Of a stretch of 64,000 nt of DNA, positions 1 through 64,000 are shown piece after piece; position 1 is the stretch's first letter; the number at the start of each line of letters is the position of its first letter. Location of the stretch: the NCBI GenBank assembly GCA_022822785.1, contig JAJEAL010000080.1, positions 448 through 64,447 of the forward strand, read 5' to 3'. The notes beneath the pieces are model-generated. The model saw only the letters and a list, made by a program, of their open reading frames with translations, was not told the DNA's origin and ran no database searches. A program made the position numbers and the translations under genes. This DNA is from Candidatus Poribacteria bacterium (GTDB taxonomy: Bacteria; Poribacteria; WGA-4E; PCPOR2b).

Positions 1-1
1 C

Positions 2-304
2 AATGTCCGTCAACTTGAAAATTACCTGCACAGAATCTTTGTGCTGTCGGAAAATGAGACAATTGACCTTGAGGATCTTCCACCCGAAATTTCGGATAGC
101 TCTTTGCCACCGGGCGATTTTCCTGTGGAAATTCCAGCGGATGGGGTTGCGCTCGAAGAGATTGTGAAGGAATATATTCGGGTGGCATTGACACAGACCG
201 GTGGCAATCAAACCAAAGCCGCCGAGCTTTTGGGAATCTCGCGCCGCAGACTCCAAAATCGAATGCAGAACTACGGATTTAATAGCAGGGATTTCAAGGA
301 TTAG
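2..304 (+). CDS. sigma-54-dependent transcriptional activator, C-terminal part (5-prime truncated by the window edge)
   Basis: The frame is open from the window start and reads NVRQLENYLHRIFVL (end of the sigma54-interaction AAA+ domain). It then carries a C-terminal Fis-type HTH (TQTGGNQTKAAELLGISRRRLQNRM). Confidence 0.75.
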   Translation, partial: NVRQLENYLHRIFVLSENETIDLEDLPPEISDSSLPPGDFPVEIPADGVALEEIVKEYIRVALTQTGGNQTKAAELLGISRRRLQNRMQNYGFNSRDFKD

Positions 305-606
305 AATCGAGTAGAGGTTCTATCATGGATACTTGAATAATCTTATCATACCCGTTAAGCGGCGTCGGTTCACATAACCGATACACAGCCCTGATTAGTT
401 GCCGATTGGTATCGTGTATCGAATACCTTTCCTTGTACGGTAACCACCTTCCGCTGGAATAGTATCCTGCCTAACTCCCATAGGTTACTACGAAAGGCGA
501 CCACGCCCAAACAAATGTCAGGCTGTGGAATAGCCGTTTCGCCACGCTTCTCCCTTTAGGTTTTCTGCTGATAGGGTTAGTCAATGTCAGATGATTGGCT
601 AACTAA

Positions 607-2271
607 CTATTCAATCACCGGTAGGGTTAGACGCGTTAGATTCCCTCTGCCGTGATGAATTGCGTTACGGGCAGTAACCTGCTCGGTGTTTGACCAGGGT
701 GGTGCTAGAGTATTTGGATGCGGCAGGATGCGAGGGAAGTCGCTGCTAGTAATAAGCAAACAGATTCGGGAACCTGTCGGAAATACATAACCAATCTGTC
801 CCATCTGCAACTGAATTTGGGTAATGCTACCCGATGGAAGTGGTTGTGGATCCGTCCAACTGTCGCGGTAACGACACCGCAGTGAGCCAATTGTCAAGCA
901 TGTCATAGTCCCCGATGGGTCTTCGACACACAATTTAGCGACAAAGTCGGTATCTGCAGCGTCGCTAGAAACGCAAAGATTAAGCGTAATTTCGCCGACT
1001 ACAGTCAACGGTAATTCAAGTTTTTCACTTCGATAAAAGAGGACATCCGGTCGATCAAACAGAGGGCGTTGGTCGACTGGTCCCAAGTGCTCCATACCCC
1101 AGTAGATTGGTCCCCCGTGTGTCGGGACCGGGTCTTGTGGATTATACACATAGCTATCGGTGCTACTGTTGTCCGGCGGCTCCTGTGTCAGTACCCCGTC
1201 ACCGGTTTGCATGTTTGCGCTGCCATCCGACTTGAGATACCATGATTGGGGCGTTGCTTCCGGCGGGGGCCAATCTTGCAAAGAAATCCATCGATTTTCG
1301 CCCATCAGAAAGACTTTCACAGGTGGTTGGCATGTGTAGCCGTTGTCCAACGCTTTCAGATGAAAATCGAGAAACTGAAGTTCGTGTGCAAGGACTGGTA
1401 GATCTGCTTCCGTTCCAAAATCCCAATCACCGTAGCGATAGTGGGTTGGTCCTGTGTTGCCGATATTGCCGTGCCCCCACGGTCCAATGAGGAGACGCTG
1501 TTCGCTTTGTGCCGATTCTGTCCTGCCCTTATCACGGATGTTTCGGTAAGCTTCAAATTGTCCGCGCGTGAGATGATCAAACCAACCCCCGGCATGAAAT
1601 CCTGGGACGCTGATGTCCGGCTGCATCAAGGATTGGTCAATTGATTCCCAATAATCGTCGTAACAGTTGTGAGTAGCCCAATCTAACAGAATGGGCGTCT
1701 CAAAGCCGACGTGACCGGCAATTGCTTCAGGGTTGGCAAGCTGATTGAGCTCCTCCCATGAGAAGTGTGCCATTGGTGGTTGATTGCGACAGGAGGCGTG
1801 CGTCAGGGACCAACGTATGGCATTTCCGAGCGCGAAACAGCCATCGTAGCGAATCCAGTGGCGAAAGAATGAACCGGGAGCGACGGATGGAGCGATGCAG
1901 CGCAACGCCTCATGGCCACCGCTCGCCGCTGGCACTTGAACGATGCCAAGATAACTGCGTCCCCACAATCCAATCTGCCCGTTACACCATCTCTGATTTG
2001 CTGTCCAATCTAGCGTTGCTTGTCCGTCACGCGCTTCGTCAACTAGCGGGACAAAAAGACCGTCGGAGTCGTACTTGCCTCGGCAGTCCTGTGCAACAAA
2101 CGCGTAGCCTCGTTGTGTGAATTGTTGTGCCGTGCCTTGAAGCCCTACCCGATGATAAGGGGTGCGAACAATAACAGTGGGAAATGGTCCCGGCCCATCG
2201 GGGAGGTAGACATCCGTGGCAAGATTCACGCTGTCTTCGGCGGGCACCTGTCGGCATAATAGTGTTTGCAT
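607..2271 (-). CDS. CocE/NonD family hydrolase (S15 X-Pro dipeptidyl-peptidase-like alpha/beta hydrolase)
   Basis: 554 aa. The N-terminus reads NLATDVYLPDGPGPFPTVIVRTPYHR ... AQDCRGKYDSDG, typical of CocE/NonD. There is no signal peptide. Confidence 0.75.
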   Translation of the reverse strand: MQTLLCRQVPAEDSVNLATDVYLPDGPGPFPTVIVRTPYHRVGLQGTAQQFTQRGYAFVAQDCRGKYDSDGLFVPLVDEARDGQATLDWTANQRWCNGQIGLWGRSYLGIVQVPAASGGHEALRCIAPSVAPGSFFRHWIRYDGCFALGNAIRWSLTHASCRNQPPMAHFSWEELNQLANPEAIAGHVGFETPILLDWATHNCYDDYWESIDQSLMQPDISVPGFHAGGWFDHLTRGQFEAYRNIRDKGRTESAQSEQRLLIGPWGHGNIGNTGPTHYRYGDWDFGTEADLPVLAHELQFLDFHLKALDNGYTCQPPVKVFLMGENRWISLQDWPPPEATPQSWYLKSDGSANMQTGDGVLTQEPPDNSSTDSYVYNPQDPVPTHGGPIYWGMEHLGPVDQRPLFDRPDVLFYRSEKLELPLTVVGEITLNLCVSSDAADTDFVAKLCVEDPSGTMTCLTIGSLRCRYRDSWTDPQPLPSGSITQIQLQMGQIGYVFPTGSRICLLITSSDFPRILPHPNTLAPPWSNTEQVTARNAIHHGRGNLTRLTLPVIE

Positions 2272-2395
2272 TGGTGATTCTCCTAACTTTTTCTTTCCAA
2301 TATAGATCAGGAGTTACGCAGTTCAGTTTGTAGTAGCGCAATTCATTGCGCGTTTGGACGGGCGATAAATCGCCCTAACGCAATTCATTTCAAGA

Positions 2396-2424
2396 TTGAC
2401 ACGATGAATGGTAAGTGCTACAAT
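2396..2424 (+). promoter_or_regulatory. sigma70-type promoter (TTGACA-17 bp-TACAAT) for the CNNM/CorC-family gene
   Basis: ttgaca at 2396-2401, an exact 17-nt spacer, tacaat at 2419-2424, about 60 nt upstream of the ATG at 2486. Confidence 0.5.
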
Positions 2425-2474
2425 GAACGGTTAAATGAATTCAAACGAAAGGGCAACCTGAACGGTTAAATGAA
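2424..2474 (+). repeat. two perfect 16-nt direct repeats, tgaacggttaaatgaa, in the 5-prime leader of the CorC-family gene
   Basis: Identical copies at 2424-2439 and 2459-2474. The first starts at the last base of the -10 element and the second ends 11 nt before the ATG. Confidence 0.6.
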
Positions 2475-2485
2475 AGGGATAGCCA

Positions 2486-3496
2486 ATGTTGGTTCTGTGT
2501 ATAGCTATTGGAGTTGTCTTGCTTTCTTCTGCTATCTGTTCTGGATCTGAAGCGGCGCTGTTTTCCGTTCGGCTAGTTAAAGTTCAACGACTCGCTCAAT
2601 CAAAACGGTCCGACGCGCTAGCCCTCCTGTCTATCCGTGAACAGATGAATCGCCCTATTGCAACGATCGTTATTCTCAATAATATCGCTAATATTGTTGG
2701 AACGATTGTCGTGGGTTATCTGGCTTCCAATGTTTTAGGTAATCAATGGTTGGGTTTAGTTTCAGGGGTGCTTACCTTCTTGGTCATCCTCTTCTCGGAA
2801 ATTATTCCCAAAACGCTTGGCGAGCGATATTCAGACCAGATTGCTCTCGTTATTGCTCGGCCCGTTGCTGGATTGACCCGAATTTTAACCCCCTTGGTAT
2901 GGTGCATTGAAAAGATTACTACCCCTTTAACGGCAGGGGGGAACAGCTTCACAACAGATGAGGCTGAGATTAAGTTGCTGGCAAAAATGGGACAAGAAGC
3001 TGGTACGATTGAAGAGGATGAGTTTGAGATGATCCGAAAAATCTTCAATTTGAATGATATGACAGCCGCCGATCTCATGACGCCGAGGGTCGTAATGACA
3101 TACCTAAAGGGTGACTTAACGCTCGCGGAAGCGAAAGCGGACATTCTGACTTCTCCACATAGTCGAATTATCGTCATCGGAGAGACGCTGGATCAGGTCA
3201 CCGGAGTTGCTTTGAAGACCGACTTGCTAGCAGGAGTCATCGAAGGGAAATTAGATCAACCTATCTCACATTTTGTTTATAAGGTCCATTTTGTCCTTGG
3301 ACGAAAACGTGCTAATCAACTTCTGTCAATATTCCAACAAACTCGCCAGCATTTAGCTGTTGTTGTTGATGAATATGGAGGTGTGTCCGGAGTCGTAACG
3401 CTTGAAGACGTGCTAGAAGTCCTCACGGGTCAACTTGTTGATGAAACTGACACGGTTGTTGATTTGCAAGAGTTCGCCCGAAAACATAGCAATTAG
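2486..3496 (+). CDS. CNNM/HlyC/CorC-family membrane protein (DUF21 transmembrane domain plus CBS pair). No C-terminal CorC_HlyC domain is evident.
   Basis: 336 aa. The hydrophobic N-terminal DUF21-like region is followed by a CBS-pair-like region (DLMTPRVVM ... VVDEYGGVSGVVTLEDVLE). Confidence 0.7.
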   Translation: MLVLCIAIGVVLLSSAICSGSEAALFSVRLVKVQRLAQSKRSDALALLSIREQMNRPIATIVILNNIANIVGTIVVGYLASNVLGNQWLGLVSGVLTFLVILFSEIIPKTLGERYSDQIALVIARPVAGLTRILTPLVWCIEKITTPLTAGGNSFTTDEAEIKLLAKMGQEAGTIEEDEFEMIRKIFNLNDMTAADLMTPRVVMTYLKGDLTLAEAKADILTSPHSRIIVIGETLDQVTGVALKTDLLAGVIEGKLDQPISHFVYKVHFVLGRKRANQLLSIFQQTRQHLAVVVDEYGGVSGVVTLEDVLEVLTGQLVDETDTVVDLQEFARKHSN

Positions 3497-3503
3497 CGGT
3501 GCC

Positions 3504-4601
3504 TCAACTCCACGGCGTAGGCTCTCCAACAGGGGCAGGTGCGGGAAACCGACTTGTGACATCAACTGGCACACCCTTGTCGGCGGATTCAAAGATACGC
3601 TCACAGATTTCGAGTACATGTCGGGCGTGTTTCCCTGAGCATCGCACGGGTCGATTATTCCGAATTGCATCGGCAAAATCAGCGGGACCCTTGCCCCAGT
3701 CTAAGCCCTCGTATGCACCTTCGGGAGAATCTTCCACCTCCCAACTGCTTGTGGGTGTGCATTTACGAATTCCCCGCCCATCGTCATGTGCCTGAATCGA
3801 GAAGACACCGTTTGTGCCATGAATTTCGTAGGGTGGGATTTCCGACCTAGCGGTCCAGCTGTGGTAGAGTAGCCCGTAAGCACCGGTCTCAAATTCGAGT
3901 AGTCCGAAACCGTGATCTTTCTCGGTGACTTTATAAGGGGTGCCCGCACGTGGTCCCGCGTGTAAAAGCCGTTCTGGCAGGGTAATCCGAGCGAGACCAT
4001 AAACCCGTTTGACGGGGCCAATCATGGTTGTCATGGCAGTCAACGGGTACGGAGCAACATCCTTGAACGGGCCAACGCCATTGCTCATAAAAGCGTCGGC
4101 GGTGGGATGCCAATACTCAATCGGTCCACCGAAGTTTCCAATGGCAGAAACGACCTCGCCTATTTCCCCTGCGCGAAGGCGTTTCCAAACGTTCTGCTGG
4201 ACGCTACCAAGCATTGCTACCGGTGCACAGGCGAACTTTACTCCCATAGCATCTGCCGTCTCGACTAACTGATCCGCTTCCTCAATGCGTAGGGCGACCG
4301 GCTTTTCTGAATAAACGTGCTTCCCCGCTGTCAGTCCTGCCAAGGACACAGGATAATGTCCCGTATGAATTGTTAAGTTGATTATTGCTTCAACATTGGG
4401 GTCACTCAGAACATCTTCGAGGGATTGATAAACTTTCCCACTAGCATTTTGAGCGAGCGTTTCTGCACGAGTTATATCTTGGTCATAATAGCCGACGAGC
4501 TCGATTTTATGCGGATAGACTTGGCATCGTGGTTGATAGCCTCTGCTTGCAATCATACCACAGCCGACAATGACTGTCTTTACAGGTTTAGAATCGGGCA
4601 T
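3504..4601 (-). CDS. Gfo/Idh/MocA family NAD(P)-dependent oxidoreductase
   Basis: N-terminal Rossmann motif VKTVIVGCGMIA and EKP motif (HVYSEKP), 365 aa. Confidence 0.8.
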   Translation of the reverse strand: MPDSKPVKTVIVGCGMIASRGYQPRCQVYPHKIELVGYYDQDITRAETLAQNASGKVYQSLEDVLSDPNVEAIINLTIHTGHYPVSLAGLTAGKHVYSEKPVALRIEEADQLVETADAMGVKFACAPVAMLGSVQQNVWKRLRAGEIGEVVSAIGNFGGPIEYWHPTADAFMSNGVGPFKDVAPYPLTAMTTMIGPVKRVYGLARITLPERLLHAGPRAGTPYKVTEKDHGFGLLEFETGAYGLLYHSWTARSEIPPYEIHGTNGVFSIQAHDDGRGIRKCTPTSSWEVEDSPEGAYEGLDWGKGPADFADAIRNNRPVRCSGKHARHVLEICERIFESADKGVPVDVTSRFPAPAPVGEPTPWS

Positions 4602-4704
4602 TCCTCCATCTCCTTAAATTAACCTTAAAGTATCAGAATGTTTCGAGTATTATAGCAGATGGTCTTAGGCGGATCAAGAACAGAAAAACGAGAGACAGGA
4701 TAGA

Positions 4705-5256
4705 TTGAAAAGCATGAAAGTAAAGCTACCGTTTGCAGGGGCCCAGATTGATTACATGCAAGAAAGTGACCTGCCGGAGGTGATGGAGATTGAACAGCGT
4801 TCATTCTCCAGTCCGTGGGCGGCAGCGTCGTTTCGTGAGGGATTGAGACAGAGGAACCATCATGTTTACTTTCTAGTCATTCGCCATCATCAAAATCCGA
4901 TTGGGTTTATTAATTTTTGGGTCGTAGAAGATGATGCCCACATTGCAAATTTTGCGGTCTCTCCCGACTATCGGAATCGAGGGGTCGGCAAATACCTATT
5001 TGCACAGTCACTTGCATATATCCAAAAACTGGGAGGCAATCGCGTCTTTTTGGAGGTGCGCGTGAGTAATATAGAAGCACAACATCTCTACAGACAGTTC
5101 GGGTTCAGAATTCTTTCTATCCGAGAAAAATACTATGTGGATAACCATGAAGATGCCTATGTTTTTCGGCTTTCCAATCTTAGAGCGATCGATTTGTGTA
5201 TCGATTCCGCATATCATGTAGATGCCGAGTCTAATACTGACTATAGTGAATTCTAA
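4705..5256 (+). CDS. rimI: GNAT N-acetyltransferase, RimI-like (ribosomal-protein-alanine acetyltransferase)
   Basis: IEQRSFSSPWAAASFREGL ... NFAVSPDYRNRGVGKYLF ... LEVRVSNIEAQHLYRQFGF. The true start may be the ATG near 4750. Confidence 0.7.
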   Translation: MKSMKVKLPFAGAQIDYMQESDLPEVMEIEQRSFSSPWAAASFREGLRQRNHHVYFLVIRHHQNPIGFINFWVVEDDAHIANFAVSPDYRNRGVGKYLFAQSLAYIQKLGGNRVFLEVRVSNIEAQHLYRQFGFRILSIREKYYVDNHEDAYVFRLSNLRAIDLCIDSAYHVDAESNTDYSEF

Positions 5257-5472
5257 AGATAAATAGACGCTTTCGCTCCCCATGTTTGGTAGGCGTTGTT
5301 TTCAACTGCGCCGGTGCAGAGCGTTCAATTAATTCTAAACTTTACTGTAAAAGAGGTCCCCAGTCAATTGGCTCAGCGATTTGTCAAGATTTGGAGCGCG
5401 GTAGCACTTGAAAAGTCGTATGAAGAATTACAATCAACCGTTTAACCGCTAATGGAAAGGAGTCACGATACG

Positions 5473-6372
5473 ATGAGTAAATGCTCTTCTTATGGTGTCA
5501 GGCTGCTGCTCGTGTTGCTGATTGTTGCTAGCTTGACGCCTTCCACAATGGCAGCCGAGCCCAACGGCTTAATCATCATGATAACTGATTTTGGTTTCAA
5601 AGATTTTTACGTCGGTGCAATGAAGGGGGCAATGTATAAGGTTTTTCCACAAGCGAGGATTGACGCGATTTCTCATGGGGTTTCCAAGTTTGATGTTAAG
5701 GAGGGCGCGTATACATTCGCTAAAGCCGCCGTAGAATTTCCGACGGGAACCGTCTTCGTCGGTGTTATCGATCCAGGGGTCGGCACACAACGCAAGCCTA
5801 TTGTGATGAAAACGAAGGATGGAAATTATTTTGTTGCGCCAGATAACGGGCTCTTAACATTGATTGGTGATACAATGGGGGTCGCAGAGGTGCGTGAAAT
5901 CACGAACCGCGCTGTCATGCGGCAGGATGTTCAGTCGAGCACGTTTCATGGCAGGGATATTTTTGGTCCAGCTGCCGCACATCTTGCCAAAGGAATTGCG
6001 TTTGAAAAGATCGGACCTGTTTTGAAGGAGTATGTCCGATTGCCAATTGCGTTTGCAAAGGTGGTTGATGGTGAAGTTGTCGGACAGATTGATGTGATCG
6101 ATGAATACGGAAATGCCATCACAAATATACGTCCGGATCTATTCCAAGAATTGGGGATACAGGTTGGTCAGACTATTGAGGTCGAGTTTGCCAACCAAAG
6201 TAAAATCCACTGCAAATATGTCAAGGCTTACGGCGATGTACCCGTCGGTGATTACGTTGGATTGTTTGGCAGCGGCGGCGTGTTTGAGGTAGCTATCAAC
6301 CAAGGCAATCTTGCCGAGGGATTAAAATTGGAAACTTCAGAGAAGTGTATTGTACGGAGCAGTTCAGACTAA
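5473..6372 (+). CDS. DUF62 family SAM hydroxide adenosyltransferase-like protein with a predicted Sec signal peptide
   Basis: IIMITDFGFKDFYVGAMKG ... VIDPGVGTQRKPIV ... HGRDIFGPAAAHL. The start is chosen at the ATG at 5473, preceded by aaaggag at 5455-5461. The N-terminus MSKCSSYGVRLLLVLLIVASLTPSTMA-AEP looks like a signal peptide. The ORF track starts at 5452. Confidence 0.75.
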   Translation: MSKCSSYGVRLLLVLLIVASLTPSTMAAEPNGLIIMITDFGFKDFYVGAMKGAMYKVFPQARIDAISHGVSKFDVKEGAYTFAKAAVEFPTGTVFVGVIDPGVGTQRKPIVMKTKDGNYFVAPDNGLLTLIGDTMGVAEVREITNRAVMRQDVQSSTFHGRDIFGPAAAHLAKGIAFEKIGPVLKEYVRLPIAFAKVVDGEVVGQIDVIDEYGNAITNIRPDLFQELGIQVGQTIEVEFANQSKIHCKYVKAYGDVPVGDYVGLFGSGGVFEVAINQGNLAEGLKLETSEKCIVRSSSD

Positions 6373-6386
6373 GATAGGGGGCAACG

Positions 6387-6755
6387 ATGAACCGTGTCTT
6401 AACAAGATTAGGCGTCATCGTCATCATTCTGACGGTTATGAGTTTCGCCTGGACGGCTATCAGCAATACTCGAATTCAGCCGGACGATATCGCTGCGATG
6501 TGGCTTTTTGATGAGGTTGACAAAGAGGTAACGAAAGATCTTTCTGGCAATTTACATCATGCGAAAGTAGTAAATAATCCAGAGTTGGTGGAGGGAAAAT
6601 TTGGCAACGCATTTGCCTTTGGAAAGGGCAAATATCTGGAAGTACCACATCATAGAAAGTTGCAGATCAAGACAGAAATAGAGAACCTATTATTTACAGT
6701 TTCCGCATCAGGCAAACTTGCAACCACTTGGGGTACCATCGAACACAGTTGGTAG
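6387..6755 (+). CDS. membrane-anchored LamG_3-like (concanavalin A-like) domain fragment, possibly a truncated gene or pseudogene
   Basis: An N-terminal TM segment is followed by MWLFDEVDKEVTKDLSGNLHHAKVVNNPELVEGKFGNAFAFGKGKYLEVP. This matches the first half of a LamG_3 jellyroll. The ORF stops after about 100 aa of a roughly 180-aa domain. Confidence 0.35.
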   Translation: MNRVLTRLGVIVIILTVMSFAWTAISNTRIQPDDIAAMWLFDEVDKEVTKDLSGNLHHAKVVNNPELVEGKFGNAFAFGKGKYLEVPHHRKLQIKTEIENLLFTVSASGKLATTWGTIEHSW

Positions 6756-6913
6756 GTCGTTCCGCGGTTCAGAAGGGGTTGCGGAGTTGATTACAGGTTT
6801 CCAATTGATTAGCATCTTGGAATTTGATATAATAGACAATATTATCGAACTCTTGACTTGTCAATTTCAAGCTTGGGGTGTAGTTTCCCCCGGTTTCTAA
6901 GGAGATTAAATTT

Positions 6914-7960
6914 ATGGCAAAAACATACCGAGTTGGAATTATTGGTTGCGGGGGAATGGGAAGATCGCACACCAATGCCTGGCCCACCACCGGTCGTGCG
7001 GAAGTGGTAACAGCGGCGGATATGAATCCAGATGCCGCAGCTAGCCTAGCGGCGGAATTTTCACTATCGACGCATTATACCGATGTCCATGAAATGTTTG
7101 AAAAAGAGACGCTGGACATCGTAAGCATTACAACGTGGCAGAGCGTGCGCGCTGAACTCACGTTGATTGCTGCAAACGCAGGAATGTCAGGGGTCCTTGG
7201 TGAGAAACCGATGAGTGCTTCTTACGGTGAAGCGCAGGACATGATGGCCGCTTGTGAGGAGAGTGGTACAAAACTCGTTATCGGACATCAGCGGCGCTTT
7301 ATGCCCCAGAATTGTGAAGCACGGCGACTCATTCAGGAGGGCGCAATCGGCGAACCGCAGGCGATGTTACGCCGTGATGGACTTGGCTTACTCAATCGGG
7401 GTACACACGAAATCGACGAAATGCGCTATCTTCTTGGCGATCCGGAACCGCTGTGGTTAATCGGGCAGGTCTCGCGGCGTACGGATAAGTGGGAACGCCG
7501 GGTCCGCTGTGAAGATGTTTGCATGGGCGAAATTTGCTTTGAAGGCGGTATTCGTGGCATTTACGAAAGTGATTTGCCGGAACCCGGTTTGCGTGGTGAT
7601 GCTGTCTATGGAAGCGATGGTCAACTTAGACGGGGGGCAGATGGGACAATAGAATTGCTTAACAGCAAGGTCGCCGGCTGGCAAACCATCACGCCGCGCC
7701 AGAGTGAACCCAATCAGTTTCAGGAAATGATTGCTTGGCTTGACGGAGAGATTGAGGAACATCGTAATGCAGGGAGACATGCTGCGACTACTATGGCTAT
7801 CCTGATGGCGATTTATGAATCTCTGCGGATTAAGGATGTTGTCGAGTTTCCGCTAACTACGCGCGCCAATCCTCTGGATTTGATGGTTGAAGGTGGTATG
7901 CTGCCTGTATTTGTAGAGGGCCGCTACGATATCCGGGCTCCATTTCCTGAACAGCAGTAG
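6914..7960 (+). CDS. Gfo/Idh/MocA family oxidoreductase
   Basis: YRVGIIGCGGMGRSH ... GEKPMS, 348 aa. The RBS ggagat precedes the ATG. Confidence 0.8.
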   Translation: MAKTYRVGIIGCGGMGRSHTNAWPTTGRAEVVTAADMNPDAAASLAAEFSLSTHYTDVHEMFEKETLDIVSITTWQSVRAELTLIAANAGMSGVLGEKPMSASYGEAQDMMAACEESGTKLVIGHQRRFMPQNCEARRLIQEGAIGEPQAMLRRDGLGLLNRGTHEIDEMRYLLGDPEPLWLIGQVSRRTDKWERRVRCEDVCMGEICFEGGIRGIYESDLPEPGLRGDAVYGSDGQLRRGADGTIELLNSKVAGWQTITPRQSEPNQFQEMIAWLDGEIEEHRNAGRHAATTMAILMAIYESLRIKDVVEFPLTTRANPLDLMVEGGMLPVFVEGRYDIRAPFPEQQ

Positions 7961-8042
7961 CGTTGAGCGTTGTAAGTGTTCGCAGAGGGCAAGAACGCAA
8001 GCGGTGCACTGAAGCCGGGATTTCTAGTATCCTCACTACCTA

Positions 8043-10586
8043 TTGAGTTGTACGCCTATGACACAGATCAAACATTTCACGGAAATTGACGATGCTGACC
8101 TGCCGCTGGTCGGTGGTAAAGGGTTAAATCTCGGCAAGTTGACAAGGGCGGGGTTTCTTGTGCCGCCCGGCTTCTGTCTGACAACCGACGCCTATCGCGG
8201 CGCTATTGAAACAATCAAGACGCACAGCAGCGAAACGGTCCAAACCGTTACGCTGCCGGAGTCGCTCCAAGCGGAAGTCTTAACGGCTTATAACCGGTTA
8301 GGGGCAGGTAGAGTTGCGGTGCGTTCCTCTGCTACGGCAGAGGATCTTCCCGATGCCAGTTTTGCCGGCCAACAGGATTCGTTCTTAAATGTAGATGGAG
8401 ACGCTGAACTGTTGGACAAGATTAAGTTGTGCTGGGCATCGCTATGGTCGGATCGTGCGATTGCTTACCGCCGTGACCACGGTATTGAGGAGACACAGCT
8501 GGCGATGGCGGTTGTTGTGCAGGTGATGATCGATGCTGAGGTTTCCGGTGTTATGTTTACCCGCAGCCCCACAGGAGGTGATGAACTCGTCATTGAATCA
8601 AACTGGGGGTTAGGTGAGTCCGTTGTGTCTGGCGAAGTTACGCCTGACCATTTTACGGTCTCACGCGAAACCGGTGCAGTTATCCGCGAGACTGTAGTTA
8701 CCAAGCGGAGGATGGTTGCACTCGAGGGAATGCAAACTGTACCAATCGGTCAAAGGGAGATTCCCAGTTTACAGCGTGGACGGATTGCCGAACTCAGCAA
8801 GATTGGTATGCGGGTGGAAGCGCTCTATAGCGCACCCCAAGACATCGAATGGGCGTACGCCGACGAGCAATTCCACTGCCTTCAGACACGTCCGATAACA
8901 ACGCTCACGGACGCAGCAGAGATTGAGCGGTTACGCCGTCAGGAAATTGAGACGCTCCAGCGGCGAGCTGATGAAGGCGGAACCGTGTGGAGTCGATACA
9001 ATCTGTCCGAGGTCCTACCCGCTCCGCTCCCCATGACCTGGGCAATCATGCAGGAATTTATGTCGGGACGAGGAGGATTTGGATTGACCTGCCGTGAGTT
9101 AGGATTCCTGCCTAGCCGTAGGTTCGATGAAGAGGGTATGCTAGATTTAATCTGTGGACGGCTCTACTTCAACTTAAGTCGGGAAGTGGAATTTAATTTC
9201 CATGGATTTCTGTTTGAACACGATTTTCAGCAGCTCAAGCGTGACCCACATAAGGCAATCTATCCGCAACCGACTCCAAACATCAAACGCAGTAACACCC
9301 TATTTTGGCTTAAGTTTCCTTACTATATCGTTAAAGCAATTACCGCTGAACTGAAACATCACAAAATTCGCAAAGATCTGGATCAGGTTCTGTTAAAAGA
9401 AATCTTTCCAACCTTCAAAGAATATGTCCAGGCTCAGAAACAGATTGCGCTTGAAAAATTGCCGGACGAACAGGTGATTGACAAATTCCGTGAGTGGCGC
9501 GAGAAAACGCTTAATGATTTTGCTAAGGAAGCGCTCAAGGCAACAGTGTTCGCACATTATGCTTATCAGCAGCTCGAAACTGTCCTGCAACACTGTTTTG
9601 GTGAAACTGAAGCAAGAGATCTCGCTAGATTGTTAATCACAGGGTTGGACGACGACCTGACTGTTGATGCTAATCTGAAAATGTGGGCCGTCGCACACGG
9701 GGAGCTCCCACTAGAAGATTTCTTGGGTAAGCATGGACATCGTTCCGTTGGTGAATTTGAGCTGGCACAGCCACGCTGGTGTGAAGATCCATCCTACGTT
9801 GAGCAGATTATCGCATCATTCCGCGCCAATCCTGATGCTAATCCGACGAAGCACCTGCAAGCTCAAGAGGCAGAGCGCGCGAAGGCAAGAAATAGATTAG
9901 CAAAATTGCCGACAAAAAAGGCAGCTGCATTTCGGAAAAAGATTGATAGCGCGCTTGAACTTACACAGCGGTACATGCCCTTTCGAGAGGCAGCAAAATT
10001 CTATCTCATGCTCGGTTACCAGCTGATTCGAAAGGCTTTATCGGAACTCGATCGACGCTACCAGCTTGATGGAGGCACCTTCTATCTAGTGCCCGATGAG
10101 TTGGCCCGGTTGATCCAGGGGGAAGACCTCCAACCGACAATCGCGGAGCGTAGAACAACACGAGCTCGGCTCTTAAAAATTGAACTGCCTAATGTCATCT
10201 ACAGCGATATCCTCAACCGTATTGGTGAACCTGAGGCGATTGAAGCGAAAGATGAGATACAAGGACTTGGGGTGTCAATTGGTGTTACCACCGGCGAGGC
10301 GTATGTACTACGAGATGTAACCGAGGCACAGATTGCTGGTAAAAATTATATCTTGGTCTGCCCGTCAACAGATCCGGGATGGACGCCGCTCTTCCTCCAC
10401 GCTGCTGGACTCGTGATGGAGTATGGAGGAATGCTGTCACACGGTGCTGTTGTTGCACGGGAATATGGTATCCCTGCAGTCGTTAATATTACCGCTGCAA
10501 CGCAACGCATCCAATCCGGGCAGCGGCTGCACGTTGACGGTGCACGAGGGGTCGTCTCAATTTTGACTGATGAATCTGTACCCTGA
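8043..10586 (+). CDS. PEP-utilising enzyme with rifampicin-phosphotransferase (RPH)-like architecture: N-terminal PPDK_N ATP-grasp, long central domain, C-terminal phosphohistidine swivel domain
   Basis: N-terminus LPLVGGKGLNLGKLTRAGFLVPPGFCLTTDAY (PPDK_N). C-terminus LVCPSTDPGWTPLFLHAAGLVMEYGGMLSHGAVVAREYGIPAVV (PEP-utilisers mobile domain). 847 aa with no TIM-barrel PEP-binding domain. Confidence 0.7.
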   Translation: MSCTPMTQIKHFTEIDDADLPLVGGKGLNLGKLTRAGFLVPPGFCLTTDAYRGAIETIKTHSSETVQTVTLPESLQAEVLTAYNRLGAGRVAVRSSATAEDLPDASFAGQQDSFLNVDGDAELLDKIKLCWASLWSDRAIAYRRDHGIEETQLAMAVVVQVMIDAEVSGVMFTRSPTGGDELVIESNWGLGESVVSGEVTPDHFTVSRETGAVIRETVVTKRRMVALEGMQTVPIGQREIPSLQRGRIAELSKIGMRVEALYSAPQDIEWAYADEQFHCLQTRPITTLTDAAEIERLRRQEIETLQRRADEGGTVWSRYNLSEVLPAPLPMTWAIMQEFMSGRGGFGLTCRELGFLPSRRFDEEGMLDLICGRLYFNLSREVEFNFHGFLFEHDFQQLKRDPHKAIYPQPTPNIKRSNTLFWLKFPYYIVKAITAELKHHKIRKDLDQVLLKEIFPTFKEYVQAQKQIALEKLPDEQVIDKFREWREKTLNDFAKEALKATVFAHYAYQQLETVLQHCFGETEARDLARLLITGLDDDLTVDANLKMWAVAHGELPLEDFLGKHGHRSVGEFELAQPRWCEDPSYVEQIIASFRANPDANPTKHLQAQEAERAKARNRLAKLPTKKAAAFRKKIDSALELTQRYMPFREAAKFYLMLGYQLIRKALSELDRRYQLDGGTFYLVPDELARLIQGEDLQPTIAERRTTRARLLKIELPNVIYSDILNRIGEPEAIEAKDEIQGLGVSIGVTTGEAYVLRDVTEAQIAGKNYILVCPSTDPGWTPLFLHAAGLVMEYGGMLSHGAVVAREYGIPAVVNITAATQRIQSGQRLHVDGARGVVSILTDESVP

Positions 10587-10668
10587 TTTTTCCATTTCTA
10601 ATTAATCCTTTTTCAATGATACTAGTCTGTCCCGACAATAAATTTCGATTGATTTACTGCAATCATAC

Positions 10669-10697
10669 TTGACAAACACTGCTAATCAGTGTAAACT
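10669..10697 (+). promoter_or_regulatory. sigma70-type promoter (TTGACA-17 bp-TAAACT) upstream of nadA
   Basis: ttgaca at 10669-10674, a 17-nt spacer, taaact at 10692-10697, about 130 nt before the nadA ATG. Confidence 0.4.
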
Positions 10698-10830
10698 CTA
10701 AAGTAACCCAACAAGCAATAAAGATTTCTCCAATGTTTTGGCGGCACGTCAAAAAGTCCTTTAGCACTAAGAAGCTCATATCAGAAATTCGAGACGGAAG
10801 ATGCTCCGACAGATTCAGGGGTGAAAAGAC

Positions 10831-11940
10831 ATGAATTCCCAACCAACAACACTCCAAGACAATATAGATAATGCAGAGCTCAGCGTTGAAAGTGTAAAAA
10901 AAGAGCTTTATAAAAGAAACCATCCAAGTTTAATGCCAATCGACATAGAAGCTCACGCTGAGACAGTGTATCAGATACTGAAACTCAAGCAGAAACACAA
11001 TGTGGTGATACTCGGCCATAATTACATGGAACCCCTCGTATTTGGCTTATCAACGAAAAGTGAGCAGGGCGATTCACTTGGATTAAGCATGTATGCCGCA
11101 AAGACCGATGCGCCATATATCCTCTTCAATGGGGTACCGTTCATGGCAGAAACTGCCAAAATCCTCAATCCTTCAAAAACCGTTCTCGCTGCTGATAAAA
11201 CTGCAGGCTGCTCTTTGGCGGATAATTTTGGGGCTGAGGAGGTGAGGAAGTTGAAAGCACTTTATCCAGGGATGCCTGTCATGATTTATATCAATAGCTA
11301 CGCTGATGCGAAGGCGGAATCGGATATTTGTTGCACCTCCGCCAATGCCGCCCAAATTGCCCGAGAAATGCCGGGGGATGAGATTCTTTTTGTCCCCGAT
11401 ATTTTCTTCGCAGAGAATTTGGAGGAAGAACTTAAAGGGACGAAAACTGTTATCTATCCTGGGAAAGGAAACCAAGAGAGGGGCGCGGTGTGTGAGGTGC
11501 ATGAAAAATTCCTGCTCTCGGACCTTTTAGCAATACGTGAGTCGTTTGACATCCCTAAAGGTCACTCCAAGCGAATACTTTATGCACACTGGGAATGTCG
11601 GCCTGAGGTGCTTCAGGAAGCCGATTTTTATGGTAGCACCAGCCAGATTGGGCAGGACATCGCGAAAAGGGTAGAGGAAAATCGGCTAGAACGCGCTTTT
11701 GTCGCTTCAGAATGTGAGTTGACTTCCAACTTGGCCCAAGAGTTTCCGACTGTGCAATTCTCGACCGCTTGTTCTGTAAGGTGTTCACATATGGCGAAAG
11801 TCACGCTTAGTAAGGTGCTTAATGTCTTGCAGACACTAGATAAAGGTGACGACTTGAGCCCTCACGAGGTCACGCTTACGCCCGATATTATCGAACGCGC
11901 AAGAACACCAATTGAACGGATGCTCGAGATGAGCGCGTAG
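10831..11940 (+). CDS. nadA: quinolinate synthase NadA
   Basis: VVILGHNYMEP ... ETAKILNP ... CSLADNF ... YINSYADAKAESDICCTSANA, a three-repeat NadA fold. 369 aa. Confidence 0.85.
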   Translation: MNSQPTTLQDNIDNAELSVESVKKELYKRNHPSLMPIDIEAHAETVYQILKLKQKHNVVILGHNYMEPLVFGLSTKSEQGDSLGLSMYAAKTDAPYILFNGVPFMAETAKILNPSKTVLAADKTAGCSLADNFGAEEVRKLKALYPGMPVMIYINSYADAKAESDICCTSANAAQIAREMPGDEILFVPDIFFAENLEEELKGTKTVIYPGKGNQERGAVCEVHEKFLLSDLLAIRESFDIPKGHSKRILYAHWECRPEVLQEADFYGSTSQIGQDIAKRVEENRLERAFVASECELTSNLAQEFPTVQFSTACSVRCSHMAKVTLSKVLNVLQTLDKGDDLSPHEVTLTPDIIERARTPIERMLEMSA

Positions 11941-12007
11941 AACACGAAATATAGGGCTCCTCACTATGCGAAACTGCACACCCTCTGAATCTGAAAGCAC
12001 CATGAAT

Positions 12008-12041
12008 AAAAAAGGCTCCCATGAATTTGGGAGCCTTTTTT
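12008..12041. terminator. bidirectional Rho-independent terminator between nadA and csp
   Basis: aaaaaa-ggctccc-atgaattt-gggagcc-tttttt: a 7-bp GC-rich stem flanked by an A-run and a T-run. It lies between the convergent nadA (+) and csp (-) genes. Confidence 0.8.
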
Positions 12042-12084
12042 AATTTAGATAACTGTATACTTAGTCGAATTCGATCGGGTAACC

Positions 12085-12285
12085 CTAAAGTTTTACTACG
12101 TTTTCTGCCTGATAGCCTTTGGGACCTTGCACAATGTCAAACTCGACCTCTTGTCCTTCATCGAGCGATTTGAAGCCATCTCCCTCGATCCCTGAATAAT
12201 GTATAAACACATCTTCCCCTGAATCGGTGGTTATGAACCCGTACCCCTTCTGATCACTAAACCATTTTACACGGCCTATTGCCAT
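12085..12285 (-). CDS. csp: cold-shock protein (CspA family, S1-like cold-shock domain)
   Basis: [33 protein letters not shown], 66 aa. The strong RBS aaaggagg lies upstream. Confidence 0.92.
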
Positions 12286-12532
12286 ATTTTTGCACCTCCT
12301 TTCACTTCAAAATATCTAACTGCAAACGTCTCATGAAGCTGAAAGAAGCATAGAAGTGCAAAATGATAGCAAATCTGAGGAAGACGCTTCAGTTTTGCCC
12401 TTCACACAACTTGTAAAGCTTTCTTGAATCCATTGTACAGTTGCATCTATATTATACTTAGCGTTTGATTCAAATGCAAGAATTAAAGGTGATCGCCAAT
12501 CCATGTTTCAACTGCCGTAACCGCTTGCCAGT

Positions 12533-12757
12533 TCAACGTTTGTCGTGCTGCTGGATGTATAGGTCCGTAAGATATTCCTTCATTTCATCCACACTCTTTT
12601 GAAGTGCGTTGAGATCTGCTTGAATCTGTGTAAGTGCCTCCGGACTGGCTTGGGTTCTCTTCTCGAATTCATATCGCTTTTTGACTATATCGCTGATGTT
12701 ATTAATCGCTACAAGGGCAATGATAAAAATACCTACAAATACCATGAACTCCGGCAT
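12533..12757 (-). CDS. small single-pass membrane protein with a C-terminal coiled coil (PspB-like size and topology; function unknown)
   Basis: 74 aa. TM helix FMVFVGIFIIALVAI, then a charged linker and a heptad-like segment. The RBS aaaggagg sits 7 nt upstream of the ATG. Confidence 0.55.
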   Translation of the reverse strand: MPEFMVFVGIFIIALVAINNISDIVKKRYEFEKRTQASPEALTQIQADLNALQKSVDEMKEYLTDLYIQQHDKR

Positions 12758-13189
12758 TTTCAGACCTCCTTTATTTATACTGTCAGATCGTTGGAATAGT
12801 GCCGTTCAGTCATCGTTAAATTCCACTAATTGTCTAGGACGGATATCTTTCCCCATCCATGGCGCTAGTGGCACAGCGCTGGTGTAGGTCCACGATTCTC
12901 GGAAGAAGTTGGGTTAAGCGATAGCGAACCTGAAGGCTCAAATTTTAAGCGATTTTATAGAACCAAGGCACTCATGGACCAACCCTAGCGAGCGAGATGT
13001 ATGTCGTACCCTAACGCAACTTAGATTATAAGTGAGATACAAGATTTTTGCCGTTCTCGAAATAATTGAGACAAGCTAGGGTGGATCGGCAGAAATCTCT
13101 TGACTGCTAAAGTAAGGTCCCGACTAAATCGACAGGAACTTACCGCCTGATTCAATAAAAATATGCTGCTCAACTGTAATGTAAACATT

Positions 13190-14614
13190 TCATATTCTGT
13201 TCCTTGCTAGCCTTCTGGTATCTGGTTTTGTACAAAGCTCATATACGAGTTGTTCTAAAATGCACTCTGGATCTAATTGACTACTCTTGAGTTGTACATC
13301 CACCGCCAGTGTTTGCTCCAATCCGTGAATTAGCTCTTCTGTGCTAAAAAAAGGAATTGCTTGGATAACTTTATAGGCAGCATAAGGATTTTGTTTTAGC
13401 AGGTTGACTTGTGCTGTATTGGGTAGGCGATTGGACATTTTTGCGGCAAGCGGCTTGAAGACAGTATCTGCGAAGCTCTGGTAGCTTATTCGATCCACTG
13501 TCGGTTTTAACCCTCCCTGCTCTACGAGCAGTTTCGCTTGAAGTGTAAGTCTGATTTGCCGAGCGATGAGCGCGTTGACTTTAATCGGTGGTTCACCGCT
13601 TTCTAGCACGCTGTGGAGGCTGGACAACGCTTGTGAAACTGACCGTCTTCCAAGAGCATCTGTAAGTGCGAAAATATTGTCAAAACTGCTTTGGGCGATG
13701 ATAGTTTCGATATCTCGTTCGTCGATCCGTGTCTTTTCCCCAACAAAAGCGATTATCTTCTCGATTGCTTCAGCAATCAAGTGCATATCGTTTCCTGTCC
13801 GCTTCTGTAAAAGATTAAAGGCACTCGGCGAAATCCGCTTTCCAAATGTTTCCAATTTCCGCGATACGCCTTGGTAAATCCGATCTTGCTGATTCGACCT
13901 GCCGGGCTCTAACGGAGCAAATGAAACATATCTACCGACCCGACCAATCAATCTGACAAGGCGACTTCGACCATCAACGTTCCCTTTGACGGTAAAGATC
14001 AAAACGCTCGTTTTTGGCAATTCATCATCTAGCCACTCACTTAAGATTTCGGTATCGTCAGCTGCACCGGATATATGTTCGTAATCGTCAACTTGTGCAG
14101 TAATTTGTGGCAAGTTGTGGAGAAATTCGAGATCTTCGGGGCTCAAACCAGTCTCATTTTCCTCAACAAACTCGCTGACGGCAGCTCTAAAATCGTTATT
14201 CTCATCGACGATATCCTGTGCCGAAACCCCTAAAACTTTGGTCATCAACGCGATTGCCTTCCGTGGATTGCCCTCTTCGACAGCTTCAACAGCACTCTCT
14301 ATTATCTCCGGCGATGATGGTCCCTTCTGCCGCTTAAATACGGTTGCCTCGCTCACAACAACAACGCGCCAATCTGCCATCACCGGGTAGACTTCCACGG
14401 CACTGAGTATCTCACGAACGGACACCTCCGCACCATCAAGATGAGTTAGGTTAAAATCACGGGTCTCCGGTGACAGCAGGTTTTCAAGCACCTGCTTAAG
14501 TGTGCTCTCGACCAGAAACTGCTCTTCGCCGCACAGTAGGTAGACAGGACGAACCTTACCAGCTTGAATTTCCTTAACAATATTTGGTGTTGAAGATTGT
14601 GTTGATTGTCTCAT
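13190..14614 (-). CDS. holA: DNA polymerase III delta subunit HolA with a roughly 130-aa acidic insertion
   Basis: VRPVYLLCGEEQFLVE near the N-terminus, ISPSAFNLLQKRTGNDMHLIAEAIEKI in the middle, NIFALTDAL near the C-terminus. An extra acidic segment (EEGNPRK ... DDELPKT) separates the conserved blocks. The start is chosen at the internal Met (MRQSTQ); the ORF track runs to 14728. Confidence 0.6.
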   Translation of the reverse strand: MRQSTQSSTPNIVKEIQAGKVRPVYLLCGEEQFLVESTLKQVLENLLSPETRDFNLTHLDGAEVSVREILSAVEVYPVMADWRVVVVSEATVFKRQKGPSSPEIIESAVEAVEEGNPRKAIALMTKVLGVSAQDIVDENNDFRAAVSEFVEENETGLSPEDLEFLHNLPQITAQVDDYEHISGAADDTEILSEWLDDELPKTSVLIFTVKGNVDGRSRLVRLIGRVGRYVSFAPLEPGRSNQQDRIYQGVSRKLETFGKRISPSAFNLLQKRTGNDMHLIAEAIEKIIAFVGEKTRIDERDIETIIAQSSFDNIFALTDALGRRSVSQALSSLHSVLESGEPPIKVNALIARQIRLTLQAKLLVEQGGLKPTVDRISYQSFADTVFKPLAAKMSNRLPNTAQVNLLKQNPYAAYKVIQAIPFFSTEELIHGLEQTLAVDVQLKSSQLDPECILEQLVYELCTKPDTRRLARNRI

Positions 14615-14748
14615 GGATATGTAGATTAACGCTTTGCAGGATGGAGGCTGATTGAATGGTAAGGCGCTATCGGGAGGATCAACTCGGCATTGACTTTGAA
14701 TCCCGGTTACCTCCGAGTAAGTTGGCAAATGTCATAACCTAATGGGCA

Positions 14749-15651
14749 CTACCTCACACGGTCGGGAAATCGTAGAAACCGCTTTGCATTCTCACCCATG
14801 ATGTCATTGTACTCATCGTCGCGTAAATCTGGTAGTAGCTCCTTGAGGATACCGGTGAGTTTGCCGTAACCGGGGTCTTCCAAAATCCACGGAAAATCAG
14901 TCGCCCACATCAGACGCTTAGCCCCATAGTGATCAAGTATCCGCTGATGCCATCGGGCGAGATCTCGGTAGGGGTATTCTTCATTGCTGAAGGCATATTG
15001 ACCTGATATATGCATCATCACGTTTTCAAAACAGTTGAGACGATGAGTCGTGTGAAAAGCCGGATTATACTCCGCTGCTTCAATCCGTGGGCGTCCTTTT
15101 GCATCCCAAGAAAACTTCCCTTTGCCGGGGCAGATACCGAGATGGTTCAAAACGACCCGGACTTGAGGAAAGGCCTCCATCAGATAGGGAAGTAGATGTG
15201 CATCGACCGCGCGAGGATATAGCCAGAGTACATAGTCTTCCGCTGCGGCATGTTCCCAAACAGGGTAGGCCTTGATTTCTTTAACGTTGATTCGATTAAA
15301 CGGATCTCTTGGACCCCCAATTGACGAAAGCCGAAAACCGATAATCCCAGTCCCGTCTGTTAGCCTGTCCATGTGATCCGCCGGCTCGGAAAGATCGGGC
15401 GGTATAAGTCCAATCCCTAGGAAGCGGTCAGGATACGTTTTCAAACAGTGTAACAGGTAGGCGTGATGTTCGATACCGGTGCCGCCGGTCTGCACGAGCA
15501 TCGCTTGATCAATGCCGTTGGCTTCCATTTCGTTTAGTAGTTTTTCGGCGGTTTCTTCCCGATCAGGGGGACAGACCGGGGTCGGTTCTCTCGGAAATTC
15601 AGCGGAAATCTTGGCGAAGACGTGGAGATGGGAATCTATTCGAGTCATCAT
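14749..15651 (-). CDS. amidohydrolase-2 family (PF04909-like) metal-dependent TIM-barrel hydrolase
   Basis: IDSHLHVF near the N-terminus ... VVLNHLG ... MWATDFPW. The 4-bp ATGA overlap with the upstream PhyH gene suggests translational coupling. Confidence 0.7.
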   Translation of the reverse strand: MMTRIDSHLHVFAKISAEFPREPTPVCPPDREETAEKLLNEMEANGIDQAMLVQTGGTGIEHHAYLLHCLKTYPDRFLGIGLIPPDLSEPADHMDRLTDGTGIIGFRLSSIGGPRDPFNRINVKEIKAYPVWEHAAAEDYVLWLYPRAVDAHLLPYLMEAFPQVRVVLNHLGICPGKGKFSWDAKGRPRIEAAEYNPAFHTTHRLNCFENVMMHISGQYAFSNEEYPYRDLARWHQRILDHYGAKRLMWATDFPWILEDPGYGKLTGILKELLPDLRDDEYNDIMGENAKRFLRFPDRVR

Positions 15652-16364
15652 GCCTCCAAACTAAAAAGCCGGCGCCGTTCCGGCGTCGTGCAGAGGTGAG
15701 CAATAGAGGCAAACCGTTTTGGATCCACGCGATCCGGCGTCCGTTTCTCGTAAATCAAGATGAGTGATTTTCGTGGCGTATCCGTATGGTTGTTCATCGC
15801 GGTATGCCAGCCGTAGGAGTTGAACATGATAGCAGTACCGGCTTCTCCTGCAAATCGTTTGTGACCGGGCATCGCTTCTAGCTGATGCGCTCTAGAGTAA
15901 GGTCCCGCATCAGGTTTGTGGCTCCCGGGTACAAACGCAAAATCGCCTGCTCCTAACTCGACATCGTTCACATAAACTTGGACTTTGATATGCAGCGGAT
16001 TGCTGTGCGGCACATCGGGATGCCAACCGGAATAGCAGACAGGTCCCGGCGGAACAGTGCGTACCTGCGGTCCCAGCAGAATCAGGTCGTCGTCCGTAAA
16101 TGCCATCAGACTGCCGTAATAGCTGGGATGATCAATCATATCCACAAAGATTTCATCTTTTGCAAAGGGATCGGGGATGTCGTAAAACGACGCAGCCATT
16201 TCCCCTGCTTCCACGCGGTCTAACCATGCGGGCTTACACTCCTCAGCCCAATAATCGAAGGCATCTTGGAGCCGTTTCAACTCATTGCCTTGAATCGCGT
16301 TTTCAAAGACAAGGTAACCTTTTTCTTCCCATTGGGCCGTTTGGGCTGCGGTGGGTCTAATCAT
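15648..16364 (-). CDS. phytanoyl-CoA dioxygenase (PhyH) family Fe(II)/2OG oxygenase
   Basis: WEEKGYLVFENAI ... GWHPD ... FVPGSHKP ... GWHTAMNNHTDTPR. 238 aa. Confidence 0.75.
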   Translation of the reverse strand: MIRPTAAQTAQWEEKGYLVFENAIQGNELKRLQDAFDYWAEECKPAWLDRVEAGEMAASFYDIPDPFAKDEIFVDMIDHPSYYGSLMAFTDDDLILLGPQVRTVPPGPVCYSGWHPDVPHSNPLHIKVQVYVNDVELGAGDFAFVPGSHKPDAGPYSRAHQLEAMPGHKRFAGEAGTAIMFNSYGWHTAMNNHTDTPRKSLILIYEKRTPDRVDPKRFASIAHLCTTPERRRLFSLEA

Positions 16365-16426
16365 GGAATACCTCCTATTGCTAGGTTTAGGTCAAAGTAG
16401 CGAGAAGTCCTTATGCTTCTACCTTT

Positions 16427-17200
16427 TCAAAGATTGTTAATCGTTTCCATCTCTTCAGGCGTTAGCTCCCAATCAAACAGGTCAAGATTTTCTATCAAAT
16501 GGGGGTCAGAACTGGCTTTGGGGATGACAATCAAGCCTTTCTGGAGCAGCCATCGCAACGCGACCTGCGCCGCTGTTTTTCCGTGTTTGGCACCAATGCC
16601 TCCTAGAACCGGATCGTCAACAATTTTGCCAACTGCTAGTGGTCGATGAGCGGTCAGGGGGATCTGAAGTGCCTGACAGTGCTGTAACAGATCTTCGTGT
16701 TGACTATGAGCGTGATATTCTACCTGATTGGTGGTGATAGGTGCCTGAGAAATTTCCCGCGCCCGATCCACCTGTTCAATACTAAAGTTGCTGATACCAA
16801 TACTCCTTGTTTTGCCCGCGTCGTGTATTTCGTTGAATGCAGACAGCGTTTCCTCCATCGGCACTGTGCCATCGCCGGGGTGATGGACTAGCAATAGGTC
16901 TACATAATCGGTTTGTAAATCTGCCAGGCATTCATCAAATTGAGAGTGCACCTGATCGTATTTCAGGTGGGTGTGCCAAATCTTAGAGGTAATATAGAGT
17001 TCCTCCCTAACCGCATCAATCTCTCGCAACGCCTCACCAATCTCCTTTTGGTTAGCGTACATCCAAGCCGTGTCGATATGGTTGTAACCCAGTTCCAAGG
17101 CGTTCTTGACCACAGTTTTGCACTGTTCGTCACGCAAGGTCCATGTCCCAAGTCCTAGAACAGGGATGTCATAGCCTGATACAAGTCGGATTGTTTCCAT
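16427..17200 (-). CDS. aldo/keto reductase family oxidoreductase
   Basis: LGLGTWTL ... GYNHIDTAWMYANQKEIG ... LLVHHP ... IGISNFS. 257 aa. Confidence 0.85.
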   Translation of the reverse strand: METIRLVSGYDIPVLGLGTWTLRDEQCKTVVKNALELGYNHIDTAWMYANQKEIGEALREIDAVREELYITSKIWHTHLKYDQVHSQFDECLADLQTDYVDLLLVHHPGDGTVPMEETLSAFNEIHDAGKTRSIGISNFSIEQVDRAREISQAPITTNQVEYHAHSQHEDLLQHCQALQIPLTAHRPLAVGKIVDDPVLGGIGAKHGKTAAQVALRWLLQKGLIVIPKASSDPHLIENLDLFDWELTPEEMETINNL

Positions 17201-17271
17201 TCGTTCTTCCTCGCAGTGTTGGGATCATCTCTACATCACGGTTAGTGATGCCCTCTTTTTCACATATAGCC

Positions 17272-18837
17272 TTAATGTCTAAAATGCCGGACACCGGTAA
17301 AGACCATCGCCATGCCGTACCGATCTGCCGTCTCAATCACAGGTTGGTCGCCCACCGAGCCGCCGGGCTGGATAATTGCCCGCACGCCTGCCTCGCCGGC
17401 GATTTCAACGCCATCCGGGAATGGGAAGTAGGCATCAGAAGCAAGGACGGATGTTTTGGCTCGGTCAGCTGCTTTTCGCGCCGCGATGATACACGAATCA
17501 ACACGACTCATCTGACCAGCACCGATACCGACCGTCTTTGAACCTTGAGCGAGTAAAACACAGTTTGATTTCACATGTTTACACGCCTTCCACGCAAACA
17601 GCAGTGATTCAATTTCCTCGTCTGTCGGTTGACGCTTTGTGACAACCTTCAGGTCATCGGGCGTTATTTCATGGAGGTCCCGGTCTTGCACAAGTACGCC
17701 GCCAATAACATTTCGCACCTGCTTAATCGAGGCATCCTGGCGAAGCTCACCCGTTTCGAGGATTGGTCGGCGTTTCACGCGGGAAAGGGCACGCAATGCT
17801 TTCGGGGTGTAGTTTGGAGCGATGATAGCATCAACTTTGATTCCTGCGTTTGCGGCTTCACGAATAGTGTTTGCTGCTTTTAGGGAGACTTTTCGGTTCA
17901 AACCGATGATACACCCGAAAGCAGAGGTCCGATCGCAATCGAGCGCGTTGTTGAACGCTTCTTCCAAGGTCCCGGCAGTCGCCAATCCGCACGGATTATT
18001 GTGCTTAATAATCACACAGGCCGGTTCGGAGAAGTCTTTGACGATTTCAATTGCTGCGTCTAAATCGAGAATGTTGTTGAACGAAAGTGGTTGGCCACTC
18101 AGTTGATTCGCCCACGCTGCACATGGCTCAGGTGACGCGTGGGTACGATAGAACGCCGCACGCTGGTGCGGATTCTCACCGTACCGGAGGCTTTGGGCAC
18201 TCTCGTACTGGAGATCTAGCAAGTTCGGAAAATTCGTATCGGTGGCATCTACATCGGCGAGATAACGTGAAATTGCAGCGTCGTAATGGGCGGTATGCAC
18301 AAATGCGGCTTTAGCTAATCGAAACCGGGTTTCTTCTGAAAGCCAACCTTTGTTTGCCGAAAATTCCGCGATAATATCAGGATACTGCTGCGGATCGGTT
18401 AGGATAGCGACATCTTGATAATTTTTGGCAGCTGCCCGAATCATTGACGGGCCACCGATATCGATATTTTCAATTGCTTCGACAATCTCTACCCCTTCTT
18501 TGGCGATTGTCGCCTCAAATGGATAGAGATTGGAAACGACGAGATCAATGAACTCAATTCCTTGGCTCGACGCTTCAACGACATGTTCAGGATTATTCCT
18601 CATTGCCAACAAGCCCCCGTGGATCTTCGGATGGAGTGTTTTTACCCGTCCATCGAGCATTTCCGGGAAACCGGTGTAATCGGATACCTCGCGAATATCA
18701 ATCCCCGATTCGCGGAGGGTGTTTGCAGTGCCCCCTGTAGAAAGAATCTCTACACCGTGTTGAATAAGACTTTTGGCAAGATTTATGAGATTAGTTTTAT
18801 CGTAGGTACTGATTAATGCACGTTGTATCTTCTTCAT
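17272..18837 (-). CDS. purH: bifunctional AICAR formyltransferase/IMP cyclohydrolase PurH
   Basis: [12 protein letters not shown] ... STGGTA ... [15 protein letters not shown] and the C-terminal AICARFT domain. The start is chosen at MKKIQRAL; the ORF track runs to 18891. Confidence 0.9.
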
Positions 18838-18973
18838 GCACCCTTCCTTTTTGGCCTTTGGTGCGAGTTGGTGCGGAGGTCGTTTCCACACCGTTCAATA
18901 ATTCATTCCCAAATCTATGAACCAACTGTTGTCACGTTTTGCACATCACACTTCACTCTCAGCGTCAACAGTG

Positions 18974-20287
18974 TTATGCTACATATCGAGGATGTCCAAA
19001 CCCATCGTTAGCAACGTGGCTGCGTGCAGGAATCTCTGACTGATCTGGAATAATTAAATCTATCGCTGAGGTGTTTTCGATAATCGTGCCATCACCCACC
19101 GAGACGTTTTTTCCAAGACGGATCACGCCCGGTTTGATGGATTCGCTCCGGATGGTGCCGATCACCACCGATGATCCAATATGGCAGCCCGTACCGATTT
19201 CAACAAACCCGTAGATTTCTGTATTTGTGCCGATGGTGGAGTGATTGCCGATCCGTACGGGGCCCAGCAGGCTTGCGTCCGTGCCAACCTGGACAAAGTC
19301 ACCAAGAATTGGGTGGCGCTGTTTGACTCTTACACTCAAGCCACCGAGCGTACACGGATAGATGACGCAGCCAGAACCGATAACGCCGGTCTGTCCGGTG
19401 GTAAATCCGCGGTGCGGGTGTTCTAAGAAATTCGCATCCCCAATCTGTGTTTCGGGATGGAGATCGGCTTGATAGTAACGACCACCAAGTTCAGAAATCG
19501 CGCGGGGCAGCAGGGGCACAGGACTTCGGTAAAGATTGGGATTGTCCTCAACGGGACCGGATCGGGTCAAAAGATAGCCAACATCGTGGTAGAACAGCAC
19601 TCGCCAGCCGGGGTAGGTGCTGACAACTAATTGCATCTGATAGTCAAAGGCGAACCCCACATTGAGGGCATCTAGTACACTTCGATAAGGCTGAAACTCC
19701 CGTCTTAGGATGGCTTCGTCTACCTTGCTGCGCATATCCAATTCGATAAGTTTTTCGCGCGAAATACCGCTGTGGAGCAGATAAGCATCCCACACCGCCG
19801 GGTCTCTCAAAGAGGCAAAACGGTTCCAGAGCGCACGCTCTTTCAGTCGAGGCAATTCCCAGAGCAGGGCAAACGTAGTGTCCAATGCACGGCTTTCCAA
19901 CTCCCTTTCATCGGTGACTGCCAAGAAGGATTGGGCGATCATCGCGTAAAGCTGGTCGGCGACCTCTTCGATTGCTTCCGACAATTGGCCTCTACGGTTT
20001 TCTGAGCGCAGCGCATTATGGGAACCGGGTGCTACACATTCCAAGAGGTTACCGAGCACTGTTTCGAGGATATCCCGATTGACAAATCCCCGTCCAGAGC
20101 GCAGAGAGAGGATATCTCGGCTTTCACTGTCGATGCGTAAGACCTTCAGTTCGTTCTCAGAATAGATTGGGCGTAATCGCTCTAATACCTGCGTCAGGAG
20201 AGGACGCTTCCGGCTTTCGTAGGTTGAATCAAAAAGAGTAGTTTCGAGCATATCGTTTGTACTTTCAATCTGTGAAATTTTTGTCAA
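18974..20287 (-). CDS. serine O-acetyltransferase-like left-handed beta-helix acyltransferase with an extended N-terminal domain
   Basis: C-terminal hexapeptide repeats (IGTNTEIYGFVEIGTGCHIGSSVVIG). SLRDPAV and YPGWRVLFYHDVGYLL resemble the CysE SATase_N region. 437 aa, with about 270 aa ahead of the beta-helix. Confidence 0.55.
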   Translation of the reverse strand: MTKISQIESTNDMLETTLFDSTYESRKRPLLTQVLERLRPIYSENELKVLRIDSESRDILSLRSGRGFVNRDILETVLGNLLECVAPGSHNALRSENRRGQLSEAIEEVADQLYAMIAQSFLAVTDERELESRALDTTFALLWELPRLKERALWNRFASLRDPAVWDAYLLHSGISREKLIELDMRSKVDEAILRREFQPYRSVLDALNVGFAFDYQMQLVVSTYPGWRVLFYHDVGYLLTRSGPVEDNPNLYRSPVPLLPRAISELGGRYYQADLHPETQIGDANFLEHPHRGFTTGQTGVIGSGCVIYPCTLGGLSVRVKQRHPILGDFVQVGTDASLLGPVRIGNHSTIGTNTEIYGFVEIGTGCHIGSSVVIGTIRSESIKPGVIRLGKNVSVGDGTIIENTSAIDLIIPDQSEIPARSHVANDGFGHPRYVA

Positions 20288-20328
20288 TCCTGCTGGGTTC
20301 GGAATGAGATGGTCTCAAGGGTAGAAGC

Positions 20329-21141
20329 TTATGCAAACCTCAATTTCACATTGGATTGGGCGAGGTCGTACTTCACTGCGAATTTATAAAACTTCTGTAG
20401 TCCGGCAATTTCAGAATCACCGAGCTCATAAAAGATATGCTTGGTCAAATAATCTCGACAAAGCTGTTCCGGGAAACCGATTTTTTGGGATTCAATTCGG
20501 ACAATCTCAGAGATTTTTTTAATCCCATCTTCCTTTGCATTCAGAAGAGTTTGCGGAACTTGTCCTAACTCCACCTCTCCTCGGGCCACCCAGCACGCGT
20601 AGACAAACGGTAATCCTGTCAATTCACTCCATTCCGCCCCGAGATCTAAGGTATAATCTGTTGCACCGAGTCTTTTCAACGCTGTATCCCCAATCAATAG
20701 GACTGCATCCACATCGGCAGATCGTGGGTCGATAGTGGGTGGACAGGAATGAAATTCGGGGTAGACTCGATATTTTTCGGCAAGCACAATCTTCACGAGC
20801 GCACGAGATGAGCGCGAGCTTGTGTCAAGCGCAACACTACGGATTGCAGGAATCGGTACGCGACTGAGTAATTGGATGCTCAATACCGGGCCCCGCGAAC
20901 AGATTGAAATGTGCCGTATAATCCTATACCCACTCTCCGCTCGGAAATACTCAATGATTGGAATCAATCCAATATCAAGATTTCCGTCTCCTAATTCTGT
21001 TGCTAAACGACTTGGTACCGCTAGACTGAGTTTAATCTCATCGCTGCCGGGGAATTGGGGGACCTTCAAAAGGGGATAAATCAGTGGTTTCGTGTTCAGA
21101 TATGAAACCGCTCCAACTTTCACGCGGCTTTCCTGTGCCAT
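20329..21141 (-). CDS. mqnA: chorismate dehydratase MqnA (futalosine pathway, DUF178)
   Basis: VKVGAVSYLNTKPLIYPL is the MqnA/MqnD-family signature. 270 aa. It sits next to the radical-SAM mqn gene. Confidence 0.75.
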   Translation of the reverse strand: MAQESRVKVGAVSYLNTKPLIYPLLKVPQFPGSDEIKLSLAVPSRLATELGDGNLDIGLIPIIEYFRAESGYRIIRHISICSRGPVLSIQLLSRVPIPAIRSVALDTSSRSSRALVKIVLAEKYRVYPEFHSCPPTIDPRSADVDAVLLIGDTALKRLGATDYTLDLGAEWSELTGLPFVYACWVARGEVELGQVPQTLLNAKEDGIKKISEIVRIESQKIGFPEQLCRDYLTKHIFYELGDSEIAGLQKFYKFAVKYDLAQSNVKLRFA

Positions 21142-22283
21142 TGATTCCCTTCTCGGATAATTTCGTTATAGAGCGTATCGCGTTCAACGGGAATGCGACC
21201 TGCTTCCCCGATTACTTGGATAATTTCTTCTGCTGAAATGGCTTCCGGCGTGTCTGCCCCCGCCATATGCGTAATCTTCTCCTCCGTCACTGTACCATCG
21301 ATATCATCTGCACCAAAGCTCAGCGCAATTTGGGCTGTCTTCAGTCCAGTCATAATCCAATACACCTTGATGTGTGGGAAATTGTCAAGCAACAAGCGCG
21401 ACACAGCTATATTTTGCAGGTCAGTCAAGCCGGACGTGCTTGGTAGGTAATCCATTCGTGTGTTATCAGGATGGAACGCCAACGGAATAAAGGTGACGAA
21501 GCCGCCCGATTTGTCTTGTTGTTCACGAAGACGAATCAAATGATCTACGCGATCCTCGCTCGTTTCGAGGTGTCCATAGAGCATTGTCGCATTTGTTGAG
21601 ATACCGAGACGGTGTGCGATGTCATGCACCTCAAGCCATCCCTCCGCGCTCAGCTTGCCGGGACAGATTTTTTCCCGTGTCTCTTCCGCAAAGATTTCCG
21701 CCCCGCCGCCGGGTAGCGAATCTAGCCCTGCCTCGCGTAACGCAATCAAGACCTCCTCAATCGACATCTTGAATATCCGAGCGAAGTGGTGAATCTCGAC
21801 AGCTGTAAAAAACTTCAGATGAACCTGTGGCATCCGTCTCTTCAGTCCGCGGAGCATGTCGAGATAGTATTCAAACGGTAGCTTCGGGTGCAGTCCACCG
21901 ACGCTGTGAATCTCCGTGCAACCGTGGTCAATGGAATACATCGCCTTATCCAAAAATTCATCGACGCTCATCTCCCATGCCCCGTCGGTTTCTATATTCT
22001 TCCGTGCAAACGCGCAAAAGTGACAACGTGCGTGCAGGATACACACGTTTGAGTAGTCGATATGTTGATTGAAGTTGTAATAGGCGACATTTCCATTTTG
22101 TCGCTCCCGGACGATATTGGCGAGATAGCCAACGCCGTTAATATCCGGGCTTTCGTAGAGCCTTACCCCATCTTCAAAAGAGAGGCGCTCATCAGCGTGA
22201 ACTTTTTCGTAGATGGGGTGAAGCGTTGCGTCTGTTATTGGTAAAAGTCTTTCCATCGTTGCTCCTATTTCGTTTTTAATCAA
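21120..22283 (-). CDS. radical SAM menaquinone-biosynthesis enzyme of the MqnC/MqnE family (cyclic dehypoxanthinyl futalosine synthase or aminofutalosine synthase)
   Basis: GNVAYYNFNQHIDYSNVCILHARCHFCAF ... GGLHP ... TMLYGHLET. 387 aa. The cysteine spacing is CX5CX2C, confirmed from the DNA, not the usual CX3CX2C. Confidence 0.7.
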   Translation of the reverse strand: MIKNEIGATMERLLPITDATLHPIYEKVHADERLSFEDGVRLYESPDINGVGYLANIVRERQNGNVAYYNFNQHIDYSNVCILHARCHFCAFARKNIETDGAWEMSVDEFLDKAMYSIDHGCTEIHSVGGLHPKLPFEYYLDMLRGLKRRMPQVHLKFFTAVEIHHFARIFKMSIEEVLIALREAGLDSLPGGGAEIFAEETREKICPGKLSAEGWLEVHDIAHRLGISTNATMLYGHLETSEDRVDHLIRLREQQDKSGGFVTFIPLAFHPDNTRMDYLPSTSGLTDLQNIAVSRLLLDNFPHIKVYWIMTGLKTAQIALSFGADDIDGTVTEEKITHMAGADTPEAISAEEIIQVIGEAGRIPVERDTLYNEIIREGNQWHRKAA

Positions 22284-22383
22284 TTTCTAAATTTTTCAAA
22301 GTACTGATCAATCTCAGTCCGTAATTCAATGCCAACTTTTTCAAAACAATCCAATAAATCTTGATATGCGCCGTTTCCACCCG

Positions 22384-23976
22384 CTATTTTGACTTTAGAT
22401 GGAAGATACTTTCGGAGTACGCGCTTTTGTCCTTTTCTGTTCTGTTGAGAACAGGTCGTTTATATTGATTGACAATTCTCATTCCTGAACGTTCCGCAAT
22501 CGTTGGATACATATTGAACTTATCATTTGCTACCAGAAAAACATCATAATCTTGGACTAAGAATCTTTTACAATTCTGCAGCACTTCCGAAATACCTTTG
22601 ATATATCGCTCTCTAGCTTCTTTTCCCTTACCCTTGAAGAGCGGTCCAATTTCTAGCTCATCTTTTCGGTCAAATTCAAATAAATCGTAAGCATAGGCGT
22701 GTTGTTCGTGATAGTTGATGAGTCCAACATACGGCGGACTAGAGAAAATCCCTTTAATCTTCTGTTTTTTCACGAGTTGAGCAAAATCTGGGTTATCTGC
22801 TTTTAATGCCTTGATAATATCAATTGTCCGAGAATCTCCGGTCAGACAGGTTTGAAATGTGTCTGTCCTTAATTTATCAAACCGTACAAGGCGTTGAAGC
22901 GTATCTTGGCTGTATCGTTCCCACCAACTCAATATTGAAAATAGGGGTCTGCACATTTTACCATGTTTGGCACAGTAATAGACTGCCGTTACAGGTTCTT
23001 TCAAGGTTGCCAAATCTGCATGAGTTGTTGCCCGGCAAGTACGGATCGTTCGACTCAGAATAACCTGAATTACCCGCCGTGTTTCACGATTGTGGATATG
23101 TTTGACGCGCTCAAAGACAAGGTCAATTTCTTCTCTTACAGGCGATAAGTACCACATATCGAGGAAATTCTCTGATTTTCTTTGCCACAACTGGACTCCA
23201 TATTGGTTGATTAGTTGAAAGTATCTGAGTGAGAATTGGTCCTCTTTTTCTTTTCCATATTTCTCTTGATCAATCTGTCCCTGCCTGACTTGGTATTTGA
23301 AATCAGGAGACGGGAAATATTCATTATTAAACTCCTTCAGCTCTTCGGCGAGTTGTGCTTCAAATTGAGCGATATTGGATTTGCCGATAAACCGCTTCAA
23401 GGCGTTTGTGATGCTGTGAATTTCATTTTGTACATCAACAAGACTATGTTTTTCTATTTTAATGTTGCTTATGAGCGTGTTAAATGCAGAAATATCAACC
23501 CCGATAGCGTGCATTCCAAGTTCGTTAGCTTGTACTAGCGTTGTGCCGCTACCACAAAACGGATCAAGCACAATATCACCTTGTTTGAAACATACATCTT
23601 TTTTGAAATCATCTGTGTGATCATCTAAGAAGTATTCAACCAGTTGAGGGATGAATTTGCCTTTATATGGGTGGAGTCTATGGACATGTTTCGTCGTGTC
23701 GGCTTCTTTCAGATAATCAAATGACAGTCCCCAATTGATATCTTCGCCTAATTGTGCCTTCCAGTTGATTTCTCGGGTTCCCAGATATGAATGATAGTAT
23801 TTAATCAAATCTTGTTTTGAGACTCTAGTGGAACCATTGCTGTCATGTTTGCGGATTCGTCCATATTGAATCAGATAGGAAATGTTGGAAGCCGTCACAT
23901 TTTTTTTCGTATAGTCGGTTGCCCATTTACTGGCTTCAGGGATTGTCATTAAATCCGTATCTTCAATCATTGTCAA
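22384..23976 (-). CDS. DNA methyltransferase (N-4/N-6 family) with DPFCGSGTT and SPPY motifs, no partner restriction-enzyme gene nearby, and low GC
   Basis: DPFCGSGTT at about aa 140 and SPPYVGL at about aa 410. 530 aa. Local GC of about 40% against about 52% in flanking genes. Confidence 0.7.
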   Translation of the reverse strand: MTMIEDTDLMTIPEASKWATDYTKKNVTASNISYLIQYGRIRKHDSNGSTRVSKQDLIKYYHSYLGTREINWKAQLGEDINWGLSFDYLKEADTTKHVHRLHPYKGKFIPQLVEYFLDDHTDDFKKDVCFKQGDIVLDPFCGSGTTLVQANELGMHAIGVDISAFNTLISNIKIEKHSLVDVQNEIHSITNALKRFIGKSNIAQFEAQLAEELKEFNNEYFPSPDFKYQVRQGQIDQEKYGKEKEDQFSLRYFQLINQYGVQLWQRKSENFLDMWYLSPVREEIDLVFERVKHIHNRETRRVIQVILSRTIRTCRATTHADLATLKEPVTAVYYCAKHGKMCRPLFSILSWWERYSQDTLQRLVRFDKLRTDTFQTCLTGDSRTIDIIKALKADNPDFAQLVKKQKIKGIFSSPPYVGLINYHEQHAYAYDLFEFDRKDELEIGPLFKGKGKEARERYIKGISEVLQNCKRFLVQDYDVFLVANDKFNMYPTIAERSGMRIVNQYKRPVLNRTEKDKSAYSESIFHLKSK

Positions 23977-24146
23977 TTTACCTTTTCGTCAAGAATTCTA
24001 CATAGATTCCCATGATCGGATATTCAGTATTATAGCCCAGCCTATGCGACGGTGCAAGCGAATATTTCGTCTTGCTTGCGGCTTTCCTTTCTGGTAGACT
24101 TTCGGTGCTGTGCAATGCGCCTGTTTATTTTGTGAGGTAAGTTACA

Positions 24147-24947
24147 ATGGATTTAACACCAGCCCCTATTATCACACTGATGACCGATTTTGGGACAAGC
24201 GACCACTACGTCGGGGTCATGAAGGGTGTGATTCTAAAGATCAATCCGCAAGCTCAGGTTGTCGACATCACGCACGCTATTCCACCACAGGATATTAACG
24301 GTGCGGCGTTCCTGATTGATTCGGCATATAGCTACTTCCCGATGGGGACCATCCATGTGATAGTGGTAGACCCAGGGGTGGGCAGTAGCCGTCGTGCCCT
24401 CGTTTGCCAAACACGAACGGCTTACTTCGTCTGTCCAGACAATGGATTGCTAACCCATATCCTCCGTAATGAAGGATGGGCCCATACCGTGGCCGTGGAG
24501 AACTCCGCTTACGTTCTGCCGCGGGTGAGCAACACCTTTCACGGTCGGGACATCTTCGCCCCCGTCGCAGCACACCTTTCACGCGGCGTACCGATCGGCA
24601 CACTAGGAGACCCGGTTTCACAGCTCGTTCAACTCCCCCTCCCAAAACCTCAAGTGACGGAGAACACAATTGTTGGACAGGTCATTTGGATCGATTCCTT
24701 CGGCAATTTGGTCACAAATATTTCCCACAGAATATTGGGGGCGCTGGACGGACGAAACGATATTGTTGTCCGTGCGGGGAGCGCAGAGATCCATCGTCTC
24801 AACCGCTCGTACGCTGAATCGGCAGTCGGTGAGGCGTTAGCAATCATCGGCAGTTCTAATCGACTGGAAATCTCAATTAATCAAGGGGATGCAGCACAAA
24901 TCCTCGGACTGAAGCGCGGCGATACAATCACAATCTGTGCGACATAA
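24147..24947 (+). CDS. DUF62 family SAM hydroxide adenosyltransferase-like protein (cytoplasmic paralog)
   Basis: IITLMTDFGTSDHYVGVMKG ... VVDPGVGSSRRALV ... HGRDIFAPVAAHL. 266 aa, no signal peptide. Confidence 0.8.
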   Translation: MDLTPAPIITLMTDFGTSDHYVGVMKGVILKINPQAQVVDITHAIPPQDINGAAFLIDSAYSYFPMGTIHVIVVDPGVGSSRRALVCQTRTAYFVCPDNGLLTHILRNEGWAHTVAVENSAYVLPRVSNTFHGRDIFAPVAAHLSRGVPIGTLGDPVSQLVQLPLPKPQVTENTIVGQVIWIDSFGNLVTNISHRILGALDGRNDIVVRAGSAEIHRLNRSYAESAVGEALAIIGSSNRLEISINQGDAAQILGLKRGDTITICAT

Positions 24948-25018
24948 CGCCATCATATCTCTGTGAATTTTGCAAACCTGAGCCGTTACCGTGGATGCAA
25001 AGCGGGTCAAATGGAAAT

Positions 25019-25795
25019 CTACTTCATCGTCGCTGTGCACCTCTCTTTGGGTTTAGGGTAGGTTTCGAGGAAACCGTGTGGGATGCGTAGGAGATACTTC
25101 AGCCAACTTCCCTCCGGTGCATCTTCAAATAAACGCTGGTAAAGTGCATCGCCTCCAAAGGAATTTGCGATCACCCCAGGGCAGTAAGTAAAGATGATTG
25201 TCCGACGCACTTTATCGGTGGTATTCAAGGAGGCATGACGCATATCATGGGTGAACAGCAGGACAGATCCCGCTTTCATCGGGATTTCAACATACATATC
25301 CTTCAACACGTCCTCGGATGGCGACGGGTAATTTGCTTTGTGGCTCCCCGGAATGACCTGTAACCCACCCTCACCAGGGTGGATGTCGCGCATGGCATAA
25401 AACACTTGGAAAAGATTGTGATGGATACGCCCATTAAAGTGATAGAAATTGTGCGTTACCGATGGGGTGTGGTTGGAGTGAGCGACTGTCCTGCCCCCAT
25501 TCCACTTAAACGTCACCCATGTTGACTTGAGTCTGGGACGGTCCACCATCTCATCAATATACGGAAGCACCTTGGGATTCACAACGAGGTCTAATAAGGA
25601 CGGCTCCTGATTCAGAATATCATCGTATCTTACTTCAGGATTCGCTGATTCGGGCAAGGCGCGAAAATCTTGCAGTGCTCGTTTTTCCCAAACATCCAAA
25701 CGTTCGTTCAGATATATGAGATAATCCGGCGCAATGGCATCTTCGATCAGCAGATACCCGTTCACATCGTAATGATACAGTTCTTCGGGTGTCAC
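25019..25795 (-). CDS. PhyH-family dioxygenase paralog lacking an obvious HxD/E motif
   Basis: YHYDVNGYLLIEDAI ... LQVIPGSHKAN ... LLFTHDMRHASLNTTDKVRR. The window where WHxD should lie reads AHSNHTPSVTHNFYHFNGRIHHN. Confidence 0.65.
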   Translation of the reverse strand: MTPEELYHYDVNGYLLIEDAIAPDYLIYLNERLDVWEKRALQDFRALPESANPEVRYDDILNQEPSLLDLVVNPKVLPYIDEMVDRPRLKSTWVTFKWNGGRTVAHSNHTPSVTHNFYHFNGRIHHNLFQVFYAMRDIHPGEGGLQVIPGSHKANYPSPSEDVLKDMYVEIPMKAGSVLLFTHDMRHASLNTTDKVRRTIIFTYCPGVIANSFGGDALYQRLFEDAPEGSWLKYLLRIPHGFLETYPKPKERCTATMK

Positions 25796-25889
25796 TATGA
25801 AATGCTCCTTTGAGTTCGCGCGGTTTAGCAGAAAATTCCTTTAGATCTAAAACCCAAAATGTAGCGAAAAGCTATAGTTGTTCCCAGTG

Positions 25890-26678
25890 TTATACTTCCT
25901 CCACCGGCACATACTCCGGAAAAACTTTCGGATAGCCGCGTCCGGTTGAGACCTGACGAGTCGCTGCGTCAATGTAGCACACGCTGAATCCTCGTCGTGG
26001 ACGATTTGTGGTGTTGATTTCTGAGCGATGCAACGTCCAATTATGGAGCAGCACGACCTCTCCCCGCTCCATCTCTATATAGATTCGCTTCTCGTCCGGC
26101 GCATGGATCGCGCGCTCTTCTGGAGATAGCTGGTCACCTGTTTCGGGGATAAGGCTTTTGTGCGATCCCGGAATAATTTGTAGACACCCGTTAGCGACGC
26201 TCGTCGGATCCAGCGCTGTCCAGATTGTCACCTTTGGTGGAATGCTTAGTCCCCAACCGCCGGCACCGTCCTGATGCCAATTGATAACTACCCCTTGCTC
26301 CGCTGGCTTGTTGAAAAACATCGTGCGAAAAGTGGAGACCTCTTCTCCAATAATCTTCTGTGTGATGTCCCGAAACAGTGGATGTCGTATGTAAAGCAGA
26401 AATAGTGGATCTTGATCAAGGTCCTGAATCTTTCGATATTTGAGGGAAGAGCCCTTAAACGCTTTCGTTTGCTTCGATAATTCTGGGTGACCGGCTGACG
26501 GGCATAGTTGCATCAGCATATTGTCATAACGAATCTTACCTAACATAATATCATCAATGCGCTGGCAGAGTGCCTTAATCTCTTCGTCCCGGGCGACCTT
26601 GCCCAGACGCACATACCCCTGATCGTGAAATACTGCAAGTTCATCATCGGTTAAAACGGGTCCGTGTAGGTTCGCCAT
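25890..26678 (-). CDS. PhyH-family Fe(II)/2OG dioxygenase
   Basis: FHDQGYVRL ... INWHQDGAGGW ... IIPGSHKSL ... LLHNWTLHRSEINTTNRPRR. 262 aa. Confidence 0.75.
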   Translation of the reverse strand: MANLHGPVLTDDELAVFHDQGYVRLGKVARDEEIKALCQRIDDIMLGKIRYDNMLMQLCPSAGHPELSKQTKAFKGSSLKYRKIQDLDQDPLFLLYIRHPLFRDITQKIIGEEVSTFRTMFFNKPAEQGVVINWHQDGAGGWGLSIPPKVTIWTALDPTSVANGCLQIIPGSHKSLIPETGDQLSPEERAIHAPDEKRIYIEMERGEVVLLHNWTLHRSEINTTNRPRRGFSVCYIDAATRQVSTGRGYPKVFPEYVPVEEV

Positions 26679-26726
26679 AGTAAACCTCCTAAATAACCGT
26701 GCCGATTCAATTACCTATTCGATAGT

Positions 26727-27335
26727 TTAGTGGGATGTGCGGTAGATAGTTACCTCCATCGCATCACGTTTGACCCAAGGTAGGTCTGTCTCGAACCAAT
26801 GGGTGCGACTCTCATGGTGGGAACGAACATGGTTTAAATAGTCCGCCATTCCCGCTGCCCCAATTCCCACGTTGTCAGCAACAACAGTCGCTCCGTCGGT
26901 TAGCTGCGATTCAATCGCCTGAAAGCAGGGAAAATAGTTGCCGTAGTTATTGTCGAGCAGTAGAAAATCGACCGGCTTTCGGATAGTTTTCAGCACCTCC
27001 GCGGCATCCCCAATCCGCGAATCAATTAAATCCTGAACATTGGCACGCCTAAAGTTTTCCCGTGCTTCGTGAGCGCGCCCTGTGTCTATTTCGACGGTGA
27101 TTAATCTGCCCTTGCCTACTGATTTGAGTGCGCCGATCATCCATAGGCCCGAATAGCCGATAGCAGTCCCGCATTCGATAATCAAGGATGGTTCCACTTT
27201 CCGCACTAGGCCTGCGAGAAATTCAGCTTTTTCAGATCCGAGCATCGGAATATGCTGTTCTCGACATCGTTCGTCGACTTCCTGTAATACCTGATCAAAT
27301 ACTGTCATTGGTGTACCGACCTCCTCTATTTTCAA
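26727..27335 (-). CDS. class I SAM-dependent O-methyltransferase (catechol-OMT-like, Methyltransf_24/3)
   Basis: IIECGTAIGYSGLWM ... LITVEID ... FDFLLLDNNYGNYF. 202 aa. Confidence 0.7.
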   Translation of the reverse strand: MKIEEVGTPMTVFDQVLQEVDERCREQHIPMLGSEKAEFLAGLVRKVEPSLIIECGTAIGYSGLWMIGALKSVGKGRLITVEIDTGRAHEARENFRRANVQDLIDSRIGDAAEVLKTIRKPVDFLLLDNNYGNYFPCFQAIESQLTDGATVVADNVGIGAAGMADYLNHVRSHHESRTHWFETDLPWVKRDAMEVTIYRTSH

Positions 27336-27363
27336 GGTCTAGGCTGCCCTAGAAATTCCTTTG

Positions 27364-28596
27364 TTAATCTGCACGGAATGTCCCTTCCTGTTGCACCCGC
27401 TCATAGGTGCGAGCAAATTCCGTTGAACCGTCGTCTTCCCAGATTTCGGACCTAACCCCTCGAATTGTGCCTTCCTCACGCCCCGTCACTCTGGTGGGTG
27501 AAACATAGGAGCGACCGTAGAACGTATTTCCGCCCGGCATGTGCAGCGTGCCAACATGTTTTGGAGGTACTGTAGGTTTATTCGCCGCAATACGTGCTAG
27601 CGCGTCCTCGTCTACTTCGTATCCCAGTCCTGGCCCCTCGGGAACGGGTGATGATCCCTCAATGACAGGGATCCGCTCGGTGGTGTAGTCTTCCTCGTAT
27701 TGATCGTCCAGATTAATGGAATGTGCGGTATGGGTGGGTAGGACCGCCGCCATGTGTAGTGCCATCGCCTTGCCGAGTGTGCCGGACTCAAACTGAAGTA
27801 TTGTCTGGATATTCGCCTTGCCGCAAGCAAAGCCGGTTGCAATGGTATCACCAATCGTACCGCCAATCATATAGATGTCAGCGACGCCACGAATGATTTC
27901 CTGTACGCCTCCGAGCGGCGTCCCGTGCATGATAATTGGGAGTCCCGTCTGTTCACGCAATTGACGCCAGCCGTCTACATCGTTTTTCACGAGCGGGTCT
28001 TCGATATAGCCGACAATGGGATGGTTGCGTTCCAATTCGTGAATGATGGGGAGTACCGCTGCGAGACTCCGGTTACTGTTGAAGTCGTAGTGAATCTTAA
28101 AACCTTCTGGGGCGACCTGTTCGGCGAGCCGTGTTTGTTCCATCACATCATGGTAATCGCAGGTGTGCATCTTGAAGATCGTGTAACCTTGATCTACCGC
28201 CCGGCTGATTTCGTCGCGGAATGCCTCCGGCGATGCGGGACGAGTCCAGGCCGCCACCGGCACCGCATCGCGAACTTTCTGCCCGATTAACTTATAGACG
28301 GGCACCTCAAGATATTTTCCCATCACATCGTAAAGGGCACAATTCAGGGCGGAGCCGTAGGGCAGATAGTTGTTAATAAAATCAAACGGATTACGACCAA
28401 TAAGCGACGCTGCAATTGCTGGATCCGGCTGTCCACCCGGACGGACGCGCTGGTCGCCATAACCGACTATTCCCGCATCGGCTTCTACCTTGAAAACGGT
28501 GCGGTGGTCTATACCGTATAGATCGACCTTGCGAGTTTCGTACCGTTTTGCTAGACGGGGATAAATCGGAATCACTTCAATATTGGTAATTTTCAT
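27364..28596 (-). CDS. enolase-superfamily enzyme (mandelate racemase/muconate lactonizing enzyme-like)
   Basis: MKITNIEVIPIY ... an N-terminal capping domain, then a TIM-barrel region with FKMHTC ... IEDP ... DxxxW-like acid/base motifs. 410 aa. Confidence 0.6.
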   Translation of the reverse strand: MKITNIEVIPIYPRLAKRYETRKVDLYGIDHRTVFKVEADAGIVGYGDQRVRPGGQPDPAIAASLIGRNPFDFINNYLPYGSALNCALYDVMGKYLEVPVYKLIGQKVRDAVPVAAWTRPASPEAFRDEISRAVDQGYTIFKMHTCDYHDVMEQTRLAEQVAPEGFKIHYDFNSNRSLAAVLPIIHELERNHPIVGYIEDPLVKNDVDGWRQLREQTGLPIIMHGTPLGGVQEIIRGVADIYMIGGTIGDTIATGFACGKANIQTILQFESGTLGKAMALHMAAVLPTHTAHSINLDDQYEEDYTTERIPVIEGSSPVPEGPGLGYEVDEDALARIAANKPTVPPKHVGTLHMPGGNTFYGRSYVSPTRVTGREEGTIRGVRSEIWEDDGSTEFARTYERVQQEGTFRAD

Positions 28597-28763
28597 CTAA
28601 GTGCTCCTTATTAACGCGGCTTCATTGCACGAAAAGTGTGGGTATAGAAAGGATATTCTCTCTTATGCTGCCTCAACGGTATACTAACAGATTTCCGAAC
28701 GTTATTCAAGGGAATGGCTGGTGGAAGCCCTCGGTTTCTATAACATGGTGGGTACGTGCTGAA

Positions 28764-29996
28764 TTAGGTTGTCCAACCTTTCACCATATACGCCTGTAAT
28801 ATGCCACTCTCGTCTGAATTGAAGAACCCGGTACTGCCATCCGGTGAGAGGAACGGATGAATATGGCTGCCTTTCTCCCAAGACGAGTGTGGGTTAAGCA
28901 AGAAGGTCGTTTTCTGAAGCGGACTCGTTTCATCGGTGGGCAGCTCAGCTAGATAGATTGCTCCACCGCCATCTCGAGGCCCTGCGTCCGTAATCAGGTG
29001 CTGTCCGGCAAGATCTGTGGCAAAATGGTAGAAATCAGGGTTTGGGAAATTTCGCGATAGGTTGTTACGTTTGCTACCCGGTGTATTGAGCCCCAAGTGG
29101 CCCACATGAGGCAAGGCGCGTCCCTCAATCAGTTGACAATTCTTAGGTTCTCGCGTGGAGGTGCTAGTAAGTGCCCTCGTGCTCCGTCCAATCCAACACT
29201 GATGGCCTTGACAAAACTCAATCCCGTTTCGTCCCCAAGGCAGATCTCTGAGTCTCGTTCCATCATCCCGGATGACGTGGATATCTGCCCCATCGCCCCC
29301 AACGAGTCGCGTGACGTTTCCCGCGGGGTCAGAGGTATTGCCATGGTTCTCTTGGATCAGAATATCGTGTGTGTCCTCGTTGTCGAGAGACCGGCTGTAT
29401 TGTGGGTGCATGTTGCACCATGTCTGTCCGTGGATAATTGGTTCGACAGATGCCTTCTCTAGGTCAAAAACCATCAATCCCCAAGGTGCATCTGCTGTTT
29501 TACCATCGCCAAAGAAAGCGGAAATCGCTAACCGTTTGCCGTCAGAGGATATTGTGGACAGCGGATACGGACGACTCGGACGAAAAGTGGTGTCGGGAAA
29601 TGGTGTGTCAATCGTTAGTAGTGTCTCTCTGTTGGTGCCGTCCATGCCAACCTGCTTGAGTGTCAATCTCCCACCGCCGGGGTAAGTCTCATTGATGAAA
29701 TAGTAGAGAGTCATCCCGTCAGGTGATACAGACGGAGCGGTTGCACCAACCTCTTCGGTAATCGGAATGAGTTCACAATTATTCTCCAGGTCGCAGATTA
29801 GATATTTATGTTCAGGGTCTTTAGGATCTGATCCGTGTGGATGTGCGGAACGGTGCAGGATAAATCGCTTTGAATCCGGCGAAAAGATTTGTGCCTCCAT
29901 ATAAATGTGCGAGCTGGGTACATCTTCCGTTGTCAGTTGAATAATTTCCAACTCATCAGGACTGGACTCGCTCCGCAGATCCGGTCGTTTTTTCAT
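28764..29996 (-). CDS. beta-propeller protein (oligogalacturonate lyase-like or TolB/PD40-like)
   Basis: Repeated S(P)DG(K/M) blades: FSPDSKRF, VSPDGMTLYY, ISSDGKRLAI, LSPDGSTGFF. 410 aa, no signal peptide. Confidence 0.5.
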   Translation of the reverse strand: MKKRPDLRSESSPDELEIIQLTTEDVPSSHIYMEAQIFSPDSKRFILHRSAHPHGSDPKDPEHKYLICDLENNCELIPITEEVGATAPSVSPDGMTLYYFINETYPGGGRLTLKQVGMDGTNRETLLTIDTPFPDTTFRPSRPYPLSTISSDGKRLAISAFFGDGKTADAPWGLMVFDLEKASVEPIIHGQTWCNMHPQYSRSLDNEDTHDILIQENHGNTSDPAGNVTRLVGGDGADIHVIRDDGTRLRDLPWGRNGIEFCQGHQCWIGRSTRALTSTSTREPKNCQLIEGRALPHVGHLGLNTPGSKRNNLSRNFPNPDFYHFATDLAGQHLITDAGPRDGGGAIYLAELPTDETSPLQKTTFLLNPHSSWEKGSHIHPFLSPDGSTGFFNSDESGILQAYMVKGWTT

Positions 29997-30218
29997 TATC
30001 CTTGCCTCCTATATGAAATTGCTGTTCGCATGGCGTTCTACACAGTATCAATTCCCACTCTAGCTTAACACCAATTAGGAATTCAAGCAAGAAAAGTCTG
30101 TTGATCTGCCCCCTAAATCGTGCTAATATGTAAACGATCTAGCTGTTTTTCTGATTAATAGAAATTAAGTTGAAAATTGAAGTTGGTGAAACTGTCGGAT
30201 TTGAAAAGCGGAGATACC

Positions 30219-30956
30219 ATGTACTTAAAATATATACGTCCCTATCAATTAAAGGAAGCTGTGGAACACGATTATGCCCTACTAGTGCCAGCGGGTTGCA
30301 TTGAAACTCACGGTCCCCATATGGCGATTGGTCACGACACAATCATCGTTGAAGAGATTTGTGCCCGAATCGCTGAAGAGGTAAAGGTCGTCATTGCCCC
30401 ATCCTTCGATTACGGTCCCACTGGGTATGCACTCGGCGGTCCCGCCGAAGGCACCATTGATCCGGATTACGCGGCATTTGGGGCACATGTCAAAGCGATT
30501 CTAAAAAATTTTCGTGAGATGGGCTTTAAGACTATTTATGTAATCATCATGCACCAAGGTATGGAGGCACCACTCGCGCTCGCTTTCAAAAAGGCAGCAG
30601 CAGAACTTGCATTCGAGAGTATTTTAGAGTGCGGTTATCCGCGGGGTTGGTGGGGGGTGGAATCGTTGAAGAACGAGGCGGGCCCACTATCCGGTCACGT
30701 CGAAGTCCAACCAATGATTCTCCCCGACGCATCGCCGCCGGCTGGTGGTGACCATGCTGGTTATAACGAGACGTCTTTTCTACTAGCCACCCGTCCTGAA
30801 TTAGTAGAACAAGATCGTTTGGATGATACGGCACCTTGGTATTGTCGCCAAAATGAGGAGAAGAATAGCTGGACCGCCAATGCTGAACATGGACAAGCGA
30901 TGGTAGATGCAGTCGTGGCAGCGTGGGTCAAAAAAATTAGCTCACGTGTGGGGTAA
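30219..30956 (+). CDS. creatininase-family amidohydrolase
   Basis: LLVPAGCIETHGPHMAIGHDT ... GGDHAGYNETS. The start is chosen at the Met of MYLKYIRPY; the ORF track starts at 30177. Confidence 0.7.
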   Translation: MYLKYIRPYQLKEAVEHDYALLVPAGCIETHGPHMAIGHDTIIVEEICARIAEEVKVVIAPSFDYGPTGYALGGPAEGTIDPDYAAFGAHVKAILKNFREMGFKTIYVIIMHQGMEAPLALAFKKAAAELAFESILECGYPRGWWGVESLKNEAGPLSGHVEVQPMILPDASPPAGGDHAGYNETSFLLATRPELVEQDRLDDTAPWYCRQNEEKNSWTANAEHGQAMVDAVVAAWVKKISSRVG

Positions 30957-30963
30957 ATACTAT

Positions 30964-32382
30964 ATGACATTTGCAGATAAACAGATCACTGTCTTCGGAC
31001 TCCATCGCAGCGGTGTTGCCGTTGCCCAATTACTAGATGATCTCGGCGCAAAAGTGCTTGTGACAGACCCGAAATCCGGTGACGAGCTACAAGAGGACAT
31101 TGATGCCCTCAAGGATCGAGAAATCGATTTCGTTCTCGGTGGTCATAATCGACGCTGCATTGAAAAGACAGATCTGGTTGTTCTTTCGCCAGGGGTGCCA
31201 CTAGACATCCCAATACTCCAAGAAGCCCGTGCAGCAAATCTCCCGATTATCGGCGAACTAGAGGTAGCTGCAAGCGTCTGTGAAGCACCAATAATTGCGA
31301 TTACGGGAACAAAAGGCAAGTCAACGACCACAATTTTAACAGCTGAACTTCTCAAGCGTGGACATTTTCGCAGAGTTTGTACCGCTGGGAACATTGGGGT
31401 CCCGTTGTCGAGTGAGATCCGGCGTTTAACGGTTGAAGATCTCGTTGTCGTCGAAGCCAGCAGCTTTCAACTTGAAACGACGACTAAGTTCAGACCAGTA
31501 GTCAGTGTTGTGCTAAATCTGTCACGCGATCATCTAGATCGTCACAGGACAATGGAAGCTTACCGCGCAGCAAAACTGAAGATTTGCGCGAATCAAACAG
31601 CCGCTGACTGGATTGTGCTAAATGCGTTGGATGAAAACGTTAGTGCTTTCGCCGATGAAACCCCGGCAAAGCCGGTTTATTTTGCAGATACCGCCGATGT
31701 TAAAGTGGATGTCTATGTGGAGCATAACCAGATTTTTGTAAAACGGGGAGGCGAATCTCATCAGATCTGCGATGTTGGCGACATCCCCTTGCCCGGAAGG
31801 CATAACAGCCAAAATGTCCTCGCTGCAATAACCGTTGCACAGATTTTTAATATTCCATCTAGTATGATGCGTTCGGCGATCCGTGACTTTTCCCCTGCCG
31901 AACATGCTGCCCTTGAGCACGCTTTTGAGCCGGTCAAAACAATCAATGGGATCCAGTTCATCAACGATTCCAAAGCTACCAATGTCGCAGCGGTCAAGGC
32001 AGCGCTTGAATCGTTGTCAGGTCCGATCCTGCTAATCATGGGAGGCTATGATAAGGGGAACAATTATCAGCCGCTGATTGAATGTATCCAATCTAGGGTC
32101 AAAGGATTAATCTTATTGGGATCGCATACGGGAATAATACGAAACGCCCTTGCAGCCCATGTCGTTCTACGGGATGCAGGGACGATGCAAGAGGCTGTCA
32201 AGCTCGCGTACTCACAAGCCGCGCCGGGCGATGTAGTGCTTCTATCGCCGGCGAATGCTAGTTTTGATATGTTTACAGATTATAAGGCGCGTGGGCAAGC
32301 GTTTCGGGAGGCTGTTAACCAACTTGAAGCGGCAGAACCAATCTCAAAATCCGATATCTGTCTGGACCAATTCTCCGATTAA
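30964..32382 (+). CDS. murD: UDP-N-acetylmuramoyl-L-alanine--D-glutamate ligase MurD
   Basis: ITVFGLHRSGVAVAQLL ... AITGTKGKSTTT ... HNSQNVLAA. It is the first gene of the partial dcw cluster. The start is chosen at MTFADKQ. Confidence 0.88.
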   Translation: MTFADKQITVFGLHRSGVAVAQLLDDLGAKVLVTDPKSGDELQEDIDALKDREIDFVLGGHNRRCIEKTDLVVLSPGVPLDIPILQEARAANLPIIGELEVAASVCEAPIIAITGTKGKSTTTILTAELLKRGHFRRVCTAGNIGVPLSSEIRRLTVEDLVVVEASSFQLETTTKFRPVVSVVLNLSRDHLDRHRTMEAYRAAKLKICANQTAADWIVLNALDENVSAFADETPAKPVYFADTADVKVDVYVEHNQIFVKRGGESHQICDVGDIPLPGRHNSQNVLAAITVAQIFNIPSSMMRSAIRDFSPAEHAALEHAFEPVKTINGIQFINDSKATNVAAVKAALESLSGPILLIMGGYDKGNNYQPLIECIQSRVKGLILLGSHTGIIRNALAAHVVLRDAGTMQEAVKLAYSQAAPGDVVLLSPANASFDMFTDYKARGQAFREAVNQLEAAEPISKSDICLDQFSD

Positions 32383-33565
32383 AGGCGGAATAGACCATAT
32401 CCTGCTGTTCATCACACTATGTCTTGTCGCAATTGGAATCGTGATGGTTTACAGCTCAAGCAACATGCTGGCCTATAAGCTGTATAACGAAAACAGTTAT
32501 CACTACTTAAGGATGCAACTGATCGCGTGCGCGATTGGATTGGTCAGCATGTTTGCAGCGTCATACTTCCCATATCAATACTATCATAGGTACGCTAAGC
32601 TAATTTTAGCGGTATCATTAGGTGGATTGCTGCTGGTATTCTCTCCAATTGGACATGAGGTTCGTTCAGCGGGTGGTATCCAGTTTCATAGATGGGTTCG
32701 GATCGCTGGTCTCCAATTTCAACCTGTTGAATTGACAAAGCTTGGGTTGATAATTTACGTGTCTCATTTCCTTGTTAGCAAACCTAACCAGATTCGTAGC
32801 TTTACCCGCGGCGTGCTTCCGACCATTCTTATCTTGTCGATTACGTTTGTTCTGCTATACAAACAGCCTGATTTTGGATCAGCTGTCCTATTAAGTCTGT
32901 CCGTCTTTGTATTACTATTTGTAGGTGGGGCGCGCCCCTCACAGATTGTGCTTGTTGTTGGAATTGCCTGTTTTTTCGTGTATTCATCAATTCAAGACGA
33001 CGCCTATAAAATGCAGCGAATCCAAGGCTTCCTGAGTTCGCTGAAGTTCCCTTATGAAGGACACTATCAGATTAATCGGTCCATAAATGCGCTCGCGCTC
33101 GGCGGATTATTCGGTGCCGGTATTGGTAACAGTGTCTTTAAACTCTTTCATCTCCCGTATCCGCATACCGATTTCATTTTTGCGATTCTTGGAGAAGAAC
33201 TCGGTTTTCTCGGTACTATTGGCATTATTGCCCTATTTATGCTACTCATCTGGAGGGGAATCTATATTGCTCGACATACCACGGAGCCCTTTGGCTGTTT
33301 GATTGCCATCGGAATTTCCACGCTTATTGGATTGCAAACGATTGTTAATATGGGGGTAGTAACCGGTATGTTGCCCACGAAAGGAATTACGCTGCCTTTT
33401 ATCAGCTATGGTGGTTCATCGCTCTTGGTCAGTCTGTTCAGCGTGGGGGTGTTATTGAATATCTCGCGTGATATGAGCGAAACAGTCGCGGGACGTGCGC
33501 CGCTAGAGAGAATCCGGATAAATCGAAATATTGCAGAGGTCCCACCGATTCGATTAAAACTGTAA
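32255..33565 (+). CDS. ftsW: SEDS-family peptidoglycan polymerase FtsW
   Basis: Multi-pass membrane protein with RPSQIV ... PDFGSA ... LPTKGITLPFISYGGSSLL. The start is uncertain: ATG 32255, GTG 32291 or TTG 32324. It overlaps the murD 3-prime end. Confidence 0.85.
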   Translation: MLVLICLQIIRRVGKRFGRLLTNLKRQNQSQNPISVWTNSPIKGGIDHILLFITLCLVAIGIVMVYSSSNMLAYKLYNENSYHYLRMQLIACAIGLVSMFAASYFPYQYYHRYAKLILAVSLGGLLLVFSPIGHEVRSAGGIQFHRWVRIAGLQFQPVELTKLGLIIYVSHFLVSKPNQIRSFTRGVLPTILILSITFVLLYKQPDFGSAVLLSLSVFVLLFVGGARPSQIVLVVGIACFFVYSSIQDDAYKMQRIQGFLSSLKFPYEGHYQINRSINALALGGLFGAGIGNSVFKLFHLPYPHTDFIFAILGEELGFLGTIGIIALFMLLIWRGIYIARHTTEPFGCLIAIGISTLIGLQTIVNMGVVTGMLPTKGITLPFISYGGSSLLVSLFSVGVLLNISRDMSETVAGRAPLERIRINRNIAEVPPIRLKL

Positions 33566-33650
33566 CAAAGTGAAGTGTCTATCTGACAGATCATCATACT
33601 TTATGGGAGGGTTCTAGCGTCGTGGGTGTATATCATAAAAGAGGTCTAGA

Positions 33651-34760
33651 TTGATGCCGCGAATAGTGATTTCTGGTGGTGGCACTGGGGGTCACATCTA
33701 TCCAGCTATCGGGATTGCCAAAGCGCTGATGCAGCTCAACGCGGAGGCTGAAGTTGTTTTCATTGGTGGAGCAGATCGTCTCGAATCAACGCTTGTTCCG
33801 CAGCATGGATTTCGCTTTCTACCTATTTCCGTTGCTGGCTTTCCGCGCAAATTAACATGGCGATGGCTTCCAGTTATTCACAGGGTCTGTTCCGGCTTCG
33901 CAAAATCGTTGTGGCTGCTGAAGGACTTGAAACCTAGGGTTGTGGTCGGGACGGGAGGATATGTCTGCGGACCTGTACTTTTCGCAGCTGTACTCCTCGG
34001 TATTCCCACTGTGATACAGGAGCAAAATGCCGCACCGGGACTGACAAATCGCGTGTTGGCGCGCTGGGCAGAAATGGTTTATCTTGCGTTTGAAACGGCG
34101 GGTAAACACCTACCGACTCAAAAAACGGTAGTGATGGGCAACCCAATCCGTCGAACAATCGCAGATGTCGAACGAAATCGTGAAACTTACGATTCACTCG
34201 GACTGGACCCGGGGCGAAGAACTGTATTTGTAATGGGTGGGAGCCAAGGCGCGCAGGCAATTAACCGAAGTGTCACGGACGCCCTAGATCATTTAGAGAT
34301 GTTTCACGAGCAACTTCAGTTTGTTCATCAGACGGGAAAAGCCGATTACAATGCAGTTAAGGTGCGTTATCAGGCTTCATCACTTCGACATCTAGTGCAG
34401 CCGTACTTTGATCCTATCGAAACGATTTACAGTATTGCAGATCTGATGGTATGCCGAGCCGGTGGTATGACAATAGCTGAAATCACGACGTGTGGTATTC
34501 CTGCGCTTTTTATCCCTTTGCCGACCGCTACCGGAGATCATCAAAGGTTGAATGCTCAAGCGATTGCAGATGCGGGTGGCGGTGTTGTGCTAGATCAGTC
34601 CACGTTGACGGGCGGCACGCTTGCTGAAGAAGTGGTCAAAATCATCAATAATCCCGATAAACACCAACAGATGAAGCATCGAAGTCGTCGGCTGGGCAAT
34701 CCGCATGCCAGCAAAGAAATTGCCCAATCAATCTTTTCTTTTATAAAATGTAATCCTTAA
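33651..34760 (+). CDS. murG: undecaprenyldiphospho-muramoylpentapeptide beta-N-acetylglucosaminyltransferase MurG
   Basis: IVISGGGTGGHIYPAIGIAKAL ... GGSQGA ... a C-terminal GT-B domain. 369 aa. Confidence 0.9.
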   Translation: MMPRIVISGGGTGGHIYPAIGIAKALMQLNAEAEVVFIGGADRLESTLVPQHGFRFLPISVAGFPRKLTWRWLPVIHRVCSGFAKSLWLLKDLKPRVVVGTGGYVCGPVLFAAVLLGIPTVIQEQNAAPGLTNRVLARWAEMVYLAFETAGKHLPTQKTVVMGNPIRRTIADVERNRETYDSLGLDPGRRTVFVMGGSQGAQAINRSVTDALDHLEMFHEQLQFVHQTGKADYNAVKVRYQASSLRHLVQPYFDPIETIYSIADLMVCRAGGMTIAEITTCGIPALFIPLPTATGDHQRLNAQAIADAGGGVVLDQSTLTGGTLAEEVVKIINNPDKHQQMKHRSRRLGNPHASKEIAQSIFSFIKCNP

Positions 34761-34779
34761 AGTTAGAAAGTTTATATCT

Positions 34780-36168
34780 ATGTTTGGAAAAACTAGTCAC
34801 ATTCACATCATCGGTATTGGTGGTGCCGGACTCAGTGGAATTGCTGAGATTTTGTTGAACCAAAATTTTCAGGTGTCTGGATCCGATTTGCGCGAAACAG
34901 AAGTTACGGAACACTTAGCGGCATTGGGGGCGCGGATTTACTATGGTCATGCCGCCGAGCAGATTGCCGACGCCGATGTTGTTGTAATGTCTCCCGCGGT
35001 TCCGTTGCAAAATCCCGAAGTGGTTGCAGCGCAAGAACGCAAGATTCCTGTTATTCGTGGAGCAGAGATGCTTGCTGAGATTATGCGGATGAAGTATAGC
35101 ATTGCGATAAGTGGGACGCACGGGAAAACCACTACAACCGCTATGACAGCGGCGGTACTGGATAAGCTGGACCCAACTGTTGTTGTCGGAGGGAAACTGG
35201 TCAGTTTAGGTAGCCATGCCCGGATTGGGCAAGGAGACGTGATGGTTGTTGAGGCGGACGAAGCTTACGGTTCTATCGAAAAATTTTTCCCAACAATCGC
35301 GGTGGTGACATCGGTCGATGCGGATCACTTGGACTACTATAACAGCGTTGAAGAGATTGGTGAGACGTTCCTGGAATTCATCAACAAGGTGCCGTTTTAC
35401 GGCACCGCTGTGCTGTGCCTCGATCAGGAAAATATTCAGCAGCTTATTCCCCGAATCGAAAAACGCTACATCACTTATGGAATTGAAACTCGTGCGGACC
35501 TAATAGCCGAGAGGTTGAGTGTTGAAGGGCCAACTTCTCATTACCGTATCCAATTGCATGGCGAAGTCCTTGGACAGGTCCACCTGAAGATGCCGGGTAA
35601 GCATAATATCTTAAACTCATTGGCGGCAGTGGCTGTTGGGTTGGAGCTAGGGGTGCCCTTCGATACAATTCGAGAGGCTTTGGAGTCTTTTCGTGGGGTA
35701 CATCGTCGTTTTGAAATTATTGGCAAGGTCAATGATATCATTGTGGTTGATGATTACGCACACAATCCGGCAAAACTAAAAGCGACATTTAGCGCGGCGC
35801 GCGACAGCTATAATCGACGTATCGTCGCGGTTTTTCAGCCACACCGTTACCAGCGGGTGAAGCATCTGGCTGAAGAGTTTTCGAGGTCGTTCTATCAAAC
35901 AGATGTGCTCATCGTGACCTCAATCTATGGTGCAGGGGAGGCGCCGGTCGAGGGGGTAACTGCAGAAAAACTAGCTAATGCCATTCAAGCCTACGGACAT
36001 CGACATGTAATCTATGTTCCCGACACAAACGAAATTACGGACACTTTGGCAAAAATGGTCCGTCCGAATGACATCGTTATCACAGTTGGGGCAGGCGACA
36101 TCTGGCAAGTTGGCCGTGAACTATTGAAAAGGCTTGGTGAAACGGGTGGAACCCCAAACCAAGAGTGA
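34780..36168 (+). CDS. murC: UDP-N-acetylmuramate--L-alanine ligase MurC
   Basis: HIHIIGIGGAGLSGIAEIL ... IAISGTHGKTTTTAM ... DDYAHNP. 462 aa. Confidence 0.9.
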   Translation: MFGKTSHIHIIGIGGAGLSGIAEILLNQNFQVSGSDLRETEVTEHLAALGARIYYGHAAEQIADADVVVMSPAVPLQNPEVVAAQERKIPVIRGAEMLAEIMRMKYSIAISGTHGKTTTTAMTAAVLDKLDPTVVVGGKLVSLGSHARIGQGDVMVVEADEAYGSIEKFFPTIAVVTSVDADHLDYYNSVEEIGETFLEFINKVPFYGTAVLCLDQENIQQLIPRIEKRYITYGIETRADLIAERLSVEGPTSHYRIQLHGEVLGQVHLKMPGKHNILNSLAAVAVGLELGVPFDTIREALESFRGVHRRFEIIGKVNDIIVVDDYAHNPAKLKATFSAARDSYNRRIVAVFQPHRYQRVKHLAEEFSRSFYQTDVLIVTSIYGAGEAPVEGVTAEKLANAIQAYGHRHVIYVPDTNEITDTLAKMVRPNDIVITVGAGDIWQVGRELLKRLGETGGTPNQE

Positions 36169-36404
36169 ACAAATTTGCCCCCTGATTCAGATTTTTAGAA
36201 CATCGTACGTCAATCCGCTCTGAGTGTGTAACGTATGTTTTCGGCTCGATTATCCGTCGCGCCAGTTGCATCAAAAAGTAGATTGATAATCGTGAAAATG
36301 TCTTTTAGATAAGTATACTACGAGATATTGTGTGTTTTTTTTGAAAAATATACAAAAAAACGTGTCAGAACAGCGATTTAGGGCAAAATTCGTCAAATTT
36401 TTAG

Positions 36405-36433
36405 TTGATATTTGCAATTGTTTGTCGTATAAT
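36405..36433 (+). promoter_or_regulatory. consensus sigma70 promoter TTGATA-17 bp-TATAAT driving the RHH gene
   Basis: ttgata at 36405-36410, an exact 17-nt spacer, tataat at 36428-36433. The ATG at 36444 is only about 10 nt downstream and has no SD. An AT-rich UP-like region lies upstream at 36290-36400. Confidence 0.6.
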
Positions 36434-36443
36434 CAATTACATC

Positions 36444-36647
36444 ATGGCAAAACAAGTTGTACAATTTCGGTTAGATAAGGACTTACACGATTTTGTGAGG
36501 CACTATGCCGAGCTCAAGCGTATGTCTATCAGTCAGGTCATACGGCTTTGCGTCCTTGAATTTTACGAGGAGCATCAAGACGAAGAAGATCTGACTGAAG
36601 CAACTATTTCTGAGGTGACAGAACGCTTGGAATCTGAGCAAAAATGA
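36444..36647 (+). CDS. small ribbon-helix-helix (CopG/Arc/MetJ-like) DNA-binding protein inserted between murC and ftsQ
   Basis: MAKQVVQFRLDKDLHDFVRHYAELKRMSISQVIRLCVLEFYEE: a beta-strand then two helices, followed by an acidic tail. 67 aa. The ORF track starts at TTG 36405, which is the -35 element. Confidence 0.55.
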   Translation: MAKQVVQFRLDKDLHDFVRHYAELKRMSISQVIRLCVLEFYEEHQDEEDLTEATISEVTERLESEQK

Positions 36648-36884
36648 AGAGGCGGATCTGCTTAAATATGGATTCAAGTATCGACACCGGAAATACTTAG
36701 TCCAGTTGACCCTCGGGACGAGATATAAAACACGACGATAAATCCTGACGCCGGAATCATAGTCTATCCTAGAAGGCAGCCCGATCGAAATGTTGCAACG
36801 ATTATTTTTTAGTGGCTCCAGAACAGATTTGCATCGGCCATGAGGGGGCACACATAACATACGCATCCACTGGGTCTATATGTC

Positions 36885-37724
36885 GTGCAATTTTCATCAC
36901 TTCAATTTTCTAATCGGTTTAAAAACCGGCTACTTCCAGTACCCGACGATTCTTCTGGCTATGTTGGGCGGTATTTAATTATTGGCATAACATGTATCAT
37001 TGGACTACTTTTTATTCATTATTTGACAGCACGGGTCGGACTGTTTCGTGTGAAGCGGATTTCTGTTTCCGGTAATGAACATTATACACAAAAAGAGGTG
37101 ATTGCCGCTCTAGATTTAAGATTTCGACAAAGTGATGTGCATACCATTTCAGTGCCTGCAATTGAAAAACGGCTGAAGCAAAAACTTAGTTACATTAAAC
37201 AAGCACACATCTCAAAAAACATCTTGAAACGTTCATTAACGCTTGAGATAACTGAAAGAGAACCGGTCGCATTACTAAAATATCCTGAGGATAGTCACAT
37301 TCCCTTTGTATTAGTCGATTTTGAAGGATATGTTCTGGAACATTTACCGGCACTGCCAGCTTCCAGTTCAATGGTTGAGATTGTCAGTGCTGGACAGCAA
37401 GTTCCCGACGTGGGAGATCGAATCGGTTCTGATACTGTTCAACTTGCCTTGGAAGTGCTAAATTTAGCGCTGAGTTTGGCACCGGAAATTGTTTCCACGC
37501 TACAAACAATTGATGCGAATCAACCAGATAAAATTGTTCTCGAATTTAGTAATATTCCTATAGCATGGATTTCATCGGACTTGATTAAAACTGGCATTTA
37601 TCATATTAATTTACTCATAAGACATCAAGCGATGCTTATCAATGAAGGAAAACATATTTCAAATCCTCTGAATGGCTATTTGGACGCTAGGTTCGAGGAC
37701 GCTATATATTGGGGAGGGCAATAA
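36885..37724 (+). CDS. ftsQ: cell division protein FtsQ (POTRA domain)
   Basis: GTG start. Short N-terminus, one TM helix (YLIIGITCIIGLLFIHYL), then FRVKRISVSGNEHYTQKEVIAA as POTRA. 279 aa. Confidence 0.7.
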   Translation: MQFSSLQFSNRFKNRLLPVPDDSSGYVGRYLIIGITCIIGLLFIHYLTARVGLFRVKRISVSGNEHYTQKEVIAALDLRFRQSDVHTISVPAIEKRLKQKLSYIKQAHISKNILKRSLTLEITEREPVALLKYPEDSHIPFVLVDFEGYVLEHLPALPASSSMVEIVSAGQQVPDVGDRIGSDTVQLALEVLNLALSLAPEIVSTLQTIDANQPDKIVLEFSNIPIAWISSDLIKTGIYHINLLIRHQAMLINEGKHISNPLNGYLDARFEDAIYWGGQ

Positions 37725-37725
37725 G

Positions 37726-38967
37726 ATGGCAGCAGATGAAATTATTGTTGGTCTGGATATCGGTACCAGCAAAATTGCTGCAATTATCGGAAATACTTGG
37801 CAGGGGGATCTGGAAAAGATTGAAATCATAGGTGTTGGCACTGCTCCTTCTGAAGGATTACGGAAGGGAGTTGTCGTTGATATTGACCTGACGACAACAG
37901 CGATTCGTCAGGTTGTTGAAACCGCTGAGCTCATGGCGGGTGTACAGATTGGATCCGTATATGCAGGCATCGCGGGAGGACATATCACCGGACAAACTTC
38001 TCACGGCCTTGTTGCCGTTTCAGGAGAAGGACACGAGATTACCCAATCCGATGTGGAACGCGCAATTAACGCTGCTCAGGCAATGAAGATTCCTGTTGAA
38101 CGGGAGATACTGCACGTGATTCCACAAGGCTTTATTGTTGACGAGCAAGGGGACATTAAAGATCCTGTAGGTATGTCTGGAGTGCGTCTTGAAGCTTATG
38201 TGCATATTATCACCGGTGCTGTTGCATCGGCCCAAAATCTTGTCAAGAGTATCTACAATGCAGGAATTTCTGTTGAAGACATTATTTTGGAGCCTATTGC
38301 TTCCGCCGAGGCAGTCTTAACAACTGAGGAGAAGACGGCGGGCGTTGTTCTTGCCGATTTGGGAGGCGGAACGATAGATGTCGTGGTTTACAAGAATGGT
38401 ACGCTCCATCATTCTGCAGTGCTTTCGCTTGGCGGTCACCATATCACCAATGATATCGCGCAACTGTTGAAGATGACCCCGCAAGATGCCGACAAGATTA
38501 AATTGCGCTACGGGTGTGCGTCGGTTGACTTTGTAGATCAGAATGATGCCATTCCAATTTCCACGGTTGGTGGGCCACGCAAACCACGTTTCATTACTCG
38601 GCGAGATTTGGCAGAAATCATTCAATGTCGTATTGACGAGTTTTTAAGTCTAATCGGTCAGGAAATTTACAACTGTAACCTGAATATTCCGGCTGGGGTC
38701 GTACTTACCGGTGGCACTGCGCTTCTTGATGGACTGCTTGAATCAGCCGAACACGCTTTCCCATGTCCAGTGCGGGTCGGCTATCCCTGTCCACTGAAAG
38801 GATTAACCGAGAAAATACACAGTCCAATTTATGCAACAGGTGTTGGGCTCGTTCTTGCCGGCGCGATGGAACATCATCGTGCCCCCAAAAGGACATTTAT
38901 TAAGGGGACAAACCTATTCGATCAGATTTTTAAACGGATGAAGCATTGGTTTCAGGATTGGCTGTAA
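37726..38967 (+). CDS. ftsA: cell division protein FtsA
   Basis: IIVGLDIGTSKIAAIIG ... DLGGGTIDVVVYKNG ... an actin-like fold. The start is chosen at MAADE, preceded by ggagggca. Confidence 0.9.
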   Translation: MAADEIIVGLDIGTSKIAAIIGNTWQGDLEKIEIIGVGTAPSEGLRKGVVVDIDLTTTAIRQVVETAELMAGVQIGSVYAGIAGGHITGQTSHGLVAVSGEGHEITQSDVERAINAAQAMKIPVEREILHVIPQGFIVDEQGDIKDPVGMSGVRLEAYVHIITGAVASAQNLVKSIYNAGISVEDIILEPIASAEAVLTTEEKTAGVVLADLGGGTIDVVVYKNGTLHHSAVLSLGGHHITNDIAQLLKMTPQDADKIKLRYGCASVDFVDQNDAIPISTVGGPRKPRFITRRDLAEIIQCRIDEFLSLIGQEIYNCNLNIPAGVVLTGGTALLDGLLESAEHAFPCPVRVGYPCPLKGLTEKIHSPIYATGVGLVLAGAMEHHRAPKRTFIKGTNLFDQIFKRMKHWFQDWL

Positions 38968-39464
38968 CGACAATCTCCGGTTGAGATTTTGTAGTATCTG
39001 CCAAGAGTATTAACTTTAATTTAACAGTTTTCTATAGTCCAAAAATAGTGTATGGATCCAGATGTTTCGTGGATTTCCCTAAAAAATAAAAATTTAGAAG
39101 CATCGGTCCCCTAGATGAGGCCAAAAGTGCCAAGCTCCTGCCGATTCCGACTTAATCGAAAATTCCGTTCCGATGGAATTGAGGTTGTCCTTTATTAAGT
39201 GGGGAAGGAGCTTCTAATTTTAAAAGAGTACACGTCGGTGTGAGTCTCGAATCAACCCAACGGTCTCTCGCTATATGAGAGCCAAATTCTCACAAGTGCA
39301 AGAGAGATTAATTCTCACACATCACATTCAGACTTTTTGGTGTGCAGGGCGGAGTTTAGAGCTGGTCGACGTTTAGGTCCTTTGTATTAATGTCTTGACA
39401 TTCGGTGTGCGTAAGACAATGGAGGGATTAGGCTACCCCATCAGCGGGGGCGTAGCTGAAAATC
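38968..39464 (+). promoter_or_regulatory. long (about 500 bp) ftsA-ftsZ intergenic/leader region with dyad and direct repeats
   Basis: It contains ctctc-gctatat-gagag, two copies of aattctcaca about 20 nt apart, and ttgaca at about 39395-39400 with no clear -10. Confidence 0.35.
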
Positions 39465-40727
39465 ATGAATGATAATGTAATTGAATTTGTTGAACAGGAT
39501 GAATTTTCAAATGTCGCTCGTATTAAAGTCATTGGCGTTGGTGGCGGTGGCAGCAACGCTGTCAGGCGCATGATTGAGGCTGAACTGGCGGGTGTGGAAT
39601 TCTACGTGGTCAATACCGATGTGCAGGCGCTAAGAGTGTGTCATAATGCAACCCGAGTACAAATTGGCGAAAATACGACAAACGGGCTTGGTGCCGGGGC
39701 AAACCCGGAGGCGGGACGTAAGGCGGCTGAAGAGAGCAAAGAGAACCTCCGAAGTATTGTCGAAGATGCAGACATGGTGTTTGTTACGGCGGGAATGGGC
39801 GGCGGGACCGGCACAGGTGCGGCTCCTATTATTGCGGGTCTTGCTAAGGAAACCGAGGCGTTGACAATTGGGGTCGTTACCCGTCCTTTTACCTTTGAAG
39901 GAAGACAGCGCGCTACCCAGGCAGAAGCAGGCGTGAATGAGATGCGTGAGAATACGGATTCCGTTATCGTTATTCCGAACCAACGTCTTATGGAGGCAGC
40001 GGATCGGAATCTGCCGATAAAAATGGGGTTCCGGATGGGAGACGAAATCTTACTACACGCTGTCCAGAGCATTTCCGACCTGATCATGGTGCCTGGGGAA
40101 ATTAATCTTGACTTTGCTGATGTCAAGACGATTATGTCTAACGCGGGCGGTGCGTTGATGGGAATTGGTTTAGGAACCGGTGATAATCGTGCCGAAGGGG
40201 CAGCAAAACGTGCTATTCTCTCACCGCTATTGGAAGAAAACTCCATTGAAGGCGCAACAGGAATTATCGTGAATATCACGGGACCAAGCGACATGGCGAT
40301 GCACGAGTTGGAAGATGCCATGGAGGTGATTAGAGAGGCCTCAGATACGGAGCAGGTCATTTTTGGGCTTGCTTATGACGACAGCTTGGAAGATGAACTG
40401 CGCGTGACTGTAATCGCAACAGGATTTGATCCACAATCTCGGACCAGAAGGCAGACCGCAGGTCAGGGTGACATTGTGAATCTGGAAGAATTTTTGGGAC
40501 GTAATTTCCCTGGCATTGACACGCGGAATGTACGTCCTTCGGGAAATTCGACACAAACCACCCGCACTCCCAAACGACAGGATCAAGGTTCATCTGGGAC
40601 GGGCTCAGGTGTGAGGTCGAATCAATCTTCAGGGGAGGTAGTTAAACCTGAAGTTGCACGGGATGATGATGACCTCTGGGATATCCCGGCGTTTTGGCGA
40701 GTTCGCAATCAGAAAAACAGAAAATAG
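39465..40727 (+). CDS. ftsZ: cell division GTPase FtsZ
   Basis: IKVIGVGGGGSNAV ... VTAGMGGGTGTGAAPI ... a C-terminal Ser/Gly/Gln-rich linker and the terminal peptide DDDDLWDIPAFWR. Confidence 0.95.
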   Translation: MNDNVIEFVEQDEFSNVARIKVIGVGGGGSNAVRRMIEAELAGVEFYVVNTDVQALRVCHNATRVQIGENTTNGLGAGANPEAGRKAAEESKENLRSIVEDADMVFVTAGMGGGTGTGAAPIIAGLAKETEALTIGVVTRPFTFEGRQRATQAEAGVNEMRENTDSVIVIPNQRLMEAADRNLPIKMGFRMGDEILLHAVQSISDLIMVPGEINLDFADVKTIMSNAGGALMGIGLGTGDNRAEGAAKRAILSPLLEENSIEGATGIIVNITGPSDMAMHELEDAMEVIREASDTEQVIFGLAYDDSLEDELRVTVIATGFDPQSRTRRQTAGQGDIVNLEEFLGRNFPGIDTRNVRPSGNSTQTTRTPKRQDQGSSGTGSGVRSNQSSGEVVKPEVARDDDDLWDIPAFWRVRNQKNRK

Positions 40728-40749
40728 TTCGGTCTCCACCAAAATTCCT

Positions 40750-42480
40750 ATGCAACGAGTTTTACGTCAAACATACCAGGAACTGCTCAAGGCAGAGCAC
40801 CGCCCAGCCTTCAATTTTAGAAAAGACAACCGGTTTGCGCTAATCTATCCGGGTGCCTATACTCTCGGTATGTCGAGCCTCGGACTTCAAGTAATCTACT
40901 CGCTCCTCAATCAACGTGAGGACACCTCCTGCGAACGTGTATTTCTTCCTGAACCGCAGATGGTGCGTCAACTCGATGACCGCCGGACCACGTTATTTTC
41001 CTTTGAAACACAAACCCCACTCAATCAGTTTGATTTGCTCGGGTTTTCCGTCTCATTTGAATCGGATTATATCAATATTCCGACCACGCTTCAGATGGCA
41101 CGGCTTGAACCGCTGGCTGTTGATAGAGAAGATACCGATCCACTCGTTATTGCTGGCGGTATCAATATCTCCTACAATCCCGAACCTATTGCCGATTTCA
41201 TTGATGTTTTCGTCGTCGGTGAAGCCGAGATAACCATCCATAATCTGATGGATATCTTTGGGGAGTGGAAGGCGTCAGGTGCATCTAAAATGGATCTGCT
41301 GTGTGAGCTTGCAACAGTGCCCGGTCTATACGTCCCACGGTTTTATGAGGTCGATTATAGTGACGAGGGTGGCATCAAAGAGATGCGCGCAAAATCACCC
41401 GCACCGGCGCGCATCCATTCTGCTGCGATACCGAATCTTGATGATGCCGAAACTTGCACGAAAATCTTTACTCCAAACACGGAGTTTTCTAACGCGCATC
41501 TGATTGAAATTGTGCGCGGTTGTGGTCGTCAATGCCGTTTTTGTGTGGCTGACTATGCTCGGCGGTGGCCGAGGCATCGGTCGGTGGAAAGTACGCTCCA
41601 CCTCGCCGAACGAGCCCGTGGCATCACAGATCGAATCGGTTTGGTGGGTGCCTCAATTTCGGACCACCCGGATATTGATGAGATTGCTACAGGATTGGTG
41701 GAGAGAGGCTTCCGGATTTCGTGCGCTTCCCTCCGGGCAGAAACGGTTCGTACCCCCTTGCTTGACGCGCTTGCTGACAGCGAACAAGGCACGATTACGA
41801 TTGCGCCGGAAGTCGCTACCGAAAATCTGCAAAAGGTTGTCAACAAAGCGATTCCGCGGCAGCGTCTGTACCATGTCCTCGAAGAAGCTGTTAAACGGGA
41901 TATCCTGAACCTTCGCCTGTACTTCCTGATTGGTGTTCCCTACGAAACCTCCGCTGACGTTGAAGCTATTGTTGACATGGCGAAGGAGATGCGCTCTATT
42001 ATTCTGCCTTATGCAAAAAAATCTGGACGGATGGCACAAATCAGCTTCACCATTTCGCCGATGGTTCCCAAACCTCACACTCCCTTCCAGTGGGTAGCTA
42101 TGGAAGATCCGAAGACAATCTCTCGCAAACTTAATTTTCTGAAAAAAGAGATGGGGCGTATCGGTGGGATGAAAGTCTCCTCAGCCAGTGCTCGACTTGC
42201 GTATCAAGAAGCGGTCTTTGCCAGAGGAGACCGACGATTGAGTAGAGTTATCGTAGACCTCGCCAGCGGGATGTCGTGGAAACCCGCTTTCCGCAAACAT
42301 CGTTTGGATCCCGATTTTTATGCGCTGCGTCCGCGGTCTATCGGCGAGTTCAATCCGTGGGATCACCTTGACCTAAATGTCAAGCCGGAGTTCCTGCGTC
42401 TCGAACACAATAAGCACGAAAAACGGTTCATGACAAGTCCGTGCGATACTACCGTTTGTAAGAAGTGTGGCGCGTGCTAA
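40750..42480 (+). CDS. B12-binding-domain radical SAM protein (TIGR03960-like) immediately downstream of ftsZ
   Basis: An N-terminal B12-binding-like region (FALIYPGAYTLGMSSLG) and a radical SAM core (IEIVRGCGRQCRFCVADY, CX3CX2C). About 577 aa from the start chosen at MQRVLRQ, 22 nt after the ftsZ stop. The ORF track starts at 40654. Confidence 0.65.
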   Translation: MQRVLRQTYQELLKAEHRPAFNFRKDNRFALIYPGAYTLGMSSLGLQVIYSLLNQREDTSCERVFLPEPQMVRQLDDRRTTLFSFETQTPLNQFDLLGFSVSFESDYINIPTTLQMARLEPLAVDREDTDPLVIAGGINISYNPEPIADFIDVFVVGEAEITIHNLMDIFGEWKASGASKMDLLCELATVPGLYVPRFYEVDYSDEGGIKEMRAKSPAPARIHSAAIPNLDDAETCTKIFTPNTEFSNAHLIEIVRGCGRQCRFCVADYARRWPRHRSVESTLHLAERARGITDRIGLVGASISDHPDIDEIATGLVERGFRISCASLRAETVRTPLLDALADSEQGTITIAPEVATENLQKVVNKAIPRQRLYHVLEEAVKRDILNLRLYFLIGVPYETSADVEAIVDMAKEMRSIILPYAKKSGRMAQISFTISPMVPKPHTPFQWVAMEDPKTISRKLNFLKKEMGRIGGMKVSSASARLAYQEAVFARGDRRLSRVIVDLASGMSWKPAFRKHRLDPDFYALRPRSIGEFNPWDHLDLNVKPEFLRLEHNKHEKRFMTSPCDTTVCKKCGAC

Positions 42481-42538
42481 GCACAGTATGAAAACTGCTC
42501 CTGCCTTCGTCAATACACCTTAGCTTTTACCGTTCCGG

Positions 42539-43054
42539 CTACTCACTCAATGATTTCCGCATTAACTGTCCCCGTGCAACGTAGCCTTCCCTTCCAAGTT
42601 GGACACGCTCTAAATCCGCTGGAGTTACGTCTCGTTTAACCTGCGCCGGAAGCCCCATTGCCAATGTCTCTGGTGGAATCTCCTGTCCTTCTCGCACAAC
42701 TGCACCTGCAGCGATAATTGCTCGTTCTCCAATCTTAGCGCCTGTCAGGATTGTAGCTCCCATCGAAATCATTGCACCATCGCCAACGGTGCACCCATGA
42801 ACGATTGCTCCGTGGCCGATTGTGACATCGTTTCCAATCACACAGGGAAAGCCCGGATCGAGATGCACAACTGTGCCATCTTGGATGTTCGTGCGGTCCC
42901 CAACCTCAATGTATTCCAAATCGCCGCGCAGGACACAATTAAACCAAATACTCGATTCTTCACCAACGGTAACAGCACCAATAATCATCGCACCCGGTGC
43001 GATGAAGGCGGACGGGTGAATTTGCGGTAATATATCTTTATAAGGTATCTGCAT
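42539..43054 (-). CDS. gamma-class carbonic anhydrase family hexapeptide protein (YrdA/PaaY/CaiE-like)
   Basis: IHPSAFIAPGAMIIGAVTVGEESSIWFNCVLRGD ... VIGNDVTIGHGAIVHGCTVG. The start is chosen at MQIPYKD; the ORF track runs to 43168. Confidence 0.75.
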   Translation of the reverse strand: MQIPYKDILPQIHPSAFIAPGAMIIGAVTVGEESSIWFNCVLRGDLEYIEVGDRTNIQDGTVVHLDPGFPCVIGNDVTIGHGAIVHGCTVGDGAMISMGATILTGAKIGERAIIAAGAVVREGQEIPPETLAMGLPAQVKRDVTPADLERVQLGREGYVARGQLMRKSLSE

Positions 43055-43251
43055 TGCTCCTCCAAATCTGATTGATATGCGACTGTTACTATTCTGCTTA
43101 CAAGCCGTGTTGATAGATATGAATTTTATCAGCTCCCGAACCGCCGGACAAGCAAATCTCTGAAGCAAACTTACAAATTGACAGCAGATGTTCGCCGTGC
43201 TACAATTTCAAACAAGCTATTTCCTAAACCTTCCTAAATCAGGAGAAAGAT

Positions 43252-43998
43252 ATGGAGTTAACAAATAAAGTCGCTGTAATTACCGGAGGCGCAACGGGAA
43301 TCGGGGCAGCATCGGCGATTCTCTATGCGCGTGCGGGGGCGAAGGTTGTCGTCGGTGATATAAACGTCGAAGGCGGCGAACAAACTGTGGCGACCATTCA
43401 ATCTGAAGGCGGTGTCGCCCAATTTGTCCGAACCGATGTCAATTCAGCATCCGAGGTGGCCAATCTAATACAAACGACAGATGAAGCCTTCGGTCAGCTT
43501 GATGTACTGCTAACCTCCGCAGGTATCTTGAGCGGTCCTAGCGTTCGGGTAGATGAATTTGAGCTGGCGGTGTTTGAGTCAGTTATTGACACAAACCTCA
43601 GGGGCACCTTTCTATCGGTTAAACACGCTGTGCCAATCATGCAACGAAGTGGCGGCGGCGTGATTCTATGCATCGCTTCCGGTGCCGGTGTGCGCGGCGG
43701 CAGCTCATCGGTGGCTTACGGTTCAAGCAAGGGCGGTGTCAACGGACTGGTGCTGACCATTACACCACAACTTGCACCGCTCAATATCCGTGTCCACACA
43801 ATCTGTCCCGGCAGTATCGCCACCCCGCTGAAACTCCGACAGATTGCAGAATCCGCTGAACGAGCAGGACACTCCCCGGAAGAAGCAGTGGACAATGCCC
43901 GCAGATCGTTAGGTGAGCCGGAAGGCGTTGCGCGTGTACTAACATTCCTCGCCTCTGATGATGCCTCGTATGTTCGGGGCACCATTTCCACACGGTAA
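43252..43998 (+). CDS. SDR-family short-chain dehydrogenase/reductase
   Basis: VAVITGGATGIGAA ... SGAG ... YGSSKGG. 248 aa. Confidence 0.85.
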   Translation: MELTNKVAVITGGATGIGAASAILYARAGAKVVVGDINVEGGEQTVATIQSEGGVAQFVRTDVNSASEVANLIQTTDEAFGQLDVLLTSAGILSGPSVRVDEFELAVFESVIDTNLRGTFLSVKHAVPIMQRSGGGVILCIASGAGVRGGSSSVAYGSSKGGVNGLVLTITPQLAPLNIRVHTICPGSIATPLKLRQIAESAERAGHSPEEAVDNARRSLGEPEGVARVLTFLASDDASYVRGTISTR

Positions 43999-44007
43999 AC
44001 AGTCTGT

Positions 44008-44958
44008 TTAATACCCTTTTTCCTTATCCGCTACGTTGATTAATGGCTCCTCTCTGACATAGCGGTGCAGGTTATCGACGAATAGACGCATCGTACGCGC
44101 TGCAATATGTTGAGATGATCCTGCGCTATGTGCGGTCAAGATAACATTTGGTTCTGTCCATAAGGGACTTTCTGGCGGGCATGGCTCCGTATAGGTGACA
44201 TCCAATCCCGCACCAGCGAGCTTACCACTACGGAGTGCATCGACCAAAGCGTCCTCGTCAACTACTTTGCCGCGGCTGATATTGACCAAGTGGCTCCCAT
44301 CCTGCATCGCGTTAAATTGCTCGTGCGACAGGAGTTTATGCGTCTCCGGCGTGATTGGACAGCAGACTACGACCACGTTGGATTTTGCCATAAACTCCAG
44401 CAGCCAATCTAGTTTTCCAAGTTCGGTAACACTCTCTGGCTTCTCCATTGGCTCTGGATCAACCGCAATCACATCAAACTCGAAGGCTTTCGCGCGTGTA
44501 GCAATGGCGCGACCAATGCCACCAAGCCCCAAAATACCCATCGTCATTCCCGCCAATTCGATGCAGGGGACTTTTTCCCACCGCTTGTCCTTCATAAATT
44601 CGTGCTGTGTTACGATGCGGCGGGTAAGCGAAAGCAGCAGAGCAAATGCGTGTTCTGCAATCTGTGAACCGTGCATCCGTCGGCAATTGGTCAGTATAAT
44701 ATCGCTATCTTTGAACGCAGGATACATCATCCCCTCGACACCCGCAGAAACGACCTGCACCCAACGCAAGGACTTGGCTTTGGCGAGATCTGCTTCACCG
44801 ATATGTCCGTAGATGATGTCAACATCGGCAACGTGATCGCCAAGAGCCTCGCCCTGTGGCAAAAAGCACATCTCTACTTCAGGTGGCGCCTCTTTACTTA
44901 TCGCTTCAACCTCTGGACTGTATCGTCCTGCAATCAAGGCTTTGTATTTTGCCATTGT
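44008..44958 (-). CDS. D-isomer-specific 2-hydroxyacid dehydrogenase family, NAD-binding
   Basis: GILGLGGIGRAIATRA ... VNISRG ... AGLDV ... HSAG. The start is chosen at MAKYKALIAG; the ORF track runs to 45039. Confidence 0.8.
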   Translation of the reverse strand, partial: TMAKYKALIAGRYSPEVEAISKEAPPEVEMCFLPQGEALGDHVADVDIIYGHIGEADLAKAKSLRWVQVVSAGVEGMMYPAFKDSDIILTNCRRMHGSQIAEHAFALLLSLTRRIVTQHEFMKDKRWEKVPCIELAGMTMGILGLGGIGRAIATRAKAFEFDVIAVDPEPMEKPESVTELGKLDWLLEFMAKSNVVVVCCPITPETHKLLSHEQFNAMQDGSHLVNISRGKVVDEDALVDALRSGKLAGAGLDVTYTEPCPPESPLWTEPNVILTAHSAGSSQHIAARTMRLFVDNLHRYVREEPLINVADKEKGY

Positions 44959-45169
44959 AGATCCCTTTCTGATAATTAGGATAAGCCAAGTTGATGGTAG
45001 TAAGTATATCGCTTTGAGTCCTGACTCGCGGTTCTCCATATCAAGTTTCTATAATATCATGCTATAGATAGAACCGACAATAACTGTTCATGTAATTGCA
45101 GCCAGTTTTCCGAAGGTGAAAAGTCTAATAGACTGTTCTAATCTCCGACACCCATCTGTTGCTATTGCT

Positions 45170-47122
45170 TCATACCCAAAAACCATAAGTCGACATCCCT
45201 GCTAGAATGCCGACAAGTGTCCAGAGGCTACCCACTGTGAATTCACCGAGGATAAGTCCCAAAAAAAAAGGGGCAACGCGACGATGCAGCCCGATGCCGC
45301 CGTGTCGTAACAGCAGCCACTTGATGAGCCAACTGACAAAAAGGCAACTCCATGTCACCCGCATTCCCCAACTTGTCGAAATTGCAAAACCCGCGGGATG
45401 GAAGGGCCACCACACAAATCGCATGCGAAAGAGCATTAGGAAGCTAGCAATGATAAAACCGCAGGCCATGAAACCACTTTCGGCAACTAATGTGTCTGTC
45501 GGTGTACTTAGCCAACGGTCTAGCCGTCGATACGGCTCGATGCCGAACGCACTCAACGAGGGGCTATAGGCACGAGCTTCCATACCTAGTTGGTATCCAC
45601 GGTCAATCAGTGCCCAAAAGCCGGCGAGTGAGCCGAGGAGAGCAGCGAGCATCAGCGCAAGTATAAAATGCCGCAGATTCATCCGAGTCCGCTCCGCCAT
45701 CTTGAGCCCCTCGAGCTGATGCGGCATCGGGTGGCTGCGATAAGCACGGTTAATGAACCAGAACATCGAAAACATAACCAAGTTCCCGCGTCCCAGCGTT
45801 CGTGTGCCGACGGTTCGTGTGAGAATCTCGTCGGGACCGGAATAGTGCAGGTCATGGACAGGCGTTCCCAACTCTGCTCGCATGCGGGTGATAGCAATGG
45901 AGATAGCATAATAGATGACAAAGAAACTGACAGTGATAGGCACCGTTGCGCCCCCGCGATAACAGAAACAGACAAGGAACACCATCACACCGATTAGTCC
46001 CAACACCGCTGTGCGATACCTCATCGGCTCATTCAAGTCGTCGAGATTCTCCGCTCCCCGGAACGCTTTTCTGATGACCGCTATCAAATGCCTTCGGCTT
46101 GCCCAAAGTGCAATGACAGCAAGTGCGATGTAGCCACCCGATGCTTGTTCTCTCATGTAGGGAAAGTTCGGCAGACTTTGCAAGCCCATTGCGGCACCAG
46201 CAACACGCATCAGCCGCCAGAACCAGAAGAAAAACCAGCACGAAAACGATAGGTCAAGTGGGATGAAAAATCCGAGTCCAATAGCAAATGGGTAGAATGA
46301 GAGTGGGATGCGTCCCATGGCGTTCCACGGGCTATCAGTGAAAAGCTGGAAGCTCTGAATCCGTGTCCGAAGTTCAGGGATGACGGGAAAGATGACGTGC
46401 ACCCCGTTCAGCAGTGCCAACGCTCCTGCAATAGCAAATCCCATCCACATCACCCGGTTCCGAAAGAACGCTTGCCGTTGCGTTTCCGTCATCTGGAGTG
46501 GGAGTTGGATAATCGGGTAGCTAAGTTTCTCATGCTCAATCCACCGCTTACGGACAATGACGTTGACGCAGAACATCCCGAAGACAAGTACAAAGATAAA
46601 CGTTGTCCACCAGAGGACAGGAGATGCCCAACCAATCAACTGCTCAGGGGTATAGAGGTTCACCTCTCCTTCGTAATATCCCCGTGCAACCTTGCTATTG
46701 CTGACCGTCAGCCACTCCGGGAGGTATGGCAAGAATAGTTCGCGCCATTCGTTCTCCGGTGTCGCAAAACGAAAGGCGTGCCCCAACATCGGCACGAGGA
46801 TTTCGAGCATATCGTGCCCCGTGATGCCGGACGCAATAGAGAGCATCAGGTAGATGATAATCAGCTCTCCCTGATTCAATGCAGAACGAGGTGAAAACCA
46901 CTTGACAAACTGATTGACACCGACAATCACAAAAAGGGTGAAAACAACGTTAAAAAACAGGGAGATAGTGACCGGATGACCGGAATACCGAATTACCTCC
47001 ATTTCGATGACCCAATAACAGTTGATTGGGATGAGAACGCAGGCGATGAAAAGGGATTTGACGGTAACACCTTCAACCGGCTGCTGCTCTATTTTTGAGC
47101 GGAGCGAATCTGTTGTTGCCAT
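45170..47122 (-). CDS. large polytopic membrane protein of unknown function (at least 12 predicted TM segments)
   Basis: 650 aa, rich in W/F/L hydrophobic segments throughout. I recognise no catalytic motif. It is adjacent to the PhyH-rich island. Confidence 0.6.
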   Translation of the reverse strand: MATTDSLRSKIEQQPVEGVTVKSLFIACVLIPINCYWVIEMEVIRYSGHPVTISLFFNVVFTLFVIVGVNQFVKWFSPRSALNQGELIIIYLMLSIASGITGHDMLEILVPMLGHAFRFATPENEWRELFLPYLPEWLTVSNSKVARGYYEGEVNLYTPEQLIGWASPVLWWTTFIFVLVFGMFCVNVIVRKRWIEHEKLSYPIIQLPLQMTETQRQAFFRNRVMWMGFAIAGALALLNGVHVIFPVIPELRTRIQSFQLFTDSPWNAMGRIPLSFYPFAIGLGFFIPLDLSFSCWFFFWFWRLMRVAGAAMGLQSLPNFPYMREQASGGYIALAVIALWASRRHLIAVIRKAFRGAENLDDLNEPMRYRTAVLGLIGVMVFLVCFCYRGGATVPITVSFFVIYYAISIAITRMRAELGTPVHDLHYSGPDEILTRTVGTRTLGRGNLVMFSMFWFINRAYRSHPMPHQLEGLKMAERTRMNLRHFILALMLAALLGSLAGFWALIDRGYQLGMEARAYSPSLSAFGIEPYRRLDRWLSTPTDTLVAESGFMACGFIIASFLMLFRMRFVWWPFHPAGFAISTSWGMRVTWSCLFVSWLIKWLLLRHGGIGLHRRVAPFFLGLILGEFTVGSLWTLVGILAGMSTYGFWV

Positions 47123-47194
47123 GCAGGATATAGGTTATATTACACAAGGTGGGATTTTCTAGGGACTTTGCTTGTGCACGCGCTGCCAATCTTT

Positions 47195-47998
47195 CTACCC
47201 TTTCGTTTCCGAAGCGGTCCAGACACCATTCGGAGCGAGTGCCAACGCCTGCTCAAGATGCACCATTCGCTCCGGTCCCGCCGTTTCTACCATTTTATCC
47301 CCATAGACCTTTCCCTTCCCAAAACCCGACACAAGATCAAGCTCCTTGTGCAGTAAGTCTATCTCATCTTCTTTGTATCGATAGCCACAGTTAATTGTGA
47401 ACATACGCCTTTGGGTCCCGCCGCCCCAAGAGCTATGCTTCAAACCTTGATTAAACACAACAAGGTCCCCTGGCTGCGATTCGAGTGCAACCGCGGGTAC
47501 TGAAGGGCCATCAAGCGCGTAAGTCTCTTCCAAGCTAGAGATGTTCTGTTGTACCGTTTCGGCGTATAGCTCCCCATATCTGTGGCTACCGGGGATAAAA
47601 CGCACTGCCCCGGTATTAGCGGTCAATGGGTCAAGATAAAACGCCATCTTATAGAAACGGATGGGACGGGGCCAACCGCCATCAGAATGCCAACCAGTAT
47701 CCCCACTGTAGAAATTGCCGTCACTCCCCAGATAGGTGTAATCTTCTCCGAGCAGGCTGGCGAAGATGCCATCAATTCGGTCATCGTCGAGAAGCGAACT
47801 GAGGTATTCGCTCTGACCGATAAACGGTACGATGTATGTGCGGTGCGTTTCGGGGTGATCTACGTTCAGGTCAACCCAGACCTGTTCAAATGCTTCAATA
47901 ATCTGATCGATGCAGTCATTGAGAAAACCGGGGAGATGGAGATAGCCGAATGTGTCCATATAACGGAGTTGCTCTGGTGTGAGTCGGAACTTTGACAT
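47195..47998 (-). CDS. PhyH-family Fe(II)/2OG dioxygenase
   Basis: FGYLHLPGFL ... GWHSDGGW ... FIPGSHRYG. The start is chosen at MSKFRLTPEQ; the ORF track runs to 48079. Confidence 0.7.
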   Translation of the reverse strand: MSKFRLTPEQLRYMDTFGYLHLPGFLNDCIDQIIEAFEQVWVDLNVDHPETHRTYIVPFIGQSEYLSSLLDDDRIDGIFASLLGEDYTYLGSDGNFYSGDTGWHSDGGWPRPIRFYKMAFYLDPLTANTGAVRFIPGSHRYGELYAETVQQNISSLEETYALDGPSVPAVALESQPGDLVVFNQGLKHSSWGGGTQRRMFTINCGYRYKEDEIDLLHKELDLVSGFGKGKVYGDKMVETAGPERMVHLEQALALAPNGVWTASETKG

Positions 47999-48038
47999 GA
48001 GATGTCTCCTTTGACTTAAGGTTTGACTTGCTAAAGGA

Positions 48039-49241
48039 TTAGGCGTTATCCCAACTAACGATAAAATCTGCGACCTCAAAATCCACGGGCATGTTGTCAG
48101 AATCGTATGGCGATATGCTCCGTTGAAAACCGGGGTGGTCTTCCGTATCAGAAGTCTTCAGCTTCTTATCAAGTGCACCAAACCGATTCCACAGTCCCTC
48201 TGTTTGTTCAGGAGTGAAGCGAGTTCCGAGGTAGAGGATGTCTCGACCATTCCCCCACAGGGAATTGGGTGAGGTATCCGTGTGTTTGAGCCGATACAAC
48301 GCTCTACTCAATTTTGATAGCATGACGATGCTGACCATCCGGCCGTGTGGTGATGGGTGAAGTTGCTCTAGCCCTGCGTGAAATGCGTCAACGTCTTTGT
48401 TTACGATCGCATGAAAGATCTTTGCAACCAGATCCAGTTCTGTGAAGAAGAGTGTATCCCACGTCTCAAACTGTGTTCTTGCGGGATCTGAAAGATAGTG
48501 ATAGAACCCAGGCTCCCAGTGGCGCCAATGAACGTTGGGGAAAGAGGGGAAGCGAAAAGGACGGTAGCCGGGATGCAGTGTGCGCCGCATCTTGCTGCTG
48601 TAGTAACTTCCCCAGTGTAGCAGAAGGTGGGTGTACACGACTCCGTCGCCGGCGTTAAGTTCGACAGGCATGCCGCCGGGCAGGGGCACTGATGCGTTCT
48701 CACTCAACTGTTGGTTTTCCTCGTTGGTGTTAACGCGCCGGTGACTGCCGGGAACAATCCAAAATACACTGTCGTCGTAGAGGGCGATGTTCCATTGTAG
48801 ATAACTGGGGCCATGGTGCTGCATATTGGAAATCATGCCGCGCAGCGGGGCGGGTTCTCCGGGGCCAATATCTCGGTGCCACGTGGCTGGTCCGGTTTCC
48901 CCGGCGGTCGCGCTGCAGATACAGGCAAGATTGTGTGGAACGACATCTTCTGTATCCATTAGTTGCTGGGCAACCCCCAAGGTATTCTCGTGGAGCAGAA
49001 ACTCAATGGCGTTGGCAGACTCACGATCGCAATCTGCGGCGAATGCCAATCGTGGTTGGCCACTTGCCGCCCATTCGCCCCCCGGCGGCTGATCGGGCGT
49101 ACGCCGCTGCTCGGACAGTTCTTTTTTCCGATTGACCATGTGTTCAATGCTGTTGCGCAGGGGTTGGAGCTGGTCAGGCGGGACCACATTGTGCAAGATA
49201 TTGTAGCCCTCGTCCATAAGCTGTTGCCGGTCGACTTGCAT
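48039..49241 (-). CDS. long PhyH-like dioxygenase paralog (about 400 aa) with a C-terminal extension
   Basis: LMDEGYNILHNVV ... ATWHRDIGP ... WIVPGSHRRVNTNEENQQL ... HWGSYYSSKMRRT. Clear paralog of 56974..58212, including the C-terminal roughly 130 aa. Confidence 0.7.
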   Translation of the reverse strand: MQVDRQQLMDEGYNILHNVVPPDQLQPLRNSIEHMVNRKKELSEQRRTPDQPPGGEWAASGQPRLAFAADCDRESANAIEFLLHENTLGVAQQLMDTEDVVPHNLACICSATAGETGPATWHRDIGPGEPAPLRGMISNMQHHGPSYLQWNIALYDDSVFWIVPGSHRRVNTNEENQQLSENASVPLPGGMPVELNAGDGVVYTHLLLHWGSYYSSKMRRTLHPGYRPFRFPSFPNVHWRHWEPGFYHYLSDPARTQFETWDTLFFTELDLVAKIFHAIVNKDVDAFHAGLEQLHPSPHGRMVSIVMLSKLSRALYRLKHTDTSPNSLWGNGRDILYLGTRFTPEQTEGLWNRFGALDKKLKTSDTEDHPGFQRSISPYDSDNMPVDFEVADFIVSWDNA

Positions 49242-49354
49242 GATAATACCTCATCGGAAGTGTTGAATTGGGTAAGACGGATTCAAAGATTTATGGTGAA
49301 TTAGCTAAATAAGTAGACATTTACCAACAACTCCGATCTTCGAGAAGTTGCCAA

Positions 49355-49445
49355 AGTCCCCCTGAACCCCCTTATCAGGGCGCTTCCCTTGTCAGGTGCT
49401 TGCATCCCGATTTATCGGGGGAGTTGGGGGATTTAGGGGGTTGGT
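49355..49445. repeat. C5 runs followed by G5 runs, plus a small palindrome, in an intergenic region
   Basis: ccccc at 49358-62 and 49367-71, the palindrome cccga-ttta-tcggg at 49406-49419, then GGGGG-AGTT-GGGGG-ATTTA-GGGGG-TT-GG at 49417-49444. Confidence 0.4.
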
Positions 49446-49544
49446 TGTGCATTAGGAGTGTCAAAGTAATTCTAAAATCCACCATAATAGGAGATTATAT
49501 TTATGCGGTCTACATTTGTCAACAGTCTCAGGGAGAGAAATAGG

Positions 49545-50432
49545 TTATTGGTTCAGCTGTGCTTCTGCCCACGCTTGGAGTGGAATATCAGCCGCCTCTG
49601 GTCGCCAATGTCTGGACACCGGATGTACGTGAGCGTCATCTCCTAGGTAATTGCCTTTACCTGTGCCTAATTCTCCGATCAGCTGCCGCTGAATCGGTGT
49701 GCAGCGGGCAATCAGGTCGGGGGCTTGGTGGAGATAATCGGCGGGTCGAATCCAACGATAGTGATAACCGTAATACAAACACTTCCGGGCGTGGTTTGAC
49801 AGATTTGGGGTGAGGCAGTGCCAGAGCGCAGTGCGCCAGAGCATCGCTGTGCCCGGGCGGACGTTCACCTCTACAATCCGGTCGGGATCAATCTCGTAGC
49901 CATCCTGATGTATCAGTGCCGGTGACATCTTATGGCTGCCCCGGACAACACAGATTGCGCCGCTGTTATGCTGCGTCAAATCCGTCAAATAGTAGCCAAC
50001 TTTTACCTCCACAAACGGCACCCGTCCGTTGGTAATAGGATACCCAAAATTCGGTGCGTCCGAATGCCAAGGGAAGAAACTATCCTTTGACCCTAACTTC
50101 TGATTTGCGTATTCGGGCGGACACGGTGGACGCACATCGAGGTGTGATGTGCGGATCTGGATATTGACACCGAGGACATCTACCACGAGCGGCAGCAATG
50201 TTGGGTGGTCGATGAGACGCAGCAATTCGTCATGGTGAGCGAGAGCGTTCCGAATCTGGAACGGTTCGTCCGGTCCAATCTCTTTCTCACTTCGATAGTG
50301 AGCATCTAACTCATCTACCGCTTCAATCAATGTTTCAATCTCTGTGGGACTTAGTGCATCCTCAATTAGAATATACCCATCTTCATCGAATTGCCTGCTT
50401 TGTTCTTCAGTGATAGCAATGGATTTTTCCAT
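49545..50432 (-). CDS. PhyH-family Fe(II)/2OG dioxygenase
   Basis: FDEDGYILIEDAL ... PWHSDAPN ... VVRGSHK. The start is chosen at MEKSIAIT; the ORF track runs to 50522. Confidence 0.7.
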   Translation of the reverse strand: MEKSIAITEEQSRQFDEDGYILIEDALSPTEIETLIEAVDELDAHYRSEKEIGPDEPFQIRNALAHHDELLRLIDHPTLLPLVVDVLGVNIQIRTSHLDVRPPCPPEYANQKLGSKDSFFPWHSDAPNFGYPITNGRVPFVEVKVGYYLTDLTQHNSGAICVVRGSHKMSPALIHQDGYEIDPDRIVEVNVRPGTAMLWRTALWHCLTPNLSNHARKCLYYGYHYRWIRPADYLHQAPDLIARCTPIQRQLIGELGTGKGNYLGDDAHVHPVSRHWRPEAADIPLQAWAEAQLNQ

Positions 50433-50454
50433 CAAAATATCCTCCGGGACGTTG

Positions 50455-51213
50455 TTAACGGTAATCTTCTGCTGCGTCCTGTGGCTCAAAACCAACCACC
50501 TCACGCGCATGTGAAAAGTCACGATAACTCCATCTGTTATTCGACACCGCGAAGAAGATATCGAACTTTACACTATCGGGTGCTTCGACGCACTTTTCGA
50601 CCATCTGTGCGATGTCTCGATGGCTGCACCAGACGGAGAACGTACGTGACTGTGTCGGACGGTTTTCGCGGGTCACTGCGCCGATACGGAGACTGATTAT
50701 TGAGATGTCACAGGTATCCGTAAAATATCTGGCTAACGCCTCACCGAACACCTTGGTGCACCCGTAGAGCCCGTCTGGTCGTGTCAGCGAATTATGGTCT
50801 AGCATATCCCACGTTTCAGGCACTTCATCGTAACGTCCTTCTGCAAGTGCGTTATAGGGAAATTCCCGTTCGCAATTACTGATGGTTGAGCCGCTGCTGG
50901 CGTAGATTACTCGCTTAACACCCGCCTGTCGTGACGCTTCAAACACATTATAGGTCCCAATGATGTTAGGGCTCAAGAGATCTTCCCACGTTGCGCCGCC
51001 TTGTGCGTTTGCTGCAAGATGCACAACCACATCCACCCCCTCAAAGGCAGGTTGTATCGCATTGAGGTCGGCGATATCCGCTTGATGACATTCTATTCCT
51101 TTTACCGGGCGACGATTGAGTGCGCTCAAAGCGTATTTTCCCTCCAAACGCTCCCGCACGATGCCGCCAATCAGTCCGCTCATGCCGGTGATGAGTACTT
51201 TCTTTTGTGCCAT
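50455..51213 (-). CDS. NAD-dependent epimerase/dehydratase family protein (short Rossmann-fold)
   Basis: KKVLITGMSGLIGGIV ... HLAA ... YGCTKVFGE (the YxxxK catalytic motif). 252 aa. Confidence 0.75.
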   Translation of the reverse strand: MAQKKVLITGMSGLIGGIVRERLEGKYALSALNRRPVKGIECHQADIADLNAIQPAFEGVDVVVHLAANAQGGATWEDLLSPNIIGTYNVFEASRQAGVKRVIYASSGSTISNCEREFPYNALAEGRYDEVPETWDMLDHNSLTRPDGLYGCTKVFGEALARYFTDTCDISIISLRIGAVTRENRPTQSRTFSVWCSHRDIAQMVEKCVEAPDSVKFDIFFAVSNNRWSYRDFSHAREVVGFEPQDAAEDYR

Positions 51214-51368
51214 ATCCCTCTCCTTTTTTACGTTGGCTCATGTAAAAAGAAAGTGCAAAGCACGAATTCTTAACATGAGCGTTTACGTTTTATGTACGGT
51301 TCGCGTATTATACAACACACGCTGCAAGTTATCAATAATTCCTCCCTATTGAGGTGACCAAAATTGTC

Positions 51369-51397
51369 TTGACACGACTGCTGTTTTCCTCTATACT
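51369..51397 (+). promoter_or_regulatory. sigma70-type promoter TTGACA-17 bp-TATACT upstream of the ThuA-like gene
   Basis: ttgaca at 51369-51374, an exact 17-nt spacer, tatact at 51392-51397. An imperfect dyad ctgcg ... cgcag follows, then the RBS aggagg 9 nt before the TTG start at 51481. Confidence 0.5.
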
Positions 51398-51480
51398 GAC
51401 GACAGGTTTAGTATCGCTGCGTCTTACAGATAAGCGCAGGAGCGTAACGACAAACATAAAGCATAGAGGAGGCATCCACA

Positions 51481-52125
51481 TTGAAAGTTTTAGTCTTATC
51501 GGGCCCAAATCATCGGTTTGAAGATAGTGCGGCTGTTATCAACGATTTCCTCTCCGCGCGAGGCGATATGTCCGTCGAGCTTACTGACGATAAAGGGGTA
51601 TTGGCGTCGTCTCAACTGAACGAGTTTGATGTCTGTGTGTTCGGAACCGGGTTCACCCGTACGGTTAGGCAAGCCGACGGTGCCCCCAAGCGGGAGCCGG
51701 ACCTCACATCTGATCAGGAAGACGGTCTCTTTCAATTTGTCGGTGGAGGGAAGGGATTGGTCGGGATTCACGGAACTGCATGGTGGATCGGTGGACGTGC
51801 TGTTGACCTCATCGGCGGAGCCGCCAACTGGCATCCACCGGGTGATACGTTCACAGTGAATATTGACGACTCAGATCACCCGATTACACAGGGCGTTGAG
51901 GCCTTTGAGGTCGAGGACGAAATCTATATGTCCGCTTATGATCCTTATATCCGCATCCTGGCGTCCGCGGAATGGTCGGAGAAACAACACCCGATGGCGT
52001 GGGTGAAATCCTATGGCGATGGGCGGGTTTTCTACACATCGCTTGGTCACGGTCCCGGCACCTTTGAGCGACCTGCTATGCAGAAAATGCTTGCACAGGG
52101 CGTCCAATGGGCGGCAAACAGTTAA
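51481..52125 (+). CDS. ThuA-like protein (class-I glutamine-amidotransferase-like fold)
   Basis: KVLVLSGPNHRFE ... GKGLVGIHGTAWWIGG ... GRVFYTSLGHGPGTF. 214 aa, TTG start. Confidence 0.65.
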   Translation: MKVLVLSGPNHRFEDSAAVINDFLSARGDMSVELTDDKGVLASSQLNEFDVCVFGTGFTRTVRQADGAPKREPDLTSDQEDGLFQFVGGGKGLVGIHGTAWWIGGRAVDLIGGAANWHPPGDTFTVNIDDSDHPITQGVEAFEVEDEIYMSAYDPYIRILASAEWSEKQHPMAWVKSYGDGRVFYTSLGHGPGTFERPAMQKMLAQGVQWAANS

Positions 52126-52211
52126 GTCTCAAGTGGAGTTGAGCAGGCTGCTTTGGTGGTATCCTGCTCAATCTCTTTAACGCCGTGAATAGAAGGGGAG
52201 GTTAGCATACG

Positions 52212-53003
52212 ATGATCGAAGACGAACGCTATCTATTTGACCTGACAGGCTACCTCGTAATTAAGGAGGTACTCGCCGCTGAGGAGGTTGAGCGTTGTAA
52301 TGCAGCAATCGATCGCCATTTTGATCAAGCGAAAGAGATAGACAGGTCGCTAGCGGGTAATTCAAAAACGTTGTCAGGAACTTCTCGCCGGATAGATTTA
52401 GGTGGGATGCTAGCGTGGGAACGCCCATGGTGCGAACCGTTTCGGCATTTTCTTGTCCATCCGCGAATAAAGCCCTACCTCGACGGGATATTAGGAGAAG
52501 GCTATCGACTCGATCACGGACCGGGGATGATTGCGATGGACACAGGGGCAGAAGGCGGCACATTGCACGGCGGGGGCATTGAGCGTCCTAACTTTTCGGA
52601 AGCCTATTTCTTCAAGGATGGACGTATCTACACCGGGCTCACGGTCGTCGAATATATGCTCGCGGACGAAGGCCCGGGAGATGGTGGATTAGCGGTTATT
52701 CCGGGCAGCCATAAGGCGAACCTCCCTTGTCCGCAAAGTATGAAGCTATGGGAGAAATATCAGCAGCATGTGCTTGAAATCAATGCAGAGGCCGGCGATG
52801 CCGTTATCTTCAGTGAGACCCTGACGCACGGCACTTTGCCATGGAGGGCGAAGCATCAGCGGCGTGCGTTGCTCTATAAATTTAGTCCCGGATTTCAGGC
52901 ATACAGTGCAGGAGCGCATCAAATCACCTATCCTGACTATATTGAGGATATGACGCCGGCGCAGCGTGCAGTCATGGAGGCACCGCACATCCGTCGCCGA
53001 TAG
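52212..53003 (+). CDS. PhyH-family paralog in which the expected HxD/E position reads H-G-G
   Basis: YLFDLTGYLVIKEVL ... GTLHGGGIERPNF ... LTVVEYMLADEGPGDGGLAVIPGSHKAN ... SETLTHGTLPWRAKHQRR. 263 aa. Confidence 0.65.
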   Translation: MIEDERYLFDLTGYLVIKEVLAAEEVERCNAAIDRHFDQAKEIDRSLAGNSKTLSGTSRRIDLGGMLAWERPWCEPFRHFLVHPRIKPYLDGILGEGYRLDHGPGMIAMDTGAEGGTLHGGGIERPNFSEAYFFKDGRIYTGLTVVEYMLADEGPGDGGLAVIPGSHKANLPCPQSMKLWEKYQQHVLEINAEAGDAVIFSETLTHGTLPWRAKHQRRALLYKFSPGFQAYSAGAHQITYPDYIEDMTPAQRAVMEAPHIRRR

Positions 53004-53042
53004 TATCTAGTTGTTTACTTCAAGAGAAAGAGATGAACACCC

Positions 53043-54374
53043 ATGAGCAACGTTCCGATGACACGCCCTGAAGAGGCATTGGCGATTCACGAGACGAGAT
53101 ACTTCCACTCGTCTACCTTTACGGAACTGGAAGATGGACGTGTGTTACACGCCGCTGGAACGCAGTTCAATACATCTGACGATGGCGGAATCACATGGTC
53201 AGAGTCGTTCTCGTGTTCTGACACAGAAGGGAATCCGGTGGGTGGCGGCGGAACATCGCTCGTGCGGTTGTCCGGCAGCGGTATTGGCTTGGCAGCCATG
53301 CAAAGACCGTCGGACGATTCTCCAGAGAACGATAGGTGGAACGCGCATCTGGTTTTCTGGCGGTCTGAAGATGGCGGAGAGACGTGGGAACCTCCGGTTC
53401 GCATAACGCCGCCGGGGGTGGGCACCTACGCCTATCAAGATGTCCTGCTTCGCACTGCTTCTGGGCGCATTGTCCTACCGGTGTATATCGCGATAGGGCA
53501 GTCCGCTGGACCGGATGACGTCAAACCGCCAGCATCTGGTAAATTGGTGAATGGTCAGTGGGCCTCCACCGCTGCACACTTCTTTGACCCTCGTTTTTCC
53601 GCTTCTTATGTCTGTTATTCGGACGACGATGGGCGCACGTGGCAGCGCAATCGGGATGGGGAACTGATCATCTTGATGGACTGGAACGCATCGTTCAGCT
53701 ATACCAATGAACCAACGGTCACAGAAGTGAGTCCGGGACGGCTGCTGATGTTCATGCGCAATGGGTTAGGACGAATCTTTCAGGCGTGGTCGGCGGACAA
53801 TGGGGAGACATGGACGCGTCCACAGCCGACTTCTCTCGCTTCGTCCACGGCGCCTGCACAGATTCGGACGCTGCCTAACGGCCATCTCTTGGCGGTCTGG
53901 AATCAGGAGACCGAGGACGAAATTAAACGGGGCTATAACCGGACGCGCGTCTCCGCTGCGATTAGTCGAAATGGTGGCAGCGTGTGGGAGTTCTTCCAAA
54001 ATGTGGAATCGATGCACGAGGAGACGCGGGTCGAGCCGGGACCGATTCGTCCTGTCCGGCCAGCGGAATACAACTTTGATCCGGGACTTCCTGCTCCAGA
54101 GCGTGAGCGTGAACATATCCTCCCCTTCGATTTTCATGGACGGTGGTCGTACCCGTCGGTATTCGTGATGGCAGACCGCGTCCTCATCGCGCATACCTAT
54201 TCGGTCTATGAGGAACACCCGACCCGCGCTGAGTTAATTCTGAGCAGTCAGAAGGAGGGCGGTTTCAATCAGAAGCTGAAGGTGCTGCCTTTGACGTGGT
54301 TCTACGGTGGGAAAGAGCCTGCGGATAACCCTGTGCTGGCGCGAATATACGATCAGGGAAACCCTAATGCGTGA
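53043..54374 (+). CDS. BNR/Asp-box repeat protein (sialidase/neuraminidase-like six-bladed propeller), no signal peptide
   Basis: Asp-box motifs SDDGGITWS, SEDGGETWE, SDDDGRTWQ, SADNGETWT, SRNGGSVWE. 443 aa. Confidence 0.75.
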   Translation: MSNVPMTRPEEALAIHETRYFHSSTFTELEDGRVLHAAGTQFNTSDDGGITWSESFSCSDTEGNPVGGGGTSLVRLSGSGIGLAAMQRPSDDSPENDRWNAHLVFWRSEDGGETWEPPVRITPPGVGTYAYQDVLLRTASGRIVLPVYIAIGQSAGPDDVKPPASGKLVNGQWASTAAHFFDPRFSASYVCYSDDDGRTWQRNRDGELIILMDWNASFSYTNEPTVTEVSPGRLLMFMRNGLGRIFQAWSADNGETWTRPQPTSLASSTAPAQIRTLPNGHLLAVWNQETEDEIKRGYNRTRVSAAISRNGGSVWEFFQNVESMHEETRVEPGPIRPVRPAEYNFDPGLPAPEREREHILPFDFHGRWSYPSVFVMADRVLIAHTYSVYEEHPTRAELILSSQKEGGFNQKLKVLPLTWFYGGKEPADNPVLARIYDQGNPNA

Positions 54375-54421
54375 AAAGTGAAGCGTTAAAGATCAGAACT
54401 TGATCGCTGTAGAGGAGACAA

Positions 54422-55426
54422 TTGATGTTAAAATTTGCTTATTTGGGGGCATGGCACAGCCACGCGAGTATGCACACCCGCGAGTCAACAGAGCGTCCGG
54501 ACGAGTTCAAACCCATCGGATTCTATGACCCGGATCCAGAGGTTGTTGCGCGGAGAGAGGGGGAGTGGTCCGAATCCTTTCCTGACCTGACCGTTTTTCC
54601 GTCGGTGGAAGCGGTGTTGGACAGCGATGTTCAAGCTGTCATCGTCGAAGGGCATGTGTATCAGAACTTGGACTATGCAGAGCAGGCACTCGAAGCGGGT
54701 AAACATGTGTTGCTCGAAAAACCGGCAGGCGTTAATATAGAGCAGTTACAGCGGGTTCACGAACTCTCGGAACGCAAGGGGCTATGCGTTCAGATGGCGT
54801 ATATGTGGCGTTACAATCCCGCAATCCACGAAATGCTGCGACTTGCAAAATTGGGTGCGTTTGGCGATATTTTCTACTACCGCGGACACATCCCGAAGCC
54901 GATGTCGTGGCATCCACAGTTGGCGCAGGAGTACAAGGTGTATCACGGCGGGATTTACTTCGAGATGGCGGGACATCTGATTGATCTGATGGTTATCCTG
55001 ATGGGAGAGCCAACGGGAGTGCAGCCCTCCTTGGGACGGCACTACGACAGCCGGTCGGAGGTGGATAATGCGGTGGTCGTCCATGAATTTGAGAATGGAC
55101 TTGGTACGATTGACACCGCCGGGATGCACATCGAGAGCGGCAAAACCCGGCGTATCGAGGTCTACGGCACAAAGGGCACCGCTATCCATACGCCAATCGG
55201 TTCGGATAATCTCAGCCTGTTTCTGGGGGAATCTGTTGAAGGCTACGCAGCGAGCTCGCACGATGTAACCATCACTCGGTCGGCAGCCTCTGGATCACTG
55301 TTGCGTGAGCTTGCCTCTTGCATTCGTGGGGAAAAACAGCCAGATTACACGCTGGCACACGATAGGGCTGTGCAACGGACACTGTTCGCCGGTTGTGGCA
55401 TAACGGACGGTATGGCATTGAGATAA
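54422..55426 (+). CDS. Gfo/Idh/MocA family oxidoreductase
   Basis: KFAYLGAWHSHA ... LLEKPAG ... C-terminal alpha/beta domain. 334 aa. Confidence 0.65.
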   Translation: MMLKFAYLGAWHSHASMHTRESTERPDEFKPIGFYDPDPEVVARREGEWSESFPDLTVFPSVEAVLDSDVQAVIVEGHVYQNLDYAEQALEAGKHVLLEKPAGVNIEQLQRVHELSERKGLCVQMAYMWRYNPAIHEMLRLAKLGAFGDIFYYRGHIPKPMSWHPQLAQEYKVYHGGIYFEMAGHLIDLMVILMGEPTGVQPSLGRHYDSRSEVDNAVVVHEFENGLGTIDTAGMHIESGKTRRIEVYGTKGTAIHTPIGSDNLSLFLGESVEGYAASSHDVTITRSAASGSLLRELASCIRGEKQPDYTLAHDRAVQRTLFAGCGITDGMALR

Positions 55427-55489
55427 GCGAAAGTTTTCGGCCAACCTTCCCTCTAACCGAACGAGTCTCGTTTGTCCGGGAAAATTTCT

Positions 55490-56221
55490 ATGAAAAATAG
55501 TGAGAAAACAGATACCCTTGAAATCAAGGCGTTGACATTTGATGTATTCGGCACAGTTGTGGACTGGCGCGGTAGCATTATCCGCGAAGGGGAAGCCTTT
55601 GGGGCAACTCACGGAATTGATGTCGATTGGGCAGAGTTTGCGGATAAGTGGCGGGGAGGATACGGACCCTCAATGAATCGCGTCCGTCAGGGTGAACTGC
55701 CGTGGCTGAACATAGATACCCTGCACCGTATGATCTTGGACGATTTACTTGATGAGTTCGAGATTACAGGTTTGGGTGAGGAAGAGAAAGACCACCTCAA
55801 CCGTGTGTGGCATCGTCTCCTCCCATGGCCCGACGCCGTCAGCGGACTGCAGCGATTGCGCGAGCGGTTTATTATTGCACCCCTTTCTAATGGTAATATC
55901 GCCTTGCTCACCAATATGGCGAAACACGCCGGGCTACCGTGGGACTGCATTCTGTCCTCAGAGTTGGCGAGGCATTACAAACCGGATCCGGAGGTCTACC
56001 AAACCGCCGCGGACTTATTGGGCCTTCCGCCGAATCAAGTGATGATGGTCGCGGCACACCCCGGTGATTTGATCGCGTCGTCGGCTGTTGGATTCAAGAC
56101 CGGATTCGTGCCCCGCCCTGAAGAATACGGGCCGCACCGCAACCGAGATCTGGAACACGATGCCGCTTTCGATGTCATAGCGAAAGACTTTAATGATCTG
56201 GCAAGTCAGCTAGGAGCATAG
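55490..56221 (+). CDS. HAD-superfamily hydrolase of the haloacid dehalogenase type II subfamily (dehalogenase activity not supported)
   Basis: ALTFDVFGTVVDW (single nucleophile Asp), LSNG motif, HYKPDPEVY, AAHPGDL. The corresponding stretch in L-DEX is SSNAWD; here the two Ser and the Asn are not conserved. The start is chosen at MKNSEK. Confidence 0.6.
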   Translation: MKNSEKTDTLEIKALTFDVFGTVVDWRGSIIREGEAFGATHGIDVDWAEFADKWRGGYGPSMNRVRQGELPWLNIDTLHRMILDDLLDEFEITGLGEEEKDHLNRVWHRLLPWPDAVSGLQRLRERFIIAPLSNGNIALLTNMAKHAGLPWDCILSSELARHYKPDPEVYQTAADLLGLPPNQVMMVAAHPGDLIASSAVGFKTGFVPRPEEYGPHRNRDLEHDAAFDVIAKDFNDLASQLGA

Positions 56222-56228
56222 AACAAAG

Positions 56229-56969
56229 ATGTTTGTCGGTGTGGATGGGTGCAGGGCGGGTTGGTTGGCTATCGGACTGGAAGCCACGGGTAACTGGCAG
56301 GTAGATATTTTTTCCAATGTGTCCAGTCTTTGGGATCACCACCGGCAGGCGTCTTTGATACTGATTGATATTCCTATCGGCTTGAAAGCCGGTGGCAAGG
56401 CTGAACGTGGTTGTGACCCGCAAGCCCGGAAGTTGTTGGGGCCGAGACGTTCAAGCGTGTTTCCCGCGCCGTGCCGTGAGGCGATATATGCCTCGTCGTA
56501 TCAGGAAGCCTGCGATATCAATCAACGGTTGACAGACAAACGGTTGTCTGTTGAAAACTGGAATATTATCCCCAAAATCCGTGAGGTGGATTGCCTTCTT
56601 TCGGATGACATCTCCGCGAGATCTAGCATTAGGGAAACCCATCCGGAACTCTGTTTTTGGGGGTTGGCGGATCGGCCGATGCAATACGCCAAAAAGCGGA
56701 GTGAAGGACTGTCGGAACGGACGCAGCTCCTCTGGTCGATTTATCCGGGGACTACTGATATTATTGCCCATGCGTTATCCACTTATAGACGCAAAGATGT
56801 CGCAAGAGACGACATTCTGGATGCGCTGGCCGCTGCGGTGACGGGACTGATGGGAGGACAAAACCTCGTGTCAATTCCCCAGAAACCTGAGTTTGATGAG
56901 CGCGGCTTGCGGATGGAGATGGCGTATTGTTCGCACGCCGTAGTGGAATTATGGGATAGAACTGAATAG
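56229..56969 (+). CDS. DUF429 domain protein
   Basis: MFVGVDGCRAGWLAIGLE ... ILIDIPIGL, the characteristic DUF429 N-terminus. 246 aa. Confidence 0.6.
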   Translation: MFVGVDGCRAGWLAIGLEATGNWQVDIFSNVSSLWDHHRQASLILIDIPIGLKAGGKAERGCDPQARKLLGPRRSSVFPAPCREAIYASSYQEACDINQRLTDKRLSVENWNIIPKIREVDCLLSDDISARSSIRETHPELCFWGLADRPMQYAKKRSEGLSERTQLLWSIYPGTTDIIAHALSTYRRKDVARDDILDALAAAVTGLMGGQNLVSIPQKPEFDERGLRMEMAYCSHAVVELWDRTE

Positions 56970-56973
56970 GCTT

Positions 56974-58212
56974 ATGACGGGAGATACGGGAATGCAATTT
57001 AATCGAGACCAATTCATGGAGGACGGGTATTTGGTATTGCGCGAGGTCATCCCACCGACTGAATTGGAAGATTTGTGCGCTGGTTACGATCGGATGGTAG
57101 ATCGACAACGTGGGATCTGGGCGTGCGAACGCAATCCAGACGATCCACCGGGCGGCGTATGGGAGACGGGTCCACAACCGCGGTTGGCGCTGCATCGGCG
57201 CCCTTTGCTAGACCTTATTGATAGGGAGACAGCGAACACAGCGGAAATCTGGCTGCACGAAAACACGCAGGGCGTTAGTACTCAGTTGATGGGAGAGCCG
57301 GATGCAGCCGTTACCGAAATGATGTTGATGTGCAGTCCGGTACGCGACCGGGGTCCTGCTGCTTGGCACCGCGACATCCATCCGATTGATACCGCCCCGC
57401 TACAGGCGTATATAGATGACATCATAGAAAACGGGCCGAGATATGTTCAGTGGAACATTCCGCTCTACGATGACAGTGTGTTGTGGGTGGTGCCCGGCAG
57501 CCACCTACGCATCAACACCGAAGAGGAGAACCGTCAGTTGTTGGCGGATCCGCACGTCCCCTTGCCCGGCGGCGTCCAAACGCATCTCAAGGGTGGTGAT
57601 GGTGTGGTCTACATCACCCCCATCCTCCATTGGGGCAGCAACTACAGCGCGAAGCTGCGGCGCACCATTCACGGCGGTTTCTGCAACTTCACGAAATATG
57701 AAGATTTGAGTTATACGAAAAATCTATCCGCTGAAGCCCAAGCCACACTGCAACGGTGGGACAAACGGAGTGAGCAGATGCAGGGTCGTACTGAGTCGGC
57801 ATTGCGAGCTGTTATTGAAAAAGATGGTTCCGCCTACCACGCTTCGCTAGACGCGATACATCCGGGCAGAGGTGAAAAGGGCAAAATGCTAACCACTATT
57901 TTTCTGTGTAAGGCGGCGTTTTTCATTAATCTCCGACGGAATCCGGGGGTTGAAGACGGTCCAGAAGACCTGCGTAAGCGCGGGACGAGCGCTCACCCAA
58001 CGACGCTGAACTGGGGACCTGAGTTCGCAGATCGTTTCACACCGCAGGAGGCAGAGACGTTATGGGACCGGTTTAAGCCGCTCGATGCCAAACTTCAAAG
58101 GGATGAGGAACATTTTTTCCCCGGCTTCCAATCGGGGCCGATGCGGTACTGTTTCAATGAAACACCCTCCGATTTCGGGGTAAAGGAATTCATCGGGATT
58201 TGGGAGAATTGA
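56974..58212 (+). CDS. long PhyH-like dioxygenase paralog (about 410 aa) with a C-terminal extension
   Basis: FMEDGYLVLREVI ... AWHRDIHP ... WVVPGSHLRINTEEENRQL ... HWGSNYSAKLRRT. Paralog of 48039..49241. Confidence 0.7.
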   Translation: MTGDTGMQFNRDQFMEDGYLVLREVIPPTELEDLCAGYDRMVDRQRGIWACERNPDDPPGGVWETGPQPRLALHRRPLLDLIDRETANTAEIWLHENTQGVSTQLMGEPDAAVTEMMLMCSPVRDRGPAAWHRDIHPIDTAPLQAYIDDIIENGPRYVQWNIPLYDDSVLWVVPGSHLRINTEEENRQLLADPHVPLPGGVQTHLKGGDGVVYITPILHWGSNYSAKLRRTIHGGFCNFTKYEDLSYTKNLSAEAQATLQRWDKRSEQMQGRTESALRAVIEKDGSAYHASLDAIHPGRGEKGKMLTTIFLCKAAFFINLRRNPGVEDGPEDLRKRGTSAHPTTLNWGPEFADRFTPQEAETLWDRFKPLDAKLQRDEEHFFPGFQSGPMRYCFNETPSDFGVKEFIGIWEN

Positions 58213-58267
58213 GAACTGCCCGTAAGTATAGTCCTGTGGGGCGTTAAATTTGGGAGAGGAGAAATAG

Positions 58268-59110
58268 ATGATCGTTGATGTGCACAGCCATTGTCTTCAA
58301 CCCGAGCACATGAGCGAAGCTAATCATCGCGCTAACGAGCGAGCGGGTTATCCGCCGATGCCACCGTTGTCGCCCGAAACGTACCTGAAAGCGATGGAGG
58401 TCGTTGACAAAGCGATTGTTTTCGGGGTGCGGGGCGTTTCTGCCGGAATGTACAGCCCGAACAATTTCACCGCTGAATGGGTCAAACACGCGCCGGACAA
58501 GCTGATCGGTTTCGCGGCGATAGATCCGACCGAGGAGGACCATCTAGAAGAGGTTGATCGGTGTGTGTCGGACTTGGGATTGCAGGGGATCAAACTCTAT
58601 CCCATGCTAGGGCGATACGATCCCACTGATCCCACCGTCGCCTTTCCCTTGTACGAAAAGGCGCAGCGGATGGGATTGCCGATCTTGTCGCACATGGGAA
58701 CGCATCCGGCCCCTCGGGCGATGCTCAAATACAGTTTGCCGATACTGATTGACGAAGTTGCCCAAGCGTTTCCAGACCTCAAGTTTATCATGGCGCATAT
58801 GGCACACCCGTGGCAGCGAGATTGTGCGGTTGTCTTGCGCAAGCACCCAAATGTCTACGCGGATGTCTCCGGTGGCGGGTGGGTCCGTCAGTGGCAAGGC
58901 TGGGAGGGGTTGATTGGCATGGTTGAGTGGGGTGTGACAGACAAACTCCTTTTTGGCTCGGATTTCCCGCTATGGACGCCGCAGGAGGGCATGGATGGGC
59001 TGCGCCGGCTGAACGACCAGCTCGAAGGTACGAAACTGCCGCGTATTCCGGAAGATGTGATTGAAGGGATTATCCACCGGGATTCGCTCGCGCTTCTGGG
59101 GTTGGAGTGA
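58268..59110 (+). CDS. amidohydrolase-2 family (PF04909-like) metal-dependent hydrolase
   Basis: MIVDVHSHCL ... IKLYP ... FIMAHMAHPW ... GSDFPLW. 280 aa. Confidence 0.7.
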   Translation: MIVDVHSHCLQPEHMSEANHRANERAGYPPMPPLSPETYLKAMEVVDKAIVFGVRGVSAGMYSPNNFTAEWVKHAPDKLIGFAAIDPTEEDHLEEVDRCVSDLGLQGIKLYPMLGRYDPTDPTVAFPLYEKAQRMGLPILSHMGTHPAPRAMLKYSLPILIDEVAQAFPDLKFIMAHMAHPWQRDCAVVLRKHPNVYADVSGGGWVRQWQGWEGLIGMVEWGVTDKLLFGSDFPLWTPQEGMDGLRRLNDQLEGTKLPRIPEDVIEGIIHRDSLALLGLE

Positions 59111-59341
59111 TAAGGTATCTATGTTTGCTGTACGTCACTTGAAAGGGAACTGTTCAGATGACGAGGGTTCTTTGTATCTCTGTCATATCTGGAGTCAGGG
59201 AATACCCCAGAGAGGTTGCGATGATAAAGTTGTTGGCCTCTGCCGAAGGGCGGTAGATTTATGAGAAGCTAGGTTTTGAATCATCGAATGAGATGGTTCT
59301 GTTGTGTGAATGAAGAGTTTTAGAGAAAGGATCCGCCCATT

Positions 59342-60118
59342 ATGCTTGATGTTGAGCTTATCGATCCCACTGAAGTTGAAAGAGCAGCGGCTATCTTCCA
59401 TCGAGATGGGTTTGTTCCCATCAGAGACGCGCTCAATCCCGAACAGCTTGCGTACGCCCAATCGGGTGCAGCCCGTGTCATTGCCCAGCAGATGAGGGAT
59501 ATTCCACTGGAGGAGGCAAACCGAGGATATGCCCGTTACTCTTTTGGTTCCCAGATCCATCACCCGGAATGGGTTCAGCTTATCGATTTACCGACGGTTT
59601 TACCGATAATAGATGCGATTTGGGGGAGTTCCGATTACATCTGTTCCGGCGGCGGTGGCGATTACTCGACGCCCGGCGCGCGGGAACAACAGCTCCACGC
59701 CGATATCAGAGATGTTTTCAACGATCCACTGAATCTAGTGACAATCCACGATGTGCCAACGCCGTATATCGTTGTGAATTTTCTTATGGTTGAATTCAAA
59801 AAGATTAACGGTGCCATTCGATTTGTGCCGGGGACCCATCGGACGCGTCAACCTGTGCCGGCGATAGACGAGGAGCCTGACCGTATGAAGGAATCGATTA
59901 TCTGTGCACCCGCCGGAACGGCGCTCATCCGGGATGTGCGTTGCTGGCACGGGGGCACCGCCAATAACTCGGCTGAGATTCGACCGATGACCAGTGTCGG
60001 TTACCTCGCGCCATGGTTTCGTTTGTCCGGTCTGGGACCATCACTTCCACGTGCGCTCTATGATACGCTGTCCGCCCGCGGTAAGGAGCTCACTCGGTTT
60101 ATCGTTCAGCCCGATTAA
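59342..60118 (+). CDS. PhyH-family Fe(II)/2OG dioxygenase
   Basis: FHRDGFVPIRDAL ... QQLHADIRD ... FVPGTHRT ... CWHGGTANNSAEIR. 258 aa. Confidence 0.7.
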   Translation: MLDVELIDPTEVERAAAIFHRDGFVPIRDALNPEQLAYAQSGAARVIAQQMRDIPLEEANRGYARYSFGSQIHHPEWVQLIDLPTVLPIIDAIWGSSDYICSGGGGDYSTPGAREQQLHADIRDVFNDPLNLVTIHDVPTPYIVVNFLMVEFKKINGAIRFVPGTHRTRQPVPAIDEEPDRMKESIICAPAGTALIRDVRCWHGGTANNSAEIRPMTSVGYLAPWFRLSGLGPSLPRALYDTLSARGKELTRFIVQPD

Positions 60119-60177
60119 GTGTGTTGTTGACCTCGATTCTGGTTTGTCTTTAGCGATTAAAGAACGGAGATGTACTG

Positions 60178-61227
60178 ATGAACGCTTTCGATCTGCGTGA
60201 ATTATCCGATGCCTCTGAAGTTTATCTCTGCCACGATGAGGGCTACTTTCCTGTCCTCATCAATCCACAAGATGAAGAAATTCTCGCTGTCCTGCGGGGC
60301 GGGGCCGGACATGTGGGGATAACCGGATGGCTGGATGCGGTGCGTTCACTAGATGGCGGCAAAACGTGGGGGCCGCCGACTGTTATTGTGGATACCGAGG
60401 TGGATGACCGCAATCCCGCAGTTGGGCACGCTCTTGATGGGACGGTCGTGGTTGCTTACCACGCTCAAGGGTCTTACAACAAGGATGGGAGTTGGGGGCA
60501 CAACTTGCGCCGTGTGCAAATGCGGCTCACGTGCTCGCACGATGGCGGTGTAACATGGGAACCATCTCAACCGCTCAACTACAAACCGATGGAAAAATGC
60601 TCTGCCTATGGTCGAATCTGTACCTTGACCGATGGAACGATGCTCCTGCCGATTTATGGGAGCGTTATCGGAACGTCGGAGCAGACAAATGATCATGCCT
60701 ACATTCTACGCTCATATGACAACGGGCAAACGTGGGGAGAACCCACTCTGATCGCTGCGGGTTACAACGAAACAGGGTTACTTCTCCTACCCAACGGTGA
60801 TTTGGTGGCTGCAATGCGCTCCGGTGATCAACGTGCCCTGCTGTCGGTGTCCCGTTCCACGGATGGAGGAACGACATGGACCGAACCTATTCCTGTCACC
60901 AATGACCGCGAACACCCTGCTGACTTGACGCTGCTTTCCAACGGCTGGATTCTCCTATTCTTTGGTGTGCGGCATGAGCCATTTGGGGTGAGTGCGCTCG
61001 TCAGTAAGGATAACGGACAAACTTGGGATGAACGGCGGTTGATTGTCTGTGACGATTTAGGCGACAATGATTTGGGTTATCCTTCTACGGTGAAGCTAGG
61101 TGATCGCCTCGTGACAGCATACTACTGCGCGCCGCGACAGTGGAATGCGCCGGATTTTCGTGGCGAGGGCACTTTCGCGCGAGCATTGCTCTACAGCGAA
61201 AGTGTGTTGTTGGCGGCAATTGTGTGA
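60178..61227 (+). CDS. BNR/Asp-box repeat sialidase-like propeller protein, no signal peptide
   Basis: Asp-boxes SLDGGKTWG, SHDGGVTWE, SYDNGQTWG, STDGGTTWT, SKDNGQTWD. 349 aa. Confidence 0.75.
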   Translation: MNAFDLRELSDASEVYLCHDEGYFPVLINPQDEEILAVLRGGAGHVGITGWLDAVRSLDGGKTWGPPTVIVDTEVDDRNPAVGHALDGTVVVAYHAQGSYNKDGSWGHNLRRVQMRLTCSHDGGVTWEPSQPLNYKPMEKCSAYGRICTLTDGTMLLPIYGSVIGTSEQTNDHAYILRSYDNGQTWGEPTLIAAGYNETGLLLLPNGDLVAAMRSGDQRALLSVSRSTDGGTTWTEPIPVTNDREHPADLTLLSNGWILLFFGVRHEPFGVSALVSKDNGQTWDERRLIVCDDLGDNDLGYPSTVKLGDRLVTAYYCAPRQWNAPDFRGEGTFARALLYSESVLLAAIV

Positions 61228-61277
61228 AACTGAACACGCCTTTTGCCCTGCTGGGGCTAAAGCGAGGAGCGGTGAAG

Positions 61278-63329
61278 ATGAAAAACGAAGATAAAGCGAA
61301 ACCACAACTGTTGGATGAACTAGTGGACATCCGTCAACGTATCTCGGAGTTAGAACAGGCAGGGGCACGGTATAGGGGGACCCTAGAAACTTTGGAGCAG
61401 ACAGGAAGGACCTATTACGATCTTTACGATAACGCTCCGGATATGTTCCTGTTCGTAGATGCTAGGACAGCTAAGGTTATCCGATGCAATCAGACGGTGG
61501 TCCAGGCACTGGGCTACACTAAAGAAGATATTATTGGTCAGTCTGTTTTCAGGATGTATCATCCAGATTGCATGGAGGAGGCAAATAAAGCGTTTCAAAC
61601 CTTTGTAGAAACGGGTGAAGTTCATGATGCCGAACTCGTGTTAAAGCGGAAAGATGGGAGCAAAATTGATGTGAGTTTGAACGTCTCATCGGTTCGCGAT
61701 GAAGAGGGAAATGTCCTGTACGGCAGGTCGGTGTGGCGCGATATTACTCGGCATAAGCAGGCGGAGAAGGCACTCCGGCAAAGCGAAACGCGATACCGTA
61801 CCCTTTTTGGTGAATCCAGAGATGCCATCTGTATCAACACCCGCGAGGGCAAAATCCTTGATGTTAATCAAGCAACGTTGCATCTTCTCGGTTATACCCG
61901 TGATGAATTAATCGGGATGAATGTCCGGAAATTATATGTTCGTCCTGAAGATCGAAGCTCGTTTCAGCAGGAGATTGAACGAAAGGGATCCGTTAGAGAC
62001 TATGAATTGAAATTCCGGAGGAAGGATGGGACGCGGATAGACTGTCTGCTCACCTCAACGGTGCGGCGCGCGGCTGACGGGACGGTGTTAGAGTACCAAG
62101 GTATTATCCGCGACATCACCGAACAGGTGAAGGCAGAAAGAGCGCTCCACGAGAGCGAGCAGCGATTTCGTCAGCTGGCAGCAAATCTGCGTGAGGTGTT
62201 CTGGCTGAGTTCTCTTGATGGGCGCCAAATCTATTTCATCAGTCCCGCGTATGAGGAGATTTCGGGGCGCAGCTGCGAGAGTCTAATAGCGCGTCCGGAA
62301 TCTTGGTTGGATGCTGTCCATCCCGAAGACAGGGAAGTCGTTCTCGCCAATTTGGAGAAGCAGAGCCGTGGAGAATTTGCCGAATATGAATACCGGATTA
62401 TACGCCCTGATGGGGAGGTCCGTTGGATTGAAACCCATGTCTCTCCGGTCCGCAACGAAGAAGGAGAAATTTACCGCTCCGCGGGGAGTGCGCAGGAAAT
62501 CACCAAACGCAAGCGAGCGGAGGCATTGGCGGAATCGCAGCAGCAGCAGTTAATTCAAGCGGACAAAATGGCATCGCTCGGAATTCTGGTCTCCGGGGTG
62601 GCGCATGAAATCAACAATCCGAATAACTTTATCATGCTCAACGGAGAAATTCTGTCCATGGCTTGGCAGAATATCATGCCAATCCTTCAGAAATACTACG
62701 AAGATAATGGCGATTTTCTTTTGGCCGGCATGCCGTACACCCGGGCACATGCGAAAATTGGTCAGTTGATTTCCGGTATCTCGGAAGGGGCAACCCGTAT
62801 TGGGAAAATTGTTGAGGCATTGGGCGGTTTTGCGCGTCAGGATGCGGGCGATTTGAATCAGACTGTTGATCCAAACACGGTCACCGAATCCGCGATGGTT
62901 ATTGTTAACAATTTAATCAAGAAATCGACCCATGCTGTGTCCGTTGATTTGGCGGAGAACTTACCCAAAATTCGGGGAAACCCACAGCAGCTCGAACAAG
63001 TTATCATCAATTTAATCACTAACTCCTGCCAAGCACTTCAATCGCCCCAAAAGCGCCTATTTATCTCAACATCGTATAACAATAGGTCGGACATGATTAC
63101 CATTAGGGTGCGAGATGAGGGTGAGGGGATTCCGCCTGAAAATTTGAACCACATCATTGAACCCTTTTTTACGACTAAGCGAGACACCGGCGGTACAGGT
63201 TTAGGCTTGTCAGTGTCCTATAATATCGTCAAGAATCATGGCGGTCATCTACATTTCACGTCGAGATTTGGCAAGGGCACGACTGCCACTGTTATGCTGC
63301 CCGTCTCTCGTCGGATTGTCATGGAGTAG
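61278..63329 (+). CDS. multi-PAS sensor histidine kinase (cytoplasmic)
   Basis: At least three PAS-like modules, then HisKA (ADKMASLGILVSGVAHEINNP) and HATPase_c (VRDEGEGIPPEN ... GGTGLGLS). The start is chosen at MKNEDKAKPQ; the ORF track starts at 61140. Confidence 0.8.
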   Translation: MKNEDKAKPQLLDELVDIRQRISELEQAGARYRGTLETLEQTGRTYYDLYDNAPDMFLFVDARTAKVIRCNQTVVQALGYTKEDIIGQSVFRMYHPDCMEEANKAFQTFVETGEVHDAELVLKRKDGSKIDVSLNVSSVRDEEGNVLYGRSVWRDITRHKQAEKALRQSETRYRTLFGESRDAICINTREGKILDVNQATLHLLGYTRDELIGMNVRKLYVRPEDRSSFQQEIERKGSVRDYELKFRRKDGTRIDCLLTSTVRRAADGTVLEYQGIIRDITEQVKAERALHESEQRFRQLAANLREVFWLSSLDGRQIYFISPAYEEISGRSCESLIARPESWLDAVHPEDREVVLANLEKQSRGEFAEYEYRIIRPDGEVRWIETHVSPVRNEEGEIYRSAGSAQEITKRKRAEALAESQQQQLIQADKMASLGILVSGVAHEINNPNNFIMLNGEILSMAWQNIMPILQKYYEDNGDFLLAGMPYTRAHAKIGQLISGISEGATRIGKIVEALGGFARQDAGDLNQTVDPNTVTESAMVIVNNLIKKSTHAVSVDLAENLPKIRGNPQQLEQVIINLITNSCQALQSPQKRLFISTSYNNRSDMITIRVRDEGEGIPPENLNHIIEPFFTTKRDTGGTGLGLSVSYNIVKNHGGHLHFTSRFGKGTTATVMLPVSRRIVME

Positions 63330-63436
63330 CGTTTTAGCCTTTCACCGGAAAACTAGCAGTAAGGGCATGATCCTCTGTCAGATAGCAAATCAATCACCGA
63401 ACCTCGTACTCTTACTTTTAGAATGGATCTGAGTGC

Positions 63437-64000
63437 ATGAACCCAACTACTTTTCCTGCCCTCCCTGTTTTACTAGTAGATGACGAAGCACAATTCCTCT
63501 TCAGTGCTAGTTTAAGCCTGAATTCGGAGGGCATTGATAATGTTGTAGAATGCCAAGATAGTCGTGATGTAATGTCGATTCTTTCCGAAGAAGACTTTTC
63601 CGTCGTTGTGTTGGATATGTTGATGCCGCATCTGTCAGGGTGGGAATTGCTCCCAACGATTGTGCGGGATTTCCCAGATATCCCAGTTATTATCATCACG
63701 GCGGTCAATGAGGTTAAGACAGCGGTTGACTGTATGAAGGAAGGGACTTTCGACTATTTGGTAAAACCTGTGGACAAGGTGCGTTTGGTAACGACAGTCC
63801 GGCGGGCGATAGAGGTTAGGGACTTACGCGATGAAAATACTCGACTTCGGGACTATCTGCTTTCCGACAAGCTAGAGCAGCCTGATGTGTTTTCCGAAAT
63901 TATCACCCAAAACTCTGTTATGCGATCTATTTTCCAATATATCGAAGCGATTGCCGAGAATGCGCTGCCGGTACTCATAACTGGGGAAACCGGTGTGGGT
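63437..64000 (+). CDS. sigma-54-dependent response regulator (NtrC-like: receiver plus AAA+), 3-prime truncated by the window edge
   Basis: Receiver domain LLVDDEAQF ... VVLDMLMPHLSGWELL ... KEGTFDYLVKP, then the start of the AAA+ domain with LPVLITGETGVG (Walker A). There is no stop codon before the window end. Confidence 0.8.
   Translation, partial: MNPTTFPALPVLLVDDEAQFLFSASLSLNSEGIDNVVECQDSRDVMSILSEEDFSVVVLDMLMPHLSGWELLPTIVRDFPDIPVIIITAVNEVKTAVDCMKEGTFDYLVKPVDKVRLVTTVRRAIEVRDLRDENTRLRDYLLSDKLEQPDVFSEIITQNSVMRSIFQYIEAIAENALPVLITGETGVG

Follow-up and report, generated by a model that had tools for sequence, protein, structure and literature searches.

A clade-specific cluster of cytoplasmic oxidative enzymes

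The window, a 64,000-nt stretch from the genome of a sponge-associated Candidatus Poribacteria, carries a real, tightly packed set of cytoplasmic oxidative and sugar-type enzymes. The locus is a mosaic that is retained in one clade only, and it is not a demonstrably new pathway. We assign a probability of about 0.5 to the reading that it is a clade-specific cluster, assembled from the most expanded enzyme families of the phylum, for the cytoplasmic oxidative breakdown of sugars or sugar acids from imported glycan fragments. ORF calling and a Pfam search reproduced the gene list and coordinates of a first-pass annotation, and the ThuA, Gfo/Idh/MocA, HAD-II, DUF429, amidohydrolase-2 and two BNR propeller genes were each found again; the PhyH dioxygenases, counted there as five, are six (PhyA to PhyF). 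The genes are:

45170-47122, minus strand: polytopic membrane protein, 650 aa, DUF6785 and DUF6784 (Pfam E = 3e-172 and 8e-34)
47195-47998, minus strand: PhyA, PhyH-family Fe(II)/2OG oxygenase, 267 aa (Pfam PhyH E = 4.8e-11)
48039-49241, minus strand: PhyB, long PhyH, 400 aa, C-terminal helical extension (Pfam)
49545-50432, minus strand: PhyC, PhyH oxygenase, 295 aa from the likely start (Pfam)
50455-51213, minus strand: Udh-like short extended SDR (Pfam Epimerase E = 6e-24)
51481-52125, plus strand: ThuA-like protein, 214 aa, TTG start (Pfam ThuA E = 1e-39; 4E5V E = 2e-6)
52212-53003, plus strand: PhyD, PhyH oxygenase (Pfam; HygX-type triad)
53043-54374, plus strand: BNR1, predicted six-bladed sialidase-fold propeller, 443 aa (Pfam BNR_2)
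54422-55426, plus strand: GFO, Gfo/Idh/MocA NAD(P) sugar oxidoreductase (Pfam)
55472-56221, plus strand: HAD type II, L-2-haloacid dehalogenase family (NCBIfam TIGR01428)
56229-56969, plus strand: DUF429, RNase H-like fold family (Pfam)
56992-58212, plus strand: PhyE, long PhyH, 406 aa, C-terminal helical bundle (Pfam)
58268-59110, plus strand: Amidohydro_2, metal-dependent hydrolase/decarboxylase/lactonase family (Pfam)
59342-60118, plus strand: PhyF, PhyH oxygenase (Pfam)
60178-61227, plus strand: BNR2, sialidase-fold propeller, 349 aa (Pfam BNR_2; 5HX0 E = 8e-20)
61278-63329, plus strand: soluble three-PAS histidine kinase, 683 aa (Pfam, gene call)
63437-64000, plus strand: NtrC-type response regulator, incomplete at the window edge (receiver and sigma-54-interaction domains)

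The genes are co-directional, with a spacing of 4-86 bp inside the main plus-strand unit. In a scan of all the cluster enzymes, neither hydrophobic N-termini nor TM-like windows turned up, which agrees with the earlier statement that none has a signal peptide.

Six PhyH genes in 15 correspond to P = 2e-7 against the published background of 1.9%, and to P = 7e-4 against a local background of 8% (3 of the 37 genes outside the cluster in the same window), at which ~0.3 to 4 such windows are expected per genome. Hence, the density that had been considered striking is real, yet far less exceptional for this phylum than it appears, and the trait is phylum-wide and already published: PhyH (PF05721) is the most expanded protein family in Poribacteria, accounting for >1.9% of the genes, with very divergent paralogues of unknown function (Kamke et al. 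2014, PMC3909097). The poribacterial PhyH genes are transcribed in hospite, and Poribacteria are documented degraders of glycans. The study of Kamke et al., which shares phylum and family with our case, covered abundance and the phnY/phnZ pair, but not this cluster, its promoters, or an association of PhyH with ThuA, BNR, GFO or Udh-like genes.

A neutral aggregation of independent scavenging enzymes with unrelated substrates, in which numerous paralogues accumulate in arrays and the synteny of close relatives is plain genome collinearity, would also be compatible with these numbers, and we consider it possible though rather unlikely. It is favored by the abundance of PhyH, the largest family of the phylum, by the expected frequency of such windows, and by the pairwise identity of only 22-39% among the six PhyH proteins. 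The remainder of the window holds three further PhyH genes amid housekeeping genes, where GFO and Amidohydro_2 genes are scattered as well.

Three predicted transcription units with conserved sigma-70 promoters

Consensus scans and alignments of related loci revealed the following elements:

49351-49440, strand not assigned: C-run/G-run inverted repeat inserted in the PhyB leader (window-specific)
49494-49522, minus strand: sigma-70 promoter of PhyB-PhyA, TTGACA-17-TATAAT, 12/12 (consensus scan)
51307-51335, minus strand: sigma-70 promoter for Udh-like and PhyC, TTGATA-17-TATAAT, 11/12 (consensus scan)
51369-51397, plus strand: sigma-70 promoter for the ThuA operon, TTGACA-17-TATACT, 11/12 (consensus scan)
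51417-51439, plus strand: conserved inverted repeat CTGCGY-N11-GCGCAG in the ThuA leader (alignment)

The sequence thus predicts three transcription units, each with a strong conserved sigma-70 promoter at its start. Unit 1 would comprise ThuA-PhyD-BNR1-GFO-HAD-DUF429-PhyE-Amidohydro_2-PhyF-BNR2 and probably continues into the kinase and the regulator, unit 2 would be Udh-like SDR-PhyC, and unit 3 PhyB-PhyA. The PhyB promoter scored 12/12 in 16 of the 16 loci compared (15 of them related loci), the Udh-like promoter was kept in an alignment of 18 sequences (the window and 17 related loci), and the ThuA promoter was invariant in the window and in 17/17 related loci. Since a conserved promoter stands precisely where each unit begins, and the gaps within units measure 4-86 bp, the genes appear to be expressed as units, which argues against neutral aggregation. 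In most relatives only 56-60 nt separate the promoter from PhyB. The ThuA-leader repeat has 95.8% of its cells paired with almost no covariation and gave no Rfam match, and it may be either an operator or a 5′-UTR hairpin.

The cluster is modular outside of one clade

As had been suggested as a check, the conservation of the gene order was analyzed. Within one clade, about 17 genomes at species level share the whole cluster in synteny, with 80-95% amino-acid identity (full gene order in loci L003 and L007-L023), but beyond this clade its genes are dispersed (L024, L025 and L004). The synteny within the clade says little about function, because at 80-95% identity it continues into the flanks. 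Distant Poribacteria retain only ThuA-PhyD-BNR1-GFO or ThuA-PhyD-Udh: L025 keeps only ThuA-PhyD-BNR1-GFO-(HAD remnant)-DUF429, amid different surroundings, and L004 keeps PhyH-ThuA-cupin-PhyD-Udh. In metagenomic loci with a PhyD homologue, ThuA was adjacent in 0/44 and BNR1 in 1/44. The modules are therefore separable, the cluster as one pathway is not conserved outside the clade, and the single coherent pathway proposed by the first-pass annotation does not hold, its genes being in part scattered in relatives.

Several of these observations would fit neutral aggregation, namely the near absence of ThuA and BNR1 beside PhyD, and the fact that the commonest neighbor of the metagenomic PhyD homologues is another PhyH (15/129, followed by 5 sulfatases and assorted carbohydrate enzymes). 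In the same direction point the unrelated contexts of the PhyE-type paralogues (beside a tricorn protease, a SpoU methylase, Fic and similar genes), and the intra-operon insertions seen in relatives (a lipoprotein, a methyltransferase, a beta-lactamase-like gene, a Uma2-like endonuclease and IS elements). However, the survival of ThuA-PhyD-BNR1-GFO in other surroundings in a distant poribacterial genome, and a Gemmatimonadota locus where BNR_2, MR_MLE, GFO and PhyH again co-occur, speak against it. 16 of the 18 relatives carry a MR_MLE dehydratase gene between Amidohydro_2 and PhyF; its loss from the window itself counts against the preferred reading of the cluster.

Evidence for a proposed sugar or sugar-acid substrate

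In the preferred reading, a mosaic locus for the oxidative breakdown of imported sugars, the substrate would be sugar or sugar-acid units of glycan fragments derived from sponges or algae. An acidic sugar of the ulosonic type might be the product or the substrate of the sialidase-fold propellers, sugars could be oxidized by GFO with ThuA and by the Udh-like SDR, and the lactone or acid so formed might be processed by Amidohydro_2, with the MR_MLE dehydratase as an additional contributor in the relatives; the PhyH Fe(II)/2OG oxygenases would hydroxylate sugar substituents, leading to their removal or remodelling. The sugar theme is deduced from the Udh-like SDR, MR_MLE, the fold and Glu...Arg(+16) pair of BNR1, the aldolases next to BNR1 orthologues, the likenesses of PhyD to HygX (iron triad), PhyF to KanJ and PhyE to EvdO1, and the neighbors of the PhyD homologues.

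The NAD-dependent epimerase-family enzyme of the earlier description does match Pfam Epimerase, but it is closest to uronate dehydrogenase (3RFT, E = 6e-32 over full length); its NCBIfam Azf match falls under the Azf cut-off. The oxidative uronate pathway consists of Udh, a lactonase and a glucarate/galactarate dehydratase of the enolase superfamily. The cluster offers the Udh-like SDR, a possible lactonase in Amidohydro_2 (top PDB match the uncharacterized BB4693, 3IRS; second ACMSD) and the MR_MLE of the relatives, but these counterparts are split over different transcription units, and neither KdgD nor ketoglutarate semialdehyde dehydrogenase was found with the cluster.

The AF2 model of BNR1 (pLDDT 88, pTM 0.90) predicts a sialidase-fold propeller, with a Foldseek TM of 0.5-0.56 to GH33 sialidases and 5HX0. 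As in the GH33 exo-sialidases, there are six blades, Asp-boxes and a Glu...Arg(+16) active-site pair, E223...R239 corresponding in the alignment to the Glu and Arg of NanA and NanI, and the invariant Arg300 and Tyr370 are candidates for additional active-site residues. The identity to GH33, however, is only 12-18% (TM about 0.5), the RIP motif position reads YFHSSTF, and the BNR1 orthologue group and 5HX0 have no recorded activity. The latter structure, the uncharacterized Dfer_1899, is the closest to BNR2. BNR1 orthologues elsewhere adjoin genes for keto-deoxy-acid aldolases or dehydratases, and some of them carry signal peptides, which the poribacterial forms lack. In six neighborhoods of BNR1 orthologues from other genomes, two of them from Gemmatimonadetes and Acidobacteriota MAGs, we found a DHDPS/NAL-type aldolase in 3, a HpcH aldolase in 1, MR_MLE in 2, GFO in 2 and an extra BNR_2 in 3.

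ThuA and ThuB form 3-keto-sugars in rhizobia and Agrobacterium (thuEFGKAB). The cluster likewise joins a ThuA-family protein and a Gfo/Idh/MocA oxidoreductase in one predicted transcription unit, but the two genes are not adjacent, a thuEFGK-type ABC transporter is absent, GFO is not identifiable as ThuB (its top NCBIfam match, iolG, is far under the cut-off), and PhyD loci elsewhere lack ThuA.

PhyD has the relocated, HygX-type iron triad H119-G-G121...E202-x3-H206, followed by R217, and its best PDB match is HygX (E = 3e-8 over about 100 residues). HygX, with its unusual H-x-G...E-x3-H triad, and the orthosomycin oxygenases EvdO1, EvdO2 and AviO1 are PhyH-like Fe/2OG enzymes acting on sugars; the cluster differs from them in its low sequence similarity and in the lack of an aminoglycoside or orthosomycin biosynthetic context. 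The predicted model of PhyE (pLDDT 73) had EvdO1 as its sole structural match (Foldseek E = 4e-3), and the closest solved relative of PhyF is, weakly, the kanamycin B dioxygenase KanJ. Throughout, the PhyH genes match characterized enzymes only weakly, with E-values of 1e-7 to 1e-8 or, in the Foldseek case, 4e-3. The nearest solved relatives of PhyC, also weakly similar, are leucine and ectoine hydroxylases, so that this protein points away from a sugar role. The remaining motifs are H131-x-D133 in PhyA, which is canonical (294-aa ORF 47195-48079, with Met28 as the likely start), H122-x-D124 in PhyB, H153-x-D155 in PhyC (325-aa ORF 49545-50522), H132-x-D134 in PhyE (412-aa ORF from 56974) and H119-A-D121 in PhyF. 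PhyB and PhyE are paralogues with 39% identity over their full length.

Natural-product producers are known among sponge symbionts, and the relatedness of PhyD, PhyE and PhyF to aminoglycoside and orthosomycin tailoring oxygenases would suit a biosynthetic cluster that tailors a glycosylated natural product. We consider this very improbable: the likeness is weak, in the cluster Pfam revealed neither a glycosyltransferase or aminotransferase nor an NDP-sugar synthase, PKS/NRPS, exporter or resistance gene, and the homologues number thousands in marine metagenomes (2379 cluster representatives for the PhyD family), beside sulfatases and glycan-degrading enzymes. In agreement with the first-pass annotation, which recognized no characterized pathway of this composition, NCBIfam and PDB searches gave none. 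The breakdown route favored here cannot be written completely, because the cluster, as found in the window, has no aldolase, kinase or established-family glycoside hydrolase gene; nor does any transporter stay with the cluster across the related loci.

DUF429 is probably a passenger gene; it is very conserved (59-61% identity with proteins of a deltaproteobacterial MAG and a Methanocellales archaeon) and elsewhere is solitary or adjoins cobalamin/ABC genes. HAD, which scored 170 bits against TIGR01428 (HAD_type_II, cut-off 125.4), also looks like a passenger.

The cluster lacks detectable sigma-54 promoters

In the window, the multi-PAS kinase and the NtrC-type regulator were located downstream on the same strand, as described previously, following BNR2. 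Of the 18 full-cluster relatives, 15 have the pair at this position. The kinase has no TM-like windows, and it does not overlap BNR2, since its start is more likely at 61278. The complete regulator of L001 (480 aa) has GAFTGA and HTH_8, and judging by this motif it is a genuine NtrC-type activator. The pair shares with NtrB/NtrC-type (AtoS/AtoC-like) systems the PAS-HisKA-HATPase and receiver-AAA+(GAFTGA)-HTH_8 architectures, but here the sensor is soluble and the neighboring operons lack a sigma-54 promoter.

One new catabolic or tailoring pathway, activated by this pair through sigma-54 promoters, had been proposed. The position and the intact regulator are in its favor, and as PhyF has no conserved promoter, one transcript may span the enzymes together with the kinase and the regulator. 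However, in the window and 20 related loci no -24/-12 element (GG-N10-GC) was detected in the intergenic regions of the cluster or past the end of the regulator gene; matches at 10/12 occurred only inside the Amidohydro_2 and PhyF coding sequences, without TTGC, and the window contained 27 consensus matches against 32 expected from shuffles. Furthermore, all three units carry consensus or near-consensus sigma-70 promoters, and the pair is missing beside the surviving modules of L025 and L004. We consequently regard this proposal of one new pathway under sigma-54 control as improbable. Because no sigma-54 promoter was detected in the cluster, the kinase and the activator probably act on targets outside it.

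A variable membrane-protein neighbor

The 650-aa membrane protein beside PhyA, formerly taken for an orphan, belongs to DUF6785/DUF6784 and has 76 TM-like windows. In two relatives (L012 and L016) a 2-Hacid_dh gene lies directly next to PhyA instead, and in L022 only a fragment of the DUF6785 protein is left, so that this gene is a variable neighbor, outside the conserved cluster.

Gene content and organization of the cluster

Between positions 47195 and 61227 lies a real, compact set of cytoplasmic enzymes, which is organized in three conserved sigma-70 units, is restricted to one clade and is made up of separable modules. The ORF list and Pfam scans reproduced, with corrections, the gene content that the first-pass annotation had given for this stretch and its flanks. 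The PhyH array is real, and it comprises six genes (PhyA to PhyF) rather than the five counted initially, all of them above the 22-bit gathering score of Pfam PF05721 (43.8, 28.7, 76.9, 53.8, 37.5 and 61.6). The 650-aa membrane protein upstream, which had been taken for an orphan, is a member of the DUF6785/DUF6784 family by Pfam; no papers on these families were found, and a literature search linking ThuA, PhyH and sponge gave noise only. As had been proposed, the enzymes carry no signal peptide, i.e., a hydrophobic N-terminus or TM-like segment was observed in none of them.

Genes of the cluster and its downstream flank (ORF list and Pfam, unless otherwise stated)
47195-48079, minus strand, PhyA (likely start 47998)
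48039-49241, minus strand, PhyB (400 aa)
49545-50522, minus strand, PhyC (likely start 50432)
50455-51213, minus strand, NAD-epimerase-family protein (Udh-like, i.e., resembling uronate dehydrogenase)
51481-52125, plus strand, ThuA
52212-53003, plus strand, PhyD
53043-54374, plus strand, BNR1 (Pfam BNR and BNR_2)
54422-55426, plus strand, Gfo/Idh/MocA oxidoreductase (GFO)
55472-56221, plus strand, HAD protein (ORF list and NCBIfam)
56229-56969, plus strand, DUF429
56974-58212, plus strand, PhyE
58268-59110, plus strand, Amidohydro_2
59342-60118, plus strand, PhyF
60178-61227, plus strand, BNR2
3′ of BNR2, plus strand, three-PAS histidine kinase (Pfam)
3′ of the kinase, plus strand, receiver and sigma-54-interaction regulator, cut by the window end (Pfam)

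The HAD protein scored above the equivalog cut-off of NCBIfam TIGR01428 (HAD_type_II; 170 versus 125.4 bits), and by this cut-off it is a predicted member of the L-2-haloacid dehalogenase family, HAD type II. The Udh-like SDR aligned with the uronate dehydrogenase 3RFT over its full length (residues 1-252, E 6e-32) and reached no NCBIfam equivalog cut-off, and the nearest structure to BNR2 was the uncharacterized Dfer_1899 (5HX0, E 8e-20). A ThuAB 3-keto-sugar system, in which ThuA stands beside a ThuB-type GFO and a sugar ABC transporter, was considered and rejected: according to the ORFs and Pfam, ThuA and GFO are kept apart by PhyD and BNR1, and the cluster is without an ABC transporter. 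The histidine kinase is soluble (no TM-like segment). The GC content of the cluster is slightly above that of the rest (0.53-0.54, window ~0.50).

Density and divergence of the PhyH genes

PhyH is the most abundant Pfam family of Poribacteria, with more than 1.9% of the genes, whereas every other genome available at that time had less than 0.049%; the poribacterial paralogues diverge strongly from one another and have no known function (PMC3909097). Their transcription in hospite has been documented (PMC5087111). The window's contig itself occurs in a metagenome, and close homologues carry the name Candidatus Poribacteria. Since pairwise identity among the six PhyH paralogues is only 22-39%, they are not recent duplicates, and recent tandem duplication was ruled out as the source of the PhyH density. 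Fe(II)/2OG dioxygenases of this family have an H-x-D/E...H iron facial triad and, 3′ of the distal His, a 2OG-binding Arg; PhyA, PhyB, PhyC, PhyE and PhyF retain the H-x-D motif and the distal His, and PhyD has a variant site with R217 (see below). PhyB and PhyE belong to a long PhyH subfamily (~406 aa).

The main rival to the catabolic role proposed below for the cluster is neutral aggregation, that is, independent scavenging enzymes that have come together in a paralogue-rich genome; it is a serious possibility, and several results favor it. Six PhyH in 15 genes have a P of 2e-7 at the 1.9% background; at the local background of 8% P is 7e-4, and 0.3 to 4 equally dense windows would be expected per genome. 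The remaining 47 kb of the window carry three more PhyH, two GFO and one Amidohydro_2 genes, scattered amid purH, mqn genes, the dcw cluster and other housekeeping genes, which also speaks for aggregation.

Conservation and modularity in related genomes

Gene order was surveyed by tblastn of the cluster proteins against 71 DUF429-anchored loci (L handles) from species-representative genomes; 20 genome records with the DUF429 anchor were Poribacteria MAGs of 5-7 Mb. The reference order, PhyA-PhyB-PhyC-Udh / ThuA-PhyD-BNR1-GFO-HAD-DUF429-PhyE-Amidohydro_2-PhyF-BNR2-HK-RR (HK-RR, kinase and regulator), was retained completely in L007-L009, L011-L016, L018-L020 and L023, and nearly completely in L010, L017, L021 and L022; the gene calls of L003 gave this order as well. 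Conservation of gene order, which had been proposed as a check on the cluster, was therefore observed for the full set in ~17 species (80-95% identity), but because the flanks are likewise collinear among these relatives (2-Hacid_dh adjoins PhyA in L012 and L016), synteny at this level mostly reflects relatedness. Distant Poribacteria tell more, and in these only sub-blocks were found: ThuA-PhyD-BNR1-GFO-(HAD remnant)-DUF429 with different neighbors in L025, and PhyH-ThuA-cupin-PhyD-Udh, with DUF429 3 kb away, in L004. Nearly nothing was left in L024 (only GFO-DUF429), and outside Poribacteria DUF429 was solitary or beside cobalamin/ABC genes.

The partners of the cluster were not kept elsewhere. 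A metagenome scan with a 6-sequence alignment of the PhyD family as the query recovered 80 loci, 44 of them of at least 4 kb, and in these 44 PhyD was adjoined by ThuA in none, by BNR1 in one (a poribacterial relative, 79%) and by GFO in two. Among the 129 ORFs neighboring the metagenomic PhyD homologues, PhyH was the commonest (15), followed by sulfatase (5) and then scattered carbohydrate enzymes. PhyE-type paralogues of other genomes likewise sat in unrelated gene contexts. Given that distant and metagenomic loci keep partial blocks only, the island is a composite of separable modules that is stable in one clade only. The near absence of ThuA and BNR1 beside metagenomic PhyD, the predominance of PhyH among its neighbors and the unrelated contexts of the PhyE-type paralogues all favor neutral aggregation. 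Apart from a few, the 80 loci lie on metagenome contigs of JGI and ENA.

Within the clade, two genes common in relatives have been lost from the window: an enolase-superfamily MR_MLE gene (394 aa) between Amidohydro_2 and PhyF, present in 16/18 relatives (59111-59341 in the window), and a repeat-containing lipoprotein (~321-332 aa) between GFO and HAD, present in 14/18 (55427-55471). The relatives' clusters also tolerate unrelated inserts (IS elements, a GNAT, a beta-lactamase-like gene, a methyltransferase and a Uma2-like endonuclease), a further point in favor of aggregation. Mobile elements were located in L011 (1959-3435), in L021 (about 5440-6675) and in the spacer between the epimerase-family gene and ThuA of L007 and L022; they included an IS4-like transposase, a TnpB-like 411-aa ORF and short MITE-like inserts, and the flanking promoters were undisturbed. 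A repeated four-ORF element is present twice in L004.

DUF429 was rejected as a pathway marker. It is unusually well conserved, with 59-61% identity to proteins of a deltaproteobacterial MAG and of a Methanocellales archaeon and, since it is conserved in such distant taxa and stands alone elsewhere, it is probably a passenger gene. In L006 it lies beside Peripla_BP_2, CobA_CobO_BtuR, FecCD and ABC genes, a setting that suggests a cobalamin-related role, separate from the cluster. In three Dehalococcoidia MAGs (L049, L051 and L054) DUF429 has, 3-5 kb away, a HAD type II protein that shares 65-66% identity with the one in the window, a hint that HAD and DUF429 are linked or that symbiont phyla have exchanged genes.

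Promoters and regulation

The first-pass annotation had suggested that the enzymes may be under two-component/sigma-54 control. No intergenic -24/-12 element was detected in the cluster, whether in the window itself or in the 20 related loci scanned, and none was found 3′ of the regulator. Only two GG-N10-GC matches of at least 10/12 occur in the window. Each falls within coding sequence, at 58800 in Amidohydro_2 and at 34710 beyond the cluster, and not 5′ of an operon; TGGCAC-N5-TTGCW was matched 27 times versus 32 expected from shuffles, never 5′ of an operon. In relatives, the match at 58800 recurs, as does another within PhyF; the recurrence is explained by their coding nature, and TTGC is missing from most copies. 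On these scans, sigma-54 control of the cluster was rejected. Instead, near-perfect sigma-70 promoters coincided with the unit starts.

Sigma-70 promoters of the cluster (promoter scan)
51369-51397, plus strand, TTGACA-17-TATACT, before ThuA
51335-51307, minus strand, TTGATA-17-TATAAT, before the Udh-like gene
49522-49494, minus strand, TTGACA-17-TATAAT (12/12), before PhyB

The divergent ThuA/Udh pair was invariant in the window and in 17/17 aligned related loci, even where IS/MITE-like insertions separate the two promoters, and the PhyB promoter was 12/12 in 16/16 loci compared; no conserved promoter was found 5′ of PhyF among the loci compared. The NtrC-type regulator, which is full length in the related locus L001, has GAFTGA at residues 229-234 and the Pfam domains Sigma54_activat and HTH_8, and is by these motifs a genuine enhancer-binding protein; its target was not visible in the cluster scans. 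What had been observed in this stretch stood, with corrections, and its interpretation only partly. Among the catabolic readings, a single sigma-54-controlled pathway has the least support.

The ThuA leader contains an inverted repeat, CTGCGC-N11-GCGCAG (51417-51439, plus strand), between the -10 element and the RBS, in the same place in L003 and L007-L023. In the alignment 95.8% of the cells were paired with almost no covariation, RNAalifold returned almost no structure, and Rfam gave no match, so that a riboswitch or other RNA element was not supported. The repeat could be an operator or a 5′-UTR hairpin, which are indistinguishable here because it varies too little. Between the PhyB promoter and start, the window has a C-run/G-run inverted repeat at 49351-49440 (CCCCCTGAACCCCC...GGGGGAGTTGGGGGATTTAGGGGG), which lengthens the PhyB leader from ~58 nt to ~250 nt. 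Its G-run motif has no second copy in the window and no copy in the related poribacterial loci, so a repeat family was ruled out; L003 has a different insertion at this site.

The PhyD iron site and relatives of the other PhyH proteins

PhyD lacks the canonical H-x-D. A 40-sequence alignment of its family revealed L-H119-G-G121, E202-x3-H206 and R217, with Glu202, four residues before the distal His, near-invariant (37/40 sequences), and hhalign placed G121 on Asp134 of the canonical PhyE family. The best PDB match of PhyD was HygX, with a HMMER alignment that covers residues 127-228 only. A relocated H-x-G...E-x3-H triad is published for HygX, an oxygenase that forms the orthoester in hygromycin B (PMC13374393), and by its alignment PhyD carries a triad of this type. 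A HygX-type orthoester-forming enzyme would in addition be expected to cyclize a glycoside oxidatively and to have Lys137 in the gap left by Gly. An Fe(II)/2OG halogenase, in which Gly or Ala replaces the carboxylate ligand and no other acid takes over, was also considered for PhyD; H-x-G is real and found throughout the family, but this idea was rejected because the near-invariant relocated acid in E-x3-H matches the HygX pattern. At E ≤ 1e-3 the family with this site has 2379 representatives (50%-identity clusters), and at E ≤ 1e-30 it has 193. A site previously known from one antibiotic pathway thus marks a large metagenomic family, presumably a marine one.

The best PDB matches of PhyF (KanJ) and PhyC (leucine and ectoine hydroxylases) were weak. 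The PhyE sequence had no match in the PDB, and its mediocre model matched structurally only EvdO1, weakly; with a pLDDT of 73 and a poorly modeled jelly-roll core, the model was uninformative about the fold of the C-terminal domain. A precedent for the removal of a sugar substituent by PhyH comes from a 2025 paper, in which PHYHD1-type PhyH enzymes, including one from Poribacteria, demethylate 2′-O-methyl ribose.

BNR1 resembles GH33 sialidases

The AF2 model of BNR1 (pLDDT 88, pTM 0.90) showed a sialidase-type six-bladed propeller, with Foldseek TM values of 0.5-0.56 and a probability of 1.0 to many GH33 structures; BNR1 is accordingly a predicted GH33-type six-bladed beta-propeller with Asp-box repeats. 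HMMER placed the invariant E223 and R239 on the "E...(+16)R" pair that pneumococcal NanA shares with clostridial NanI; in these sialidases the Glu pairs with the nucleophile, and the Arg is the second of the triad. The full GH33 catalytic set comprises an Arg triad, a Tyr nucleophile paired with Glu, and an Asp acid/base, of which BNR1 would have a part. Its invariant R300 and Y370 may be the third Arg and the Tyr. No BNR1 residue aligned with the RIP-motif Arg of sialidases, and the near-invariant R8 in the N-terminal "VPMTRPEE" is a candidate for the Arg at that position.

BNR1 orthologues (P handles) that are 60-75% identical occur in Gemmatimonadota, Acidobacteriota, Opitutae and SAR202. 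Many of them, from Opitutae, Acidobacteriota and others (P0217, P0225, P0209, P0216 and P0234 among those compared), have a signal peptide directly before "VPMTRPEE", whereas the poribacterial and Gemmatimonadota proteins start at this motif. Because the signal peptide is present only in some, the family is apparently exported in some phyla and cytoplasmic in others. In six other genomes, the neighbors of BNR1 orthologues included DHDPS/NAL-type aldolase (3), an HpcH aldolase, MR_MLE (2), GFO (2), BNR_2 (3), a NanM-like kelch protein and a 3-keto-disaccharide hydrolase. This company points to an acidic keto-deoxy (ulosonic-type) sugar.

Possible role of the cluster

The cluster belongs to the carbohydrate-oriented, PhyH-rich neighborhoods of Poribacteria, and we infer that it serves to break down glycan-derived sugars or sugar acids oxidatively inside the cell. 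An ulosonic-type sugar would be the target of the propellers, sugar oxidation would fall to GFO with ThuA and to the Udh-like enzyme, Amidohydro_2 (together with MR_MLE in relatives) would process lactones or acids, and the PhyH enzymes would remove or remodel sugar substituents. In its farthest-reaching form, this reading proposes an undescribed cytoplasmic route in which acidic or otherwise modified sugars have their substituents stripped off or remodeled by several divergent PhyH-type Fe(II)/2OG oxygenases. Among these would be the HygX-like form with the relocated triad and the two long forms, whose C-terminal domain is helical, and their partners would be the sialidase-fold propellers without signal peptide and the ThuA/GFO and Udh-type dehydrogenases. 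We give this route a probability of roughly one in five. If it were true, it would explain for the first time, in terms of function, why PhyH is so expanded in Poribacteria, which are dominant, uncultivated sponge symbionts and in which the function of this expansion has been open since 2014. By itself the locus reveals neither a new mechanism nor a new regulatory principle, and it is mainly of practical value. As a compact version of a cluster conserved in one clade and driven by strong promoters, and since six divergent PhyH stand beside sugar-type enzymes, it offers a concrete, promoter-defined protein set for heterologous assays of the PhyH expansion.

Other features of the window

A second small PhyH neighborhood (25019-29996, minus strand) contains two PhyH, an O-methyltransferase, an MR_MLE and a PD40 beta-propeller protein; the PhyH at 25019-25795 is a divergent HygX-like form that reads H-S-N. 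Two paralogues of the SAM hydroxide adenosyltransferase family (SAM_HAT_N and SAM_HAT_C) are encoded, at 5452-6372 and 24147-24947 (both plus strand). Three segments have a low GC content (0.40-0.43 versus ~0.50), namely 12001-14000, 22001-24000 and 36001-38000, and the second of these may be foreign DNA, because it encodes a 530-aa N6/N4 DNA methylase.

Follow-up and report, generated by a model that had tools for sequence, protein, structure and literature searches.

The open reading frame (ORF) at 52212..53003, on the forward strand of the 64-kb window (the whole stretch of DNA that was analyzed, which comes from Candidatus Poribacteria), probably encodes a catalytically competent Fe(II)/2-oxoglutarate (2OG)-dependent oxygenase of the PhyH family. 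Its iron site appears, by alignment, to be built in the fashion of HygX, the Fe/2OG oxygenase of Streptomyces hygroscopicus that forms the orthoester of hygromycin B (PDB 4XC9, 4XCA, 4XCB, and 4ZPI). The iron would be held by two histidines, H119 and H206, and the carboxylate would be supplied by E202, four residues ahead of H206, rather than by the position two residues after H119 (+2), where Gly121 is found. R217 would anchor 2-oxoglutarate, and the glycine at +2 would probably leave room by the iron in which a bulky polar substrate could fit. Such an enzyme, having a complete triad, would carry out oxygen transfer or other oxidative chemistry, namely, hydroxylation or a HygX-like C-H abstraction on a glycoside, and not halogenation. 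We infer the binding of iron by E202 from homology to HygX at ~21% identity, and the class of substrate is suggested by the genomic context.

The target gene and its product

The ORF is intact, and its start methionine is the same one used by its orthologs. The comparison with Pfam PF05721 (PhyH) that a first-pass annotation of this DNA had proposed gave a match over the full profile (positions 1-213 of 213, 53.8 bits against a cutoff of 22, E=4e-14). An AlphaFold2 (AF2) model of the product was confident (pLDDT 90.4, pTM 0.89), and all of the best 50 Foldseek matches to this model in the PDB were PhyH-type 2OG oxygenases (E <= 2e-12); together, the model and the Foldseek search support a double-stranded beta-helix fold. 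An inverted repeat (TTGAGCAGG / CCTGCTCAA, 52139-52171) with a 9-bp stem and a 15-nt loop sits between the stop codon of the upstream ThuA-like gene and the ribosome-binding site of the target; TCTCTTT comes next, and the arrangement is not that of a classical terminator. Features of the target and its surroundings are listed in Table 1.

The first-pass annotation had pointed to an HxG where the iron-binding HxD/E of this family is expected, 48 residues before the PGSH block, and to an intact distal HGT...R block, and we could confirm all of these readings. Translation of 52560-52583 gives TLHGGGIE, in which H119 is the sole histidine in the 60 residues preceding PGSH; it lies 45 residues ahead of P164 and 48 ahead of H167. 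The distal block reads E202-T-L-T-H206-G-T...R217-R218. R217 stands ~10 residues after the distal histidine, as does the 2OG-binding arginine of the PhyH family, and we take it to bind the C5 carboxylate of 2OG from what is generally known of 2OG oxygenases. A canonical HxD/E...H triad with its carboxylate at +2 is not what the protein has, the residues there being H119-G-G121.

Table 1. Coordinates of the target gene, its predicted metal-site residues, and neighboring features in the window
Feature	Position	Strand	Basis or remark
Promoter-like site TTGACA-17-TATACT (11/12), upstream of ThuA	51369..51397	+	Consensus match only; such sites not above chance in the region
ThuA-like gene, directly upstream of target	51481..52125	+	PF06283, E=1e-39
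GGAGG ribosome-binding site, ~10 nt 5' of target ATG	52197..52201	+	Sequence read
Target ORF, 263 aa; PhyH-family Fe(II)/2-oxoglutarate oxygenase with HygX-type metal site (predicted)	52212..53003	+	ORF, Pfam, AF2, Foldseek
H119-G120-G121: proximal iron-binding His (predicted), Gly at canonical Asp/Glu (+2) position	52566..52574	+	Translation, HygX alignment
E147: invariant acidic residue, subfamily-specific, same strand as V145, two positions on	52650..52652	+	Conservation, strand alignment
P164-G-S-H-K168 block, common to HygX (GSHKANFP)	52701..52715	+	Alignments
E202-T-L-T-H206: relocated carboxylate (E-x3-H) and distal iron-binding His (predicted)	52815..52829	+	Translation, HygX alignment
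R217-R218: predicted 2-oxoglutarate C5 carboxylate binder, last core strand	52860..52865	+	Conservation, HygX alignment
BNR_2	53043-54374	+	Pfam
Gfo/Idh/MocA	54422-55426	+	Pfam
HAD	55472-56221	+	Pfam
DUF429	56229-56969	+	Pfam
PhyH	56974-58212	+	Pfam
Amidohydro_2	58268-59110	+	Pfam
PhyH	59342-60118	+	Pfam
BNR_2	60178-61227	+	Pfam
PhyH genes of the window	15648-16364, 25019-25795, 25890-26678, 47195-48079, 48039-49241, 49545-50522, 52212-53003, 56974-58212, 59342-60118		

Relationship of the target to HygX

HygX was the best solved sequence relative of the target (phmmer, E=3e-8). A profile of the target family searched against the PDB returned HygX at E=1.6e-14, with EctD next at 2.7e-5, and direct profile alignment of the target with HygX by hhalign gave a probability of 98.1% (E=6.9e-14). 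At the level of structure, chains of HygX made up the top 8 Foldseek matches (E down to 2e-16, TM ~0.7, ~21% identity). The profile and hhalign alignments paired the motifs of the two proteins as LHGG with LHGG, PGSHKANLP with GSHKANFP, SETLTHGT with NEALMHGT, and R217 with an arginine; by our own count, the LHGG motif of HygX is H102-G-G104. A 2026 review describes the HygX triad as H-X-G...E-X3-H, in which the acidic residue has been relocated and a glycine occupies its old position (PMC13374393).

Conservation of the metal-site residues

A word-indexed search yielded 1062 homologs of the target at E<=1e-5, and when the representatives of 50%-identity clusters were searched exhaustively, 2379 clusters were recovered at E<=1e-3, 193 of them at E<=1e-30. 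We assessed conservation in a close set, made up of the 120 closest homologs (56-93% identity to the target), and in a distant set of 150 cluster representatives more than 50% different from one another. In the close set, H119, E147, D152, E153, H167, K168, and R218 were present in 120/120 sequences, and E202, H206, and R217 in 119/120 each; G121 was found in 118/120, and E124 (+5) was E or D in 118/120. In the distant set, the +2 residue was G in 111 representatives, S in 10, and A in 7, with a few other residues or gaps in the rest, and Glu remained dominant at the position of E202. HxG and ExxxH occurred together in 76 of the 150 distant representatives, and 11 further ones combined S, A, or P at +2 with ExxxH; most of those remaining were fragments in which one of the motifs is missing. 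No D or E was found at +2 from the proximal histidine in any of the 270 relatives (120 close and 150 distant). The conservation in close and distant homologs indicates that the H-G-G site of the target is old and has been selected for, rather than being a lesion, a sequencing quirk, or the product of chance.

The first-pass annotation had left room for an alignment to place an Asp or Glu at +2, for example, the Glu of AEGG. None was placed there, and the alignments point to a carboxylate elsewhere, at E202. The Glu of AEGG (E114) was rejected as a ligand; it lies 5 residues before H119 and varies among E, A, G, and D. In an alignment of the paralogs within the window, E124 fell under the canonical Asp, by way of a 3-residue register shift that left H119 unpaired. 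We rejected this register as an artifact, since the HygX and family-profile alignments pair histidine with histidine and E124 is unconserved in the wider clade.

Coupling of the +2 and -4 positions

We compared 218 PhyH ORFs of the window and 80 related genomic loci with respect to the residue at +2 from the proximal histidine and that at -4 from the distal histidine. An HxD/E motif went with a non-acidic residue at -4 in 135 ORFs, and Hx[G/A/S] went with Glu or Asp at -4 in 79 (these being mostly orthologs of the target and so not independent). The mixed combinations, Hx[G/A/S] with a non-acidic -4 residue and HxD/E with Glu or Asp at -4, were each seen once. Thus, among the 218 PhyH ORFs, the HxD/E and relocated-carboxylate designs were nearly exclusive, and the same rule held across the 150 diverse representatives. 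In the seven canonical paralogs of the window, the -4 residue was T, H, T, N, S, V, or Q. Moreover, a fragment of HygX scored 45-50 bits against the clade of the target and <=18 bits against the canonical paralogs of the window, and these scores would fit a relocated carboxylate that arose only once and is common to HygX and the target clade.

The coupling provides a rule for sorting PhyH paralogs, in which a G at +2 is paired with an E at -4. It also means that HxG alone is no proof of a halogenase and that position -4 from the distal histidine needs to be checked for a relocated carboxylate.

Other readings of the H-G-G site

The alternative that fares best keeps the protein as an active oxygenase and assigns the carboxylate ligand to E124 (+5) or to E147 on the neighboring strand, or lets an atom of the substrate complete the coordination sphere. 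The high conservation of both residues in the close set speaks for it (E124 as E or D in 118/120, E147 in 120/120), as does the Glu that HygX too has at +5 (LHGGNSE), and V145, which stands in the target where HygX has Lys137, leaves space near the iron. Neither E124 nor E147 is conserved in the wider HxG clade, however (P/E/D/T at the former position and S/A/E/T at the latter, with E153 also variable), whereas E202 is conserved there, and the ligand of HygX is given as the glutamate of E-x3-H (PMC13374393). We therefore regard these other ligands as unlikely. E147 is a candidate second-sphere or substrate-binding residue, and E124, E147, and E153 may bind a cationic or polyhydroxylated substrate; with lower probability, one of the three could take part in metal binding.

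The first-pass annotation had likened the site to those of the Fe(II)/2OG halogenases SyrB2, WelO5, and BesD, in which case Gly121 would free the iron site for chloride or bromide. This comparison was not supported, and we consider a halogenase very improbable. The HxG motif is indeed present and conserved, sponge tissue, the habitat of the host, is rich in halides, and the curated NCBIfam model of chlorinating enzymes, TIGR01762, gave a faint, partial match (E=0.13). What marks a halogenase, however, is the lack of any protein carboxylate, which leaves the iron site free for the halide, and not the mere presence of Gly or Ala; E202, found in 119/120 close homologs and homologous to the metal-site Glu of HygX, would occupy that site, and because E202 would restore a His2-Glu triad, no iron site would be left for a halide. 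In SyrB2, the -4 position is occupied by Ser231, which lines the chloride pocket, and a Glu there would presumably be incompatible with halide. The TIGR01762 match amounted to 11.5 bits against a cutoff of 226.3, SyrB2 came 18th (E=0.31) when the PDB was searched with the family profile, and no halogenase was among the best 50 Foldseek matches. A 45-aa fragment searched against the PDB for a residue-level alignment with SyrB2 returned no matches. Lastly, no carrier protein, nonribosomal peptide synthetase, or polyketide synthase was seen in the same-strand cluster of the window or in the related loci examined.

A degenerate, noncatalytic paralog that has lost its iron would explain the missing +2 carboxylate, and redundancy is plausible given the very many PhyH copies in Poribacteria (PMC3909097), but this is the least probable reading of all: the protein retains ~75% identity across Poribacteria, Latescibacterota, and Gemmatimonadota, no fewer than 119 of the 120 close homologs keep each of H119, E202, H206, R217, and the PGSHK block, the pLDDT of 90.4 marks the model as confident, HygX is active in vitro with the same motif (PMC13374393), and real degeneration looks otherwise, as in the N-terminal halves of the two-domain proteins P0140 and P0146, which have lost both histidines. 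The first-pass annotation had spoken of a noncatalytic or unusual paralog; unusual is apt, in view of the HygX-type site, and noncatalytic is at odds with strict conservation over three phyla. The preferred reading remains an active oxygenase with E202 as the predicted ligand.

Gene neighborhood, distribution, and candidate substrate

From the ThuA-like gene through the target to the second BNR_2 gene (ending at 61227), the genes run on the same strand with short gaps, and the promoter-like site upstream of ThuA is a possible start of this cluster. The ThuA neighbor was also found on metagenome contigs that encode an identical target protein. The nearest genomic matches to the target came from Candidatus Poribacteria metagenome-assembled genomes, at <=95% identity, and relatives are encoded in at least 574 species-level genomes, with Poribacteria, Latescibacterota, and Gemmatimonadota as the main groups. 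The gene order around the target is kept in ~10 close Poribacteria genomes. Most other Poribacteria have a tight cluster made up of a Gfo/Idh/MocA dehydrogenase (GFO), the target ortholog, a second GFO, two PhyH genes (both WHRD), and a sulfatase gene. The context is conserved within Poribacteria only; the neighborhoods in Latescibacterota are unrelated, and we found no coherent functional signal in them, the genes there including an ABC-F protein and restriction-modification genes.

Because conservation of the context is confined to Poribacteria, it is a weak guide to the substrate. A carbohydrate-like substrate is our tentative guess, based on the recurrence of sugar-type dehydrogenase and hydrolase partners and on the fact that HygX acts on a glycoside.

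A sulfatase-family protein (cluster c2, 37 loci; for example, L018 9420-10874) accompanies the target orthologs in most Poribacteria and starts MNLAYIVIDTLRYDH. Read by itself, this sequence appears to have Thr where the Cys/Ser that sulfatases convert to formylglycine is expected, and the protein may therefore not be a classical sulfatase.

PhyH paralogs and other features of the window

When all ORFs of the window were searched with an iterated HMM, exactly nine PhyH paralogs were recovered, scattered over the 64 kb among housekeeping genes. Poribacteria are known for an exceptional expansion of this family, at >1.9% of genes (PMC3909097), and nine copies in a 64-kb window fit that expansion. 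The first-pass annotation had counted an HxD motif in seven of the nine, 35-48 residues before PGSH. The count of seven was correct (WHSD, WHRD, WHRD, WHQD, WHPD, LHAD, and WHSD); the distance to P/RG(S/T)H that we measured was 31-44 residues, which agrees roughly with the earlier figure when counted to the histidine.

The two paralogs of the window that are without HxD are the target and the product of 25019..25795(-), its closest in-window relative (E=7e-23). The family of the latter (~106 proteins) has a conserved H106-S-N-H109 ... H183-D184-x-x-H187 ... R197 pattern, with His at -4, the equivalent of E202, and then Asp at -3. This pattern suggests another noncanonical metal site, possibly one with three histidines or one with the carboxylate moved to -3.

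Two-domain PhyH proteins of ~510 aa that are distant relatives of the target (P0140, P0146, and P0122) occur outside the window, and a similar two-PhyH gene, of 490 aa, lies at L004 11786-13258. In P0140 and P0146, the sequences in the N-terminal domain at the lost histidines read LAGGGEP and LLQGMRPW. The C-terminal domain of these two proteins combines HxG or HxS with Ser or Gly at -4 (FMGSAQIHG, FLAGAQTHG), and neither position offers a carboxylate. By these motifs, P0140 and P0146 are better candidates for halogenase-like enzymes than the target.

Elsewhere in the window, the PhyH ORFs at 47195-48079 and 48039-49241 overlap by 41 nt, and this pair (47195-49241) adjoins a gene for a 650-aa DUF6785 and DUF6784 protein at 45170-47122 on the minus strand (E=3e-172). 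A division and cell-wall cluster at 34780-40727, encoding a Mur ligase, an FtsQ-type POTRA protein, and FtsZ, confirms an ordinary chromosomal setting; it is followed by a radical SAM protein at 40654-42480. The GC content drops to 0.40-0.43, from ~0.50, in patches at 12001-14000, 22001-24000, and 36001-38000. An ORF of 530 aa in the patch at 22-24 kb encodes a DNA methylase domain (N6_N4_Mtase) and was possibly acquired horizontally.

Meaning of the clade

The HygX-type relocated-carboxylate variant was already known, and the target is an additional member of the HygX-like clade; what results for PhyH paralogs is a sorting rule and not a new principle. In the literature searched, this type of metal site had been reported for one antibiotic enzyme, and here it is common to a large environmental clade, which is part of the well-known and functionally unexplained PhyH expansion of sponge symbionts. 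Within the HxG/ExxxH clade, the biochemical evidence comes from HygX.

A bolder proposal, which we offer as speculation and think unlikely to be right as a whole, is that the H-x-G...E-x3-H site marks a large, strongly conserved environmental PhyH clade and is not a one-off antibiotic adaptation and that the clade performs HygX-like C-H abstraction at or beside the glycosidic carbon in the oxidative breakdown of marine or sponge glycans. Hydroxylation at C1, for example, would yield a lactone and a free aglycone. The proposal draws on the catabolic operons, with their Gfo/Idh/MocA dehydrogenases, BNR proteins, sulfatases, and amidohydrolases. If true, oxidative glycoside cleavage would have a soluble counterpart that does not depend on copper.

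Comparison with known systems

The target resembles HygX in its PhyH-type double-stranded beta-helix, its H-G-G, E-x3-H-G-T, and GSHKAN(L/F)P motifs, its 2OG-binding arginine, and an N-terminal YxFDxxG(Y/F)LV common to both. HygX converts hygromycin C to hygromycin B in vitro, and its Lys137 has been proposed to fill the space left by the glycine and to tune the iron (PMC13374393). Unlike HygX, the target has V145 at the position of Lys137, and no Lys was found there in the 270 relatives, so the second coordination sphere of the target is predicted to differ from that of HygX. After its HGG loop, HygX also carries an insert of 9 residues that the target is without. The two come from different settings: HygX belongs to an actinomycete aminoglycoside biosynthetic cluster, and the target comes from a sponge symbiont, in which it lies in a cluster that looks catabolic. 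No orthosomycin or aminoglycoside biosynthetic context was found around the target (ThuA/BNR/GFO/HAD/PhyH) or its relatives (GFO/PhyH/sulfatase).

Within HygX's structural subgroup are the orthosomycin oxygenases AviO1, EvdO1, and EvdO2. AviO1 (4XAA) matched the target profile weakly (E=5.5e-3), far below HygX, and the triad variation has been ascribed to HygX only (PMC13374393).

The halogenases of the SyrB2/CytC3 type (TIGR01762), WelO5, and BesD share with the target a +2 position at which Gly or Ala replaces the carboxylate, and SyrB2, a weak match at E=0.31, belongs with the target to the wider PhyH-like group. They differ in that the halogenases have no substitute carboxylate, whereas the target has the conserved E202, and in their carrier-protein or biosynthetic context, which is absent at the target.

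A Poribacteria PhyH enzyme has been shown to demethylate 2'-O-methyl nucleosides (PMC12709175); it has a canonical WHQD motif and is of another type than the target. The canonical PhyH enzymes include PHYH, EctD, PhnY, the PHYHD1-type demethylases, and the seven HxD paralogs of the window. The target shares with them PF05721, the fold, the distal histidine, the arginine, and the PGSH block, but they combine HxD/E with a non-acidic residue at -4, and in the target this arrangement is reversed.
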